Shown here in pieces: positions 1-64,000 of a stretch of 64,000 nt of DNA. Positions within the stretch are counted from its first letter, which is position 1; every line of letters begins with the position of its first letter. Origin of the DNA: Nitrospinaceae bacterium (GTDB lineage: Bacteria > Nitrospinota > Nitrospinia > Nitrospinales > Nitrospinaceae); contig OZ245011.1 of assembly GCA_965223665.1 (NCBI GenBank), positions 512,001 to 576,000 on the forward strand. Direction: 5' to 3'. Below the pieces are notes generated by a model. It had not been told where the DNA came from. It saw only the letters and a list, made by a program, of their open reading frames with translations, and made no database searches. The translations under genes were made by a program, and so were the position numbers.

Positions 1-725
1 ACAATTTTACCTTCCATGATTATTTGAGGATCATCCCACCAAGTCCACTGATTTCCCAGTTTTCCTTCTACAGGTATGTGTGTTGGGTCTCGAAGAGATT
101 TTAAATAGGCTATCAGTGCTGTCATCTCGTTTTCTTCTATTTCCTCTTCATAATAAGTAGGCATGGCTTTTTTAGATTTAGGATCCTCAAACCCGGGCGA
201 TTGTTTTTTTCTAGGGTCAATAATTTGTTCTTTAATGTAGTTTTCAGGATAAAGGCCGATTTGTTTAGTTCCCAGGTTTGGACCTCTATCCGAATTTCCC
301 TCCCAAAACACTTTGTGACAATTAAAGCACTTATTGGATTGGAAAACATTGCGGCCCTCTTTAATTAATTCAGGGGCGGGTATATTTATAATGTTTATTG
401 GGGGTTTATCAATAACTCTTAATTCGTATTTAGGATCAAATTGAGGCAGTTGAGAAGTTACAGTGATAAATAGAATGGAGGGAAGTGCATAAGTTCCAAG
501 TAATCTAATTGTGGAATGTCGTGTGCCTTGTTCAGGTTTTAATGGAGGTAAATCCATTAGAACAAAAATTAAAAACCCAATAAATGCAAAGGAGACAAAT
601 TCGATTTTCCACCAAACAGGGAATCCAACATATCCTGCCAAGTACCAAATTGAAATTGCGAGAAAAAGAAATACCGGTAGTTTGAATTTAATGTTATCCC
701 AAAATATATTTAATTTGGTTCGCAT
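1..725 (-). CDS. Membrane-anchored cytochrome c, paralog of 891-2012 (3' end runs off the window; absent from ORF track)
   Basis: Manual translation from ATG 725: MRTKLNIFWDNIKFKLPVFLFLAISIWYLAG...NKCFNCHKVFWEGNSDRGPNLGTKQIGLYPENYIKEQII...NQWTWWDDPQI. The frame is open to base 1, contains a CxxCH motif and has AAGGGAG upstream. Confidence 0.92.
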   Translation of the reverse strand, partial: MRTKLNIFWDNIKFKLPVFLFLAISIWYLAGYVGFPVWWKIEFVSFAFIGFLIFVLMDLPPLKPEQGTRHSTIRLLGTYALPSILFITVTSQLPQFDPKYELRVIDKPPINIINIPAPELIKEGRNVFQSNKCFNCHKVFWEGNSDRGPNLGTKQIGLYPENYIKEQIIDPRKKQSPGFEDPKSKKAMPTYYEEEIEENEMTALIAYLKSLRDPTHIPVEGKLGNQWTWWDDPQIIMEGKI

Positions 726-827
726 AATTTTATCTCCCTTGGATTTGGATTCAATTTCCAATAAGAAAAATTATCTTAATTATTCCAATAAAATAAAATT
801 ATGACCCCAAACTTGAATAAAATGCAA

Positions 828-861
828 TAAAAAAGCCCAAACCAATTGAGATGGTTTGGGC
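828..861 (-). terminator. Rho-independent terminator after the first cytochrome c gene
   Basis: The minus strand reads GCCCAAACCA-TCTCAAT-TGGTTTGGGC followed by a T-run (10-bp stem). Confidence 0.8.
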
Positions 862-890
862 AAATATATGAAATTTAAAGTTTTAAAAAA

Positions 891-2012
891 TTACAATAAC
901 GGGTCTAAAAATAATCCATCCGTTTTCCAACGTGCAATTTCTTCCTTAGTTGGGATTGGTGGAACTGGTCTTTTTTCAGCTCTCTTATCTAAAGGATCAT
1001 GAAAGGTTCGAGCATATGCCTCTGCTTTCCACAAATATAGATGCGGAAATATGGTTCCCCAGGGAGCCATCGGCGTATTGTCAATCCCTCTAGTTACACG
1101 TTTATAATATAATTCATCAGGCCAGTCTTTTAGCACTTTGTCGACATGGTCTGGCATTTTATCTGTATCTGGGCCGTTCGGATTTCTAAAGTCAAAGGCT
1201 CCGGTCATCATTGGAATACCATCCGCACCATGACAAACGGCACAATTAAGACCTTCCGTTGCAGGTTCTTTACCTTCAAATACAACCTTACCTTCTTCTA
1301 CTATTTGTGGATCATCCCACCACGTCCATTGGTTGCCAAATTTTCCTTCAACAGGAATATGAGTAGGATCCCGCATGGTTTTTAAATAAGCGATTAAGGC
1401 TGTCATTTCATCTTCACCTAAATCTTCTCCGTAATAAGTAGGCATAGCTTTTTTAGATTTTGGATCGTCAAACCCAGGAGATTGTTTCTTTCTGGGTTCA
1501 ATAATTTGTTCTTTGATGTAATCCTCTGGGTAAAGACCAATTTGTTTAGTTCCTAAATTTGGTCCACGATCCGAGTTACCTTCCCAAAAAACCTTGTGAC
1601 AGTTGAAGCATTTATTTGATTCAAAAATTTCTCTACCCGCGGCTATTACTTCGGGGCCGGCCAAACCCGTAAGTTTAACAGGGGGCTTTTCAAGTTTTGC
1701 CACTTCAACCTGAGGATCGAATTGAGGAAGCTGTGCTGTAACTGTAATAAATAAAGCGGAGGGAAGTAAATAGGCTCCTAAAAGTCGAAAAGTTGTTTGT
1801 CGAAAACTTTTCTCCGGATCCATTTTAGGCAAATCTAAAATGATAAAGAATATCAATCCAACAAATGCAAATGTAACAAATTCAATTTGCCACCAAATGG
1901 GAAAACCAAAATGTCCCGCAACAAACCAAATTATGGTTGCAAGAACAATAAACATTGGAATTTTAAATCGAATATTTTGCCAGAAAGTTTTTTCTTTCTT
2001 AACCATTCTCAT
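891..2012 (-). CDS. Membrane-anchored diheme cytochrome c
   Basis: N-terminal hydrophobic helices, two CxxCH motifs (CFNCH, CAVCH) and candidate distal Met ligands (AMPTY, PMAPW). Confidence 0.9.
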   Translation of the reverse strand: MRMVKKEKTFWQNIRFKIPMFIVLATIIWFVAGHFGFPIWWQIEFVTFAFVGLIFFIILDLPKMDPEKSFRQTTFRLLGAYLLPSALFITVTAQLPQFDPQVEVAKLEKPPVKLTGLAGPEVIAAGREIFESNKCFNCHKVFWEGNSDRGPNLGTKQIGLYPEDYIKEQIIEPRKKQSPGFDDPKSKKAMPTYYGEDLGEDEMTALIAYLKTMRDPTHIPVEGKFGNQWTWWDDPQIVEEGKVVFEGKEPATEGLNCAVCHGADGIPMMTGAFDFRNPNGPDTDKMPDHVDKVLKDWPDELYYKRVTRGIDNTPMAPWGTIFPHLYLWKAEAYARTFHDPLDKRAEKRPVPPIPTKEEIARWKTDGLFLDPLL

Positions 2013-2029
2013 CAGTCTCCGTCAAACAA

Positions 2030-4183
2030 TTATTCTGCCATTTGAGGTGCGGCTTGTGCTGCCGCTTCCTCTTTCACTTTCTTTGATTTTGGATACTTAA
2101 TACCCAGCCAAATAATGGCAGTCATGATAATGAAAAAAGTCCAAACAATGGTGGTCACAAAAAAGCCAGATTCTGCAAGCGAAGGCGTATATTTATCAAC
2201 CGTAACATCTTTAAAGACTTTATAGATGTGCCAATTCATCCTTGAAAGTTCACGGATAGTACCCATCCAACTCATGAGCCAAATATCACTGAATCCCATA
2301 AAAATCAGGGTATATAGGGCCAGTGGATTAACTTTACCCCATTGGATTTTTCCGGTTTTAGTGGCGATAGTATAGAAAATATAGTTAATCAGCGTTACAG
2401 TAACCAAAGTAAACGCAGCTGTATTTTTTGAAATCATTAATGCCAGGAATGCAAGATTGTCAGGAAGTACCATATCCGGATTCATACCCGGTTCCGGGAG
2501 CATTGTTGCGAAGAATCGGCGCGGTGTAAACCATATGGTTGCAGCTAAAATAATTAAACAGAAACCAATTTTCATAAATGGAAAGAACCTTTGCGCATTT
2601 TCAATTCGCTGCATACTGATCCACATATATAGATTACTAGCACTGAACATGGTTCCTACTAATAAACCTTGAACCAGCATAAACATGGATTCGCGATCGG
2701 ACATGATATACATTCCGATGGTGGCATCGTACTGATAAATTTCACGGACAAAGATGTATCCCATGGCTGGAAGAGGAATCATAATCATAACCCCAATGGC
2801 GTTACCCATATAACCCATCCAGTCGTAGTATTCTTTTTCTTTCGGGTCTTTGGACCATAAATACATATAAGCGGCAATAATACCCACCATAAAACCACCA
2901 AAAGTTCCATTTCCAACCAGCCGGTGATAGTTAAGGGGCATCCAGGTCATGGTTGCGATACGATCCCATTCAGTCATAGTGGTGAAGAGATCTGCATAGG
3001 GTTTTGGAGGTGTCTGCATCAAAGTTGCAGGCCCATCTAATGCACACAATAGAGATAGTCCCAATATATTAAGTATGACACCGGTAACAATATGTCTTCC
3101 TTTTTTATTTGACTTATTTAGCGGATCCCAGGAGTACACGTAAATGTACATGACAATAGTTTCTAAGATAAAGAGGGTGGGGTAGCCAATGACAAATAAG
3201 ATGGGGTAGGCATTCACCAGGTAGCTAATAAAATCTTTATAAGCAACCATCATAATGAATAAAAACAAACCACCTGTTAAAGCGGTAAAACTGTAACAAA
3301 TACCAATAACCTTTGTGATTTCATGAGCTAAACGTTCAAATTTGAAATCTGCTTTAGCAAACATAATACTGGTGGAAAGTAAACCACCTACGGCACCATT
3401 AAGAAAAGCTAATATCAAAGCAGAGATTTCCAAATGCTCAACAGGAGTAACTGCATAAGCAAAAGCAGTTCCGACCACTCCGGCAATTAGCGCGGAAACT
3501 TTTACATTCATTACCTGATGGAAATAGTTAAGAAAACTAACTACCAAAGCCCCAAAAGCACAGGCCCACATTCCATATAAAACCCCAAGGTGAATACCCA
3601 CAATAATTTCACCAATGATTCCAAAGGTTACTCCTATCAGTACCCCGAGAAATACATTTGAAAGTATGATGGCTTTTCTAACCCCTTGCGTACGACGAGC
3701 ACCCATAACTTCCATAATGACGACGAACATTGGGCATCCTAGAATAAAGGAAGCAAATAGGATATGCATTTGAGCGGCAAACCAGGTTGCCTTTCGATTT
3801 CCAATGCCAGGGAAAGTAAATGGTTCGTTTTTGACTTCTTTGGCGAGGCCAATATCGGTTAAATAGGATTTATCTTCTTCTTCAGCTTCGCCTTCACCTT
3901 CGGCTCCTTCTTCGCCTTCTTCACTATCTTCTTCAGCAGACTCATCTCCTTCAAACTCTTCGCCCTCTTCATCTTCCTCGTCTTCTTCCTCTTCTTCCTC
4001 CTCCTCTTCTTCGTCTTCATCTTGGGCAAAAGCACTTTCTGGCCCACTCCATTGTAAAAAGGAAACGGATGAGTTTAGTGTGAAGGAGGGACTGAGGTGG
4101 ACCAGTCCATAAAAGAAGACAAAAATCAAAACCAGCTTAAAAATGAAGGAACTATTTCGTGGAGCCGGGGTGATACTGCCCAT
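2030..4183 (-). CDS. Cytochrome bd-like oxidase subunit I (CydA-like) with N-terminal acidic extension
   Basis: Polytopic membrane protein with CydA-like motifs HILFASF, YHRLVGN and RELSRMNW. No cydB is adjacent. Confidence 0.8.
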   Translation of the reverse strand: MGSITPAPRNSSFIFKLVLIFVFFYGLVHLSPSFTLNSSVSFLQWSGPESAFAQDEDEEEEEEEEEEDEEDEEGEEFEGDESAEEDSEEGEEGAEGEGEAEEEDKSYLTDIGLAKEVKNEPFTFPGIGNRKATWFAAQMHILFASFILGCPMFVVIMEVMGARRTQGVRKAIILSNVFLGVLIGVTFGIIGEIIVGIHLGVLYGMWACAFGALVVSFLNYFHQVMNVKVSALIAGVVGTAFAYAVTPVEHLEISALILAFLNGAVGGLLSTSIMFAKADFKFERLAHEITKVIGICYSFTALTGGLFLFIMMVAYKDFISYLVNAYPILFVIGYPTLFILETIVMYIYVYSWDPLNKSNKKGRHIVTGVILNILGLSLLCALDGPATLMQTPPKPYADLFTTMTEWDRIATMTWMPLNYHRLVGNGTFGGFMVGIIAAYMYLWSKDPKEKEYYDWMGYMGNAIGVMIMIPLPAMGYIFVREIYQYDATIGMYIMSDRESMFMLVQGLLVGTMFSASNLYMWISMQRIENAQRFFPFMKIGFCLIILAATIWFTPRRFFATMLPEPGMNPDMVLPDNLAFLALMISKNTAAFTLVTVTLINYIFYTIATKTGKIQWGKVNPLALYTLIFMGFSDIWLMSWMGTIRELSRMNWHIYKVFKDVTVDKYTPSLAESGFFVTTIVWTFFIIMTAIIWLGIKYPKSKKVKEEAAAQAAPQMAE

Positions 4184-4303
4184 TGTGAATATCCTATCTT
4201 TGTTTAGATGAAATAAATAAAATTTCAGGAATCGACATCGGTAAATTTATTAAGCCCTCACAAAACAGAGAGATTGATAAAATTACAAATGAAAAGGTAG
4301 AGA

Positions 4304-4331
4304 ATTATCATATCGGCTCATGAAAAGTCAA
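4304..4331 (-). promoter_or_regulatory. Candidate sigma70 promoter of the bd-like oxidase operon
   Basis: TTGACT-N16-GATAAT on the minus strand, about 120 bp upstream of the ATG. Confidence 0.4.
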
Positions 4332-4495
4332 GAAAATTAAAGGATTGGAGGCAACCTGTTGAAAATAATATGGCTAACTGAAATCAATATAAAAGGTACT
4401 TAGCTATTGAAAAAAAGTAAGGGAATTCTATCCATAATTTTTATGGTTAATGAAAAGTTTTCAACTGATTTTAGAATAAATCGACTATTTATTTG

Positions 4496-5536
4496 TTACT
4501 GGGTCATAGCGACTAATTGACCGCAAGCCCCAAGAATATCTCCGCCTCGGTTTTTACGTATAAATGTAGTGTAGTTTTTGGAAATTAAGTAGTTTTGAAA
4601 ATTCAAAATGCGTGATTTTGGAGGGGCGCTGAAATCTGATTCTTTAAAACCATTGAAAGGAATCAGATTAATTTTGGAAGGGATTCCTCGCAGAAGTTTG
4701 GCCATGCGAACCGCATCTTCATGAGAGTCATTGATTCCGTTTAATAATACATATTCAAAAGTTATTCTACGCGTTGGTTTTAATGGGTAATTACGTAAAC
4801 AATCTAATAATACAGCGATCGGAAATTTCTTATTTATTGGCATTATTTGGTTTCTTGTTTGATCATTTGTTGCATTTAAGGAAATAGCTAAATTTACCGG
4901 AAGGTTTTCATTTTGAAACATTTGGATTTTGTCCACTAAACCTGAGGTGGAAAGTGTAATTTTTCTTGGGGAAATTCTCATAACTTCAGGAGAAATCATT
5001 AATCTCAATGCATCACAAAGAGCCTCATAATTGTCTAGTGGTTCCCCCATTCCCATTATTACAATGTTAGTGACCTTATCATTCTCAGCCAGGCCGTCGT
5101 TTATTGTTAAAATTTGACCTATTATTTCCGCAGAGGTTAATTGTCTTTTTAAACCGAGTGTCCCTGTATAACAGAAGGTGCAACCCAATCTGCAACCTAC
5201 CTGAGTTGAAATACATAGGGTTTTTCGGTCTTCCTCGGGCATCCAAACACTTTCAATGGTTTCTCCATCCCCTAATTCCAATAGATACTTAATAGTCCCA
5301 TCTTTAGATAAAGTTTTTTCTGCCACCTTGGGAAGTTCAATTGAAAAATAATCATCAAGCTTTTTCCTAAGGTTTTTGGAAATATTCGTCATTTCAGCCA
5401 TTTGATTTACCCGGTGATTGTAAATCCAATTTAGTACTTGAAAAGCCCTGAATGGTTTTTCTTCCCAATTTTTAATCAATTGAATTAGGCGGTCTTGCGG
5501 AAAACCGATTAAATTTACCTTTGCAATCTGTTCCAT
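4496..5536 (-). CDS. rlmN: 23S rRNA m2A2503 radical-SAM methyltransferase RlmN
   Basis: CISTQVGCRLGCTFCYTG (CxxxCxxC), MGMGEPL and C-terminal GACGQL. Confidence 0.95.
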   Translation of the reverse strand: MEQIAKVNLIGFPQDRLIQLIKNWEEKPFRAFQVLNWIYNHRVNQMAEMTNISKNLRKKLDDYFSIELPKVAEKTLSKDGTIKYLLELGDGETIESVWMPEEDRKTLCISTQVGCRLGCTFCYTGTLGLKRQLTSAEIIGQILTINDGLAENDKVTNIVIMGMGEPLDNYEALCDALRLMISPEVMRISPRKITLSTSGLVDKIQMFQNENLPVNLAISLNATNDQTRNQIMPINKKFPIAVLLDCLRNYPLKPTRRITFEYVLLNGINDSHEDAVRMAKLLRGIPSKINLIPFNGFKESDFSAPPKSRILNFQNYLISKNYTTFIRKNRGGDILGACGQLVAMTQ

Positions 5537-5675
5537 ATTACGAGTATTATTTCGCTGAAAGGCCTTAAGGATAAGGCTATTTTAATAATTTTGGGATCCA
5601 CTCTGCCTTTTAAGCAATGGGTTCCCCTATATTGCGTTCCCCTTATCGCAAAGTCAACCCTGGGAGGGATTGAAA

Positions 5676-6302
5676 ATGGCCAAGGGATTAGGCCTCAAAG
5701 AATGTCATAGAATTTTAGACGTTCCTGAAGGGGCAAGTTTAAAAGAAATTCGTAAGTCTTTCCTAAAGTTGGCAAAGGTATACCACCCTGACCGAAATCC
5801 CAATAGTCCCGATAGTGAAGAGCGATTTAAACTTATGGCTTCCGCCTTTGAGTTTCTAGAGAAGTACTATCAGAAACATATGCCTATCACCGTATCAACG
5901 CCTGATTTTACTTTTGATCCTGAATTTGACTTTAGGAAATATCGGGCCAATGATTATTCACAAGATAGCGATGATTCTTTTGATACTTCAGTTGAATTTC
6001 CAAATATTTTTGCCCGTCTTAGGAAAACTTTTCTTGGTGTTTTGAGACTTTTGGAACGAAAAATCCTGGTGATGGACTTAGACATAACAATTATAATTAG
6101 CAAATCGACAGCTGAAAAGGGAGGGGTGATTCGAATAAAAACAGGGAACAAGCCAATACGAATCAAAATCCCTAAAAATGCTCAAGAAGGTGTGGTTCTT
6201 AAAGTTCCGGAAAGAGGGGAAAGGGGTTTTTTTAGCCGCAAACGCGGAGATTTATTTTTAAAAGTTCGAATGGCCCCAGAAAATGTTTGGCCGTTTAAAT
6301 AA
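5676..6302 (+). CDS. Short DnaJ-domain protein (J domain plus DnaJ C-terminal-like segment)
   Basis: LAKVYHPDRNP (HPD motif) and C-terminal GDLFLKV. ATG 5676 preferred over TTG 5670. Confidence 0.85.
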   Translation: MAKGLGLKECHRILDVPEGASLKEIRKSFLKLAKVYHPDRNPNSPDSEERFKLMASAFEFLEKYYQKHMPITVSTPDFTFDPEFDFRKYRANDYSQDSDDSFDTSVEFPNIFARLRKTFLGVLRLLERKILVMDLDITIIISKSTAEKGGVIRIKTGNKPIRIKIPKNAQEGVVLKVPERGERGFFSRKRGDLFLKVRMAPENVWPFK

Positions 6303-6341
6303 AAGAGTATTCTTTTTTTAAATTAAGTCTTAAATAATCCT

Positions 6342-7157
6342 CTATTGATTTGGGGCAAAATAAATTTCATTTTTAGTCTCTGAATATTTTTGGTAAGTTT
6401 GGATTATAGTAGCTGTAATAAAAATACCCATAGCAATGGTACAAATTGCCACTCCAATCAACGCAATTCTTGATTCTCCCTCAGGTACTTTATAAAAATT
6501 TATAACACTCATTAATACGCAGATAACAGCAATCGCGGCCGAACCTGCCATTAAACCCTTTAATAGAGGTGTGAGTAGAACATCCTTATTGATATGGTTG
6601 AGTAGGGCTACAGTAAAACATAAAGGTAAAATAGCAATGAAGAATGGTCCTAATATAAGGCCCGCCTTTTGAGTTTTATATTGGTTATATATTCTTAACC
6701 CGTACCAGAGGAGTACAATAACTAAAACCCCTGACATAAAGTCTACAGTTTTCTTTTCGCGTTTTTTATTCCGTATATAATTTAAAGACCCTAATACGTA
6801 ACTGGATACTTCTTCTTCACCCATTTCATAAAAACCACCTTGCTCAGTATCAAAAGCAAATACCCTGGCAGTTACGGACTCCGCAGCAAGAGATATTGCT
6901 CGATAGGAATCTTTACCAGCCTTTTCAATTTCCAGGTATACAATTCCAGAGTGGTAATTTAATTCATACTTTTCAATCTCGATTAGGTTTTTTGCGTAAC
7001 GGCCTTTTTCTTGATGAAATTTTTCCTGAATATCCGCCAAGTCTAAAAGGGCTTGTCTGGCTTGTATATCTTGATCCGTTTCAAAAATTCGATTACAACC
7101 TGAAAGTAAAATCAAGATAGTAAAAAGTAGAACTAGATTTTTTAAAATAAGATTCAT
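6342..7157 (-). CDS. Hypothetical lipoprotein/membrane protein with pilin-like helix and about 4 C-terminal TM helices
   Basis: LLSGC lipobox; ARQALLDLADIQEKFHQEKGRYA resembles the PilE-type helix; hydrophobic C-terminal half. Confidence 0.6.
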   Translation of the reverse strand: MNLILKNLVLLFTILILLSGCNRIFETDQDIQARQALLDLADIQEKFHQEKGRYAKNLIEIEKYELNYHSGIVYLEIEKAGKDSYRAISLAAESVTARVFAFDTEQGGFYEMGEEEVSSYVLGSLNYIRNKKREKKTVDFMSGVLVIVLLWYGLRIYNQYKTQKAGLILGPFFIAILPLCFTVALLNHINKDVLLTPLLKGLMAGSAAIAVICVLMSVINFYKVPEGESRIALIGVAICTIAMGIFITATIIQTYQKYSETKNEIYFAPNQ

Positions 7158-7277
7158 TTAATTAATTTATCCCTTCACAACCAAAGGGGCAAGATATAAC
7201 ATAGGTAACCACATTCATCAACCACAAGCTATTTGGGGAACTAGTATAAGGTTAAGTTTGTATAAAAAATCGATATT

Positions 7278-7835
7278 ATGAATCAATCCGACTTCTGGAA
7301 ACAATTAAAGTTTGTCACCGGAAACCTAAATAAATTAAGAGAAGCTCAGGAAATATTAGGGCTCGATCTTGAAGTGGTTTCAATTGATAATTTGCAGGAG
7401 ATTCAAACTTATGATGTTGAGGAAATCGTGTTTCATAAAGCAAAATCAGCTTGGGAAAAATTAAAATGCCCTGTGTTAGTTGAGGACTCAGGGCTTATTT
7501 TTAAGGCTTGGAATGGATTGCCTGGAGCTCTAGTGAAGTGGTTTGAAAAAAGTGTTGGGTGCCAGGGTATGTTAAAAATGCTCCATTCTTTTGAAGATCG
7601 TAGTGCATTAGCACTTTGTTTAGTTGCCATTTACGATGGAAAAGATTTTAAAGTCGGTAAAGGAGAAGTTAACGGAAGTATTGCTCCTCAAATTAAAGGG
7701 ACTCAAGGCTTTGGTTGGGATGTGATTTTTATTCCAGAGGGATCTAAAAAAACTTATGCCGAAATGAATCCTGAAGAAAAAAATGCGATTTCCCATAGAC
7801 GCCGTGCATTCGAAAACTTAAAACTTTCAATTTAG
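7278..7835 (+). CDS. rdgB: Non-canonical purine NTP pyrophosphatase (RdgB/HAM1)
   Basis: FVTGNLNKLRE, VEDSGL, GFGWDVIF and KNAISHRRRA motifs. Confidence 0.92.
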   Translation: MNQSDFWKQLKFVTGNLNKLREAQEILGLDLEVVSIDNLQEIQTYDVEEIVFHKAKSAWEKLKCPVLVEDSGLIFKAWNGLPGALVKWFEKSVGCQGMLKMLHSFEDRSALALCLVAIYDGKDFKVGKGEVNGSIAPQIKGTQGFGWDVIFIPEGSKKTYAEMNPEEKNAISHRRRAFENLKLSI

Positions 7836-8233
7836 ATTTGGGAAGAAAGGCGCTGGTGTAAAGCTTTAATATGGAGTGTATATTTTTCCAGGTTTTGATA
7901 AATCGAATCTCTGATATTGTTTAAAGTATTTCCATTGATTTTTTCATAATCCTGAAATAAGCTTTCCCAACTTTTAGTATTTTCCAACCATCCCATATTA
8001 TTGGCAAATTGATGACAATCTTGAGTGGTCACGCATTTAGCTTTTTGATCCTTTGCCCCCGCTCGAATGCATTTTAAAGCACTATCTACAGTAAATCCAA
8101 ATCGCTGTAAGGCTGCATTTCTATAATAATCTGATTTATCTTGTTTCTGAATCTCTTCTAAATGCTTAATATTCCATTCTAAGTGGGTAAGAAGAATATT
8201 TAAAGAAGGATTGCTTTTATCTTGAGAGTCCAT
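7832..8233 (-). CDS. HI0074-like nucleotidyltransferase substrate-binding (HEPN) protein, degenerate
   Basis: YYRNAALQRFGFTVDSALK matches the family IQRFEF motif. No Rx4H motif is visible. Confidence 0.65.
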   Translation of the reverse strand: MDSQDKSNPSLNILLTHLEWNIKHLEEIQKQDKSDYYRNAALQRFGFTVDSALKCIRAGAKDQKAKCVTTQDCHQFANNMGWLENTKSWESLFQDYEKINGNTLNNIRDSIYQNLEKYTLHIKALHQRLSSQI

Positions 8234-8368
8234 ATCATAACCTAAAGTGGTTTAATGAAATTTGTAGTATTAAATTCTATTCTAGTCTCTCTTACTTTGG
8301 AAGAAGATTTTGAAAAGCTTTTTTCAAAGTGATATTCTTTCTCATTATTTATTTTCCTTAATTTTCAA

Positions 8369-8797
8369 ATGGATAACAATCGCTTTCAAGACAACGGAGA
8401 TGGTACCATCTCAGACATTAAAACCGGCCTAATGTGGGCTAAAACTGATTCCATGATTGATTTGAAAAAATGGGTAAACTATCAGGATGCGGTAGATTAT
8501 GTACGCGAAATGAGTTCAAATAAATTTGCCGGTTTTGATGATTGGCGTTTGCCTAATAAAGAGGAAATGGAGACTCTTTATGATACTTCGTTTTCCTTGA
8601 AAGATAAATTTGGCAAGACAATTCATATTAATGAAAAATTCGAGCCCGGTTGTGGGTTTTCTATGATTGCAAAAATGGTAGATGGAAGAATCCGAACTTT
8701 TGTATTTAATTTAAGGGATGGAACATTTGATCACCCGGATGGATTGTGGACTTTGGCAGAAGCAGCTCGGGCTGTCCGAACAGAATCCATTCAATAA
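8369..8797 (+). CDS. DUF1566 (Lcl C-terminal domain) protein
   Basis: RFQDNGDGTISDIKTGLMW and GFDDWRLPNKEEM signatures. Confidence 0.85.
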   Translation: MDNNRFQDNGDGTISDIKTGLMWAKTDSMIDLKKWVNYQDAVDYVREMSSNKFAGFDDWRLPNKEEMETLYDTSFSLKDKFGKTIHINEKFEPGCGFSMIAKMVDGRIRTFVFNLRDGTFDHPDGLWTLAEAARAVRTESIQ

Positions 8798-8877
8798 GAA
8801 GGTTTTGAATAAAGGATAAGTTTTAGAGTTCTTACCAATTTAAATTTTAAAAAGTTGTAAACTTAGGAGCCATCTTT

Positions 8878-10842
8878 ATGGTAGATAAAATATATAATCC
8901 CCCCTCCCGAATTCAAGAAGGAGCGTGGGTTAAAAATATGGAAGATTATCGTAAAATGTATGAAAAGTCTGTGGAAGATCCCGAAGATTTTTGGGATGAA
9001 CAGGCAGAAAACTTTGTTTGGTACAAAAAGTGGGAAAAGGTTAGAGACTTTAATTACGATACCCGAAAGGGAAAAGTCTTTGTTGAATGGTTTCGCGGAG
9101 CTAAAACTAATATTACTGTAAATTGTTTAGACAGGCATATTGAATCGAAAGGAGATCAAGTCGCAATTATTTGGGAAGGAAATGAGCCAGGCGACTCAAA
9201 GAATATTACATATAAGCAATTATTAGCTGAAGTTTGTAAATTTGCCAATGTTCTAAAGAAGCATGGAGTGAAAAAGGGTGACCGAGTTTCCATTTATTTA
9301 CCAATGGTTCCCGAACTGGCTATTGCAATGCTAGCTTGTGCCCGAATTGGGGCTATTCATTCAATCGTTTTTGGAGGATTTTCTCCTACGGCGTTGGGTG
9401 ACCGAATCGTAGATTCGTCTTGTTCGGTTCTGATAACCTCTGATGGTGCATATCGCGGAGCAAAAGATATTTCTTTAAAATCTAATGCCGATGAAGCTAT
9501 GGATTTGGCTAAAAATGAAGGTGTGGAAATAAAAGCTTGTATCGTAGTTAAACGAACGGGTACTGATATTCAAATGCAAACGGATCGTGATAGTTGGTGG
9601 AATGATGAAATGAAAAATGCTTCAGAGGAGTGTGATCCGGAAGTTTTGGATGCGGAGGACCCTTTGTTTATTCTCTATACATCGGGCTCTACAGGAAAAC
9701 CTAAAGGGGTTCAACATAACGTGGGTGGCTATATGATTTATACCGCACTCACTCATAAATATATATTCGATTATCATGATGGTGATATTTGGTGGTGTAC
9801 AGCAGATATCGGCTGGGTTACTGGACATTCATATATAATTTATGGTCCTTTGGCTAATGGGGCGACCACTCTTATGTTTGAAGGCATTCCTACCTATCCC
9901 GATGCAGGACGATTTTGGGATGTGGTAGACCGACATAAAGTGACTCAATTTTATACAGCTCCTACTGCAATCCGCGCACTTATGTCTCATGGGGAAGAAA
10001 TTCCGGCAAAATATAATTTATCTACTCTAAAAGTTTTAGGCTCCGTTGGGGAACCGATTAATCCAGAAGCTTGGCGTTGGTATTTTAAAAATATTGGGCG
10101 AGGTAATTGTCCAGTGGTGGACACGTGGTGGCAAACGGAAACGGGAGGTATTTTAATAACTCCACTACCAGGATGTACCCCATGTAAACCTGGTTCGGCA
10201 ACATTTCCATTTTTTGGTGTAAAACCGGTAGTCATTGAAGCTGAAACTGGAAAGGTGATTGAGGGTAATGGGGTGTCAGGAGTATTAGCTTTGGAAGAGA
10301 CTTGGCCCGGTCAAATGCGAACAGTTTATGGTGACCACGAGCGGTTTGAAGAAACCTACTTCAAATTATTTCCAGGCTATTACTTTACCGGAGACGGTTG
10401 CACGCGAGATGAAGATGGCTATTATTGGGTCACTGGAAGAGTGGATGATGTCATAAATGTATCAGGACATCGTATAGGAACAGCAGAGGTTGAATCGGCT
10501 TTAGTACTTCATAATAAAGTTGCGGAAGCTGCTGTAGTAGGTTTTCCACATGAAATTAAAGGGCAGGGGATTTATGCTTACACAACTTTAATGGACAATG
10601 TGGAATATACAGATGAACTCAAAAAAGAATTGATCCAATTTGTTAGAAAAGAAATTGGGGCAATCGCGACTCCGGATGTTATTCATTGGGCTCCAGGTCT
10701 ACCCAAAACTCGCTCAGGAAAAATAATGCGTCGTATTCTTCGAAAAATTGCCGCTGATGAAGCCGATCAACTAGGAGATGTTTCGACCCTTGCGGATCCT
10801 TCAGTGGTAGATCATTTAAAAGCTACCTATAAGAAAACTTAA
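8878..10842 (+). CDS. acs: Acetyl-CoA synthetase
   Basis: [21 protein letters not shown] and [11 protein letters not shown] motifs; 654 aa. Confidence 0.97.
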
Positions 10843-10846
10843 TACT

Positions 10847-11586
10847 TTAATTAGAATTTTCAATTTTACCAATTATCTTTAATATCATTGGCCGAATTTC
10901 TTCATAAGTGGGTGGCTGTTTTCTATTGAAAAAACCATAGGTTTGATGACGAGAAGGGAAGTAGCCATCTAAATGATAGAGGCGCTCGTCTTCTTTTAAG
11001 TTTCCTAATTCTCGATCGATTTGATTGGTGTGCTCATAACTGCCTAAAGAAATTGTATAAGCTTTGTATCCTTTACTATCGGTTACAACAAATGAGTAAA
11101 ATATACTTTGTTGACTTTGTAATGGATCAAAATATTGAAAAGCAAAAACCTTCCGATTATTTACCAGAATTTGTTCACGACAATATCTATCCTTTTTTTT
11201 AAACTCTGGGTTTTTTGAATTTTTCCTATTGTTAAATAATATTTCTATCACTTGATCTCTTGACTTTCTGTCACCCAAAGCTTGATAAGTCTGTATGAGC
11301 TTTGCTAATACTCGCCAATCGTCTGGTTGTATTTTTTGATATCTTTTCCAATATCGGAGTGCTTCCTGATATTGAGAAACTTCTGTTGAAGTAATTCCAA
11401 GGTTCCAAAGAATTGCGGGATTGTTTGGAAAGGTTTCTAAAGCGTATTGTAATACCTGATTGCTTCTAAGTAATTTCCTTCTTGTTGATTCTTGATGCCT
11501 TGATTAAATGCTTCTTCAGGAGTTATGTGATTTTCTACGGAAACCTGAAATAAAAGAGAAAAAATTAATACAAAAGAGGAGGACAT
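10847..11586 (-). pseudogene. Secreted TPR-containing protein interrupted by a frameshift near 11460
   Basis: ATG 11586 gives MSSSFVLIFSLLFQ...EEAFNQGIKNQQEGNYLEA, which stops shortly afterwards. A one-base shift continues NQVLQYALETFPNNPAILWNLGITSTEVSQYQEALRYWKRY..., in frame with the 10847-11278 ORF. Confidence 0.75.
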
Positions 11587-11725
11587 TTCATATTTCCTTA
11601 TTGCAGGGTTGACAAATGAATAAGAAAAAACCTAATATCAAAAAATATCACCGACCTCATTCATTTTAAAAAGTATATTTCGAAAGCTAATTAGCTTCTT
11701 TATCTTGTTCATGTAAGAGAGATTC

Positions 11726-13033
11726 ATGTCTAAAAAAAAAGAACGCGGGTTACGGGAGTTATACGAACAGGATCCTGAAAGAGCAGATGCCGAAATTTGG
11801 GGAAGAAAACCGGAATCGCTTTCTCGAAGAGGGTTCTTGCGAAAATCTGGTTTGGCAGCCATGAGCCTTGCATTGGGTGCACATATTCCATTTTTCCGTA
11901 ACATGCCAGCTGGTTTTATACCTGCTGCATTGGCCGATCCCACCAATCAAAGGATAATTAAGGGAAAAGAAGGTTTAACAGTATTAAATGATAGGCCGTT
12001 GAATGCAGAACCCGCCCCACATCAATTAGATGATGATATCACACCAAAGGAAATTCATTTTGTTAGAAACAACGGGTTACTCCCAGAAAAAACAAAAGAT
12101 CCTGATAAATGGAAAATAACTATAGAAGGTGAAGTGCATAAAGCACTTAAAATTACACTCGGAGAATTGAAACAAAACTTTAAATCCCATTCCTTTGCTT
12201 TGCAAATGGAATGTGGAGGTAATGGTCGAGCGGGTTATTTTCCTTCCGCAAAAGGGAATCAATGGAAATTTGGAGCGGTAGGATGCTCCAAATATAAAGG
12301 GGTTCGTCTTAATGATGTTTTAACTGCTGCTGGTCTAAAGAACAATGCAACATTTACCGGTTATTATGGGGCCGATTCTCACCTTTCTGGGAATCCAGAA
12401 AAAGATTCTATTTCTCGAGGGACGCCAATTGAGAAAGCTCTGGAAGATCATACAATTATTGCCTGGGAAATGAATGGAGATCCACTTCCATTGCTGCACG
12501 GTTATCCAGTTCGATTGGTAACACCAGGTTGGCCAGGTTCTACATCTCCTAAATGGTTAAAGAAAATTTGGGTAAGGGATCGAGTTCATGATGGGCAAAA
12601 AATGGACAAATATCGAGTTCCTAGATTTCCGGTGAAACCAGGCTCAAAAGTTTCGATGGAAGATATGGAAATAATTGAGTCCATGCCCGTTAAATCGTTA
12701 ATAACTTTTCCAAAAACTGGAATTACCACAAAAGAGGGGAAAGTAATTTCAATTCGGGGCCATGCTTGGGCAGGCGAGCGATCTATTAAGGATGTTCACC
12801 TTTCTTATGATTTTGGAGCTACTTGGATTCATGCGATTCTAGAAAAACCAACCAATCGTTACGCCTGGCAACATTGGAACTTAAAGTTTCGTCTTCCCAG
12901 TAAAGGATATTTTGAAATTTGGGCACGTGCTACTGATAGCCAGGGAATTATGCAACCCATGGTTGTTCCAGGTTGGAATCCTTCTGGTTATATTAACAAT
13001 GCTATGCACCGAATTGCTGTTACGGTAGTGTGA
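11726..13033 (+). CDS. sorA: Tat-exported sulfite oxidase-family molybdoenzyme (SorA-like sulfite dehydrogenase)
   Basis: SRRGFL twin-arginine signal, HFVRNNG, ECGGNGR (Mo-ligating Cys), HGYPVRLVTPGW and WNPSGY. Confidence 0.8.
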   Translation: MSKKKERGLRELYEQDPERADAEIWGRKPESLSRRGFLRKSGLAAMSLALGAHIPFFRNMPAGFIPAALADPTNQRIIKGKEGLTVLNDRPLNAEPAPHQLDDDITPKEIHFVRNNGLLPEKTKDPDKWKITIEGEVHKALKITLGELKQNFKSHSFALQMECGGNGRAGYFPSAKGNQWKFGAVGCSKYKGVRLNDVLTAAGLKNNATFTGYYGADSHLSGNPEKDSISRGTPIEKALEDHTIIAWEMNGDPLPLLHGYPVRLVTPGWPGSTSPKWLKKIWVRDRVHDGQKMDKYRVPRFPVKPGSKVSMEDMEIIESMPVKSLITFPKTGITTKEGKVISIRGHAWAGERSIKDVHLSYDFGATWIHAILEKPTNRYAWQHWNLKFRLPSKGYFEIWARATDSQGIMQPMVVPGWNPSGYINNAMHRIAVTVV

Positions 13034-13398
13034 TGAAGTTAAGAATTTTTCTTTTATTGATTATTTTTATCATTTCAAAAGCATCACACTTGTCAGCTTC
13101 AGAGTTGGTATCCAACCTGCCAGAGGGGGAAGGAAGGGACTTGGTAATAGAAAATTGTACCGCATGTCATACAGCATCCATTATTAAACAAAATCGAATG
13201 AATCGTAAAGAATGGAATGAAACCATTGATTGGATGCAAAAAAATCAGGGGATGTGGGAGTTGGAAACTGCGGAGAGAAACATAATTTTAAACTACCTTG
13301 CCGGACACTTAGGGAAAAAGGAGAGTTCTTTGGGTTCTGAAGGGAATCAAAGGTCAAACCCAATGTATGAATTTCAGTATTTACCTAATCCACTTTGA
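13030..13398 (+). CDS. Monoheme cytochrome c, SorB-like partner
   Basis: Signal peptide, LPEGEGRDLV...CTACH; 4-bp overlap with the upstream gene. Confidence 0.8.
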   Translation: MMKLRIFLLLIIFIISKASHLSASELVSNLPEGEGRDLVIENCTACHTASIIKQNRMNRKEWNETIDWMQKNQGMWELETAERNIILNYLAGHLGKKESSLGSEGNQRSNPMYEFQYLPNPL

Positions 13399-13452
13399 TA
13401 CTTCAACTTCTTGTTAGAAATTTTTTAATTCTAAAGGAGTGCAATTTACGGG

Positions 13453-13487
13453 ATCATGGAGTTGATGTTTTCAACTCCATGATTTTT
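13453..13487 (+). terminator. Rho-independent terminator after the sorAB-like pair
   Basis: ATCATGGAGTTGA-TGTTT-TCAACTCCATGAT-TTTT, a perfect 13-bp stem. Confidence 0.85.
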
Positions 13488-13681
13488 CGCAAGGCGGCGA
13501 AAAGAGAAAGGCTTTCCTCCCTCCCCAAATGTATTGAGCTATTGATTCAAATTGAAAGATACATCACCAAATTTATCCTGTCAACGAAATAATTTGATTT
13601 ATTTTGACTTATGGCGTTTTCCCCAGTTTTATTCACAGTATATTCACAGGAGCTTTAAGTGGAATTACGATTTTAAGGGAC

Positions 13682-16018
13682 TTACATATTTTGCAGTGCT
13701 AAAAGTTGTTTTACTTTTCTTAAACCATTTTTAGCTTGGAAATCTAAGGGTTGATGATGAAGGGCTTTTTTAAAAGCGTGGCGAGATTCTATTAAGCGGT
13801 TAAGCTTCAAATATACTAAACCTAAACCTGTATGAACCTGTGGCCAATTGGGGTGGCGCTTTAATTCCTTTAAAAATGTATTCAAGGCTTCGTTGTATTT
13901 TTTTTGTTTGATTAAAACAAGACCCAATTTGGTTTGAGCGCTGGTTATTATATGAGTAGTCCTGTTATTTCCTACAAATTTTGCAGCTTCTTTAATAGGA
14001 GTTGCTTCTGGATTTCTTTTAATGCTTTTCTTTAAATAATCTTCTGCAAGTTTATAATTTTTAAGGATTAAATAGTTATAACCCAGTCCTTTCATTGCTT
14101 CAGAAGATCGAGGATATTTATGCAAAGCATATTTAAAATGTTCAACTGAGATATTATTTTTTCCCTTATGGTAATAGGCCCAGCCTAAATGATTATAAAT
14201 TTGCCAACCATAACGTTCCCGATCAATCAGTTCTCTAAATTGGTCCGAGTAAGCAATATCGGGTTCCAGTTCGGTGGCTTTTAAAAAATACTCAACTCCT
14301 AAATCTGGATCCTCAAATTTATAGTAAAGCCAACCTAAGGCCATATAGGCGGAGGATTGTTTTGGGAGACTTTTTACTTTTTCCAGGAAATAATGTTTTG
14401 AAGTTTTTGTATCCCAACTTAGAAGAACACTCCAATCCAACTCATGAGAAAAATCTTTTTGCTTAGGCTGTAACTGCTCTACTTGAATTAAATACTGGGT
14501 TGCTAAGTCATAGTTTCCAATATAAAAATTAGCTAAACCCAAACCTTTTATTCTCTCAAGGTTGTGTTTTTTTGAAGGGGAAAGCCGCTCAAAGTTTTGG
14601 ATAGCCAATTTATATTGTCCTTTTTCAATTTGGCTATATCCCAGTTTACTGTATGCTTTGGATAGGGAATTAGTTAAGATTGCTTCATGTTTATGGTCTT
14701 GGATGTATTCATAATATAGGTGTGAGGCTGTTTTGAAATTTCCCTCTGCAAAGGCCTTATCTGCCAATTCCAATCGATCAGAATCTGGAGCTTGAAGATG
14801 ATCAATTCCTTTTAAGGCATCTGGATCATTTGGGTTTCTCAATAGTGCTTTTTGAAAATACTCCGCAGCAGTTTCCGGATCGTTATTATCAAAATAAATC
14901 CAACCAAGCATACTCCAGGGATGTGACCATTCTGGATATTTTCTAATTAGTTTTTTATAAAGATTTTTGGATAAAGAGTATTTTCCCCAATCGTAATATC
15001 GTTTGGCTACAAGTGATTTGGTTTTCAAGACTTCATCTACACTTTTTAAACCTTGCTGTGCCCCAATAAATCCAGGATTTTGATCCAGAATTTCTAGGAA
15101 AAGTATTCTAGCTTCAATAAGCTCTTCATTTTTTAATAAGCACCAGGCTAAGCCATTTTTTGCATCCAATGTTTTTTGTTGTTCAGGGGGTAGACTTTGT
15201 ATTAAACGTAATGCCTTTTTGTATCTTTTTTGGTTATAGGCTTCCCAGGCTTTTTGGATTTTCAAACTTTTTTTGTGCTTCGGCAAAGTAAATAAAATGC
15301 TTCTATAACGAGGGGCTTCCGCCTCTGAAGCAAAAATCTTGATTGGGCTTTTCGGATTTTGGAAAGCATAATGTGGTTTGTAAGGTTGGTTATTCTCTGA
15401 TTTGGACCATTCATTAATAAGTTCATAAACATATTGAAAGGGATAGATTTGTTCTAGTTCAATTTTAGCCAAATCAAATTGTTTTAAAAAAAGATGGCTA
15501 TAGCTTATTCCCTTTGTTGCCTGGAAAGATTCTGTATTCAATGATTTTGCTTTTTTGAAACTAATAAGTGCTTTTTCATATGACTGTAGTGCCAAATAGC
15601 ACCATCCCATCCCGATTAAATATTTAGGGTTTCTTGGATATTTAGTATGAACCTTTTCGAAATTATTTAAGGCTTTGTCGAATTGATTTTGATTGAAAAA
15701 TATCCAGGGTAGAGTTTTTAGAGCAACTGGATTTTCGGGAGAGTGAATTAAGGTTTTTTTTATGTAAAACTCAGCTAAAGAATAATTTCCCGCATAATAT
15801 TGCTGGAGGCCAAATTCTAAGTCTTTCTTAGACTGCTTATTCAATACTTTTGGAGATGGTTTCTTTTTTTGAGGCCCATCTGGAAGACGATTGAGAACTA
15901 CGTTTTCAGGATTGACTTGTGATTTCTTAGAGAAACAACCCGTAATGACCAGAATTCCATACACTATTAAAAAATAGAACATTAAATTGCTTCGGAAATT
16001 CAATGGAAATCCCTTCAT
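13682..16018 (-). CDS. Multi-TPR protein, probable lipoprotein
   Basis: ITGC lipobox-like sequence and many TPR units (GMGWCY, GLAWCL, LGWIYF, LGWLYY, LGWAYY). Confidence 0.85.
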   Translation of the reverse strand: MKGFPLNFRSNLMFYFLIVYGILVITGCFSKKSQVNPENVVLNRLPDGPQKKKPSPKVLNKQSKKDLEFGLQQYYAGNYSLAEFYIKKTLIHSPENPVALKTLPWIFFNQNQFDKALNNFEKVHTKYPRNPKYLIGMGWCYLALQSYEKALISFKKAKSLNTESFQATKGISYSHLFLKQFDLAKIELEQIYPFQYVYELINEWSKSENNQPYKPHYAFQNPKSPIKIFASEAEAPRYRSILFTLPKHKKSLKIQKAWEAYNQKRYKKALRLIQSLPPEQQKTLDAKNGLAWCLLKNEELIEARILFLEILDQNPGFIGAQQGLKSVDEVLKTKSLVAKRYYDWGKYSLSKNLYKKLIRKYPEWSHPWSMLGWIYFDNNDPETAAEYFQKALLRNPNDPDALKGIDHLQAPDSDRLELADKAFAEGNFKTASHLYYEYIQDHKHEAILTNSLSKAYSKLGYSQIEKGQYKLAIQNFERLSPSKKHNLERIKGLGLANFYIGNYDLATQYLIQVEQLQPKQKDFSHELDWSVLLSWDTKTSKHYFLEKVKSLPKQSSAYMALGWLYYKFEDPDLGVEYFLKATELEPDIAYSDQFRELIDRERYGWQIYNHLGWAYYHKGKNNISVEHFKYALHKYPRSSEAMKGLGYNYLILKNYKLAEDYLKKSIKRNPEATPIKEAAKFVGNNRTTHIITSAQTKLGLVLIKQKKYNEALNTFLKELKRHPNWPQVHTGLGLVYLKLNRLIESRHAFKKALHHQPLDFQAKNGLRKVKQLLALQNM

Positions 16019-16174
16019 GAAATAATTGGTTTAAAGGTTTATTATCGGCAATATTTGCCTAAATTTTAGGGTTTTTCTTAGAAGTGGGGTGTGGATATTT
16101 TGAAAGAAAAATTTTTAGCGGATTGTGATTGAATAAGGTATTATTCCCTTTTTCACGATTATTTGACAGGAATT

Positions 16175-17068
16175 ATGAAACTTCTAAATATAGCTTTTTT
16201 AATATTGGGGATTTTCTTATTTGGGTGTGAGGGCAAAGATGTTTCTGTGCAAAAGAAAACAGCACCCTTAATATCTGAAATTGAGAAGGAAACGACCCTT
16301 TCAGAATCAGAAACAGAAAAATTAGAATCCAAAAAGCCTGCAGAACTAACTCCTGAGCAAAAGCAAAAAGCCGCCCTGGCCCCTGAAGGGATGGTTTTTA
16401 TAAAAGGAGGATGTTTTCAAATGGGTAACAATCAGGCACAGGAAGATGAAAAATGGGAACACGAAGTCTGTTTGGATGATTTTTATTTAGATAAATATGA
16501 AGTTACCCAAGCCAGATGGTCGAAAATAATGGGTTTTAACCCATCCAAATTTATTGGCGACAATCTTCCGGTTGAACAAGTGAGTTTTGATGATACCCAG
16601 GAGTTTATAAAAAAATCAGGAGGTAATTGTCGTCTTCCAACAGAAGCCGAATGGGAATATGCTGCCCGAGCAGGTGCCGACACTCGCTATTACTGGGGAA
16701 ATTTGATGGATGGTTCTTTTGCCTGGTTTGAAGATAACTCTGAAAAAAAGACTCATCCGGTAGGGAAAAAGAAACCTAATGATTTTGGGCTTTATGACAT
16801 GATGGGTAATGTATGGGAATGGACTTCGGATTGGTATGAGCTCCTATATTCAAAAGAAAAACAAATCAATCCTAAAGGTCCTCAAAAAGGTGAGAATAAA
16901 GTGATTCGAGGTGGATCTTTCATTTCTTCTGCAGGGGCGTTAAGAATAACCAACCGCACATGGCTCCATCCGGCAAACCGGGTTTATACGAAGATTACAA
17001 GTTATGCCGGAATTTCTAACGAGATTTTCAACTATGTTGGGTTTCGATGTGCAAAGTCAGCAAAATAA
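16175..17068 (+). CDS. FGE-sulfatase (SUMF1-like) domain lipoprotein
   Basis: LFGC lipobox, RLPTEAEWEYAAR, GLYDMMGNVWEW and GFRC. The catalytic FGE cysteines are absent (RGGSFISS). Confidence 0.88.
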   Translation: MKLLNIAFLILGIFLFGCEGKDVSVQKKTAPLISEIEKETTLSESETEKLESKKPAELTPEQKQKAALAPEGMVFIKGGCFQMGNNQAQEDEKWEHEVCLDDFYLDKYEVTQARWSKIMGFNPSKFIGDNLPVEQVSFDDTQEFIKKSGGNCRLPTEAEWEYAARAGADTRYYWGNLMDGSFAWFEDNSEKKTHPVGKKKPNDFGLYDMMGNVWEWTSDWYELLYSKEKQINPKGPQKGENKVIRGGSFISSAGALRITNRTWLHPANRVYTKITSYAGISNEIFNYVGFRCAKSAK

Positions 17069-17112
17069 AAAATAAACGCTCTCAATTAATGAAAAGAAAT
17101 AGAATATTTTGT

Positions 17113-17547
17113 TTAAAGATCTTGGCAATCTTTACAGACTCCAAACAGATCTAATTTGTGAGAGGTCATTTTAAACTCATGCTCTGAAGCAACTTTTTCC
17201 TGGAGCTTTTCAATCATTTGATTATGAAACTCTATTATTTTCCCACACTTTGTGCAGATCATGTGATCGTGATGACCGTGTAAATATTTATGCTCATAAC
17301 GTTTTTGACCGTCACCGAAATCCAATTCTGAAGCTAGACCGCTTTCAGTAAGTAAAGAAAGAGTTCTATAAACCGTAGCCAAACCTATTTTAGGTTCTTT
17401 ATCTGAAACAATTCGGTACAAATCCTCAGCGCTGACATGGTCCTCGATTCCAAGGAACGCCTCTAATACGGCTCGTCTTTGTTTAGTGACTTTCAGTTTA
17501 TGTTGAGAGATATAGCTCTCTAAAATTTCTTGTTCTTTACTTGGCAT
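17113..17547 (-). CDS. fur: Fur-family transcriptional regulator
   Basis: GLATVYRTL, HHDHMICTKCG and C-terminal CKDC. Confidence 0.92.
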   Translation of the reverse strand: MPSKEQEILESYISQHKLKVTKQRRAVLEAFLGIEDHVSAEDLYRIVSDKEPKIGLATVYRTLSLLTESGLASELDFGDGQKRYEHKYLHGHHDHMICTKCGKIIEFHNQMIEKLQEKVASEHEFKMTSHKLDLFGVCKDCQDL

Positions 17548-17570
17548 GATTTATTCCCAAAATTTATAGA

Positions 17571-17599
17571 AATCTAACATTTCACATTTCTGGAGTCAA
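17571..17599 (-). promoter_or_regulatory. Candidate sigma70 promoter of fur
   Basis: TTGACT-N17-TAGATT with an extended TG, just upstream of the ATG. Confidence 0.55.
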
Positions 17600-17636
17600 A
17601 TCTACATTAAGGAGATTAAGTCAGGAATAGACCGGA

Positions 17637-18899
17637 TTATTTTATATGAATTTCCATTTCAGAAACCAAAGTTTCTGCATTAATTTCTGTTTGGCTACCT
17701 TCATCCATATTTTTTAATACATATTTACCACTGGTAACTTCATTTTCCCCAATTATAAGAACGAATCGACTATTCATTTTATTTGCTTTTCGCATTTGGC
17801 TTTTCAGGCTACCTCCGGTAATTTCTCTTTCTACTTTGAGCCCGGATGCTCTTAATTGGTGGATTAAGGGGAATGAAATTTTATTGGCTGCTTCCCCAAG
17901 AATTACTACGAAAATATCTGGCCTATTTTGAAAATTAACAAAAGCTTTTTCAGGAATTATTGAAATGAGACGCTCCATTCCTACTGCAAATCCAAAACAC
18001 GGAGTTTCAGGTCCATCAAACTCTTTAACTAGACTGTCATAGCGTCCACCACCACAAACTGCATTTTGCGATCCTAACCCTTCGTGGGCAATTACTTCAA
18101 AAGTTGTTTTTGTATAGTAGTCTAAACCACGTACCAATTGCCCATTTACTGTATAACGTGTCTCAATGGAATCTAATAATTCTTTAACTAAATTAAAGTC
18201 TTCTTTACATTGATCGCATAAATGGTCTTTAGTTTGAGGCAATGTTTTTGCGATTTCTCGGTCTCGTTCCACCTTACAATCAAGTACCCGTAAAGGATTT
18301 CTTTCATATCGTTGGTTGCAATTAGGGCAAAGCTCATCCAAATGTTTTTTAATGGAATCTTTTAAAATATCCCGATATTGGGGTCGGCAGTTTTTGCAGC
18401 CCAAAGAATTGATTTGAAGTTCTAATTGATCTAACCCTAATGCTTTGAATAATTCTATTAGCATGGACATTACTTCAACATCAATGGTTGGACTTGCGGA
18501 ACCCATCGCCTCCACCCCGATTTGGTAAAACTGGCGAAATCGGCCCGCTTGAGGTCTTTCATATCGAAACATGGGACCTAAGTAATAAAGCTTGGTAATC
18601 TGTCCTGGGCCATACATTTTATGCTCAATAAATGAACGAACTACCGAGGCTGTTCCTTCAGGACGTAAAGTAATTTCTTCTCCCCCTCTATCCTTAAAGG
18701 TGTACATTTCTTTTTCTACAATATCTGTTGTTTCACCGATGCTTCTTTTGAATAAATTTGTGCTTTCAAAAATAGGCAGACGAATTTCCTGGAAACCGTA
18801 GCGGGGAAATATTCTTCGCAAGGTTGATTCGACCCATTGCCATTTTTCAACCTCTCCTGGAAGGATATCTTTGACTCCACGAATACTTTTAAATTTCAT
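17637..18899 (-). CDS. hisS: Histidyl-tRNA synthetase
   Basis: LRPEGTASVVR, FRYERPQAGRFRQF, LVRGLDYY and GGGRYD. Confidence 0.97.
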   Translation of the reverse strand: MKFKSIRGVKDILPGEVEKWQWVESTLRRIFPRYGFQEIRLPIFESTNLFKRSIGETTDIVEKEMYTFKDRGGEEITLRPEGTASVVRSFIEHKMYGPGQITKLYYLGPMFRYERPQAGRFRQFYQIGVEAMGSASPTIDVEVMSMLIELFKALGLDQLELQINSLGCKNCRPQYRDILKDSIKKHLDELCPNCNQRYERNPLRVLDCKVERDREIAKTLPQTKDHLCDQCKEDFNLVKELLDSIETRYTVNGQLVRGLDYYTKTTFEVIAHEGLGSQNAVCGGGRYDSLVKEFDGPETPCFGFAVGMERLISIIPEKAFVNFQNRPDIFVVILGEAANKISFPLIHQLRASGLKVEREITGGSLKSQMRKANKMNSRFVLIIGENEVTSGKYVLKNMDEGSQTEINAETLVSEMEIHIK

Positions 18900-18932
18900 A
18901 GGGGTTGGGTGTTAGAGAATTGAAATTATAAA

Positions 18933-19922
18933 TTATTTTAGAAATCGTTCCATAAGTTGAATTTCACTGGTGCTACCAATAAAAAGTGGAACTCTTTGAT
19001 GTATTTCTTTTGGGGTAATTTCCAGCATTCGCTGCTTTCCATTTGAGGCGCGACCTCCCGCATTTTCAACAATAAAGGCCAAAGGTGCAGCCTCAAAAGC
19101 AAACCTTAACTTACCATTTGGATTATTTTTATCTCCGGGATACATAAAAATTCCACCTTTAAGTAGGGTTCTATGAAAATCGGAAACTAGAGATCCTATA
19201 TAGCGAAGCTTGTAGGGACGCTTGGTACTTTTATCGCTTTCCTTAAGGTAACGAATTAAGTTTTGCTGATTATCATCCCAATTTTGCTTATTCCCTTCAT
19301 TTGCACTGTAAGTGCTACCGGATTGTGGAATTTTGATATTTGGGTGTGAAAGGAAAAATTCTCCCAAAGCTGGGTCTAATGTAAAACCATGGACACCGCT
19401 TCCGGAGGAATAAATAAACATGGTACTTGGCCCATAAACGATGTAGCCCGCCGCTACTTGTTGATCTCCCTTTTGTAGAATATCTTCTTCACGAACATCA
19501 GTTCCATCGCTTTTCTTTCGGTAAATGGAAAATATGGTACCAATGCTAACATTTACGTCTATATTTGAAGAACCGTCCAAGGGATCCATCATAAAAATGT
19601 ACTTACCTGCGCGATCGGGAGGAATAATAATAGGTTTTTCATTTTCCTCCGAAGTTATTGCACATATATTTCCAGATTCCCCCACAATTTTTATGAAAAT
19701 TTCATTTGCGTATTCATCCAATTTTTGTACTTCTTCTCCCTGCACGTTGACATGGCCAGTGAGTCCTAATATATCGGCCCCAATCCCAGCTTGATTTACC
19801 TGGAGAGAAACAAATTTTGCGGCTACGAGAATTTCTGTCATTAGACTAGTAAATTCACCTGTGGCACCTTCTGCAAGTTTTTCCTGCTTTCGAATGAATT
19901 GAACTAAGGTGGTCTTATCCAT
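18933..19922 (-). CDS. fbp: Class I fructose-1,6-bisphosphatase
   Basis: DPLDGSSNIDVNVSIGTIFSIY, RYIGSLVSDFHRTLLKGGIFMYP and GKLR. Confidence 0.95.
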   Translation of the reverse strand: MDKTTLVQFIRKQEKLAEGATGEFTSLMTEILVAAKFVSLQVNQAGIGADILGLTGHVNVQGEEVQKLDEYANEIFIKIVGESGNICAITSEENEKPIIIPPDRAGKYIFMMDPLDGSSNIDVNVSIGTIFSIYRKKSDGTDVREEDILQKGDQQVAAGYIVYGPSTMFIYSSGSGVHGFTLDPALGEFFLSHPNIKIPQSGSTYSANEGNKQNWDDNQQNLIRYLKESDKSTKRPYKLRYIGSLVSDFHRTLLKGGIFMYPGDKNNPNGKLRFAFEAAPLAFIVENAGGRASNGKQRMLEITPKEIHQRVPLFIGSTSEIQLMERFLK

Positions 19923-20311
19923 TTAAATTCTTTCTTGAACAATAGGTTGAGAATTTAGATATATACATTAAATCCGGGCCGGATTGTACCTGATTTAGTT
20001 TAATTCGGCAATGGGGGTAAATCCTAGGTGAATATGGGGGTAAAAGGTAGACTTTACTATTTTTTCTAGAATGATCCGAACATTTAATATCTTATTGACC
20101 GGTATCTGTCATTGGGGTAAGTTAATTTCGGAAAATTATTTTAGGTATTTTGCAAAATTCAAATCTCCTCATTTCTATTTTGGTTGTGTATGATTAACCA
20201 GACTCATTTTTTCTTTCAATAATTCTCAAAGATAACTATTTCATTTCATTTAATTTGCAGAAAATCGAATGATGGTTCAATCCCTTTTCCTGAAGGGTAG
20301 ATAGCAAAAAA

Positions 20312-21553
20312 TTGGAAAAAATTAGTTTTTCAAAAATAAGAAAATCACTTGGTAAAAATCCTCAAGTTACTTTAGGAGAATATCTGGTAATAGGTATTGG
20401 ATTTGCCCTACCAATTAGCACGTCTTTAACAGGTATTTTTTCAGGTTTGGCCCTGATTTGTTGGATACTTTCCGACCACCCTCTCAATTTAATAAAAAAT
20501 AGTTTGTCCAATCCTCTCACTCGGGCGGGTTTCATTTTATTATTTATATTATTAATTGGAATCTCTTATACTTCTGTCCCGGCTTCTACCGCATTTTCTG
20601 TTTTTAAAAAATATCGAGAATTATTATTTATGGCAGTTTTTATGAGTTTTCTTACTACGGAAAGAAATCGAAAGTTTGCTTTCTTAGGTTTTATGTTTGC
20701 CATGTGCCTTAATCTAATTATTTCATACTTTGGGGCTTTCACTCAGCCTAATTCTCCGGAAGGTACACCGGTGACGGCTTTTAAAAATGAGATTACTTAC
20801 AGTATTTTAACTGCATATTTTGGGTTTTGGATTTTGGAGGAAGTTTTTTATGAAAGCAAATATAGAAAATTAATGCTGGTTCTATTTATTTTAACAGTAT
20901 TTAATATTCTCTTTATAGGTACAGGTCGTACGGGCTATATCTTATTTATTATTTTATTAGCTTTATTTGTTTTCCATAAATTTAATTGGAAAGTTTCTAT
21001 TGGAGGATCATTAGCTATTATTTTAATCTTTATCAGTGTGATTAGTTTTTCAGATAGCTATAGGACTAAATTTATGAATTTCGTGAATAAATTTGTAAAT
21101 TCCGATTATTCCATAGGACTCCGAAAACAGTATTATAAATATAGTTGGGACTTGATCAAGCAGCGTCCAGTTCTTGGTTTTGGAACTGGTAGTTTTGAAA
21201 ATGAATATAAAAAAATAACCGATAAGGCAGGAAATCCTGTTAAAACATCAAACCCACATAATGAGTATTTGATGATTGGAGTGCAAACCGGCGTTATTGG
21301 AATAATCGGTTTTCTCTACTTTCTTTTCTGTCACTGGAAGTGGTCTTTAAGTTTGTCTTCCCGTGAAAAACTGCTTGCACAGGGATTAATTCTTTTATTT
21401 GCTATTGGCTGTATTCCTAATTCCCTTCTTTTAGATCATACGGAAGGTATGCTTTTGGTATATTTTTCTTCCGCATTATTTGGTCCTTATTTTCATTCAA
21501 AGCAAGTTCGAGGGGATGAAAGTATTTTGAATCCAGGAAATTCTAATGCCTAA
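20312..21553 (+). CDS. O-antigen ligase (WaaL/Wzy_C) family protein
   Basis: Polytopic protein with GRTG, PVLGFGTGSF and NPHNEYL motifs. Confidence 0.88.
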   Translation: MEKISFSKIRKSLGKNPQVTLGEYLVIGIGFALPISTSLTGIFSGLALICWILSDHPLNLIKNSLSNPLTRAGFILLFILLIGISYTSVPASTAFSVFKKYRELLFMAVFMSFLTTERNRKFAFLGFMFAMCLNLIISYFGAFTQPNSPEGTPVTAFKNEITYSILTAYFGFWILEEVFYESKYRKLMLVLFILTVFNILFIGTGRTGYILFIILLALFVFHKFNWKVSIGGSLAIILIFISVISFSDSYRTKFMNFVNKFVNSDYSIGLRKQYYKYSWDLIKQRPVLGFGTGSFENEYKKITDKAGNPVKTSNPHNEYLMIGVQTGVIGIIGFLYFLFCHWKWSLSLSSREKLLAQGLILLFAIGCIPNSLLLDHTEGMLLVYFSSALFGPYFHSKQVRGDESILNPGNSNA

Positions 21554-22361
21554 AATAAGTTTAATAGTATCCACGTATAACCGTCCAGATGCGTTAAATT
21601 TAGTTTTAAAAAGCTTGGAATCACAGATCTATAAGGATTTCGAAGTGCTAATCGCAGATGATGGTTCCGGGGATGAAACGCGCCAACTCATTCAAACCTT
21701 TCAAAGTCAAACCAAATTAGATGTAAAACATATATGGCAAGAGGATGAAGGATTTCGGGCAGCCTCAATTCGGAATAAATCGGTTGCATCCAGTTGCGGA
21801 GACTATATTGTTTTTCTCGACGGAGATTGTGTGGTTTTCCCCGATTTCCTTAAAATTCATTCGTCATTAAAAGAAAAAAAACGATATATTTTTGGAAATC
21901 GAATTCTATTGAGCCAGGAATTAACTGAAAAAGTGTTAAAAGACCAAATCAAAATTTATGAATGGAATTTGAAAAAATGGTTGCGAGAGAGAATTAATAA
22001 AAATGTTAACCGATTTGTTCCTATGCTTAAAATTCCCATGGGTTTTTTAAGGAAAATTTCTCCGCGTCAATGGAAAGGGGCAAAAACCTGCAATCTTGGA
22101 GTTTGGAAAAAAGATTTCTTAGAGATAAATGGATTTGATGAAGCGTTTATAGGATGGGGATATGAAGACTCCGATTTAGTTGCTCGCCTTATAAATAAGG
22201 GAGTTTTTAGATTAGATGGTCGTTTTGCTATTCCAGTATTACATCTTTGGCATCCCTTAAACGATAGAGAGAATGCAGATAGAAATATGAGTCAACTTAA
22301 AAAGGTATTGAACTCAGATATCATTAGGGCTGTCCGCGGAGTCGATCAATATTTAAATTAA
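21546..22361 (+). CDS. Glycosyltransferase family 2
   Basis: STYNRP, ADDGS, FLDGDC and GFDEAFIGWGYEDSD. Confidence 0.92.
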   Translation: MPKISLIVSTYNRPDALNLVLKSLESQIYKDFEVLIADDGSGDETRQLIQTFQSQTKLDVKHIWQEDEGFRAASIRNKSVASSCGDYIVFLDGDCVVFPDFLKIHSSLKEKKRYIFGNRILLSQELTEKVLKDQIKIYEWNLKKWLRERINKNVNRFVPMLKIPMGFLRKISPRQWKGAKTCNLGVWKKDFLEINGFDEAFIGWGYEDSDLVARLINKGVFRLDGRFAIPVLHLWHPLNDRENADRNMSQLKKVLNSDIIRAVRGVDQYLN

Positions 22362-22411
22362 TTGATTCAAATTAGTATAGACTTCAATATTACATTTGTT
22401 GAGAGTTTCCA

Positions 22412-22678
22412 ATGACGGATGATGAGGTTTTGGAAAAATATGGAGAGGAACCTCTTCATTTTTCACACTATTATAATTTTGTTTTCGTTTATAAAAGTGA
22501 AAAGTTAGAAAACGGTGACCAAATCTTTTTGCATTTAGGAGGTACCATGGAAAAAGTTTCAGCCATGGTTGTCGATGTAGAGGAGCCTTTGACACTTAAT
22601 GAAAATGGTGAGGACGAATACGCATTTATAAAAAATTCTGACAACCAGGTGATTTGGAAGCAAGAAAAGGAAAACTGA
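22412..22678 (+). CDS. Small acidic hypothetical protein
   Basis: 88-aa ORF in operon orientation with protein-like composition. Confidence 0.65.
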   Translation: MTDDEVLEKYGEEPLHFSHYYNFVFVYKSEKLENGDQIFLHLGGTMEKVSAMVVDVEEPLTLNENGEDEYAFIKNSDNQVIWKQEKEN

Positions 22679-22731
22679 TTTTAGTAGAAAATTAATTTTG
22701 GATTAATTTATAGACTCAACATTTGAAAATA

Positions 22732-22760
22732 TTGCCTTAACTAGTTTCTTTTGGTATAAA
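22732..22760 (+). promoter_or_regulatory. Candidate sigma70 promoter
   Basis: TTGCCT-N17-TATAAA with an extended TG, upstream of the hydrolase gene. Confidence 0.5.
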
Positions 22761-22883
22761 AATTTAAGGTTTTTTGGCTAATGCGATACCGGGCCATAAA
22801 TTTTTAATGGCCAATTGATAAGCTTATAGAATTTTCTGTTGCCCATTGAAGCCGCTAATGTACTTTTTGGGAAAGGCTATTCC

Positions 22884-23675
22884 ATGAAAATAAATCTTTC
22901 TATATTAATAATTTTATTTATTGCTTTTAATGCACATGCTGGAATAAAAACTGAGGAAATTAAATACTCAGTTGAGGGAACACAGTTGACAGGGTTTATA
23001 GCTTACGATGATTCTATTAAAGATAAGCGTCCGGGAATTTTAGTGGTTCATGAATGGTGGGGGCACAATAAGCATGCAAGAGAAAGGGCAGGGATGTTAG
23101 CGAAATTGGGATATACTGCTTTAGCACTTGATATGTATGGGGATGGTAAACTAGCCGACCATCCTAAAAAGGCCGGTGAATTTATGAACGCCGCTTTCCA
23201 AAATTGGGAATCTTCGAAAGCCAAGTTTAATAAAGCTAAAAGTATCTTGAAAGCTCATGATACTGTAAACCCTGAGAAAATTGGTGCTATTGGTTTTTGT
23301 TTTGGAGGGGCAGTTTCTATTCGTATGGCTCGGGGAGGAGCAGATCTTGATGGGGTTGTGGCTTTCCACAGCGCTCTTCCTAATCAACCTCCATTAAAAA
23401 AAGATTCAGTTAGTGCTTCTATTTTAGTTATCAATGGATCGGAGGATTCTTTTTTGAGTTCTGAAACCGTTGCTGCTTTTATGAAAGAAATGATGGAAGC
23501 TAATGTTGATTTGACATATATCAATCTAAAAGGAATTCGACATAGTTATACAAATCGTATGGCAGACGAGTTTAACAAAAAGTTTAATATTGAGAATTTA
23601 AAATATGACGAACAAGCTGATAAGCGTTCATGGGTAGAAATGGATAGCTTTTTTAAAAGAGTATTTGCAAAATAA
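22884..23675 (+). CDS. Dienelactone hydrolase family protein, secreted
   Basis: Signal peptide from ATG 22884; HEWWG, GFCFGG nucleophile elbow and HSYTN. Confidence 0.9.
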   Translation: MKINLSILIILFIAFNAHAGIKTEEIKYSVEGTQLTGFIAYDDSIKDKRPGILVVHEWWGHNKHARERAGMLAKLGYTALALDMYGDGKLADHPKKAGEFMNAAFQNWESSKAKFNKAKSILKAHDTVNPEKIGAIGFCFGGAVSIRMARGGADLDGVVAFHSALPNQPPLKKDSVSASILVINGSEDSFLSSETVAAFMKEMMEANVDLTYINLKGIRHSYTNRMADEFNKKFNIENLKYDEQADKRSWVEMDSFFKRVFAK

Positions 23676-23694
23676 ATTTTAGGTGGATTCAAAA

Positions 23695-24042
23695 ATGCCA
23701 GTAACCATTTATCATAATCCAAAATGTTCAAAATCCCGCCAAACTTTAGAGTTAATAAGGGAAAAAGGAATTGAACCCACTGTTATTGAATATTTAAAAA
23801 GTCCGCCTACCCAGAAAGAACTCAAGGACATCCTTAAACTGTTAGGGATGGAGGCAAAGGAATTATTGAGGAAAAAAGAATCCGTTTATAAAGAATTGAA
23901 ACTGGATCAATCTTCTTTATCTAAAAATGATTTGATATCAGTGATGATTGAAAACCCCATTTTAATTGAACGCCCAATAGTGCTTGCGGATGGAAAGGCG
24001 GTTCTGGGACGTCCACCTGAAAATGTCATAAGTCTCCTATAA
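23695..24042 (+). CDS. arsC: Arsenate reductase (glutaredoxin-dependent) ArsC family
   Basis: IYHNPKCSKSR, LIERPIV and LGRPPE. Confidence 0.88.
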   Translation: MPVTIYHNPKCSKSRQTLELIREKGIEPTVIEYLKSPPTQKELKDILKLLGMEAKELLRKKESVYKELKLDQSSLSKNDLISVMIENPILIERPIVLADGKAVLGRPPENVISLL

Positions 24043-24096
24043 ATTCTCCAAAATTATTTTTAGACTAGAGAATTGAATTTTCTTGCGTGTTTTAAT

Positions 24097-24537
24097 TTAG
24101 CGCAATCTAGGGTTTGCAAAAAAGGACACTAAATCACGAACAGAAAGCATTCCTACAATTTTCCCCCCATCAGTAATAGGGAGATGTCTGATTTTTTTTT
24201 GTGCCATGAAAGAATTAGCCTCCGTGACTGCTTTATGGCAATCTAAGGTATGGATTGGTGCTGCCGTCATTATTTCAGAGACTTTTATTGTAGCCGAATT
24301 TAAGCCTTTTCTTATCACCTTACGAGTTAAGTCTTTTTCCGTAATAATTCCAACAAATTTGTCTTTTTCTTTTACGAGCACACAACCTATATTTTTATCG
24401 TCCATTAATTGAGCCGTTTCCAAAGCAGTAGCGTTGGTTTGAATGCTAATTATGGGGGTGCTCATATAATCTGAAATTTCTTGTCTTGGTTTTACCTGGC
24501 CTTCTGCATAATGATGTGTCTTATGTTTTGTTTCCAT
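24097..24537 (-). CDS. CBS-domain pair protein
   Basis: VGIITEKDL and IRHLPI...VGMLSVRDL; ATG 24537 is preceded by GGAGGTGG. Confidence 0.9.
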   Translation of the reverse strand: METKHKTHHYAEGQVKPRQEISDYMSTPIISIQTNATALETAQLMDDKNIGCVLVKEKDKFVGIITEKDLTRKVIRKGLNSATIKVSEIMTAAPIHTLDCHKAVTEANSFMAQKKIRHLPITDGGKIVGMLSVRDLVSFFANPRLR

Positions 24538-24758
24538 AGTCCACCTCCAATTAGGAAAGCTTTTAGATTTTTTTAGTAGAGCATTAAAAATATGATGTTT
24601 GTGATTTGGCAAGGATTCATATTTTAAGTTTATTTTGATGGGTCTTAATTAATCAGACTGTAGTCCTTTGATTTAATTTTACTAAAAAATCTATTTAATT
24701 AGGGTGTTTCTCTTTGTGTATGGTACTTTTTTAAGAAAATACTTTGAAGAGATAAAAA

Positions 24759-27700
24759 TCAATTTGGTTCTGGAGAGTTTTGGACAAATTTGATATTGAA
24801 AAATAATGCGTATAACACCGGGGCTACTACTAAGGTAAGAAATGTAGAAACGATTAGCCCGCCAATGATGGCAATGGCAAGAGGTCCCCACAAGAGGCCA
24901 CTCACGGCCAAAGAAAACAAGCCTGCCACGGTAGTGATTGTAGTTAAAAATATTGGATATGCTCTTCTTTGTCCAGCATGGATAATTGCTTCAATCGGAG
25001 GTTTTCCTGCTTCTAAATCTGCGTCAACCTGTTCAATTAATAGAATGGCATTATTTACAACAATTCCAGCCAAACTTAAAATTCCTAATTGTGCGAAAAA
25101 GCTAATGGGATATTCCATTAAATATAAACCCAAAATTACTCCAATAAATGATAATGGAATGGTTGTTAAAATAATAAGCATTTTCCTGACATTACCGAAT
25201 TGAATTACCAAAATCATAATTAAAAAAGCTAGTCCCACAGGCAATTTCGCTACAATACTTTTTTGAGCTTTACTGCTTTCTTCTAATTCACCTCCAAACT
25301 CTATCCCATAACCGTAAGGAAAATTTATGGTTGATAAGGAATTTTGCGCATCTTGTATTAAATCCATTGGTGACCGTGTTCCATCTGAATAAGCTAAAAT
25401 TGTAATAGTGCGTCTTTGGTTATATCGTTTAATTTTTCCGGTTTCCCATTTCAATATTCTGTCTGTTACTTGTGAAATAGGAACCATATATCCTTCAGAA
25501 GTGGGTATCTTCATATTTTCAAGTTTGCGAAGTGTGGTTCGCTCTGGTTTAATTGCTCTAATCATTACGGGGATATCGTCGTTTCCTTCTCGGTAATTTG
25601 TGATTTCGGTACCAGAAAAAACGGTTTGCAATACACTGGTTATTGATTCAGTGCTGATTCCTACTCTTCGTGCATTTTCCTGATTTACCTGAAGAGTCAC
25701 CATGGGAACTCGTCTTCCCCAATCATTTCGTGTTCCAGTGGTTCCGGGAATTTTTTCAATTTTATCCTGTATTATCTGAGTGAAATTGTATAATTCTTCA
25801 AAATCTTTTCCATGAACTCTAACCTGAAGAGGTGCACCTACAGGCGGACCTTCCTCGATTGGTTTTAAAATTAATATGGCGTCTTCATAATTCGAATTAA
25901 AATGTAAGGGGAGTTCTTTTAACATTTTTTCTCGATGCTCATATGTATTTGTGTTAATTACAAACTGAGCATAATTGCTGGTTTTTTGCTCTTTAATTAC
26001 CGAGGTGTGAAACATCGGTCCACCTTCTCCTAAGTACAAAGCAAAAGTATCCATTTCTTCTGGATAGGTATTCAGTAAATATTGTTCCAGCTTAATGGCT
26101 TGTTTTCGGGTTTCTAAAAAGTCAGTACCTTCAGGAAGATGCATATCAATTGTGAACTGTCCACGTCCAGAAGGGGGGAAAAATGTCTTTTTTAAAAATC
26201 CTCCTAATGGAGTAACAAAAAAGAATAAAGCTATCATACATAATATTGTTAATAGCCGAAAATTTAGGCATATTTTCATTAGTTTTCGATAAAATTTTGT
26301 AATTAGGGATGATGAATTTTCTTTTTCTGATTTGGGTTTGATTAGCCAAATTCCCAGAATGGGAATTAAAGTCATTGCTACAAAGTATGACGCTAGCAAA
26401 ACGGTTCCTATTACATAGGGAAGAGAATTACAATACACCCCTACTCCGGAGCGGGCTAAAGCAATAGGGGAAAATGCGGCTACGGTTGTCCCTGTTGCGG
26501 CGAGCAAAGGAAAGAATAATTCCTTGCCGGATTGAATAGCGGCTTCTTCTTTAGAATACCCTTTGTTGATGTAATCGGTAATGGACTCAGTCATCACAAT
26601 GCCATTATCCACCAACATACCCAATGAAATGATTAAAGCTGCTAAAGAAATCTGGTGTAGAGGAATTTCCATAGAGTTCATTATTATTAATGTAATTAAA
26701 TAAGATGCCGGGATTAAAAGAGAAACTATAATTCCTTGTCGCCAACCTAATAATAAAGTAATGATCACCGCAACCATTCCAATAGCTTGAACCAGGTTGC
26801 CCACAAATTCCTCAATTTTTACTATGGTCCACTTGGGTTGAAAATTTATAAAGTTGATATTGATTCCGTGAAAAAGATCCTCAGTAAATCTTGCAGTTGC
26901 CTGTTTTATATTGTTTCCCATTTCAATAATTTGTCCGCCATCCTGCATTTCAATAACTAATCCAATAGCTGGTTTTCCTTTGTAACGCATTTGCATTTCA
27001 GGAGGGTCAATATACTCTCTTTTGATAAGGACTAAGTCCTTTAGAAAAAAACTGCTTGGACTTCCGGGGACACTTATTAGTGTATTACCAATTTCTTGAA
27101 TTGACTTGAATTCACCACTGGTTTCCAGACGAATCCGTTGTGGGCCTAATTTGACTCGTCCTCCAGGTTGAAGAATATTTTGTTGTCTAATAATATCCAC
27201 AACGCTTTGTGCAGACATCCCTAATTCGGACATTTTGTTTGTGGAGACCTCCAAGAAAACCCTCTGTTCCTGCTCTCCAATAATATCCACGCGAGCGACA
27301 TACTCCACTTGTTCAAATTCTTTTTTTAGATCATCTGCAACATCACTCAGTTCCTTATTGGAGAAACCTGGTCCCGTGATAGCCAATACAATGGATTTGG
27401 TTTTTCCAAAATCATTATTCAACCAGGGGTCTTTAACACCTTCAGGTAAAGTTCCCTTTAGGTCATCTAATTTATTCCTGACTTTATCCCATATAGGTTT
27501 AACATCCCACCATTTATTATCTATTTTTAAAAAGATGTAAGAAATTCCAAATTTTGAAGTAGATGTTACTTTTTCGAATTCTGGAATCTCCTGCATTTTT
27601 TTTTCAATTCGTTCTGTAACCAATTCTTCAACTTTTAAAGGAGAAGCTCCAGGAAAGCGCGTAATGATTACTGAGCTCCATTGAGGAAATTCAGGATTCT

Positions 27701-27800
27701 CTTGCTTACCAATTGTTTTAATTGATTGATAACCTAGGAGAGTGACAAGGAAAAAGAAGAAGAGGATTACCCCTTTATGCGTTATAGAATATTTAACCAT
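24759..27800 (-). CDS. RND efflux transporter permease (AcrB/AcrD/AcrF family)
   Basis: FPGASPLKVEELVT, LGMLVDNGIV, GIVVNNAILL and RAYPIFLTT; 1013 aa. Confidence 0.95.
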   Translation of the reverse strand: MVKYSITHKGVILFFFFLVTLLGYQSIKTIGKQENPEFPQWSSVIITRFPGASPLKVEELVTERIEKKMQEIPEFEKVTSTSKFGISYIFLKIDNKWWDVKPIWDKVRNKLDDLKGTLPEGVKDPWLNNDFGKTKSIVLAITGPGFSNKELSDVADDLKKEFEQVEYVARVDIIGEQEQRVFLEVSTNKMSELGMSAQSVVDIIRQQNILQPGGRVKLGPQRIRLETSGEFKSIQEIGNTLISVPGSPSSFFLKDLVLIKREYIDPPEMQMRYKGKPAIGLVIEMQDGGQIIEMGNNIKQATARFTEDLFHGININFINFQPKWTIVKIEEFVGNLVQAIGMVAVIITLLLGWRQGIIVSLLIPASYLITLIIMNSMEIPLHQISLAALIISLGMLVDNGIVMTESITDYINKGYSKEEAAIQSGKELFFPLLAATGTTVAAFSPIALARSGVGVYCNSLPYVIGTVLLASYFVAMTLIPILGIWLIKPKSEKENSSSLITKFYRKLMKICLNFRLLTILCMIALFFFVTPLGGFLKKTFFPPSGRGQFTIDMHLPEGTDFLETRKQAIKLEQYLLNTYPEEMDTFALYLGEGGPMFHTSVIKEQKTSNYAQFVINTNTYEHREKMLKELPLHFNSNYEDAILILKPIEEGPPVGAPLQVRVHGKDFEELYNFTQIIQDKIEKIPGTTGTRNDWGRRVPMVTLQVNQENARRVGISTESITSVLQTVFSGTEITNYREGNDDIPVMIRAIKPERTTLRKLENMKIPTSEGYMVPISQVTDRILKWETGKIKRYNQRRTITILAYSDGTRSPMDLIQDAQNSLSTINFPYGYGIEFGGELEESSKAQKSIVAKLPVGLAFLIMILVIQFGNVRKMLIILTTIPLSFIGVILGLYLMEYPISFFAQLGILSLAGIVVNNAILLIEQVDADLEAGKPPIEAIIHAGQRRAYPIFLTTITTVAGLFSLAVSGLLWGPLAIAIIGGLIVSTFLTLVVAPVLYALFFNIKFVQNSPEPN

Positions 27801-27811
27801 AAAGAATCATT

Positions 27812-29074
27812 CTAATTGGAAAGTACTTTCATGCCTTCTCGCATACGATCGGTTCCTGCAACAACAATTTGATCGCCGTTCACCAAACCATCAATAATTT
27901 CGATTTCGTCTGATGAAATCTCACCAATTCGTATTTGCCGTTCGGATACTGTGTTGTTGGTTGGATCTAACACCCAAACCATTTTATTCTCGGTTCCTGG
28001 CTTTTCAATAATTGCATGAATAGGGAGAGTGGGGTATTCTTCGCCTAATCCTTTTAAGACTAAATAAATTGTGGCGGACATTCCCGGTAAAATTTTATTT
28101 TTTAGATTTTTTAATTTAACAAAAACCGGGTAAGTCAAAGTCGCTGAATCGGCTACAACTCCAATTTTATCCACCCACCCTTCAAAGGTTTCATTTGGAA
28201 AGTTTAAGAATTTAATTTTAGCGGTTTGTCCTTTTTTAATTTTGGAAATCCATCTTTCAGGAATGCTAATTTGAAACTCTATAAAATTTATATCAACGAG
28301 TGTGTAAATTTTTTGACCCGCGGATACCCGTTCAAAATTAGAAACATGCTTAATTGACAATTCACCATCAAAAGGAGCCTTCAAATTGGTGTCTTTTAGA
28401 TTAGCGTTGGCTTGGTCTAGATTTGATTTGATCGATTCAATTTTAAATTTTTGAGCTCGAATTTCTTCCTCACGGCCTCCATGAGTTGCAATTACATATT
28501 CTTCATTTGCAGATTTTAAATCTAAACGAACTTTATCAAAATTATTTTTTGCCTGATCTAATCTGCTTTTGGAAGCGGCATCATTAGCGTATAATTGTTG
28601 TACACGCCGATATTCCAGTTCTGCAGTTTTTAAGGTAGACTCAAGACTTTTGATTTTATTGTCAGCAATTCGTACTTCCTCAGTTCTGGCCCCTTTTATT
28701 AGTTGATCGAATTGCGCTTGTGCGGAAGTAAGTTGACCCTCTAAGTCTTTGACACGAAGCAAATAATCCCTTTTGTCCAAAATGGCAATGATATTCCCTT
28801 TTTTTACTTTATCCCCAACCTCAGACTTCATTTGTTGAATAACTCCGGAAACACGAAAGCTTAAAATTGAAGATTCGTCACTTTCAGCAACACCACTAAA
28901 TTCTTTGTTTTCTGAATTAGAAGAATTTATTTGAATTGTCCGGGTTTTAACTGGCCGCAATATCTCTTTTTCTGGCAGCGGAGCTTCTTCTTTATTACAA
29001 CCCACCACAATTAGCAAAAGCAAAGTGAAAATAAAGTATGAAAAAACTTTTAAAACCTTTTCTTTCATCATCAT
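27812..29074 (-). CDS. RND periplasmic adaptor (membrane fusion protein)
   Basis: VVGC lipobox, LSFRVSG, long coiled coil and LKAPFDG. Confidence 0.93.
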   Translation of the reverse strand: MMMKEKVLKVFSYFIFTLLLLIVVGCNKEEAPLPEKEILRPVKTRTIQINSSNSENKEFSGVAESDESSILSFRVSGVIQQMKSEVGDKVKKGNIIAILDKRDYLLRVKDLEGQLTSAQAQFDQLIKGARTEEVRIADNKIKSLESTLKTAELEYRRVQQLYANDAASKSRLDQAKNNFDKVRLDLKSANEEYVIATHGGREEEIRAQKFKIESIKSNLDQANANLKDTNLKAPFDGELSIKHVSNFERVSAGQKIYTLVDINFIEFQISIPERWISKIKKGQTAKIKFLNFPNETFEGWVDKIGVVADSATLTYPVFVKLKNLKNKILPGMSATIYLVLKGLGEEYPTLPIHAIIEKPGTENKMVWVLDPTNNTVSERQIRIGEISSDEIEIIDGLVNGDQIVVAGTDRMREGMKVLSN

Positions 29075-29075
29075 T

Positions 29076-31487
29076 TTAATTCTTCGGATTTAAATAAGGT
29101 TCAGTAGATTGATTTTCTTTAAAGAATATATTCACTTGATTTATAAATTGACCCAATTTCATTTCATTATCAAATTCAAAAATTAAATCAGTTCTTCCTA
29201 CGGTTCGAAATAAGGCAAATAAGTCTTTAAAAAATTGATATCGTGTTCTTGTGGCGCTAGTGATACTAAGTATTAGCCGCGTTTGACTGTCTAAAAGATC
29301 GATAACGGGAAGATCACCTTCTAAATAAGAAATTTCTGCAAGTTTTAAATTTTCTTTTGACGAATTTACATTTCGGAGTGCAAACTCCAGATTCTTTCTT
29401 GATCGAAATAAATTAAATAACCCGGATCGTGATCTTTGAGATAAAGAGTTTTTTAAACTATTAACTCTGGCCTGAAATTCCAAAATTTGAGAATTAGCTT
29501 GTTCCAATTGTTTAAATCTTGCTCCACCTAAAAATAAAGGAATATCCAATCGAAATTGAGCTTGCCAACCATCCCCGAATCTATTTTCAAAAGTTTGTTG
29601 TTGTGGTGGGGTAAAATTTTGCGAGCTATCCTGGAATTGATTAAAATATTCTGCTTGCAACTTGGCAGTGGGATAAAATTGAGATAACACTTGGTCTTTT
29701 TGGACATTTGCCCGTTTTAAATTTGTCTTTAGAGCTTTCAAGTCCGGAGAATTATTTAAGGACTCTTGTTCAAAAAAATCCCGAAAAGTTTTAATTTGTT
29801 TCATGGTTAATAAATATTTAGAAAAACGATTGCCTCGCTTGGAATAATCTTTTTCAGAAAAGGAACCTTCTTCAAATTTATGAGCCGTTTCTCTGGGAAG
29901 GTTTAAAAGATTATTTAAAATGACTTGAGCACGAAATTGAAATTCTTTGGCATCCATCAAATCGATTCGTGCATTTTCCAACTCAATATTTAATCGCAAG
30001 ATGTCGCTTTTTCCGGTTTCACGAGTTTTGAACTTTAATTCTGCCAAACTTTGATTTTTCCGTATTACATTTAAATAATCTTTTTGGATGTTTACTAACT
30101 CATATCCTAAAAGGTTGTCTAAGTAAGCAAGGCTTACCTGCTCAATGATATCCTGATTTAAAACCTCCAGGTTCTGCTTTTCAATTTTATTGGTAACTTT
30201 TGCAGTTTCAATAGATTTGGAGAGTTGCCGATCATACAACCTTTGCTCTAATTGAATCTCCCATTTTGCCTCACCACGGGGTTGAAGAAAAGCATCTGCT
30301 CTGCTTTTGTTGGTCCTATTGTAGTTTAGGCCTGTAGTTACTTGTGGATAAAAACCTCTCTTAGTGATTTCTACATCTAGGTATGCTTGGTTTTGAAAAA
30401 GAGCTTGTGCTTTAATGTCATAATTTTGATTCAAAGCAAGTTGGATTGCCTTTTTAAAAGTTAATAAAGGATTTTCCTTGGTTTTTCCATACATTCTAGC
30501 TTCATCTAAAAAATCAAAAGGAATGTGATAACCAATCTTTTCTGCAGTTTCAAGATTGAAAATGAGTTCTGCACTTTTAAAGTCTATTACGGGGATTTGA
30601 TCTGTTGGAGTATTGTTTATTATATCGTAAAGCTTGAGCGCAAAGTTTCTTCCCATCCGAGAGGTATTGTAGTCATGGATGGAGACTAGAGCGCCTTTTT
30701 TAATTCCGTTTAATCCGTCCACAGTGAAACTTACAATTCTTCTTTTTATCAAAAGATTATAAAGATCCACCATTTGCTTATCTGTGAAACCTTTTAGTGG
30801 TTCTACAATCGCTAAGGAGGTGTTTAATTTACTTATTATTTCAGGATAGTTTTGGGGAGTAATGATAACTACTTTGGCTTTAGAATCACCTTTTACAAAA
30901 TTTTCTATCAAGCTTGGTATTTGGGAGTTAAACCCACAAATAACTTTTGGGCATAATATTGCAAACTTTTTTACTGGCAGCAGTTTAGGAAAAATTTTTA
31001 AAGTGTTTTCAACATATGTTGGGTCAAAGGAGGTTGTCCAATTAGGATTTATCGGTTTGAAAGTTTTTGGGGATAACATTCCTAATCCTGTAGGAAGAAT
31101 AAAATCCATGGCCACTACAGGAATAGGAAGAGGAGTTTGTTTTGAAAAATACAAACTCGAACCCATTCCAAATGAAATAATGGCATCTAATTTTGAATTT
31201 AAGAGTGTTGCTGCATATTTTTTTATCTTTTGGGGATCATATTGAGCATTTAAATTAAATTGTTTAGGATAGACAATTTTGAATTGACCATCATTCAGTT
31301 TATCCAACTCTATTTTCACTTTAGATATGAGAGGAGAGTTATACCAATATGGACCGTCTTGTAATATGCCTATTTGGATCGTTCTCTTTTTTTTTAGAAT
31401 AGTTTTAGCTTGTAGGTTTATATTTAGAGAAAAAATAAAAATTAAAAAAACGGTGAAAAAGAAACATCTATACATGCTTTTCCCCAT
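29076..31487 (-). CDS. TolC-family outer membrane protein with an extra N-terminal domain of about 330 aa
   Basis: The C-terminal about 460 aa are TolC-like (FYPQV, FYPTA, YLEGDLPVIDLLDSQ). The N-terminal part resembles ABC substrate-binding folds (LIFNLETAEKIGYHIP). Confidence 0.85.
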   Translation of the reverse strand: MGKSMYRCFFFTVFLIFIFSLNINLQAKTILKKKRTIQIGILQDGPYWYNSPLISKVKIELDKLNDGQFKIVYPKQFNLNAQYDPQKIKKYAATLLNSKLDAIISFGMGSSLYFSKQTPLPIPVVAMDFILPTGLGMLSPKTFKPINPNWTTSFDPTYVENTLKIFPKLLPVKKFAILCPKVICGFNSQIPSLIENFVKGDSKAKVVIITPQNYPEIISKLNTSLAIVEPLKGFTDKQMVDLYNLLIKRRIVSFTVDGLNGIKKGALVSIHDYNTSRMGRNFALKLYDIINNTPTDQIPVIDFKSAELIFNLETAEKIGYHIPFDFLDEARMYGKTKENPLLTFKKAIQLALNQNYDIKAQALFQNQAYLDVEITKRGFYPQVTTGLNYNRTNKSRADAFLQPRGEAKWEIQLEQRLYDRQLSKSIETAKVTNKIEKQNLEVLNQDIIEQVSLAYLDNLLGYELVNIQKDYLNVIRKNQSLAELKFKTRETGKSDILRLNIELENARIDLMDAKEFQFRAQVILNNLLNLPRETAHKFEEGSFSEKDYSKRGNRFSKYLLTMKQIKTFRDFFEQESLNNSPDLKALKTNLKRANVQKDQVLSQFYPTAKLQAEYFNQFQDSSQNFTPPQQQTFENRFGDGWQAQFRLDIPLFLGGARFKQLEQANSQILEFQARVNSLKNSLSQRSRSGLFNLFRSRKNLEFALRNVNSSKENLKLAEISYLEGDLPVIDLLDSQTRLILSITSATRTRYQFFKDLFALFRTVGRTDLIFEFDNEMKLGQFINQVNIFFKENQSTEPYLNPKN

Positions 31488-32117
31488 TCGCTCATCCTTT
31501 ATTAGAAATTGTAATTTTTTTCTAATATTACCAATCCATCATGGACATGTCTTATTAATCCTGGATTCCTTAGATCCTTTTCCCAGTTAAAGAATCCAAT
31601 TTCCAAAATTTATATGAGTTTTGCAAAATACACTAAATTTATGAGTTTTGGAAGCAAGTCTTTATGGTAAATAATTTGGGTTCGTAATTTTTTGGAATGG
31701 GTAAGAACTTTATTTTCTTAATTTGAAGGGTTAACTGAGGACTTTATAGAAAATTTAATTAGATTAGCCTAAAAGCCAAACAGGCCAATGGAAAAAAAAT
31801 AATTTTTAAGGTCTTTATTTAAAAACTTAAACCTTTTTTTATTGGAAGTTTCCTTTAATCCCTAACTTGATTGTTATTATCCTATGAGAATTTTTAGATT
31901 TTGAATTATTTAAAAAATATTTCTTTGGTGTATATTTCCTAATCAATGCTATTTTTAAATTACTTAAATAAGGGTAATATGGTTGCTTTTAACTCTCAAA
32001 TTAAAAAATTAGATATCCTCAATTAAAGTTGAAGGTTTTCGCTAATACAAAACTATAAAATGGTATAAATATGAAATTAATATTTTAGGAAAATCAAATT
32101 GGAGCACTTTCCTTTAT

Positions 32118-32909
32118 ATGAATTTAGAAATTGACAAACCCAATTCAGAAAAGAAGCATGTCGATTTATTATGGACCGGAGGTTGGGATTCGACCTTTCG
32201 TTTACTATTCTTACTTTTAGTAGAGAAAAAGAAAGTGCAACCACACTATATTATTGATGAAAGCCGAAAATCATCTGAATTTGAGTTGAAAGCAATGTCC
32301 TCAATTAAAGAAACTTTATTTGAACAATATCCTTTTACGAAGGATATGTTGTTTCCTACTGAAATAGTTCAATTATCTAAAATTAAACCAAACAAAGCTC
32401 TTTGGGACATGTGGTGGCAGTTGGAAACCAAATATGAAATAGGAGTTCAGTATGGATGGATTCCAAGATATGCGGATGAAAAGGATTTACATGATTTAGA
32501 GTTTTGTTGGGAAAAAAGAGATGTTACGGGAGAATTTTTGAAAAAATATCAATATAGATTTGTAGGGGAAGGTCATAATTGTCGAGCCCAATACCATTCA
32601 TTGGAAGATGAAGTCAGTATTTTTAGATATTTTTGTTTTCCTACTTTGCATTTATCTAAAAAAGATATGGAAAAAATCGCAGAGGAAAATGAGTTTTTAG
32701 ATATTTTAAAGATGACCTGGTTTTGCCACACTCCTAAAAAAAATGGGCAACCATGTGAAACTTGCGTTCCTTGTGTAGTTGCTAGAAAGAGTGGCCATTC
32801 CCACGGTCTTCCAAAAACTAATTTTGTGCGGGATTGGTATATAAAGACTGTTTCAAAATTAAAGAATTATGCCAGGGGTTTACAGCGCAAAATTTTTAAA
32901 ACAAATTAA
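32118..32909 (+). CDS. QueC-like PP-loop ATPase-fold protein
   Basis: LLWTGGWDST (variant SGGxDS) and C-terminal TWFCHTP...PCETCVPC Zn-binding pattern. Confidence 0.7.
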   Translation: MNLEIDKPNSEKKHVDLLWTGGWDSTFRLLFLLLVEKKKVQPHYIIDESRKSSEFELKAMSSIKETLFEQYPFTKDMLFPTEIVQLSKIKPNKALWDMWWQLETKYEIGVQYGWIPRYADEKDLHDLEFCWEKRDVTGEFLKKYQYRFVGEGHNCRAQYHSLEDEVSIFRYFCFPTLHLSKKDMEKIAEENEFLDILKMTWFCHTPKKNGQPCETCVPCVVARKSGHSHGLPKTNFVRDWYIKTVSKLKNYARGLQRKIFKTN

Positions 32910-32923
32910 CACACCCTTGATAT

Positions 32924-33994
32924 TTATAATTTTAACTTTACTAAATTCTTAAGGATGGTTGTCAATTCTTCCACACCAGTTTCTAGAGGAGAAACAACCG
33001 GTTGGCCAACTTTAGCCTTCAGTTGTTGTTTTTCCAATTCCAACTCCTCCGGAGGCAAGTTTTCGGTATTTAAACAAATCGCTAAAACTTCTGCACCATA
33101 AGCTTCAATCAGATTAATTTCACTTTCAATTGATGGGATTTCCAGTTTTAAATCTTCACTACCAAAATAATATTTCCGTCTAGAAGCATGTTGCAAAATA
33201 ACTCTTTTGGCATTTCCTGAGAGAATAAACTCAGCACCTGCAGGACCGGAAGGGTTACGTAAAGAAGCCTGACCTTCGATTAGAATAATTTCAGGTTGTT
33301 CCTTACGCCAACATTCATAAATACAATGCTCAATTTCGCCACTTACAAAGTCATTTGGTGTGGCATCAAAAATGAAACCATAATTTCCACCCTGTAACCA
33401 GCCAGTTTGCCCGGTATATATCATTTCAGCGCGAACCCCTTGTTCCTTTAATTTCTCTACTAATAAGCGAGTAGTGGTTCTTTTGCCAAGGACACAATCT
33501 GTTCCGAGAACAGCAACAATGGGACATGTGACTTGATAGATTTTTCCCTCCCAAAACTTTAACTCATTTTTTCTACTCGACTTTCGAATGTCTAAAAGTT
33601 CCACACCCTTTTGTTTAGCAAGTTTTGAGAGAGTAGGGTTATCATTTAAAAACTGATGAAGTCCGTTAATTATTGAGAGGCCAGAATTAATGGCATCTTC
33701 AAAAATTTTATTCAAGTATTTTGGAATTATTCCTCCCTGGGTGACTATACCAGTAATACAATAGTCCGGTTTATATTGTAATTCTTGTAAGGCATGTTGA
33801 ATATTTCTAAAGATAGGGGTTTCATGACACCCCGGAACAAGTTCATTTAGATTTTTACCGACAGAAGCCGGATCAATTACTCCAACAATGTTAAAACGTT
33901 CACAATATCGAATCAAGCCATGGGCAGTTTTCCCATAGGCTGTTTGTAATTTGTCGGGAGCGATTATAAGAGCATTTTTTTTCATAAACTGCAT
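32924..33994 (-). CDS. DUF1611 family protein (DgcN-like)
   Basis: GKTAHGL, GTDCVLGKRTT, TGQTGWLQG, DFVSGEIE and IEGQASL. Confidence 0.88.
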   Translation of the reverse strand: MQFMKKNALIIAPDKLQTAYGKTAHGLIRYCERFNIVGVIDPASVGKNLNELVPGCHETPIFRNIQHALQELQYKPDYCITGIVTQGGIIPKYLNKIFEDAINSGLSIINGLHQFLNDNPTLSKLAKQKGVELLDIRKSSRKNELKFWEGKIYQVTCPIVAVLGTDCVLGKRTTTRLLVEKLKEQGVRAEMIYTGQTGWLQGGNYGFIFDATPNDFVSGEIEHCIYECWRKEQPEIILIEGQASLRNPSGPAGAEFILSGNAKRVILQHASRRKYYFGSEDLKLEIPSIESEINLIEAYGAEVLAICLNTENLPPEELELEKQQLKAKVGQPVVSPLETGVEELTTILKNLVKLKL

Positions 33995-34222
33995 TAAAGA
34001 AAATATTTTAAAAAGTAGTCAAATGCCAGGAAAAGATTAAACAAAAATTTTACTTATAACATTTTATAAAGAAATCCAAAGTAAAATTCTTCCAATTTAA
34101 TCAAAATAAAAATATCACTTGAGAAATAACTTTAATAAAAAAACTCAAAATTTTAGGAAAGAATAGGGAGGTAGGAGTTTTGAAAAAGATCAATGAACAG
34201 GAGTGGACTTATTTTGAGAGGC

Positions 34223-34756
34223 CTAAGTAATGGTTTCATTTTTTAATTTTTGAAATATCAATTTGCCTGAAAAAATGGCGCCAGATCCGAAAAGAAGAAT
34301 AGCTAAAACACCGATAAAGTCTTTTTTAAAAAATAAAACCCAAAAGCCACTAATTGCAAATAAAACGGAAATTATTCCCATAAAAATTAGGGTAGGTAAA
34401 TTATAAAGCTTTAAAATTTTATTTTGGGTTTCAGAAAGCTTTAATTTTTCATTTGTTTTAGCGGAGTTTTTTGTAAGACTTTTTATTTTAAAAAAATTAT
34501 AAATGCAATAAAACGGAAGTAGGATAATAAGTAGCAATAACCCCATGCCAATTATTACTTGAAGGAATATAAAGGCGGGTAAAACTATTTTATAAATGAT
34601 CCAATAAGAATCTCTATAATATTTTTTGATTTTATCTAATTTTTCTTGGGATTCTATAATATAACCAGATCCCCAAATCCCCCTTGGAAAGAATAGTGTA
34701 TTTCCTGAATCATCTTTTTTAAAATGAACCTCTGTTAATCCGTCAAAAAAGCTCAT
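34223..34756 (-). CDS. Hypothetical membrane protein (about 4 TM)
   Basis: 177-aa ORF with two hydrophobic hairpins and an ACAGGA RBS. Confidence 0.75.
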   Translation of the reverse strand: MSFFDGLTEVHFKKDDSGNTLFFPRGIWGSGYIIESQEKLDKIKKYYRDSYWIIYKIVLPAFIFLQVIIGMGLLLLIILLPFYCIYNFFKIKSLTKNSAKTNEKLKLSETQNKILKLYNLPTLIFMGIISVLFAISGFWVLFFKKDFIGVLAILLFGSGAIFSGKLIFQKLKNETIT

Positions 34757-34872
34757 ATCTATCCTGTCTTTACACTGGTAACTATTTTAAAAAATCTATG
34801 GATTATGGGGTTGGACTTTAGAAAGGGTCCCATTAAGCAGGTTATATGGTTTAAATTAACTTAAGCAGAGAA

Positions 34873-35478
34873 TTAAAATGAATTTTCCTTTATCAACTCA
34901 GTTAGTGGCAGTTGACCTGGTTTTGGCCATGGGTCCTTGGTTCCTTTGCCAATAGCTACCAGGGGGCCCATTACATGATCTTCAGGTAGATTAATTAAGT
35001 GTGCAACCTTTTCAATATCAAAACCAATCATTGGGCAGGAATCGTATCCCATACCTTTAGCAGTTAACATTATTGTTTGCATCGCCATTCCGATGGATCT
35101 TTGGGCTTCATCACGTTGCAACCAATCTCTTCCTTCATGAAAAGGTCCCATCCAGTTTACTAGAAGCTCAGCCACTTCTTGAGGTGCATTTTGCCAATAA
35201 CGTTCAGGTCGTTTTTGCCAAGCTTTCATATCAGCGGTCATGAGGATAAGTAAGGAAGCATCAGTAATTTGAGCTTGGTCATTTCCAAATTCAGTGCGAA
35301 TTTTCTTTCTTAATTCTGGATCGCGAAGAATAACAAAACGCCAATGTTGAATATTAAAGCTGGTAGGAGCCTGAATTGCGGCTTCTAGAATTTTAGTTTC
35401 TTCCTCTTTTGATAATTTATGTTGAGGATCAAAATGTTTAACAGCTCGTCGTTGATAAATCGCGTCAAATATATTCAT
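34873..35478 (-). CDS. Nitroreductase family protein
   Basis: RRAVKHF, APTSFNIQHWRF and GYDSCPMIGFD. Confidence 0.93.
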   Translation of the reverse strand: MNIFDAIYQRRAVKHFDPQHKLSKEEETKILEAAIQAPTSFNIQHWRFVILRDPELRKKIRTEFGNDQAQITDASLLILMTADMKAWQKRPERYWQNAPQEVAELLVNWMGPFHEGRDWLQRDEAQRSIGMAMQTIMLTAKGMGYDSCPMIGFDIEKVAHLINLPEDHVMGPLVAIGKGTKDPWPKPGQLPLTELIKENSF

Positions 35479-35532
35479 TAATAAACTCCATTTATTGGAA
35501 TAAACTTATTAATAATAATTTGTGATCTTGTC

Positions 35533-37044
35533 TCAGTGTAATTGAACAATCACATTTTTGATTTGAGTATAATTTTCCAATGCATGAAGACTCATTTCCC
35601 GGCCATAGCCACTCTGTTTGTACCCGCCAAAAGGTGCATTGGCATCAAATATATTGTGGCAATTAACCCATACAGTTCCTGCTTTTAATCGGGCCGCGAT
35701 TTTATGAGCTTTGTTTATGTCTTTTGTCCACACACTGGCTGCCAGTCCATAAATGGAATCGTTGGCGCGGGCTACTATTTCATCGATGTCTTCAAAAGGC
35801 GCAGCAACCAGTACCGGACCGAAAATTTCCTCTGCAACGATATTCATCTCATTGCGGATTCCGGTGAAAACGGTAGGCTGTACATAGCAACCTGATTCTA
35901 ACGAACCAGAAAATCGCTCTCCACCAGTCAAAACTTGAGCTCCTTGTTGTTTTCCAGAATCGATGTATCCCATTACCCTGTTTTGTTGCTCGGTAGAAAC
36001 CAGAGGTCCCATTTCTGTATCCTTTGCCATACCGGGACCAATTTTAATCTGCTTAGCTTTATCGGCCACCCTCTCAACCAGTTCATCATAAACACTTTGA
36101 TGTACCATTAGTCGGGAGCCTGCCGCGCAGCATTGTCCATGATTAAAAAAGATGGCACCTGCAACTCCGGAAGCAGCCAATTCCATGTCTGCATCCGGGA
36201 ATACAATGGATGGTGATTTACCTCCAAGTTCAAGGGAAACTCTTTTAAGATTACCCGCGGAAGCTTTTACAATTTCGTGACCAACCTCAGTGCTTCCCGT
36301 AAAAGCGACCTTATCCAAGTCCGAATGATTTGCTAGAGCTGCCCCTGTATCGCCAAAACCGGTAACAATATTAACAACCCCTTTAGGAAAACCAGCCTCT
36401 TGAAATAGATCAGCAAGACGAAGCGCGGAAAGGGGTGTTTGTTCCGCTGGTTTTAAAATGACACAATTTCCTGCTGCCAGGGCAACCCCGAGTTTCCAGG
36501 CTGCCATAAGTAATGGAAAATTCCATGGAATGATTTGTCCAACCACTCCAATGGGTTCGCGGCGGGTATAGTCGAAAAATTCAGCGCCAGGTGCATAGGG
36601 CACGGATAAGTCCAGAGTTTCTCCGTGAATTTTTGTGGCTAATCCTGCGTAATAACGAAAGTGGTCTACAGTAAGCGGTACATCTGCTGCCCGAGATATA
36701 ACGAGAGGCTTACCGTTATCCAGGGTTTCAAGTTGAGCGAATTCCTCCGAATGTTGTTCGATCAGGTCCGCGAATTTCCAAATCAGTTTTCCTCTTTCAG
36801 AAACTGTCATCTTCCGCCAGGGTCCATCTTCAAAGGCTTTTCTTGCAGCTTTAACGGCCCGATTAATATCTTCGCTACCGCCTTTGGGAACGTGACACAA
36901 TACGGAAAGGTCTGAAGGATCCGTGACTTCAAATGTTTCTCCGGAGGCGGCTTCTACACGCTGACCATCAATTAAAAGTTTTAAGGGAGAATTCAAAAAA
37001 TGTCTAACTTCTTCATTGGTTTCTACTAACGTCGATGTTGTCAT
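35533..37044 (-). CDS. NAD-dependent aldehyde dehydrogenase
   Basis: PWNFPL, FTGSTEVG, LELGGKSP, GQCCAAGSR and EEIFGPV. Confidence 0.96.
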   Translation of the reverse strand: MTTSTLVETNEEVRHFLNSPLKLLIDGQRVEAASGETFEVTDPSDLSVLCHVPKGGSEDINRAVKAARKAFEDGPWRKMTVSERGKLIWKFADLIEQHSEEFAQLETLDNGKPLVISRAADVPLTVDHFRYYAGLATKIHGETLDLSVPYAPGAEFFDYTRREPIGVVGQIIPWNFPLLMAAWKLGVALAAGNCVILKPAEQTPLSALRLADLFQEAGFPKGVVNIVTGFGDTGAALANHSDLDKVAFTGSTEVGHEIVKASAGNLKRVSLELGGKSPSIVFPDADMELAASGVAGAIFFNHGQCCAAGSRLMVHQSVYDELVERVADKAKQIKIGPGMAKDTEMGPLVSTEQQNRVMGYIDSGKQQGAQVLTGGERFSGSLESGCYVQPTVFTGIRNEMNIVAEEIFGPVLVAAPFEDIDEIVARANDSIYGLAASVWTKDINKAHKIAARLKAGTVWVNCHNIFDANAPFGGYKQSGYGREMSLHALENYTQIKNVIVQLH

Positions 37045-37131
37045 TTCAAATTTTCCAGGTTATTGAATTATTAAAAAAAATTCTTAATTAAAATTTAAAA
37101 AGGAAGGAGTGTTTTTGCGTCTAAATTTTTC

Positions 37132-37179
37132 TGGTCGGGATGAGTGGATTTGAACCACCGACCCCTTCGTCCCGAACGA
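37132..37179 (-). repeat. att site: displaced 3' fragment of tRNA-Pro(CGG)
   Basis: The minus strand reads TCGTTCGGGACGAAGGGGTCGGTGGTTCAAATCCACTCATCCCGACCA: anticodon loop CGG, T-arm, 3' acceptor strand and CCA. The D-arm and 5' acceptor strand are missing, and an integrase is adjacent. Confidence 0.9.
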
Positions 37180-37361
37180 GATTAATTTGAAAAATAGTGA
37201 AAAAGCTTGAAACATTGTGAAACCTATCCTATAGTATCTCAAGGCTATAAATCAACCTAATTTTCTTTTCAGGTGGTTTCAAATCAATTCATAGTATTTA
37301 CCTTGAATTGCTACCCAAAGCGCTACCCAAGAGGTCTCTTCGCTTCGTACGAAATTTTATC

Positions 37362-38579
37362 ATGAAATTCACTGATTCTTCCATTCGATCTATAAAACCA
37401 AAGGAACAACGATTTGAAATTTGGGAAACCAATGGTAAGGGATTTGGTCTAAGAATAGCACCTACGGGAAAAAAGAGCTGGATATTTCTTTATCGCTTCA
37501 ATGGCCGACCTAGAAGAATGACCTTAGGAGAATACCCAAAAATAAGCCTTGCAGAAGCTCATACAGCCCACGCAAAAGCAAGAGAAATTTTGTTAAAGGG
37601 AAGTGATCCAGGCGAGAAAAAACTAGAGAAGAAAAAAGCGCACCAATCAGCATATACAGTTTCTAGTTTAATCGATGAATATATGGAACGCTGGGCTAAG
37701 AAAAATAAGGTTACCTGGAAAGAGGATAAAAGATGCCTAGAAAAAGATGTGATTCCATTTATTGGTGAATTTAAAGCTAAGGATATAAAACGTAGAGATA
37801 TCGTCTTGATTAGGGACCGGATTATAGATCGCGGTTCCGAGGCAATGGCAAATCGGGTTCATAATGTCTTAACTAAGCTTTTTAATTTTGCTGTAGAAAG
37901 AGGAATTTTAGATACATCACCATGCGCGGCACTAACACTACCTGCGGAAAAAGGTGAGCGTGATCGTGCTCTTGGATTTGATGAAATCAGCCTTTTTTGG
38001 AATGGTTTAGATGAAATAAGTATGGAACCATCTATTAAATTGGCATTGAAATTTCTTTTAGTCACAGGTCAAAGACGGTCGGAGGTGGTTAAAGCGGAAT
38101 GGAAGGAATTCGATTTTGACAAGGGCGAATGGGAAATTCCAGTTGAAAGAATCAAATCACGTAAACGGAAAAAGAAAAAGAAGGTTGGGCCTCATCTGGT
38201 CTCCTTAAGTGAGCTAGCAATTGAATTATTACAAGAAATAAAAAAGTTGTCCGGCCAATCAGGGTTTTTGTTTCCATCTCCAAGGACTGATTACTGCATA
38301 GGACCTGAAGTCGTAACCAGAGGATTAAGAAAAGCTTTAGACGCTAATAATGAGAATAGAATCGCATTGGAGCAATTCACGGTTCATGATTTAAGAAGGA
38401 CAATGGCAACGAGGATGGCTGAAATTGGAGTTAGTTGGTTCAATATAGCCCGAGTCCTTAATCATGAGGGGGAAGGGGTTACTGATAGATATGTTAAGTA
38501 TCAATATTTTCCCGAGAAAAAAGATGCTTTAGATCGATGGGGAAGAAAACTTGTGTCAATAACAATTCCAGATGGATAG
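37362..38579 (+). CDS. int: P4-like tyrosine integrase with N-terminal arm-binding domain
   Basis: GFGLRIAPTGKKSWIFLYR...LGEYPKISLAEA arm domain; catalytic TGQRRSE, HDLRRT, LNH and RY. ATG 37362 preferred over TTG 37308. Confidence 0.95.
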   Translation: MKFTDSSIRSIKPKEQRFEIWETNGKGFGLRIAPTGKKSWIFLYRFNGRPRRMTLGEYPKISLAEAHTAHAKAREILLKGSDPGEKKLEKKKAHQSAYTVSSLIDEYMERWAKKNKVTWKEDKRCLEKDVIPFIGEFKAKDIKRRDIVLIRDRIIDRGSEAMANRVHNVLTKLFNFAVERGILDTSPCAALTLPAEKGERDRALGFDEISLFWNGLDEISMEPSIKLALKFLLVTGQRRSEVVKAEWKEFDFDKGEWEIPVERIKSRKRKKKKKVGPHLVSLSELAIELLQEIKKLSGQSGFLFPSPRTDYCIGPEVVTRGLRKALDANNENRIALEQFTVHDLRRTMATRMAEIGVSWFNIARVLNHEGEGVTDRYVKYQYFPEKKDALDRWGRKLVSITIPDG

Positions 38580-38608
38580 CAATTAGAGATTAAAAAAAGA
38601 GGCTAAAA

Positions 38609-39547
38609 ATGGCAAAACAAAATATTCTGGAACTTAAGAAGAGATCTTCAAAAAAATTCACACCAAAAGCTCCAAAAAAAATTACGAAAAAGAAAAACCT
38701 AATCCACAATGCCAATGATTTTTATCAATTTTTAAAGACCATTTCTAACGAAAAAAAATTTTCCTTGGCCGAAACCCTAGGGTTTAAAAAATGGCTCAAA
38801 GAATTCAAGATTTCTCAAATGGGAAAAGAGGTTTCTGAAATCATCAATGAACTTACAATAAATAAAAACTCTAAGGCAAAAAGTTGGTTGAAAAGAGAAA
38901 TTTATTGGCTATGCTTTCAAGCTAAAAAGTATGATTCAAAAAGTGATCCAGGGATAACGGAATACGAAAATTTTTCCAAATTGAAAACAAATCTTCTTCC
39001 TACCATCAATGCCATAGATAAGCTAAAAGAATTTCATACTATTAATTCACCATTAAGAGATAAAGTTAACGGAAAAGTTGCTGAACTTTTTGTTGAAAGA
39101 AAAATCATATCCAGATCTCAAAAAAGTATGGATGAGCTAATTGGTGAAATCCTTGGTATTTACAAATTGACTTTAGAGGATTATGAATCCTCTTTAAAAG
39201 AAGTAACCTCAAAGGGAAGAATGTGGACGGTAGCTGGGCTAATCTATCCCAATACAAATGAGGGGAGAAAAGTTCGAAAGAAATCACATCCAATAAGAGA
39301 TTCTTTCATTCTTCACTTGGTCAAAATTTTTCGCCATTTCACTGCAGAACAGTGGGACCTCGGCTGGTCAGGAGAATCTATGCCTGAATTTGGGGGACCC
39401 TGTTATCCCCAAATTGCCACCATTGTTAACTCTTTCCTAAGAATCCCTGAGGATAAAATTCTTACTGACGATTCAGTACAGAAAATTGCTTCTCGCCTAA
39501 TTAAAGATGGTGTTTGTGTTTCTTCATGGAACCTGCCTTTATCATAA
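38609..39547 (+). CDS. Hypothetical protein between integrase and AlpA
   Basis: 312-aa ORF with a GAGG RBS; no recognised motif. Confidence 0.75.
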   Translation: MAKQNILELKKRSSKKFTPKAPKKITKKKNLIHNANDFYQFLKTISNEKKFSLAETLGFKKWLKEFKISQMGKEVSEIINELTINKNSKAKSWLKREIYWLCFQAKKYDSKSDPGITEYENFSKLKTNLLPTINAIDKLKEFHTINSPLRDKVNGKVAELFVERKIISRSQKSMDELIGEILGIYKLTLEDYESSLKEVTSKGRMWTVAGLIYPNTNEGRKVRKKSHPIRDSFILHLVKIFRHFTAEQWDLGWSGESMPEFGGPCYPQIATIVNSFLRIPEDKILTDDSVQKIASRLIKDGVCVSSWNLPLS

Positions 39548-39566
39548 ACAGCTTCTCAAAAAGTCA

Positions 39567-39603
39567 AGGACAACTAGAAATTTTTTTCATTTCTAGTTGT
39601 CCT
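39567..39603. promoter_or_regulatory. Perfect 15-bp inverted repeat upstream of alpA
   Basis: AGGACAACTAGAAAT-N7-ATTTCTAGTTGTCCT. Confidence 0.7.
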
Positions 39604-39669
39604 GTCATTTCATTGGCCAATAGTAGAAATTAGTACTATTAAAGCTTAAGAAATTTCTCGAGGGGATCT

Positions 39670-39873
39670 ATGAACAAAAATATCATCGACATTAAAAAAG
39701 TTATAAAGAAGGTCGACCTTAGTGCAGTGACAATTTGGAGGATGGAACGCCGTGGCGAATTTCCGAGCCGAATTAAAATTGGTCATCGGCGGGTGGGATG
39801 GGTAGAAAGCGAATTGGATGAATGGCTTACGGACCGGCCCAGAGTCCACAAAAGAATTAACACTCCCCCTTAA
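39670..39873 (+). CDS. alpA: AlpA-family regulator/excisionase
   Basis: LSAVTIWRMERRGEFPSRIKIGHRRVGWVESELDEWL; GAGGGG RBS. Confidence 0.93.
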   Translation: MNKNIIDIKKVIKKVDLSAVTIWRMERRGEFPSRIKIGHRRVGWVESELDEWLTDRPRVHKRINTPP

Positions 39874-39995
39874 ATAAAGAAAGAATTTTATTGTGGAATT
39901 TGCGGTTCTAAGATCAATATTTTGCTAATAACTTTCAAAAAAATGGGTCGGGCATACTTTTGCAGAGACACCCAACCCAAAAATAAAAAAACCAA

Positions 39996-40739
39996 ATGAA
40001 TTATATCAAATCACCCTGGAAAGACAATATAGGGAACGGCCTTTATTCCAGAATTCCTAGAAAACTAATTTTAGAGAAAAATTGGGGTAAGTTACATCTG
40101 TCGGCAAAGGCAATTTATCTTCCCCTTATCAAACATGTTAATACAGATGGTGAAGCATGGCCAAGTTGCGAAACCTTAGGCCAACTTGCCGGGATAACTC
40201 GTAAAACCGCCGAAAACGGAATTAAATATCTTGAAGGTTTTCCCGGTTTTAAAAAACAACCTTATTTCACTAGAAGAGGCCATAAATCCAATAAGTACAC
40301 CATAAAAGAACCCTCAAAAGATCCTAAGGTTTCAATCTATATAAGTCATGATTTCATTAATGGGGGTAACTGGTCTCAATTGGTTCCTGTTGGCAAAGCT
40401 ATATTCCCGGTTTTATTAAATTTTGCGTGGTGGGATAAAGAACTTTATTTAGAACTGGAAGAAACCTATGTTGATGAAAGAGATGATGAAGAAATTTATA
40501 AAACTCGAGAATACGATATATTTGATGGAGACAAAAAACTTATTTGTGAATTGGCTGGGATTAGCTTTCGATCTTTAGATAAAGCTATTTTAAGCTTGAA
40601 TGAAAAGTATTTTTTGGAACCTCAACAATATGACGGGAAAGAAATTTGGAAAATATTGATTTCCCCCTCAAAAGTTTTTACGCGTTCATTTCTAATTAGA
40701 AAAAAAGAGAAGCTTTTTTCGGAAAAAATTACTCACTAA
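39996..40739 (+). CDS. Winged-HTH replication-initiator-like protein with two internal repeats
   Basis: LHLSAKAIYLPL...GEAWPSCETLGQLAGITRKT is repeated as WSQLVPVGKAIFPVL...LICELAGISFRS; the gene lies directly after alpA. Confidence 0.65.
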   Translation: MNYIKSPWKDNIGNGLYSRIPRKLILEKNWGKLHLSAKAIYLPLIKHVNTDGEAWPSCETLGQLAGITRKTAENGIKYLEGFPGFKKQPYFTRRGHKSNKYTIKEPSKDPKVSIYISHDFINGGNWSQLVPVGKAIFPVLLNFAWWDKELYLELEETYVDERDDEEIYKTREYDIFDGDKKLICELAGISFRSLDKAILSLNEKYFLEPQQYDGKEIWKILISPSKVFTRSFLIRKKEKLFSEKITH

Positions 40740-41034
40740 GAATTAATAAAAGAAATTTAAAAGTATTAAATGAAGATTTAATTAAAAGAATTATTTAAAA
40801 GAATCAAAAAAGAATTTATTAAGTTTTGATAATTTTTAAAGGAAATTACGGATTTAATTAGCTTCTTTTCATTTCAAATTGACTCTATTTCGATCAAGGT
40901 TGACTTTTTTTCTAAATCCATAAAATTTCCTTGAATGAAATTTCCATTTAGGTTGATGTTTGCAAAAATTTATAGGAAATTAATTTTTAGAAATCTTTAA
41001 AGTGAAAACTAGACCCCTTACTGATCCAGGATGA

Positions 41035-41110
41035 GGGAGGGGGGATCATAACGCTCGCAAACTTTAAATGGGACCGTTGCGGGGGTAGTAAACTTTTTCC
41101 TCGCGCAGGA
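41035..41110 (+). other. cos-like packaging sequence upstream of the small terminase
   Basis: GC-rich GGGAGGGGGGATC...GGGACCGTTGCGGGGG...TTTTTCCTCGCGC in AT-rich DNA, matching the layout commonly found just upstream of P27-type terS. Confidence 0.6.
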
Positions 41111-41155
41111 TAAAAATAAAAAGGGTAATTATTGAAAAATTTGGAGGAAGTAAAA

Positions 41156-41635
41156 ATGCCAGGACCTCAAAAAATTCCAACAGTTATCAAAAAACTTCAA
41201 GGAAATCCAGGAAAACGTAGATTGAATCTCAACGAACCAAAGCCTGAAACTGGAATTCCCAAATGTCCGGCTTGGTTAAATAAAAAAGGAAAAGTCGTTT
41301 GGAAAGAGTTGTCGACTTTGCTAAACAACATGAGGGTTCTTACGGTTGCAGACAGGTATTCTTTGGCGTTGCTTTGTGATGTTTACGGTGAGTATATTGA
41401 AACGCGTAGATTTCTCAATAAGAATGGATCTACTTATGAACTCAAAACCAAAAATGGCGAAATTATGTTTCGCAATCGCCCAGAGGTTACTAAATCTGCT
41501 GAATTATTTAAGAGGGTTATTTCTCTAATGAGGGATTTTGGGTTGACACCAGGCTCTCGTTCTGGAATTAGTGTTGAACCTTATCACGAGGAAGATTCTT
41601 TCTTAAAGTATTTAAAGAAAAGAGAAAAGTTTTAA
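41156..41635 (+). CDS. terS: Phage terminase small subunit, P27 family
   Basis: MPGPQKIPTVIKKLQGNPGKRRLNLNEPKP, CPAWL and FGLTPGSRS; GGAGG RBS before ATG 41156. Confidence 0.93.
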   Translation: MPGPQKIPTVIKKLQGNPGKRRLNLNEPKPETGIPKCPAWLNKKGKVVWKELSTLLNNMRVLTVADRYSLALLCDVYGEYIETRRFLNKNGSTYELKTKNGEIMFRNRPEVTKSAELFKRVISLMRDFGLTPGSRSGISVEPYHEEDSFLKYLKKREKF

Positions 41636-41839
41636 TTAGAACATTTTGATGATTTTTTCTTTGCTTTTCGTAATTAAACTACTATTTCTTATATGCTCTA
41701 AAGTTTTTGCAAGAAAATTTCACATCATAAAAATCAAATAAGCAAAACTGACCAATAAAATTGAGAAGAAACTAAATACCAGACTGGTTAGTCTTATCTT
41801 ATGTTCACTTAGAGTCGTTACTTTTTTATTCTTAAAGTA

Positions 41840-42048
41840 ACAGATATTACAACCTGTACCTTTCACCGTTATTTCCCAGAATCTTTTTCCACCTATGAGT
41901 ATATCTTCGATTCCATCACTTCGGTTTCACGCAACTTTACAATAATTTCTTCGATACTACACCGTTTCCGTCCCACAATCTTTTCCACTTGTCCCCTTGT
42001 TTTTTTGATTTGGTTTAATATCTGGACTAATTTCAACCGGTCAGGTAA
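41840..42048 (-). mobile_element. IS3-family left-end remnant (terminal IR plus decayed orfA)
   Basis: Minus strand TTACCTGACCGGTTGAAATTAGTCCAG (IS3-like IR), then GTG 41976 giving VGRKRCSIEEIIVKLRETEVMESKIYS*, similar to IS3 OrfA N-termini. Confidence 0.7.
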
Positions 42049-42346
42049 CTTTTATTCTATTCCGATAGGAATTTCTACCACAGAAAGGCTAGAATTTGAT
42101 CACCGCTATCGAATCCCTACCGTTATCAATAACAGGATTTGGTCATACCCATACCCTTTCTTAAATTAAATAGCAAAAACGAGGCAAACACCCGTATTTC
42201 ATACCTTTTGATTGATTCTAATTGAAATCCGTGTTCCTTTGGATTAGAATCTCGTTCTGGAATTCCTAAAAACAATTTAAATTTTTGGCAGTCAATTTGG
42301 TAATTCAATTGACTTTTTTTTCACAAATTTTTTTCAAAAATTTAAT

Positions 42347-44206
42347 GTGAACATAAAAAATCTCGTTTTTCGAATTTTTTGGCCGGAATTAAAAAGGGTC
42401 GAAAGATTGAAATGCCTAAAAATTTGGAATACAGCTAATCAGCAAGTTGAAGCTCTTTTTGAATTGGAAAAATCCATTGCTGAAAGATTATTCCTTAAAT
42501 TAACCGTTTTTTTAGAAACCACTTCATTTGATTGGGAAAGGGAAAACACCACCTGCGATATAACAGAATTTTCTCAATTCATTTCAAGACTGAAGAAAGA
42601 AGTGGAAGTTATTAGAAAAAAATTTACGGCAGAAACAAAAAACCCAAAACTTTCTGATCAAAAGCACATTTTACAAATTCACTCTATTTTTGAAACCTTA
42701 GAAGAAGTTTTTGCTTCAATCCAGACTTTAGAAATTTCTTTAAACCACACCCAGGAAATTTCCAAAAATTATTCTACTTCCCTAGATATTCCTTCTCTTA
42801 AAAAGGAAATTAAACAATCTTTATCCGAAACTTTAACTAGAGTGGAGCAAGTATTGAACTGGATACACCCATCAGAGTTTTATTTTAATATTTTTTCAGT
42901 ATTGTATTATCCTCTATTTTATAAATGGTTAGTGGCAATATATTTCTCCTTAAATCCAAAAGGTGCTCTAGGAACGGAAGAAAAAAGATTCTTACTTCAA
43001 TGGGAATTTCTTAAGCTTTACAATATTATTTCAAATACTTTAGCTAATTCCCCAAACAAAAAAAATCTCCAAATTGATTCAATAATAGATTTTTACCAAT
43101 CGTTTGAAAGTTTGCAAAAGTTGGCGGGAAATTCTTTAGCAAAATTTTGCCTACAGATTGTTGATTACAAAGAGGGTTCCAATGAGAATGAAAAATACAT
43201 ATCCAAAATAATAGCAGCGGGATTAAAGCAAGGGGGAAAAATGACTATACACCCTAGCTTCATCTATACTATCTCCCCATATTTGCCTCAAGAACGCAAA
43301 CAAAAAATAATCGAAAAAGTTTTTTATTTGGTAAATGAAAAGATTCAAAAAATTATTCAAAAACAATGGATAAATTATCTTAGAACGTTAAAACCTGTTG
43401 TGAATCATTATTCGAGCAATCAACTGCGTTTGCGGAAAGTAATAAAAAGCTATTTGAAAATCAAAACCCATTTATTAACCGTTAATGGCACAGACTTTTC
43501 GAAATCTAGTCAATCACAAAAAATTATTCAGGAAAAATTGGCGCATGAAGATTCTACCGTTTTTGCGACAAACTTGGATAGGCGCAGAGAAATTTTGTTT
43601 TGGAAACGGGGAGGCTTGGCAACTGTAAGAACTCATATCCCTTGGGAGTATTTTCAATTTGACCCGAAGCAGATTGGAAAGGTCCATCGATATTTAGGAT
43701 TTTTAAAACGAACTCTTGGAACACAATGGGATAAAAAACTTTGCCAGTCCAATTTTGATAACATTAATTTTAGTAATTTCCAGCAAATTATTGATGAAAT
43801 AGTTGAAGAGTGGATGTTCCTTTTTCAAAAGGAAAGTGAATCTATTTTTCAATCTCTAGCCAAAACATTAGAAAAAATTGCTCATGAAAATTCAAAAGAA
43901 TTTAAATCATTCTGTACAGATTTTCTTTTAGATATATTTTCATCAATTGATGAAATGGAAAATGGTCATTCCCTTCCTATCAAACAACAATTTCAAGAAT
44001 TATTTAAACAACATGGATTGCAACTAATTTCCCCAGTGGTGGGAGATTTTGTTGATTTCGAACAACACGCTATCGTTTCTAACGAAACAAAAGATTTAGT
44101 TGAGGGGGATCTCATAGTTTCAAAAGTAATTTGCCATGGGCTAATTAATACTATGGACAACCGAGTATTTAAAAAATCTGAGATTGTGGTCAGGAGGCAA
44201 TTGTGA
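42347..44206 (+). CDS. Helical protein with C-terminal GrpE-like domain
   Basis: The C-terminus LFKQHGLQLISPVVGDFVDFEQHAIV...IVSKVICHGL...RVFKKSEIVV parallels the GrpE beta-domain. The start codon is uncertain. Confidence 0.7.
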   Translation: MNIKNLVFRIFWPELKRVERLKCLKIWNTANQQVEALFELEKSIAERLFLKLTVFLETTSFDWERENTTCDITEFSQFISRLKKEVEVIRKKFTAETKNPKLSDQKHILQIHSIFETLEEVFASIQTLEISLNHTQEISKNYSTSLDIPSLKKEIKQSLSETLTRVEQVLNWIHPSEFYFNIFSVLYYPLFYKWLVAIYFSLNPKGALGTEEKRFLLQWEFLKLYNIISNTLANSPNKKNLQIDSIIDFYQSFESLQKLAGNSLAKFCLQIVDYKEGSNENEKYISKIIAAGLKQGGKMTIHPSFIYTISPYLPQERKQKIIEKVFYLVNEKIQKIIQKQWINYLRTLKPVVNHYSSNQLRLRKVIKSYLKIKTHLLTVNGTDFSKSSQSQKIIQEKLAHEDSTVFATNLDRRREILFWKRGGLATVRTHIPWEYFQFDPKQIGKVHRYLGFLKRTLGTQWDKKLCQSNFDNINFSNFQQIIDEIVEEWMFLFQKESESIFQSLAKTLEKIAHENSKEFKSFCTDFLLDIFSSIDEMENGHSLPIKQQFQELFKQHGLQLISPVVGDFVDFEQHAIVSNETKDLVEGDLIVSKVICHGLINTMDNRVFKKSEIVVRRQL

Positions 44207-45933
44207 GTTTACTCAGGTTAGGTCTAGACTTAGGAACCACAAACATCACTGCCGTTATCTGGTCTGAAAAAACAAATAGCTTTGAACCGGTGATCATGCC
44301 TGAATTGTGTGACGGCAAAGGGGTTATTTCAGCAGTTTCATTCAAAAAAGGAGATAAATATTTTTTCGGTTCTAAAGCAGAATCTTTAATTCAAGCAGAG
44401 GGTCACCGACACAACTCAGATATATCTTTTGAATTCAAAAAATCCTTTGGAGAAAATATTTCACCAGAGGAGAGAGAAGAAAAAAAAAGAATTACAAAAA
44501 ATTTGATCCTAAAAATCTTAAGCGAGGTTATGAAAGAACGCAATGAAGATCAACTTGATCTGGTCATTGGCCACCCGTGCGCTCCCTTGTCAGAAAACCT
44601 AAAAAGTGTTTACCAGGAAATTTTTGGTTCACTTATGAATAATGTAGATGTAGGAGAAGAAAAAGCTAATGAATTAATTCTTAATAAATACAAGGAATCG
44701 GTTGTTATTGTTCAAGTCAAATATATGTGGGAGCCTATCGCGGCCTGTGTTGCCATGAGTCCACAAATCAACTGGGAGGAAAATTGGAAAAAAGGAGATT
44801 GCTTGTTGGTAATTGATGGAGGAGGGGGAACTCTTGACATGACTCTGCTGCAAATAGTGGAAGGGGATAATGCGCAAGAAAGTAAAACTCAGGAAGGACC
44901 ATTGTTTGTTGCTCTTAAACGTATTCACTCGGATGGAAGCAGTGAATTAGGCGGAGGGCGTATTGATGAAGTGTTGATCAATAAATTCGACAAACACCTT
45001 ATTGATCATACCCAGATTGCTCCCCAGGATAATGATTTTTTTTGTTTTGCGAGGAACCGTTTTGTTAAAAAATTAAAAGAAATTTTTTGTTCGTATGAGG
45101 GCAATAAAGACTTAAAAGAAAAGATTGAGAAAATTCAACCCATCGCAAAAAATCATTTTTTCCAAGCAATTTCTAAAGACTTTCCTCTGGAAGGCCTCGA
45201 AACGGCAATTAATTTATTTAAAGAAGAATTTCATAGTGACGAGGACATTGCTTTTGGTGAGGGAATCATTGAGTTTAAAGAAACACTCAAAAAGTTTTTT
45301 AGAGAATTTTTTGATAAAGCGTGCAACAAAATTTCAAGCGACAATCTAGAGATCAAAAAAATTTTATTTTGTGGTGGTGCTACAAAGGTCCGCTTTATTC
45401 GGCAATTGGCTATAGATCAATTTAAGCCGATTATAGAAAATACCCAGTCAATTCCCCAAGAGGAACAACCCTTTCTAGTTGGAGAAGGATGTGCTTTTAG
45501 ATGTTATATCAATGCGCATCGATCTATGGTTGGGTTAGAGAAGTATAGTGACATTCGGGCGGCCTGGGGCATATTTTCTGAAGATATTGGACTACAAGTG
45601 GGACAGGAATGCGTACCTATTTTTTTGGCGGGAGATGGCATTGAAAGTGGATTGCATTTACAAAAATCTGTCTTTTTCCCCTGTGCCGGCGACGAAATTG
45701 ATCCAAAGTTTTGCATGAACAAAAATGGAAAACTCATATTGTTGGATTCGAAGCAACTTAAATGTTCTGGCCCCCTTCAATGGGAAGGACCGGAAGATAT
45801 TATCTCTGTAACCTTAACCGCTTATGAAGCGGAAGAAAAATTAGAGTATGAAATTTTCACCCTTGATAACAATATGAAACGTTCACAAGAACTGATTAAA
45901 GGAACCTTTGAAAATTTAAAATTTTATGAATAG
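44203..45933 (+). CDS. Divergent Hsp70-family ATPase
   Basis: GLDLGTTN, EPIAA, IDGGGGTLD, LGGGRID, CGGATKV and VGEGCA are all present in canonical order. Confidence 0.9.
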   Translation: MSLLRLGLDLGTTNITAVIWSEKTNSFEPVIMPELCDGKGVISAVSFKKGDKYFFGSKAESLIQAEGHRHNSDISFEFKKSFGENISPEEREEKKRITKNLILKILSEVMKERNEDQLDLVIGHPCAPLSENLKSVYQEIFGSLMNNVDVGEEKANELILNKYKESVVIVQVKYMWEPIAACVAMSPQINWEENWKKGDCLLVIDGGGGTLDMTLLQIVEGDNAQESKTQEGPLFVALKRIHSDGSSELGGGRIDEVLINKFDKHLIDHTQIAPQDNDFFCFARNRFVKKLKEIFCSYEGNKDLKEKIEKIQPIAKNHFFQAISKDFPLEGLETAINLFKEEFHSDEDIAFGEGIIEFKETLKKFFREFFDKACNKISSDNLEIKKILFCGGATKVRFIRQLAIDQFKPIIENTQSIPQEEQPFLVGEGCAFRCYINAHRSMVGLEKYSDIRAAWGIFSEDIGLQVGQECVPIFLAGDGIESGLHLQKSVFFPCAGDEIDPKFCMNKNGKLILLDSKQLKCSGPLQWEGPEDIISVTLTAYEAEEKLEYEIFTLDNNMKRSQELIKGTFENLKFYE

Positions 45934-48900
45934 AAAATTCAAAAAATTTAAAAGTTTTATTTTTTTAACGATGGTTTTATGGTTGGTTGCCAATTTTTTG
46001 ATGCCCAACGTTGCTCTGCCTGAAAACCCTCAATCAAATGACCAGCATCATATTATTTTAATGATGGATAAAACCCATTATATGAATAAGGGATTTAAGG
46101 AAGATTTCTCGGATGAAATTTCGCAACGTCTTCAAATCATTTTTTCAAAAGATTTACCAAATATACTAACCAGTAGTCATAATAACAGGGTTCTCTATAA
46201 TAAAGAGAAAGACTATCTTAGCATTTTTCCATTCGGTTTAACTAAGTGGAAACCCAATCTGGAAAATAATTATTTTTATGATAAATGTGGAAATCGTCGT
46301 AGGCCTACTTTAAATAATTTCCAAAAAAATCCGACAAAATCATGCACCGATCTTTTAAGCTTTAAGAATGTTAATCCAAATGAAATATTGCCAAAATACT
46401 TGCAAGCATTCCAAAACCAAAATAAGAAAAATAAAACTTCAAAAAATCCCTTTTCAAGAGAAAGTGCCGAACTACCATTCGCACCCTATCTGGGACTTTA
46501 TAAATCATTTATCGATTCCTCAAAAAAATATGAATTTGAAAAAGTCAAAATTTTAATATTAACTCATGGTGATTCACATTTTGAAGAAGTAAATTCGGAC
46601 TTTAGCAACCTTTCCTTAATACAAAAATCAGAAAAATTAAGTAGCAAGAAAAAAAAACAATTTTTAAAAAATTCTAATTTCGATTTTCTCAAGAAAATCT
46701 ATAAAGGCATTGCTAAAACTCTTGACGTAACAAAGGTGGATTTTACCCAATCCTCCCTTACAGAAAAGGGTTTTCAACTATGGATGTATGAGGTTACCCC
46801 AAAACCTATCAAATCAAGTGATTTAATAATATCGCAATTAAAAGACAATCAAACGGCCCTGGAATTGCCAGAAGATGATAACTGGGAATTGTCACTCAAT
46901 GTAGAGGTAAAAAATAAAGATTTTGATGAAAGTGAAACTTTTCCCCTAACCTTTCACAAGGTGGAAGCCGATGTTCAAATACCAGGGAGCGATACATTGG
47001 ATTCTTTGCATGTAAAATCTAAAACCATTAAATTAAGATTTTCGAATGCGCCTCCTGGGTCTACCCTCTATTTAACTTATTGGTTTAAATCCAATTTTTA
47101 TCCATTTTTTCTGATTGAGAGTGAAAGGAAAGAAATTGCTTTGACCACTCCTTCCTTATTTGAAAAAATATCCCGAAATTGGAAGAGTTTGACGTTCTGG
47201 GGAATTTTGGCTACTTGCTTCTTTTTTATATTACTAAGGCAAATCCTAGGAGATATTAAGTATAAGCTGAATATACATTTAGTGAAAAAAATTCCTGAAA
47301 TCTATGCATTTGAATCTTTACAGACCTCTGAATCAGAGAATTTCCTAACTATAGGAAAGTTAAAGTTGGAACGGAAGGGCCTTATGATGAGTTTAGCTCC
47401 GGCTAAAATTATCTGCAAGGAATTATCTATAAAATCCACTATGATCCAGCAAAAACGAGTGGGTTTGAATTCTTATCCTTGTTCCGCTGTCAAACTTTAT
47501 TGGAGCGGCGGCCATCCTTTCAAAATTATAAAGGGTAAATTGCCAGCGGAAAGTTTTGATCTTCGTCTTGACTATAAAGAACTTCAAAAATTAAAAAATA
47601 CCCAAAATGGGGATTCAAACCCATTCTTCCCGCAAAATATTAGTATTAGTTTTTCCGTGTCTTTTGAGGCAAAGCGGAGATTTTGGTTTTCCCGCGAACC
47701 TCAAAAAACCCTGGAACAAGCTTCTTTTCCAATTCGATTATTACCTCCTGTAACTGGCAAATCTCTGGAAACAATTAATTTAATTGAAAAAACTCAATTT
47801 CAAAAAGGTCTTCTACCTATCGGAATTTTGACCATCCGCCCTGAGGATATGGGCCACTTGTTTCCGAACAATCAAATTTTTGCGTTTCGGTTATCTAACG
47901 GAAACAAGTCCATACCCATATTTTTTAAGTTAAATTTTAATACTTCCAAAGTCTCATCAGATCTCAGCGCCTTAAAAGAGGGTGCGGAACCTAATACACT
48001 GGAAGGAAATTTAAATATTGAAACTGCTTTCAATGAAGCTGAAACCAATAAAGAAATCCTAAAAACTGTTCTAAAAGTCTTTCAAAAACAAGAAACTTTT
48101 AAAGAAATAGAAAATAATATAAACAAAGGAAAAGAAACTGGTATTTTAAATCCTGAAGTTGTGTTTAACCAAGGAGCCTATTTAGAAACTAGAGATTTTG
48201 GGAAGCTCATGCACTGCCGTTTTCTAACAAAAAAAACTCTGCCCATTTTACTTTATACCGATCTTTCCGAAATAAGAAATCCAGCCGATCAGATGGGATT
48301 GACATTACAAAAAAAATCAGCAAATGCTTTAAAATCCTACGGGCAAGCCAAAGGGTGGATTGATTTGGACGAAAAATTAGTTATTACTCGAAATGATGAG
48401 GTAACCGAATTCGTATGGGATTTCGAGGACATGGAAAAAAATAAAGTTTTTAAATTTTCCTCCAATGACACGGATCCTTCAATATTTTCTGAATCTACAA
48501 AAATGGAAGTAATCTATCACGCTAGGAATTGGGAAAACCTGGGGAATTTGCCCATTGGGATTCTCCAATTGGGTGATAAAGCAGTTCATGGTACAGGCTT
48601 TGTCGAAATATCTAATATGAATGTGAAAATAGAATCTGAAGATATTCAATGGAAGGCCTCAATAGATAAAAATGATTCCATATTATTTGAAGGTTCTTCC
48701 AACCAGTCGGATCCGCTCAACCTTTGGAGCTTTGAGCAAAAATATCAAAATTGCAAAATTAGTTCTGAATCGATTCGATGGGAAGAATATAAATTGATCA
48801 TTGATCGACCGGCAAAATATATTGAAAATATCACCAAGCCCGATGGAGTTCTCACATTAAAATTTAATTTTAATGTGAGAACCGTGGAGGAAGAAAATAA

Positions 48901-50932
48901 GATTGATGAATCCAAGGAGATTACTATTAATTGGGATTTGATCATTACTTTAGGCCCACCAAAAACCACCTTTTTATGCATTGACATTGGAACATCGGCA
49001 ATCGCTTCGGTACTACTGGACACGACAGACCAGGCAACGAGTCCCCCAAAAGTTTTGCCTTTACATGATTTTCTTGATGAAGATAGAAGAAAAGAGCAAA
49101 GCCCTAATTTAATATCTTCAACTATAATGTTAAGCAATCAAATCGAAAAGGAGTCCGAGGAAGGGTATTTCCAATTATCGCCCCCTCCTTATGTGGAGCA
49201 ATCCAGTGCAAAGTATTTAGTACCTTATTTTAAAAAATTGGCGGGCTACCACAGTTTGCCTTCATCTATTTTCAATGAAGATTTTTACTGGTTCGATAAT
49301 CATGATAATAAAATAAAAGGTGCGCCAACAATTGAATCCATTTTTCTACGCCTGTTTAAAACCTTAATAGATGATTATTTTATTTCATATTTTAATGAAA
49401 ACAAAATGCTTTCGGTGATCCGGAAAGTTCTTATTACTATTCCCAATAATTTTTCAAGTTATCACCGAACCATCATTCGGAAAGGGTTTCTGGACGCATT
49501 AGGAGAGCGGTATAAACCCATTTTTCTAAGAAATCCGGAAATTGACATTGAATTTATCAGTGAATCTGATGCGGTGGTGTTCTACCACGGTTACAATAAT
49601 AAAACCAACATTCAAAAAAATTCCGAGAGGGGCAATGCTACTGAGCATGTAATTTGTTATGACATTGGAGCGGGAACATTAGATATCAGCTATGTTAAAG
49701 TGAATTATGCTCCTCAAACAGAACACCTGAGAAATGTAGAAATTTTAGGGAAAATGACCAGCGGTCAAGCAGGAAATTACATTGATTATTTAATTTGTGA
49801 TTGGATTTTAAAAAAATTAGGGCAGCCAAACATTTTATCCGAACAATTAGAGGGATCTTCTCTTAAATCTGCTGTAGAATTTCGCAACAGTGTTGAAGAA
49901 GAAATCAAAAAGGGTTACTCCACAAAGGACAGCGATACTAATCTTATCACTAATGATTGCAAAGCAAAAATTACTGAGTTTATTGAGGAAAAATTTAAGG
50001 GACATTCTCCAATTCCTCCAGAAAAAATTGAAGGCCTTAAATTAAGTCGAGAACAATTTGAAGAAGATATATTAGATTCTTTTATAGATGAAAATGGTTC
50101 CAAGCTTTTTGATTTCTTAATTGAATTGATCAATTTTGAACAAACTGCGGAAAGTGACCGAAAAATAATTGTCGACAGCCTTATTTTTTCTGGAAGAACT
50201 TCAAAGCTAAAATACCTCAGGGAAAAAGTAGAAGAGAAAGTCAGGAGCATTCGGCAGACAACCGGAGAATTAAAATCATTCCATATAGGAGGAGAGTCTA
50301 AAGTTGAAAACCTTGCCAATCTAAACGGAGGAGACCCCTCCAAACTGGCAGTTGCTCTGGGAGCAGCTTCTTACGCGAGAAATAAACTTGACCGGATAGA
50401 AAATTCTATCATAGAAGCTAAATCCCTAATGCAAGTGGGATTGATTGTTGATTGGACGCAAAACCCACACAAACCCCTTAAAGATTATATTCCTATTGTA
50501 GATTATTTGGATGTTAAGGAAAAAATAATCCATAGAGAAATTTCTGTCGTGGTAACTTATAAGAATGACGTCATAGATAATTGCACTATTAAAGATGAAA
50601 ATGGAAAATGCCTTGCAGAAAATGATGGCCCAATTATTGAGTTAATTCTTTGTCAAAACTTTTTGCCTGAAAGTGTTTTCCAAAATATCAAAAACTATTC
50701 TCAAGAATTAATTCATAATCTGTACACTCCGATTTATATATTTAGCCAAAATGAATTCAAAAGAAATCCTACTACTCCCGATAAAATTTGTATTAGCATT
50801 GATCTTGAGAAGTTTGACACCAAAATTACTCATAATGAAACGCCTACAATCCTTAAGGGAATTACGATGGATAATTTGAAAGGGGATGAGGGGTTCCATA
50901 AATCTGGTTGGCCATATTCAAAATGCAAATAA
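45926..50932 (+). CDS. Large membrane protein: signal/TM, vWA-like domain, TM, and C-terminal Hsp70-like ATPase domain
   Basis: N-terminal hydrophobic segment; IILMMDKT and ILILTHGD (degenerate vWA); TM near aa 420-440; from about aa 1016 CIDIGTS, ISESDA, YDIGAGTLD, AGNYID, FSGRTSK and AVALGAA. Confidence 0.8.
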   Translation: MNRKFKKFKSFIFLTMVLWLVANFLMPNVALPENPQSNDQHHIILMMDKTHYMNKGFKEDFSDEISQRLQIIFSKDLPNILTSSHNNRVLYNKEKDYLSIFPFGLTKWKPNLENNYFYDKCGNRRRPTLNNFQKNPTKSCTDLLSFKNVNPNEILPKYLQAFQNQNKKNKTSKNPFSRESAELPFAPYLGLYKSFIDSSKKYEFEKVKILILTHGDSHFEEVNSDFSNLSLIQKSEKLSSKKKKQFLKNSNFDFLKKIYKGIAKTLDVTKVDFTQSSLTEKGFQLWMYEVTPKPIKSSDLIISQLKDNQTALELPEDDNWELSLNVEVKNKDFDESETFPLTFHKVEADVQIPGSDTLDSLHVKSKTIKLRFSNAPPGSTLYLTYWFKSNFYPFFLIESERKEIALTTPSLFEKISRNWKSLTFWGILATCFFFILLRQILGDIKYKLNIHLVKKIPEIYAFESLQTSESENFLTIGKLKLERKGLMMSLAPAKIICKELSIKSTMIQQKRVGLNSYPCSAVKLYWSGGHPFKIIKGKLPAESFDLRLDYKELQKLKNTQNGDSNPFFPQNISISFSVSFEAKRRFWFSREPQKTLEQASFPIRLLPPVTGKSLETINLIEKTQFQKGLLPIGILTIRPEDMGHLFPNNQIFAFRLSNGNKSIPIFFKLNFNTSKVSSDLSALKEGAEPNTLEGNLNIETAFNEAETNKEILKTVLKVFQKQETFKEIENNINKGKETGILNPEVVFNQGAYLETRDFGKLMHCRFLTKKTLPILLYTDLSEIRNPADQMGLTLQKKSANALKSYGQAKGWIDLDEKLVITRNDEVTEFVWDFEDMEKNKVFKFSSNDTDPSIFSESTKMEVIYHARNWENLGNLPIGILQLGDKAVHGTGFVEISNMNVKIESEDIQWKASIDKNDSILFEGSSNQSDPLNLWSFEQKYQNCKISSESIRWEEYKLIIDRPAKYIENITKPDGVLTLKFNFNVRTVEEENKIDESKEITINWDLIITLGPPKTTFLCIDIGTSAIASVLLDTTDQATSPPKVLPLHDFLDEDRRKEQSPNLISSTIMLSNQIEKESEEGYFQLSPPPYVEQSSAKYLVPYFKKLAGYHSLPSSIFNEDFYWFDNHDNKIKGAPTIESIFLRLFKTLIDDYFISYFNENKMLSVIRKVLITIPNNFSSYHRTIIRKGFLDALGERYKPIFLRNPEIDIEFISESDAVVFYHGYNNKTNIQKNSERGNATEHVICYDIGAGTLDISYVKVNYAPQTEHLRNVEILGKMTSGQAGNYIDYLICDWILKKLGQPNILSEQLEGSSLKSAVEFRNSVEEEIKKGYSTKDSDTNLITNDCKAKITEFIEEKFKGHSPIPPEKIEGLKLSREQFEEDILDSFIDENGSKLFDFLIELINFEQTAESDRKIIVDSLIFSGRTSKLKYLREKVEEKVRSIRQTTGELKSFHIGGESKVENLANLNGGDPSKLAVALGAASYARNKLDRIENSIIEAKSLMQVGLIVDWTQNPHKPLKDYIPIVDYLDVKEKIIHREISVVVTYKNDVIDNCTIKDENGKCLAENDGPIIELILCQNFLPESVFQNIKNYSQELIHNLYTPIYIFSQNEFKRNPTTPDKICISIDLEKFDTKITHNETPTILKGITMDNLKGDEGFHKSGWPYSKCK

Positions 50933-53406
50933 TTCAAAAGTTTTTTTTAATTTTCATTTTTTTCCTCATTCTATTGGGAAACATACCTATTACAGAAGCA
51001 AATAAACAAGAACTTCAATCCAAGTATTTAGTTTTTTGGTACACGCAATTCTTATTTAATGAACAAAACCCAGAAAAAAAAATAAAGTTAGCAAATCCAA
51101 TCATTATTTTGAATTTTTTTAAAGTAGATTCAAAAGGTAATTTTTTTGAACGAAAAGAATTGGGATTTCACATAAAGAAAAAGAGTAAGAAAAATGAAAA
51201 AAGTATAATTGGAGGGGGTGCCGATCACGAGAGTTTTTATAAACTCCTTTTTGACGCTTCGGTCAAGGACAAAAAGACTTTAAATACTTTACAGAAAATC
51301 TTTAACTCGGGTTCCAAAAAAAAGATAAATATAAGCTCATATCTTTTAAGGTCTTTTTGGAAAAATTTATTCCAATATTTAAATCGTTCTAAAGACTATT
51401 CCGACTTAAAAAATAATTTTAATTTGCAAGTGTCCCCTGTTCTAGAGCCTCCAAACAAAAACTTTCAAAAAAACTTATTAAGCGAAAATAAAAAAAATAT
51501 TAATTGGTCGAATATCCAATTCCCCCGAGAGTTATTAGAAAAAAACAGTCCTGAATTTAAGAAACTTATTGAGGCCGCAAAAGAAAGGGAAAACACTCAC
51601 AAAGAACCCGAACCCGTTCAACCTAAAGAAATAGAATCCCAAGTCAACGACAACAACACGTCTCCTTTATTAGAGCAACCCAAAGCAGAAGTTCCCTTAA
51701 ATAAGGTAAAAAATTCTAAACCTTCCAACAAAATATTAATTTTTACTTTGATTGTTCTCATAATACTTTTGTGTTTTGCGTTGTTTCTTGTTTTCAAATT
51801 GAGGAAAAGAAACAATAGCTTAAAATTTAAAATCAACGGAATATTTTTAAATTTAAATTATTCGTCCAAGGGGCATGATCAACAAGAAATGAGGAAAAAC
51901 GTTGAAGAGGATAAAACCTATGATGAAAAATACGACTTAATAATATTTGAATTGAAACGTTTAAAAAACTTAGCTAACACCTCCAACTACCAGGAATTTA
52001 TTGACGAAGTAAAAAATCAACTTCAGTTCTCCAACTATTCTTATACCCAATGGGTCGATAGCTTTTCAGATCATGACCCAGCAAAAACTGTAGCTCGGAT
52101 ATTAGGACAACGAATTTTAAATTTACAGAATGAAGTTGATAATTTTAAATCTACAGAAAGCAAAATAACAGAAGAGATAAATGTCCTTTTAAATTCAAGC
52201 GAACCAGAGTTTTCAATTAGTTTTCAACATTTGCTAGATAGTCATAAAGAGTTAAATAAGGAATTAGGAAGCAAAGATAAATCCTTTCAAACTGAAAAAG
52301 AACAACTTAATATCGAAATTGATAAACTGCTGAAAGAAAATAAAGTGTTAGAAAATTTTGCATGCTTTATTAATAAGACGCAATCTCCTTATAAAATAGA
52401 AAAAGGATTGCCTAAATCAGATTCACCGAATTCTCAATCCCCCCTTGAACTTAATAAGTCTAATTCCATTATCACTAAGAAAATGAAACAAATTGTTTCC
52501 ATCCTTAAAGAGTGGGAAAAGCAACGATTGTTTCCCATGGCACTCCCTTCTGCGGAAATCCGCGAAGATTTTATTTTCGATGGGATACAAACAGGAGAGT
52601 ATCTTACAGATATTCAAAATTCCTTAAAAGAAAACCTCAAAATAGTAAAATCCAGGTACAAACAACTCGGTATTAGTCCTTTAGATTTAGATTGTCATTC
52701 ATCGAAGGAAGAAAGTGTTTTCAGTGAAATTAAAGAAAATATTCGTCGGTTAAATACAATTGTAAAATATTTAGCAGAGCACGATACAATCCTTACTGAC
52801 TTATCTTCGACTCAAAAAAAAATAAACAAATTTTACGAAAAAATTATTTGTTTGGATTATGATTCAGAGGAAATTTTTGTCGACGGAAATTTTAACGAAT
52901 TAAAATTTAAACATTGGACGTTTGAGCAATTAGATCCCATTTTACGACAACCTTACCGAGGATTACTCATTTTGTTCCAACGGTATTGTTATTTTTACCC
53001 AAAGGTTGATTCAAAGATGGAAAGTTTCCGAAAAGAAAGTCGCAAAAATATAAAATATGGAAATACTCCTGAAATCAGAACACTCATCCGGTTAGCCAAG
53101 GCCGAAGCCGTAAAAATTGCAGAAATGCTAGGAATTACCTATCACGAAATTGAAATTTTTGAAACAGCTTTCAACAATGAATCCCACAAACTGGATGGTG
53201 GAAATAATATACATGAATACCAAGAAGAATGGGTTCAATTTTTAAGATCGCAAATACAAGAGGGAAAGGAAGATTTATTTGAAAATCGAATTATTGGAAT
53301 CCAATCATTTGGTTTCCAATCTCGACTTGATGAAATTGCAGATGAAAAAAGCGTGGTTCAAATCTTTCAGAAAGCATATAAAGAAAATCTTTTAGGTACT
53401 AAATAA
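50923..53406 (+). CDS. Membrane-anchored coiled-coil protein with a weak GrpE-like C-terminus
   Basis: Signal peptide from ATG 50923, Pro/Glu-rich linker, TM (ILIFTLIVLIILLCFALFLVF), coiled coils and C-terminal MLGITYHEIEIFETAFNNESH...RIIGIQSFGF...KSVVQI. Confidence 0.65.
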   Translation: MQIIQKFFLIFIFFLILLGNIPITEANKQELQSKYLVFWYTQFLFNEQNPEKKIKLANPIIILNFFKVDSKGNFFERKELGFHIKKKSKKNEKSIIGGGADHESFYKLLFDASVKDKKTLNTLQKIFNSGSKKKINISSYLLRSFWKNLFQYLNRSKDYSDLKNNFNLQVSPVLEPPNKNFQKNLLSENKKNINWSNIQFPRELLEKNSPEFKKLIEAAKERENTHKEPEPVQPKEIESQVNDNNTSPLLEQPKAEVPLNKVKNSKPSNKILIFTLIVLIILLCFALFLVFKLRKRNNSLKFKINGIFLNLNYSSKGHDQQEMRKNVEEDKTYDEKYDLIIFELKRLKNLANTSNYQEFIDEVKNQLQFSNYSYTQWVDSFSDHDPAKTVARILGQRILNLQNEVDNFKSTESKITEEINVLLNSSEPEFSISFQHLLDSHKELNKELGSKDKSFQTEKEQLNIEIDKLLKENKVLENFACFINKTQSPYKIEKGLPKSDSPNSQSPLELNKSNSIITKKMKQIVSILKEWEKQRLFPMALPSAEIREDFIFDGIQTGEYLTDIQNSLKENLKIVKSRYKQLGISPLDLDCHSSKEESVFSEIKENIRRLNTIVKYLAEHDTILTDLSSTQKKINKFYEKIICLDYDSEEIFVDGNFNELKFKHWTFEQLDPILRQPYRGLLILFQRYCYFYPKVDSKMESFRKESRKNIKYGNTPEIRTLIRLAKAEAVKIAEMLGITYHEIEIFETAFNNESHKLDGGNNIHEYQEEWVQFLRSQIQEGKEDLFENRIIGIQSFGFQSRLDEIADEKSVVQIFQKAYKENLLGTK

Positions 53407-53512
53407 AATTTCCATATTTTTTTATTATTTTAAGTGATTAAAAATTTCAAAAAGGATGCCATTTTTGTATTTTGTAATCCTAAATTTCCCATAAATAAAT
53501 TTCTTCAAGCCA

Positions 53513-56500
53513 ATGGATTTTTTTTCACAATTGTTAACTTCAACACCGGGCCTAATCGTATTTACTGGTGGAGGACTTCTCTTTATCTGTTGTTGGTTGG
53601 ATCTCAAAGAAGATTCAGACAAATTTTCAATTAGAACTTATGCAGCACAATTAATTCCGTTCATTACTCTTTTTTTAGTTTTATTGGTTTCTTCACCCTC
53701 CTTGCAAGGGTTTCGTTTTTCGTACAATTATTTTTCCCTCCCATTTTCTGATGACCAAGGCGTAAAAATAGGCGGTAAAGGTAAAAATAGTTTTTTTTTG
53801 AAGGATAAAAAAACCTTTGAAAACACAAATGCATTGCTGTCCTACGTTCAGGTTTTTAAGGATGGTTCTATAGAAACAAACAATAATCAAGAAAAAGGGG
53901 ATTTTCTTCTTTTAGTGAACAAAATCCAATCAGGGAAGGATAACGGATATTTAGGAGGACATCGATTAAAAATTGGAGATATTATAAACGTTAAAAATTC
54001 TAATAATAAAAATTATCAATTAAAGTTTTCTAAAAATAAAGATGGAGATTATTATTTTCAATCGGCCCAACTAAAAAAAGATTATTTATTCGCCAAAACC
54101 AAGTCCAAGAGTTTTACATTAAAAAAAACCTGTCGACCATATTTTTCCAAGGGTAGAGCCTTATATTATTTAGATAATATCTTTCGGCAGATGAATGAAT
54201 CCGCTCAGTCTAGTCCCACTAATCTAAGAAAATTTTATAGAAGCATAATTTTTTGTGATCCAAACCTATCAAAAATTAACGATGGGAAAACGACAAATTT
54301 CATTTTTATCCCTAGAGATAAAGATGCGATCGTCATGGACTCACATAAGCCAATAGTTTCCTTGGAAATAAAATTTCCTGTTCAATTAAAAGTTTATAGA
54401 GTCAGTAAACCCCAAAGAAAGGACTTCGAGAAAATTTGCTATGGATGTTTTCATGGCAAATTAACCACTTACAATAAATTTGAACTTTCACAATCGAATT
54501 TATCTTCTGATTTCCTCCTTATTCGCCCTCAACCGACACCCTTTGTTTTTTTTCATACCGAAACTAAAAAGGAAAGTTTTCAAAATCCCACAATTTCATT
54601 TGGGGCAAAACTAGCAGCATCGAATTTGATCCTCTTAACTCCCTCAAAAGAATTTGAGGATTTCTCCTATAAAATTCACATCGACCGCAAGAAGAAAAAA
54701 ATTACATTCACTGGATCGAATGGTTCTTTATCCGCTAATTTTTCAGAAAATATTTTAATTCCTAAGGATGAAAACTCAGGGCAAATTAATTTAAAGTTTG
54801 AATTATTGGGGTTTCCTTGGTGGTTGATAGGCATCTATTTAGTATTTCTAGCTTTAAAATTATTTTTATTGTGGAATTTAAAATTAAATCCCTCAAAGAC
54901 TCTTTTATATAGCTTATTATCGATTGAATATTTTGTTTTTCTTAAACTTTTATTTTCTTTTAAGGCTTCATTTCTATCACCATATGATATAGAGCCATTA
55001 GAAATAGCAATATTGACTCTTTTCCTTTTTTTAGCAACGATATTAGTGGTACACACCTGGCTTAGTTTCTACTTATTGGTTACAGAAATCATTTTCGATG
55101 ATTTTGCCTCGTCAAAAACATCCAAGAGAAATGTTTATGTAAAGAATCTCTTTTTGAATTTAGGATTAAAATATCTTTTTCTTCTTATTGTTTTTATTGC
55201 GGCAGCTAAATCTCTTCTTTATTTCAAAGCGGGGGAGCACCCTCAGGTGCCGAGCACCCTTCAAGAAATTCTTTCACCAAGTATATTATTATGGATTTGG
55301 CCTCCTGCATTCTTTTTCACATGGGCATTCTCCTATAGTTTCTATAAAAAATTCCGCAATATTTATTTTCCAAAACTCTTTAGGTCAACTAATTCCCCTT
55401 TCAAAAAAATTCTAGAGCATCCTATCGTTGCTCGTATTCGAATAAAGGGAAAGAAACTACTAAAAATCAAAGATCCAAATCATCAACCCTTATTTGCTTC
55501 CATCGTTCAGTTATACCTTTTGCTATTTGTATGTTTTCTAGCCTGGAGTTTTGGAATTAGAGAAAGAATTTCCGGAATGTTCCAGCTTTCGATTATCATT
55601 GTTCCTCTATTCATATTTTTATTTGCGAAAGTGTTTTATAACACATTTTTAATATACTCAGCTGAATTAGAGAATAAGAGAGGAGAAAGCCAACCAAATA
55701 TTTTTCTAGAGTTTTTAATTTGGTTATTTTTTCCCTGCTTAGCATTTTATTCTCATTTAATTGATGATATTGGCCTTTTCGTTCTACTCTCGGTGCCAAT
55801 GATTTTTCTAGCCGTAGCACTAATTCTCGCAAAGTTTAATTTTGTCAAAACAAATTCGATTAGGATAATTATTGGGCAAGTCAAATTTATTCCACAAATT
55901 CTGGGGATTTTAATAATAAAAATAATCGATTGGTTCGCGAAATTATTTAAAAAAATTTTTCCGAACAACCTAGAAACATTTTTTATTTGGAAAAAACGTT
56001 TATTTTTGACGCATCTTCCTCAAATAAAAAAATATTTTTTTATCAATGGAATGATGTTTCTTTTTGTGGGATATATTTTATTTTTAATTTTCCCACAAAG
56101 CTTATATGGGGCATTCTTGTATGTCAAATCTTCTTTCCAAGAAAAACTAGAAATTGTAGAAACCCAACCACAAGGCGGCTTGGATAAAAAGAATTCATTT
56201 CTCGAAACTTTGATCGCTAGCACTGAAAACAAAATGCTTTATCGATTAGCATCTCAAAAAGACTTGGTATCCGCCAAAGGAGATATTAATTTTCAGGGGA
56301 TTGATGAACATTTGTTTTTATTGGAAAGCTATAGCCTTCCGGGAACACAAGTTTCTCAAGTTTTATTTGGAAATGGATACTTGCGAAATAGAATTCACCC
56401 GTCATTAAATAAAGTTGGTTTGAATGATAACGCTGTAGGAGTTTTCATGTTATCAGAATTCGGTTTATTTGGTTTTTTAGGATGTTTGATGGCTTTGGGG

Positions 56501-56776
56501 ATATTTGCCCTGGTTTGGGCTTTTAATATTAAACATTCTCCAAAAATAATTTTTCATGAATATTTGCGCTGGGTGATTTGCTTTTTTCTTTCCAGCGCAC
56601 TTATCATTTACGCTTTTTTATACATGACAGGTGTTAACTATAACGTTTGGCCATTAACTGGAAAAAATATTTATTTTTGGGGATTGAATTCAAAAAGTGA
56701 CTCCCTAGAAGCAATCTTATTATTTGGATTGCTCGTATTTTCTCAAATGTTACTTTCCAAAAAAATAGAACAATAA
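53513..56776 (+). CDS. Enlarged SEDS-family (FtsW/RodA/SpoVE-like) peptidoglycan glycosyltransferase
   Basis: Many TM helices; DDIG, LFGNGY, LNDNAVGVFMLSEFGLFG and WPLTGKNIYFWG parallel the SEDS motifs; soluble N-terminal insert of about 350 aa. Confidence 0.8.
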   Translation: MDFFSQLLTSTPGLIVFTGGGLLFICCWLDLKEDSDKFSIRTYAAQLIPFITLFLVLLVSSPSLQGFRFSYNYFSLPFSDDQGVKIGGKGKNSFFLKDKKTFENTNALLSYVQVFKDGSIETNNNQEKGDFLLLVNKIQSGKDNGYLGGHRLKIGDIINVKNSNNKNYQLKFSKNKDGDYYFQSAQLKKDYLFAKTKSKSFTLKKTCRPYFSKGRALYYLDNIFRQMNESAQSSPTNLRKFYRSIIFCDPNLSKINDGKTTNFIFIPRDKDAIVMDSHKPIVSLEIKFPVQLKVYRVSKPQRKDFEKICYGCFHGKLTTYNKFELSQSNLSSDFLLIRPQPTPFVFFHTETKKESFQNPTISFGAKLAASNLILLTPSKEFEDFSYKIHIDRKKKKITFTGSNGSLSANFSENILIPKDENSGQINLKFELLGFPWWLIGIYLVFLALKLFLLWNLKLNPSKTLLYSLLSIEYFVFLKLLFSFKASFLSPYDIEPLEIAILTLFLFLATILVVHTWLSFYLLVTEIIFDDFASSKTSKRNVYVKNLFLNLGLKYLFLLIVFIAAAKSLLYFKAGEHPQVPSTLQEILSPSILLWIWPPAFFFTWAFSYSFYKKFRNIYFPKLFRSTNSPFKKILEHPIVARIRIKGKKLLKIKDPNHQPLFASIVQLYLLLFVCFLAWSFGIRERISGMFQLSIIIVPLFIFLFAKVFYNTFLIYSAELENKRGESQPNIFLEFLIWLFFPCLAFYSHLIDDIGLFVLLSVPMIFLAVALILAKFNFVKTNSIRIIIGQVKFIPQILGILIIKIIDWFAKLFKKIFPNNLETFFIWKKRLFLTHLPQIKKYFFINGMMFLFVGYILFLIFPQSLYGAFLYVKSSFQEKLEIVETQPQGGLDKKNSFLETLIASTENKMLYRLASQKDLVSAKGDINFQGIDEHLFLLESYSLPGTQVSQVLFGNGYLRNRIHPSLNKVGLNDNAVGVFMLSEFGLFGFLGCLMALGIFALVWAFNIKHSPKIIFHEYLRWVICFFLSSALIIYAFLYMTGVNYNVWPLTGKNIYFWGLNSKSDSLEAILLFGLLVFSQMLLSKKIEQ

Positions 56777-56779
56777 ATC

Positions 56780-59700
56780 ATGGCCTATTCAAGTGATGAA
56801 AAACTTAATATTTCATTTTTAAAAAGGTGGTCGGTTCACTTGGCTGGCCTTCTTGTTATTTTTTTGTTGTTTAATTTACTGGTTTCTATCGGAAATAAAA
56901 TTTTCAAATTTGCAGCGAGTGATGAATCCACCCGATCTTATAATCCCACCGAGTATAACAAACTAGTTAATCATTTAATTGAAGACGAAAAAATTTGGTT
57001 GTTAAAAAACCAATTAGGCCGGGATGATCAATATAGAATTGCATATTTTCAATGTAAGCATTGCGATAAAAAAAATATCTCTATTCTTCATGAGATTCTT
57101 GAAGCACAAAATAGAAAACAGATTAAAATTCTCGCAACTGAGTTAACTGACAGTCATTTTAAGAAAAGATTACAAGCTTACTATAAACCATTTAATAAAG
57201 AAAAAATCAAAAAAGCTGTTAGGCAATATTTAAAAAACAAAGAAAATTCCTCTGAATGGAATGAAAATTTTCAACGTCTTATTCTAAAAAAAGATATAAA
57301 TGATTTTAATAATGGAACCACAGGTTTATTTAAAATAAGTGACGGTGAATTGAAGGCTATTGAACCAAAAAGTCATTCCATTCCAAAACCCACCCGAGTG
57401 ATTAACCGCTGGAAAGGCGATCTACTATTTAGACCAGAAAAAAATAGTTTTATTGAATTGAATGACCATCGAATTGTATTAATTCCGCCCTCTGGAAACG
57501 AGGTCCCAAAGTGTCTGCCCTTATCACTCAAAAATCTTCCCAGAACAGCAAACTGCATTATCTTTAAAAACATTGTCAAAATTGACTATGGGAAGTGTCT
57601 CGATACAGAAAAACAAAATTCTTTCTATATAATAAACCAATCCGAAGACCACGTTCTGAAAAGAAAGAAATCAAAAAACGAAACTAAGGACATAGAATAT
57701 TTGGGCAATACGTGCACCGTTTTTAATATTGATCGTAAAATGGAATTTACACTGGTTAAAAAAAATCAAAACAAAGAAATTATAAACATTAAATATTATC
57801 CTAATGGAAAAGGTGAAAAAATAAACATTATTCAAAACCAAAATGGCCGAGAAAAGAGAGTCCAATTGAATGATTCTTTTCCAATGAATAAAAACATTGC
57901 CACAGTAATTGATGAGTTAATCAAAACAGGAATCATTTCCCAAGATGACCTTACAATCGAAAAAATCAGTGGGACAGAACATCCCAATATCAATTTAACT
58001 TTGGACCCTTTGCTTCAGGAAAAGTTACAAAAAGAATTAAGTCATTATGCTTTAAACACAAAAATTATCTCAGAAAGACCTTTTAAAGGGTCCATTGCGG
58101 TGATGGATATAAAATCTGGAGATCTATTGGCCTTGGCAAGCTTTCCGGATCCAGCAACGATGGATACCTATAAAAATACTTTGAAATGGCGACAAAACCA
58201 TAAATTGGAATTATATGAAAATAACCAGAATTTCGAGCCGCATTTCATTGGATCTATTACCAAACCCCTATTAGCAGCCACCATATTGAATAAAATTCCT
58301 GATCTAGTTACTTTACGAATTGGAGATTATGGCAAACTTTCTTCCGCCGAAAAAATTCCGAAAGATAAAAAAAACAAATTTTATCCATCAAAAGATTTTC
58401 TGGGATTTCGGTTAAGCAAAGGGATTACTGACTCTTCTTTTCATTTTTATAATGTATCAAAACGAGGGGAATGCGATCGCGGAAGATTTCCAATTGGATT
58501 TCTTGAGTTTTTGAAATATTCAAGTAATCGGTACATGTTTAATCTTTTCTTTTTAGCTGTTGCCCATCAGCTACAAGGAAATCATTTATCTCTGGTAACA
58601 ACTAATCGGCCTTTAGAATGTGGAATAGTAAAGTTGAAGAATGAAACAATAGAGTATCAACCTCAATTTTCCCCATTTTTTGACACTTCGTATAAAAACC
58701 CCATTGTTAACTGGAACCAATTAAAATGGTTGGATGCTTCGATCCGTGAAAACTTTACAATTTTCCCTTCCAAAGATAGGAGAGATGGGGAGAAAGATGC
58801 AAAGCTTTCTAATACCCAAAAGCAGAATTTGAAAATTAAAATGTTAAAAATGGAAACGGATTATTCCCATTGGTTTTCGCTCATTAAAGAAGGTCTTTGG
58901 AGTAATTATGTTTTGAGACAATTCAAAGGAATTTCATATCCAAAAGTTCATTGGAAATTGCATTCAAATCACCACAACCGTCTTAACGATCTTCGAGATA
59001 TATTACTAGGGGCAGGAGAAAACAAATGGTCCAATATTGCCTTGGCAGAGATGTTTGCCACCCTGGTAACCGGAAAAAAGATTAATAGTAATCTGATTTT
59101 CTCTTCTAACGAAAATCACGATGATAACTCTTTCGATGAATTTAAACTGCAACCAGCTATTCGTGAAAAAATTTTGCAAGGTCTTTCATTAGTAATTATG
59201 CCCGATGGAAGACACAGATTTGGTAACCACGGGGGGGGGACAGCCAATTTGTTGTTCAATGAATTTTTTAAAACCAATTTTCCTATGCAAAATGTAAATA
59301 GGGCTATATCTAACTTTGGAAATTTAGAGTATAGAAAGTTAATTCGACGTCAACTAAATATGATGAGCCGAGCCACTTATAAATTTTATGGAAAAACAGG
59401 TACTTTTAACATAAAAAGTAGAAAACGTGGTAAAACACCTCCCTCAGGAGGTGCTTTTATTTTTGCGATTGTAAAATTAAAGAATCAAAAAAAATCTGTT
59501 TCAAAACCAATTAACAAACTTAACGCATCTATTTTAGAAAAGGCCACCGAAGTTTATGATAAAACACGACAACTCGCAAAAGATTTACTGAAAAAAGCAG
59601 AGGATCTCGTAAAAGAAAACAATAGTATTTATAAACAAGGTAACTCAAAACTGAAAATGAGCTATAACAATATTGATCGGGGAGTAGTTGTAGCTATTCA

Positions 59701-59839
59701 TCTCGATTATCTTGGAGACAGCTCTAAATCAGTTAGGTTAGCCAATTGCATTTGGACACACATTATGGAAGTTGTGGAAACCAAACCTATGAAAAGACAA
59801 ACTCAACTCCCTCAGTATTGTAATAAGAAAAATTTATAA
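56780..59839 (+). CDS. Penicillin-binding protein, transpeptidase domain (class B-like), with large N-terminal region
   Basis: N-terminal TM, INLTLDPLLQ, AVMDIKSGDLLALASFP, SITK (SxxK), SSN (SxN) and KTG. Confidence 0.9.
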   Translation: MAYSSDEKLNISFLKRWSVHLAGLLVIFLLFNLLVSIGNKIFKFAASDESTRSYNPTEYNKLVNHLIEDEKIWLLKNQLGRDDQYRIAYFQCKHCDKKNISILHEILEAQNRKQIKILATELTDSHFKKRLQAYYKPFNKEKIKKAVRQYLKNKENSSEWNENFQRLILKKDINDFNNGTTGLFKISDGELKAIEPKSHSIPKPTRVINRWKGDLLFRPEKNSFIELNDHRIVLIPPSGNEVPKCLPLSLKNLPRTANCIIFKNIVKIDYGKCLDTEKQNSFYIINQSEDHVLKRKKSKNETKDIEYLGNTCTVFNIDRKMEFTLVKKNQNKEIINIKYYPNGKGEKINIIQNQNGREKRVQLNDSFPMNKNIATVIDELIKTGIISQDDLTIEKISGTEHPNINLTLDPLLQEKLQKELSHYALNTKIISERPFKGSIAVMDIKSGDLLALASFPDPATMDTYKNTLKWRQNHKLELYENNQNFEPHFIGSITKPLLAATILNKIPDLVTLRIGDYGKLSSAEKIPKDKKNKFYPSKDFLGFRLSKGITDSSFHFYNVSKRGECDRGRFPIGFLEFLKYSSNRYMFNLFFLAVAHQLQGNHLSLVTTNRPLECGIVKLKNETIEYQPQFSPFFDTSYKNPIVNWNQLKWLDASIRENFTIFPSKDRRDGEKDAKLSNTQKQNLKIKMLKMETDYSHWFSLIKEGLWSNYVLRQFKGISYPKVHWKLHSNHHNRLNDLRDILLGAGENKWSNIALAEMFATLVTGKKINSNLIFSSNENHDDNSFDEFKLQPAIREKILQGLSLVIMPDGRHRFGNHGGGTANLLFNEFFKTNFPMQNVNRAISNFGNLEYRKLIRRQLNMMSRATYKFYGKTGTFNIKSRKRGKTPPSGGAFIFAIVKLKNQKKSVSKPINKLNASILEKATEVYDKTRQLAKDLLKKAEDLVKENNSIYKQGNSKLKMSYNNIDRGVVVAIHLDYLGDSSKSVRLANCIWTHIMEVVETKPMKRQTQLPQYCNKKNL

Positions 59840-60417
59840 AAACTATTTTTCAAAGCAAAGTGTGAAATTTTAAAAATTACAAAATTTTTGTCTTTTTTAA
59901 ATATATAAATGATATTAAAATTAAGTTTAAAAATAAATGCTTCTCCCTTAACTTCTTTGATTTACCTAGTTTTATTTCCATTCATATATTTCAAAAATCA
60001 AAAAATCTTTCAAGTTCGTATGATTACTCAATACAGTTTTTCTAGCGATACAATATCCAATTTGCGTTACAAAAGTGAAAAGTATGGGGAATTACAAGTT
60101 TCACGAAATTTTTTTGACCGAATTCCAATAACCAATTAACTTTTCCTGTTTGAACATCCCGCAGCATGGTGATCAGGCATTTACCTCGGTCGGTTCCTTA
60201 CGTTCACCAAAATCCAAATTTCAACTTAGAGTTTTATAGTTTTTCCTCCCTTTTGCTCTCTAATTACCCATTCTTACCACTCTCTTTTACTCCCCAAAGT
60301 TCTTAAGGAAAAAATACTCAAAAACTGAAATTTTATTAAATTTTTGTCTTGACTTTGTTTGAATTTCGTGGAAAATCACCAAAAATTACTCATTTTGAGT
60401 TTTTTTGGAGGTTTTTT

Positions 60418-61320
60418 GTGGAAGATTTAAGATCGAGACTCAAGAAGCTGATAGATATATTCACTTATGGGAACGCCAAAAAATTCGCCCATGATGCAGA
60501 AATCCCTTATTCCACTCTTAAGCAATACCTAAATTGCGAACGTACTAAATTCCCCTACGAACATTTATACGAAATTGATGAAAAACTAAATTTTTCGATG
60601 AGGTGGCTATTAAAAGGTAACAAAGAAAATAATGGCTCCCTTTATAGTGGTGGAACCTGCCCACTTTTTCCAACCTTAAGTTCTGAATCTGATTTGAATG
60701 GAGAACAAGTAAAAGAACGCTTAACTCATGTCCGAATGAGATGTTGTTTTACACCTGAAGAACTTGCAAAAAAAGTAGGAATTAATACTGAAAAAATTAA
60801 ACATTGGGAAAAAAAAGAAAACCCACCCGCTAACATGATTGAAAAATTATCAAAAGCTCTAAACATTAGCCCATACTTTTTAGCAATAAACCTTGGAAAG
60901 GTGACCCTGGGTTTCTCCGAGGGGTGTAAATTTATGAGCGATAAAGTTTTTAGGATAAGGGCAAAAGAGAATTTAACTACAAAGGAATTTGCTGATAAGC
61001 TCGGTAGGGATGAAAAAGAAATTAAAACATGGGAAGAAGAGAATTTATTTATTAAAATCGAGACCCTTAAAGATATAGCTTCAAAACTAAATAAACCCGA
61101 GGATTCCTTTCTTATTGAAAACGACCTTTTTGAAAAAAAAGATGACAACGACAAGGATATCATTGACCGCCTAGAAGTCCTTTCTGTTCCTGAGGAGAAG
61201 GTCTCTGTTAATGAATACTATGATGCTTTAAAAAGAGAAAACGAGAGTTTAAGAAATGAAAATAATGCTTTAAGAGAAATAATCAGACTTTTAAAAATTA
61301 AATACATGCCCAGACTTTGA
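60418..61320 (+). CDS. XRE-family regulator with three HTH domains and a C-terminal coiled coil
   Basis: Three HTH-like blocks (KKFAHDAEIPYSTLKQY, EELAKKVGINTEKIKHWE, KEFADKLGRDEKEIKTWE). GTG 60418 follows a GGAGG RBS. Confidence 0.85.
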   Translation: MEDLRSRLKKLIDIFTYGNAKKFAHDAEIPYSTLKQYLNCERTKFPYEHLYEIDEKLNFSMRWLLKGNKENNGSLYSGGTCPLFPTLSSESDLNGEQVKERLTHVRMRCCFTPEELAKKVGINTEKIKHWEKKENPPANMIEKLSKALNISPYFLAINLGKVTLGFSEGCKFMSDKVFRIRAKENLTTKEFADKLGRDEKEIKTWEEENLFIKIETLKDIASKLNKPEDSFLIENDLFEKKDDNDKDIIDRLEVLSVPEEKVSVNEYYDALKRENESLRNENNALREIIRLLKIKYMPRL

Positions 61321-61330
61321 AAATTTCAGT

Positions 61331-62320
61331 GTGGAGGGAAGGTTTTTGAAAAAATCAAAATTAGCAATATATATTTCCTGCCTATTTAGTGCGCTAATTG
61401 TATTATATAAAAGCAATTTTTTTTCCTTAACTTTTAAAGCAAATTTAAGCCCCATCCATATTTCTACTCAAATCCATAAACCAAAAAATGAATCTGGAAA
61501 GATAAAAATACTTTATGGTTTAAATTTTAGTCCTTATATTTTAAAAAATGAAAATCCCACCTGGTCTTGCTGTTGGAAAATCACTCAAGAAAAACTTCAA
61601 ACCCGAATGGAAATTATTCAACCATACGTTTCTTGGATTCGTACCTTTTCCACAATCCATGGTCTGGAAAAGACAGGGTCAATTGCGCATAACCTAGGAA
61701 TAAAAGTTGCTGTAGGTGCTTGGATAAATGAGGATAGCATCGCAAATCAGGTTCAAATTCAAAATTTAATTAAACTTTCTAATGAAGGTTACGTCGACAT
61801 AGCAATTGTTGGAAGTGAAGTTCTTCTGCGGAAAGATTTAAAGCCAAAACAATTGCTCGAATACATCCGACAAGTAAAAGGGGCTATTCCTAAAGGAATC
61901 CCGGTGACCACCGCAGATGTTTACAGCGTTTTCTTTGATCATCCAGAAATCCTGGAAGAGATAGATATTATTTTTGCAAACTTTTATCCCTTTTGGGAAG
62001 GGGTTCCGATCCAAGAAGCTTTAAATCGGTTTAAAAAAAGCTATGAGTTTCTAAAGAGTATAACTTCGGGAAAAGAAATAATTGTTTCTGAAACAGGTTG
62101 GCCTAGCCAAGGTGAAGCTGTAGGCAAAGCCTTCCCTTCACCGGAAAACGCTGCTACTTATTTCAAAGAATTTATTTCTTTTGCTCATACCAATGGTTTG
62201 AAATATTTTTACTTTGAAGCGTTTGACGAACCTTGGAAAGCTCAATTTGAAGGTGATAGGGGAAGTCATTGGGGAATCATGAACTCTAAGATGCAATTTA
62301 AACATCCTGAAAATTTTTGA
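61331..62320 (+). CDS. Glycoside hydrolase family 17 (beta-1,3-glucanase/glucanosyltransferase)
   Basis: IVGSEVLLR, NFYPFWE, SETGWPS, FEAFDEPWK and HWG; N-terminal anchor. Confidence 0.9.
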   Translation: MEGRFLKKSKLAIYISCLFSALIVLYKSNFFSLTFKANLSPIHISTQIHKPKNESGKIKILYGLNFSPYILKNENPTWSCCWKITQEKLQTRMEIIQPYVSWIRTFSTIHGLEKTGSIAHNLGIKVAVGAWINEDSIANQVQIQNLIKLSNEGYVDIAIVGSEVLLRKDLKPKQLLEYIRQVKGAIPKGIPVTTADVYSVFFDHPEILEEIDIIFANFYPFWEGVPIQEALNRFKKSYEFLKSITSGKEIIVSETGWPSQGEAVGKAFPSPENAATYFKEFISFAHTNGLKYFYFEAFDEPWKAQFEGDRGSHWGIMNSKMQFKHPENF

Positions 62321-62352
62321 AATTAATTTTAAAAATATGGGAGGTGATCAAA

Positions 62353-63273
62353 ATGGTAAAATGCAAAAATAACTTAGTTGTATTTTCGTTTTTATTGGCA
62401 ACGTTTTGTTTTATTGTGTTTGCCAAATCTTCAGATGCTTTAGAAGAAAAAATTATAGAACCGACTCAATTGCCAAAGGAGCATGGTTATTTGCTAGTTA
62501 AGCCTCTTTTTGAAGGTTGTAACGATGATGTAGCGATTGAAAGAAAAAACAACAAAGAGGGAAACACAAGCACTACGCTGGGGGAAAAAATTAAACTTGT
62601 CCCGGGTAGTTATAAAATAACAGTAAATATATTGAGAGAAAAAATAATTAAAGATAATGTTTTGATAAATAGCGGAGAAACAACCATTTTAAAAATATCT
62701 GAATTAGGTGGATTTGTAATGAAAAACTCAGAAAATAGTTTTATTCCGCCTTTCCGCGTTTTCTTTGATAACAGTGAACTGGATAAAACATTTTTCCCTG
62801 GGGATACTTATTGTTTTGTTAGTCTGGGAAAATATCAAATTAAATATACAGGGGGGGTGCGCCATAAAACCACTCGGTTGGAATACGGTTATTACTGCGA
62901 TATTTTCTCAAATTATTTAATTACATCGGCATCAACAAGGAAAAAACTAGAACATGATTTTAAAGTTGAGCCTGGACAGGTTACCATCATAGACCCTGAT
63001 AAAACAAATCTCCAATTTGGGCAAATCAAGGTGCTCCATTACGATTCAAAAAACATAAATTTAGGTGGAGTTAGTTTAGAATTTGAAGAAATGACCTCAA
63101 ATGAGAAATTTGAGCATTATGGGTCTTTGGGCAGTAAATATGAAATTGTGCCAGGGAAATATAAAGTTCGGATTCATGAGCAACCTTACACTGGTACAAT
63201 TTATGATTTAGAAATAAAGCCCGGGGAAGTGGTAACTTTAAAATTGCCAAAAATAGACGAGCCTTCAGAATAG
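62353..63273 (+). CDS. Secreted hypothetical protein with repeated PEGA-like beta-sandwich units
   Basis: Signal peptide; repeated LVPGSYKI / LGKYQI / IVPGKYKV and xxxPG(E/Q)V motifs; GGAGGTG RBS before ATG 62353. Confidence 0.7.
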   Translation: MVKCKNNLVVFSFLLATFCFIVFAKSSDALEEKIIEPTQLPKEHGYLLVKPLFEGCNDDVAIERKNNKEGNTSTTLGEKIKLVPGSYKITVNILREKIIKDNVLINSGETTILKISELGGFVMKNSENSFIPPFRVFFDNSELDKTFFPGDTYCFVSLGKYQIKYTGGVRHKTTRLEYGYYCDIFSNYLITSASTRKKLEHDFKVEPGQVTIIDPDKTNLQFGQIKVLHYDSKNINLGGVSLEFEEMTSNEKFEHYGSLGSKYEIVPGKYKVRIHEQPYTGTIYDLEIKPGEVVTLKLPKIDEPSE

Positions 63274-63318
63274 CTAATTTAGTTTTCTAGAAAGTAAAAA
63301 TGTATATGAGGTACCGAA

Positions 63319-64000
63319 ATGACAATTCTAAAATGTTTATCCGTAAATAATACTCGATTAAAATTTTACACTTTAATCTGTTTAATTATTTTTTCTTGTT
63401 CCAAATCTTATGCTTTTGATGCTAGGGTTTTAGATATTAATGGAGCAGAATCAAAACTTGAATTTGGGTCGCATCATCAAATTCGAAATTCAATTCGATT
63501 TTCTTTTGGAGGAGGAGTCTTGAGTATTCCTTTTGAAAAAATTAAGAAAATCGAGGTTTTGGATAACAAAACTAAAAATAAAGATTTCAACTTAAAAGTT
63601 AGAATTGATTTATGGAGTGGTTTTTCTCTAAATGCACAAACAATTGATTTTAACTTTCAGGGTATTTTGTCTTCTGGAATCAATTACTCCATACCTTTTT
63701 ATAAAATTAGCACGATTGCTTATTTTAGGCCCAAAAAAACAGAGATGAAAATAAAAAGGAGTGTTTTTAAAAACAATCCCAGAAAGATGAAAATTAAAGC
63801 AAAAAATAGTGAGCAGACTGTGGAGGTGAAAGACTCTCGTTCAATTTGGAAGGAAAATTCATGTTTTATTTCAAATTCCTTTGAAACTCATAGGGAGCTA
63901 GATTTTTTTACCATGCGTTCTGGTTTAGCTGAGCTTAAGATACCTTTAAATAAAGTAAAACTCATAAAATCCATAAATAGTGATAAAGCAAACCATCTTT
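63319..64000 (+). CDS. Secreted hypothetical protein, truncated by the window end (absent from ORF track)
   Basis: ATG 63319 after GAGG; MTILKCLSVNNTRLKFYTLICLIIFSCSKSYAFD... stays open to the end, with repeated IP(F/L)xK(I/V) motifs. Confidence 0.8.
   Translation, partial: MTILKCLSVNNTRLKFYTLICLIIFSCSKSYAFDARVLDINGAESKLEFGSHHQIRNSIRFSFGGGVLSIPFEKIKKIEVLDNKTKNKDFNLKVRIDLWSGFSLNAQTIDFNFQGILSSGINYSIPFYKISTIAYFRPKKTEMKIKRSVFKNNPRKMKIKAKNSEQTVEVKDSRSIWKENSCFISNSFETHRELDFFTMRSGLAELKIPLNKVKLIKSINSDKANHL

Follow-up and report, generated by a model that had tools for sequence, protein, structure and literature searches.

A mobile island in the genome of a Nitrospinaceae bacterium carries a compact block of six genes whose products bring together divergent Hsp70-type ATPases and a divergent enzyme of the penicillin-binding protein (PBP) type. 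On sequence evidence, two of these proteins, p2 and p3, are homologous to Hsp70, and a third, p6, is homologous to PBPs with their three catalytic motifs kept. The preferred reading, held tentatively and at a little less than even confidence, is that of an island-borne envelope module in which an ATPase cycle of the Hsp70/GrpE type would control the module's own PBP, acting on the wall, and a membrane partner of that enzyme. Positions below are those of the window, the whole stretch of 64,000 nt that was analysed (contig OZ245011.1, positions 512,001 to 576,000), and those prefixed C1 are positions on the contig.

The six open reading frames (ORFs), p1-p6, lie on the + strand and encode proteins of 619, 576, 1668, 832, 1087 and 1019 aa. 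They occupy 42347-44206 (p1), 44203-45933 (p2), 45926-50932 (p3), 50908 (or an ATG at 50923) to 53406 (p4), 53513-56776 (p5) and 56780-59839 (p6). Re-derivation of the coordinates recovered the positions and junctions of six large co-oriented ORFs given in the first-pass annotation. Genes p1 and p2 overlap by 4 nt (GTGA, at 44203), p2 and p3 by 8 nt (at 45926), and p3 and p4 by 10 nt with the ATG start or 25 nt with the TTG start at 50908; p4 and p5 are separated by 106 bp holding no terminator-like site, and p5 and p6 by 3 bp. The tight junctions make the six a single operon-like block of island cargo. Their frames run uninterrupted through 5801 codons of AT-rich DNA, and because about 7% of random codons would be stops at 33% GC, ORFs of 576-1668 codons are not accidental. 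The best sigma-70-like site upstream (42222-42250, + strand) is a consensus match only, at 10 of 12 positions, and sites resembling promoters are no commoner overall than in shuffled sequence (60 vs 69.5). The matches to Hsp70, GrpE and PBP families described below all lie at or below curated cut-offs, each spanning only part of its domain; no family could be assigned to p4 or to about 60% of the p1 and p3 residues. Close relatives of p2-p6, orthologues included, were absent from the protein, genome, metagenome, viral and plasmid collections searched, p1 having been queried against its own genome only.

The mobile, tRNA-integrated setting proposed for the operon is confirmed by an integrase, a repeat, an intact tRNA and an empty site. 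At one end, the ~45.4-kb island is bounded by a 48-nt direct repeat (37132-37179) that is identical to the 3' end of tRNA-Pro(CGG) and adjoins the integrase gene; at the other end lies the intact tRNA-Pro(CGG) (C1:594501-594577), 18.5 kb past the window end. Within the window neither ARAGORN nor Rfam reports a tRNA. The island is absent from a same-genus genome of a sister species (G001), where both flanks abut as an empty site. The tyrosine integrase (37308-38579, + strand; Pfam Phage_integrase 2.9e-20, Arm-DNA-bind_3 3.4e-20; phrog_1 7.4e-76) is followed on the same strand by an HTH_36 protein resembling a replication initiator (39996-40739; Pfam HTH_36 2e-08; phrog_391 and phrog_270 at ~3e-05) and a small terminase subunit (41132-41635; Pfam Terminase_4 2.6e-20; phrog_83 1.9e-37), near which no other phage structural gene was seen. 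Two other genes, farther along the island, encode a SIR2_2-domain protein and an endonuclease I.

Profile searches upheld the proposal of two Hsp70-like ATPases, namely p2 and the C-terminal part of p3. The cytoplasmic p2 has an Hsp70-type ATPase domain over aa 1 to ~470, followed by ~100 aa without family and no detectable substrate-binding domain. It matches the DnaK model TIGR02350 at 6.5e-7 over aa 6-228 and has both phosphate-binding motifs and the adenosine motif. A HMMER pass over 1.84 billion representatives returned eight non-self matches to p2 (3.5e-7 to 6.7e-4), all carrying PF00012. The membrane-tethered p3 begins with a hydrophobic segment (11-29), ~390 aa likely outside the cytoplasm and a transmembrane (TM) segment at ~420-444. 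Its Hsp70-like ATPase domain, at aa ~1020-1505 (window ~48983-50440), comes after a further ~570 aa whose fold is not recognised. The PADLOC ATPase model PDC-M61B matches p3 at 5.6e-10. An Hsp70-like HMM, whose members were picked without reference to p3, matches it at E 2e-12 over aa 1139-1505 and ranks it fifth of 4516 ORFs, below DnaK, p2 and two ~340-aa ORFs that are the genome's second- and third-best PF00012 matches. A vWA-like region, also proposed for p3, gained no support.

Two GrpE-like proteins had been proposed, p1 and p4; the first assignment holds weakly, for the C-terminus of p1, and the second is not supported. In p1, which has no TM segment, ~500 N-terminal aa without family precede a GrpE-like part at aa ~545-617 (window 43979-44191). 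Pfam GrpE matches it at 6.8e-5 (23.0 bits) over profile positions 97-163 of 165, and its hhalign score of 24.4 was reached by none of 60 shuffles. In a six-frame search of the whole genome, p1 is the third-best GrpE match (E 0.02), behind two real GrpE genes. An ESMFold2 model of p2(1-445) with p1(470-619) predicts a contact, scoring 0.58 against 0.00 for the best control. The tool rates this as 'weak support'; at least 63% of contacts recur between runs, and partner pLDDT is at least 66. In the tool's calibration, 51 of 78 solved complexes passed the mark, as did 2 of 108 mismatched pairs, but scores of 0.60 or less took in only 5 of those 78 complexes and all 4 mismatches that passed. Because DnaK-GrpE complexes are solved, the pass may reflect likeness only. 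Both the GrpE-like character of p1 and its contact with p2 are to be read as weakly shown. Protein p4 consists of a hydrophobic segment (8-26), a ~250-aa segment, a TM segment (276-294) and a ~540-aa hydrophilic region with no recognisable family.

The arrangement resembles a DnaK-GrpE pair in that p2 is an Hsp70-type ATPase with intact nucleotide-binding motifs, the GrpE-like p1 lies directly upstream with an overlapping junction, and the two are predicted to touch. It differs in the missing substrate-binding domain of p2, in the length of p1, of which only the last ~70-120 residues are GrpE-like, and in the lack of a J-protein, since none of the six proteins has an HPD motif or a Pfam J-domain match. 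The genome also has a dnaK-grpE pair of its own (C1:607609-610234) and a further grpE gene.

An Hsp70-GrpE theme is also described among the GAP1-N2-type GTPase-centric conflict systems (Kaur, Burroughs, Iyer and Aravind, eLife 2020, PMC7159879). As in that theme, in the portion of the article considered here, the island combines an Hsp70, a GrpE and a second protein with an Hsp70 ATPase domain outside the housekeeping dnaK operon. The same portion places a membrane-bound vWA-fused component only in a different theme and mentions no PBP or SEDS component; unlike its systems, p1-p6 include no detected GTPase, FNIII or DnaJ partner. The CoCoNuT type III restriction systems, in the corresponding portion of their description (eLife 2024, PMC11090510), likewise recruit divergent Hsp70-like ATPase units into mobile multi-gene systems, but p1-p6 lack the McrB GTPase and McrC homologues, HEPN RNases and TerY-type vWA triads found there.

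These likenesses raise the question of an anti-phage or inter-element conflict system, in which the Hsp70/GrpE pair would be a regulated sensor or switch, as in NTP-dependent conflict systems described computationally. The membrane proteins p3-p6 would then be effectors, either stopping infection at the envelope or killing the infected cell via deranged wall synthesis. Such a system would differ from the envelope module in role (defence or abortive infection instead of constructive wall building), not necessarily in parts, and we consider it a serious rival, though rather unlikely. The integrase, replication-initiator-like protein and lone small terminase do look like a phage-satellite module, and the SIR2_2-domain and endonuclease I genes share the island, but location on an island alone is no sign of defence, and profile searches found no nuclease, protease, TIR, SIR2 or pore-forming effector domain within the six genes. 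The defence role suggested in the first-pass annotation was echoed in part by PADLOC, whose candidate-defence model PDC-M61B matches p3 (5.6e-10) and p2 (4.9e-5); no known system was matched whole, this one shared ATPase model was the only return, and four of the six proteins had no PADLOC defence match at E < 0.001. The ATPase and GrpE components recall those of Kaur et al., as far as that account is considered here, yet the GTPase that defines those systems is missing: none of the six proteins contains a Walker A motif. That the genes are so divergent and without known relatives would fit fast-evolving conflict genes.

The wall-acting parts of the envelope module would be p6 and p5. SEDS proteins and class B PBPs form peptidoglycan synthase pairs (RodA-PBP2, FtsW-FtsI, SpoVE-SpoVD) that are organised by the actin-fold ATPases MreB and FtsA, and in the standard arrangement the gene for the polytopic protein comes immediately before that for the class-B-type PBP. 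The proposed PBP-type transpeptidase was recovered in p6 by several routes. The protein has a single N-terminal TM segment (19-37), as in class-B PBPs, a transpeptidase domain from aa ~399, and the motifs SxxK (S492-I-T-K), SxN (S581-S-N) and KTG (K872-T-G) in canonical order. Among 4516 ORFs, p6 is the fifth-best match (E 3.4e-7, 27 bits) to a class-B PBP HMM built from 31 sequences of this phylum, after the four ordinary PBPs; the next ORF scores E 0.94. The alignment is confined to the first part of the transpeptidase domain with the SxxK site. Pfam Transpeptidase matches the C-terminal 619 aa at 22.6 bits (cut-off 22.1), and pbp2_mrdA matches p6 at 2.4e-6.

For p5, the proposed SEDS identity fails in all profile searches and is favoured only by language-model features and by its position upstream of p6. 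The protein starts with two TM segments and a ~375-aa loop (61-437); ~13 further TM segments follow, with a ~115-aa loop (865-980) ahead of the last three. Pfam gave no match to p5 even at E 10, PF01098 at E <= 10 found nothing in this genome beyond its two housekeeping SEDS genes, and a local SEDS HMM run with --max did not place p5 among 2522 rows at E <= 1000. By hhalign, the p5 tail scored against SEDS no better than shuffled sequence, 57 of 100 shuffles equalling or exceeding its score. In protein-language-model features, 21 of the 30 clusters nearest to aa 430-1087 belong to the PF01098 (SEDS) set (score 0.92), and 170 of 256 features are shared, figures that are uncalibrated for parts of proteins. 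From this resemblance and the gene order, p5 is possibly SEDS-derived, and in the preferred reading it would probably be a strongly diverged glycan polymerase of the SEDS type. With the SEDS call for p5 failing profile searches and the GrpE call for p4 unsupported, the initial reading of the operon is partly refuted; the PBP call for p6 withstands these searches and the GrpE call for p1 does so weakly.

Compared with known SEDS-class B PBP pairs, the polytopic p5 gene likewise lies just upstream of a TM-anchored PBP-type gene, and the neighbouring genes include ATPases of the actin/Hsp70 fold. Unlike in those pairs, the ATPases resemble Hsp70, with p1 as GrpE-like partner, and are not MreB or FtsA, p5 is three times the usual length (1087 aa vs 373 and 376 aa in the genome's own SEDS proteins), p6 measures 1019 aa against 581-795 aa in the genome's four PBPs and matches only part of the domain, and the genes sit on a mobile island while the genome keeps two SEDS and four PBP genes elsewhere. 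An envelope machine unrelated to peptidoglycan, with p5 as an unrelated transporter or glycosyltransferase, p6 as a PBP-fold sensor, carboxypeptidase or scaffold, and the ATPases powering assembly, export or anchoring of a surface structure, seems unlikely. It would accommodate the failed SEDS profiles and the ~15 predicted TM segments of p5, against 10 expected of SEDS proteins, but not readily its nearest language-model clusters or its standard place in the SEDS-PBP gene order. Likewise, p6 aligns to PBPs only around SxxK and its SxN and KTG motifs stand ~290 residues apart, yet it keeps all three. Large non-cytoplasmic or membrane parts of unknown fold, present in four of the six proteins, would also suit such a machine. 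That the six are orphan genes of a selfish element without coherent joint function, or decaying, with family matches as remnants or chance, is very improbable. In its favour, no relative was found for the five proteins searched, the sequencing runs containing this DNA come from one study only, GC is 0.329 vs 0.383 for the genome, and p2 alone has a strong ribosome-binding site (AGGAGG), the other five starts having no clear one. Against it, the frames are unbroken and their stop and start codons overlap, p2, p3 and p6 keep intact catalytic motifs, and p6, p3 and p1 rank directly after, or within one place of, genuine family members in the proteome or six-frame genome.

In the envelope module, the six products would form a complex spanning the cytoplasmic membrane. 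The C-terminus of p1 would act as a GrpE-like nucleotide-exchange factor cycling the cytoplasmic ATPase p2, while p3 would supply a second, membrane-tethered Hsp70-type ATPase domain with a large domain on the opposite side, and p4 would be a bitopic adaptor. Together, p1-p4 would control the polytopic p5 and its partner p6, the latter an acyl-serine enzyme of the penicillin-binding type anchored in the membrane. The output would be local peptidoglycan synthesis or remodelling, switched by ATP binding and exchange. We infer the SEDS identity of p5, the roles of p4 and the outer domain of p3, the coupling of the ATPases to p5 and p6, and this output; a nucleotide-switched envelope machine is plausible. 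No published description of such a system was found in the literature searched, and the combination hints at an undescribed mode of cell-wall control.

Six co-oriented open reading frames, p1 to p6, lie on the + strand between positions 42347 and 59839 of the window. They comprise p1 (42347-44206, 619 aa), p2 (44203-45933, 576 aa), p3 (45926-50932, 1668 aa), p4 (50908-53406 with an ATG at 50923, 832 aa), p5 (53513-56776, 1087 aa) and p6 (56780-59839, 1019 aa). Going from p1 to p6, the genes overlap at the first three junctions, by GTGA, by 8 nt and by 10 nt (the last measured from the ATG at 50923), and are separated by 106 bp and 3 bp at the other two; both the frames and this pattern of overlaps and gaps agree with the first-pass annotation. 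At 33% GC, a random codon is a stop in about 7% of cases, so chance does not produce frames of such length. A terminator-like site was sought in the 106-bp gap between p4 and p5, and none was found. The best promoter-like site is located about 100 bp 5' of p1, such sites overall not being enriched, and among the six genes only p2 has a strong ribosome-binding site. The six-gene block is real, intact and carried by a genomic island.

Crude hydropathy analysis assigns p1 and p2 to the cytoplasm. By the same analysis, p3 and p4 are built alike: a signal-like hydrophobic N-terminal segment is followed by a stretch of 250-390 aa, a single TM segment and a large cytoplasmic part, which in p3 has an Hsp70-like ATPase at its end. 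The polytopic p5 has about 15 TM segments, and p6 has one TM anchor with about 980 residues outside. From the topology of p3, p4, p5 and p6, four of the six proteins are therefore predicted to be membrane-spanning. As catalytic parts of the block, only ATPases on the inside and a PBP-type enzyme on the outside are recognisable. No Walker A or GTPase motif was found in any of the six proteins, nor a match to a GTPase family, nor a J-domain HPD motif. Comparison of p1 with p4 revealed no internal paralogy, and p2 and p3 align with each other at only E 0.03.

The two Hsp70-like ATPases proposed from the first reading of this DNA are borne out in p2 and p3. The DnaK model TIGR02350 matches p2 at 6.5e-7 over aa 6-228, with 28.1 bits against a cut-off of 822, and PF00012 gives 18.8 bits for p2 against a cut-off of 20.6, and 11.1 bits for p3 in a six-frame genome search. 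PF00012 is carried by all non-self library matches of p2 (8/8). For p3, an Hsp70-like HMM built from DnaK and the p2 matches, with members picked without reference to p3, gave E 2e-12 over aa 1139-1505. The PADLOC candidate-defence model PDC-M61B also matches p3, at 5.6e-10, and no related paper was found under the name PDC-M61. The phosphate-1, phosphate-2 and adenosine motifs of Hsp70 occur at aa 9, 205 and 391 in p2 and at aa 1020, 1246 and 1422 in p3. The HMM alignments end at about aa 473 in p2 and aa 1505 in p3, and the tails beyond, where Hsp70 proteins have their C-terminal substrate-binding domain, match no family. At the level of sequence, these data place p2 and p3 in the Hsp70 superfamily, outside the curated family.

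In addition, p2 matches phrog_691, labelled "partition protein", at 1.3e-10 over aa 50-265. This match presumably reflects the actin/Hsp70 fold shared by ParM-type proteins, and the role of p2 may be filament-forming rather than chaperone-like. The vWA-like character once attributed to p3 has found no support. When p3 was considered as a vWA protein (PF00092/PF13519 or the MIDAS motif), no Pfam match was obtained, and a VWA_2 search of the genome at E <= 10 gave nine matches, none of them p3. Alignment by hhalign covered only a 10-residue stretch, with a score reached by 5 of 60 shuffles.

Two GrpE-like proteins, p1 and p4, had also been proposed, of which the C-terminus of p1 stands and p4 does not. 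The Pfam GrpE profile (PF01025) gives p1 23.0 bits against a cut-off of 25.8, aligning at profile positions 97-163 of 165 only. In a six-frame GrpE search of the whole genome, p1 came third after the two true grpE genes, with E 0.02 and 15.9 bits, and a local GrpE HMM, built in this analysis, ranked it fourth among 4516 ORFs (E 0.11). Its hhalign score against GrpE was 24.4, reached by 0 of 60 shuffles. The C-terminal domain of p1 thus appears GrpE-like above background, short of the curated cut-off.

Complex prediction with ESMFold2 was employed for p1(470-619) together with the ATPase domain of p2, yielding a score of 0.58 versus 0.00 for the best of three controls, which was graded as "weak support". 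Between the p1-p2 runs at least 63% of contacts agree, and the partner pLDDT is at least 66. When the tool was calibrated, 51 of 78 solved complexes reached the mark, as did 2 of 108 mismatched pairs; scores of 0.60 or below included only 5 of the 78 solved complexes, yet all 4 passing mismatches. Solved DnaK-GrpE complexes exist, so the pass of the p1-p2 pair may show likeness only.

As a GrpE candidate, p4 matched neither Pfam nor the local HMM, and its hhalign score was reached by 12 of 60 shuffles. Modelling of p4(600-832) by AlphaFold2 without an alignment gave a pLDDT of 37.8, too low for a fold search. A motif pattern written post hoc from these very sequences matches p1 and one true GrpE and does not match p4; it was not used as evidence. 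Of 41 genomes searched in the phylum, 37 have two GrpE matches. In the present genome, one GrpE gene lies at C1:607609-608091 (C1 being contig OZ245011.1), next to dnaK at C1:608456-610234 and about 13 kb beyond the tRNA of the island, and the other at C1:1319673-1320146.

The transpeptidase (PBP) call for p6 holds, marginally, through a profile match, an HMM rank, three motifs and a TM anchor. Pfam Transpeptidase (PF00905) gives 22.6 bits on the C-terminal 619 aa against a cut-off of 22.1, and 20.1 bits when the entire protein is used; this match, which barely passes, is confined to profile positions ~1-55. Using a local class-B PBP HMM made from 31 sequences of this phylum, p6 ranks fifth among 4516 ORFs with E 3.4e-7, behind four genuine PBPs and ahead of the next ORF at 0.94. 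This alignment extends from the end of the pedestal region through the SxxK site. The motifs S492-I-T-K, S581-S-N and K872-T-G occur in this order, the first being the only one inside the statistically supported alignment, and the SxxK/SxN/KTG spacings are longer than the usual PBP spacings. The single TM segment is N-terminal, at aa 19-37, and residues 38-430, the expected pedestal (PF03717), gave no Pfam match.

SEDS proteins fold with 10 TM segments, TM8 being preceded by a large outer loop. For p5, which the first-pass annotation had called a SEDS protein, all profile searches argue against the assignment. Pfam returned no match even at E 10, PF01098 (FtsW/RodA/SpoVE) found two housekeeping SEDS genes only in the same genome, and p5 was missing from the list of a local SEDS HMM at E <= 1000, run without filters. 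The hhalign comparison of p5 with SEDS gave a probability of 0.3, with a tail score equal to the shuffled score (57/100). AlphaFold2 without an alignment modelled p5(430-1087) with a pLDDT of 44.5 and a pTM of 0.24, too low for a fold search.

Language-model features, the arrangement of loop and helices and the position beside p6, on the other hand, speak for the assignment. Among the language-model look-alikes of p5(430-1087), 21 of the 30 nearest clusters are in the PF01098 set (0.92, 170 shared features), and with the whole of p5, two clusters of hypothetical proteins of ~950-1030 aa come ahead of an FtsW/RodA cluster (0.88). By hydropathy, the last three TM segments of p5 follow a loop of ~115 aa, compatible with SEDS topology, and p5 ends 3 bp upstream of the PBP-type gene p6. 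Compared by eye with a 15-sequence SEDS alignment, p5 has, near aa 491-494, 968-985 and 1047-1062, only part of the residues of three collinear motifs, a resemblance not above chance by hhalign. On balance, SEDS ancestry of p5 is slightly more probable than another origin.

The block stands alone in the collections searched with p2 to p6. In a HMMER search of 1.84 billion representative proteins, the best non-self match of p2 was 3.5e-7, and p2 is absent from 40 related genomes. With p2, p6 and p5(430-1087), a word-indexed protein search recovered each query and nothing else, with at most about 8000 word-sharing candidates scored per query and with the words for p6 taken from its poorly conserved first 500 residues. 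Pattern scans for p3 and p4 in genome contigs, for p6 and p5 in metagenome contigs and for p5 in viral contigs yielded nothing. In plasmid records, p5 had no match and p6 had one weak match, to an ordinary PBP. Across 120 genomes of the phylum, p6(390-1019) gave 17 weak matches, of which 14 fell at the beginning of ordinary class-B PBPs of ~580-690 aa, while p5(430-1087) gave one spurious match and p3(1001-1668) two weak ones, none credible. Searching the own genome by tblastn with all six proteins revealed no paralogue, and a PDB sequence search with p6, p5 and the C-termini of p1 and p4 found nothing below E 0.04. Since the block has no relatives, its meaning hangs on structure determination or experiment, not on comparison. 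The sequencing runs holding this DNA belong to one study only, with no RNA run listed.

ARAGORN and Rfam detected no tRNA within the window. At window positions 37132-37179, just upstream of an integrase gene, 48 nt of the tRNA-Pro(CGG) 3' end are repeated exactly, and 18.5 kb after the window ends comes the intact tRNA-Pro(CGG), at C1:594501-594577. Bounded by the 48-nt repeat and the intact tRNA, the island occupies C1:549132-594577 (~45.4 kb), with the integrase and the intact tRNA at opposite ends. A genome of the same genus (G001) shows the empty site: there, the counterpart of the left flank (86% identical) runs directly into that of the tRNA flank (93% identical). The earlier reading of a tRNA-integrated element was therefore right, as shown by the repeat, the integrase and the empty site. 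The six-gene block makes up 39% of the island, and the GC content is 0.338 for the island, 0.329 for the operon and 0.383 for the genome.

The island starts with the integrase, a replication-initiator-like HTH protein and a lone small terminase, and p1 to p6 come next. Judged from their sequences, these opening genes resemble a phage satellite module. PICI-like satellites are marked by an integrase, a replication module and a packaging-hijack gene in the absence of phage structural genes; at ~45.4 kb, the island is much larger than typical satellites. Between the small terminase gene and p1, 711 bp (window 41636-42346) hold no ORF of at least 100 aa, and a minus-strand frame at 41896-42051, considered as a transposase remnant, had no Pfam support. 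Directly downstream of the operon lies a triple-HTH protein of 323 aa (window 60349-61320; CI-repressor-like plus two Cro/C1-type domains), and at 61331-62320 a GH17-domain protein of 329 aa with a C-terminal match (6.2e-14) to glycosyl hydrolase family 17. This family contains mainly plant and fungal beta-1,3-glucanases.

The gene content of the island comes from a scan of 22 of its larger ORFs. In its far part, covered by slice L032 (C1:575000-594999), genes were identified for five-repeat ankyrin (4388-5170), TPR/TonB-C (11664-13025), endonuclease I (13292-14296), SIR2_2 (14641-15735), CBM96 (16083-16910) and trypsin-like peptidase (18047-19294) proteins, the positions being those of the slice. 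SIR2_2 is a domain occurring in defence systems. Several large island ORFs beyond the window (637, 486 and 449 aa) have no family match.

SEDS-bPBP peptidoglycan synthases are positioned and activated by actin-fold filaments and adaptors. Such a synthase, organised by actin-fold ATPases, is the closest working analogue of the block, although membership fails for the SEDS part (p5) and is marginal for the PBP part (p6). To our knowledge, no peptidoglycan synthase has been described that is controlled by a chaperone-type ATPase and a nucleotide-exchange factor. Among published Hsp70-GrpE neighbourhoods, the GAP1-N2 GTPase systems come closest (Kaur et al., 2020; PMC7159879). GAP1-N2 and DO-GTPase systems have a TRAFAC-class GTPase at their core (PMC7159879), whereas p1 to p6 are without one. 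CoCoNuT type III systems have only the Hsp70-like unit in common with the block (PMC11090510). No description joining Hsp70/GrpE to SEDS/PBP genes was found in the literature, where supplementary tables might list such neighbourhoods. What would be new here is that an accessory module of SEDS/PBP type has partners of Hsp70/GrpE type, for which there is no precedent.

We tentatively propose that the block is an island-borne envelope module in which an Hsp70/GrpE-type cycle governs wall enzymes, a reading with somewhat less than an even chance of being correct, its coupling and output being what we infer. In such a module, p1 would drive nucleotide exchange on p2, the ATPase cycle of p2 and p3 would be relayed via the bitopic p3 and p4 to p5 and p6, and p5 and p6 would make or remodel peptidoglycan locally. 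A more far-reaching form of this proposal, which we regard as doubtful, is that the mobile island delivers a self-contained trans-envelope machine. Here an Hsp70-type cycle with its own GrpE-like factor, and not an actin-like filament, would gate a private, extremely diverged SEDS-PBP synthase.

The same parts could also constitute a defence or conflict system, as would fit their location in an island that also holds a satellite-like module and a SIR2_2 gene, and the match of p3 to PDC-M61B; the block, however, lacks an effector domain and a GTPase and matches no known system, and this explanation is considered unlikely. An envelope machine serving a non-peptidoglycan task, with p6 as a sensor or scaffold, is quite improbable. 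That the six are functionless orphan genes is very improbable, since the long frames are intact, the junctions are coupled and the catalytic motifs are kept.

If a wall-enzyme module under Hsp70/GrpE-type control is real, it would add a new principle to the regulation of the main bacterial pathway that antibiotics target. A further consequence would be that mobile elements are able to carry their own wall-building or wall-altering machinery, which would bear on phage defence, on envelope specialisation and on the divergence of PBP and SEDS proteins beyond the reach of annotation.
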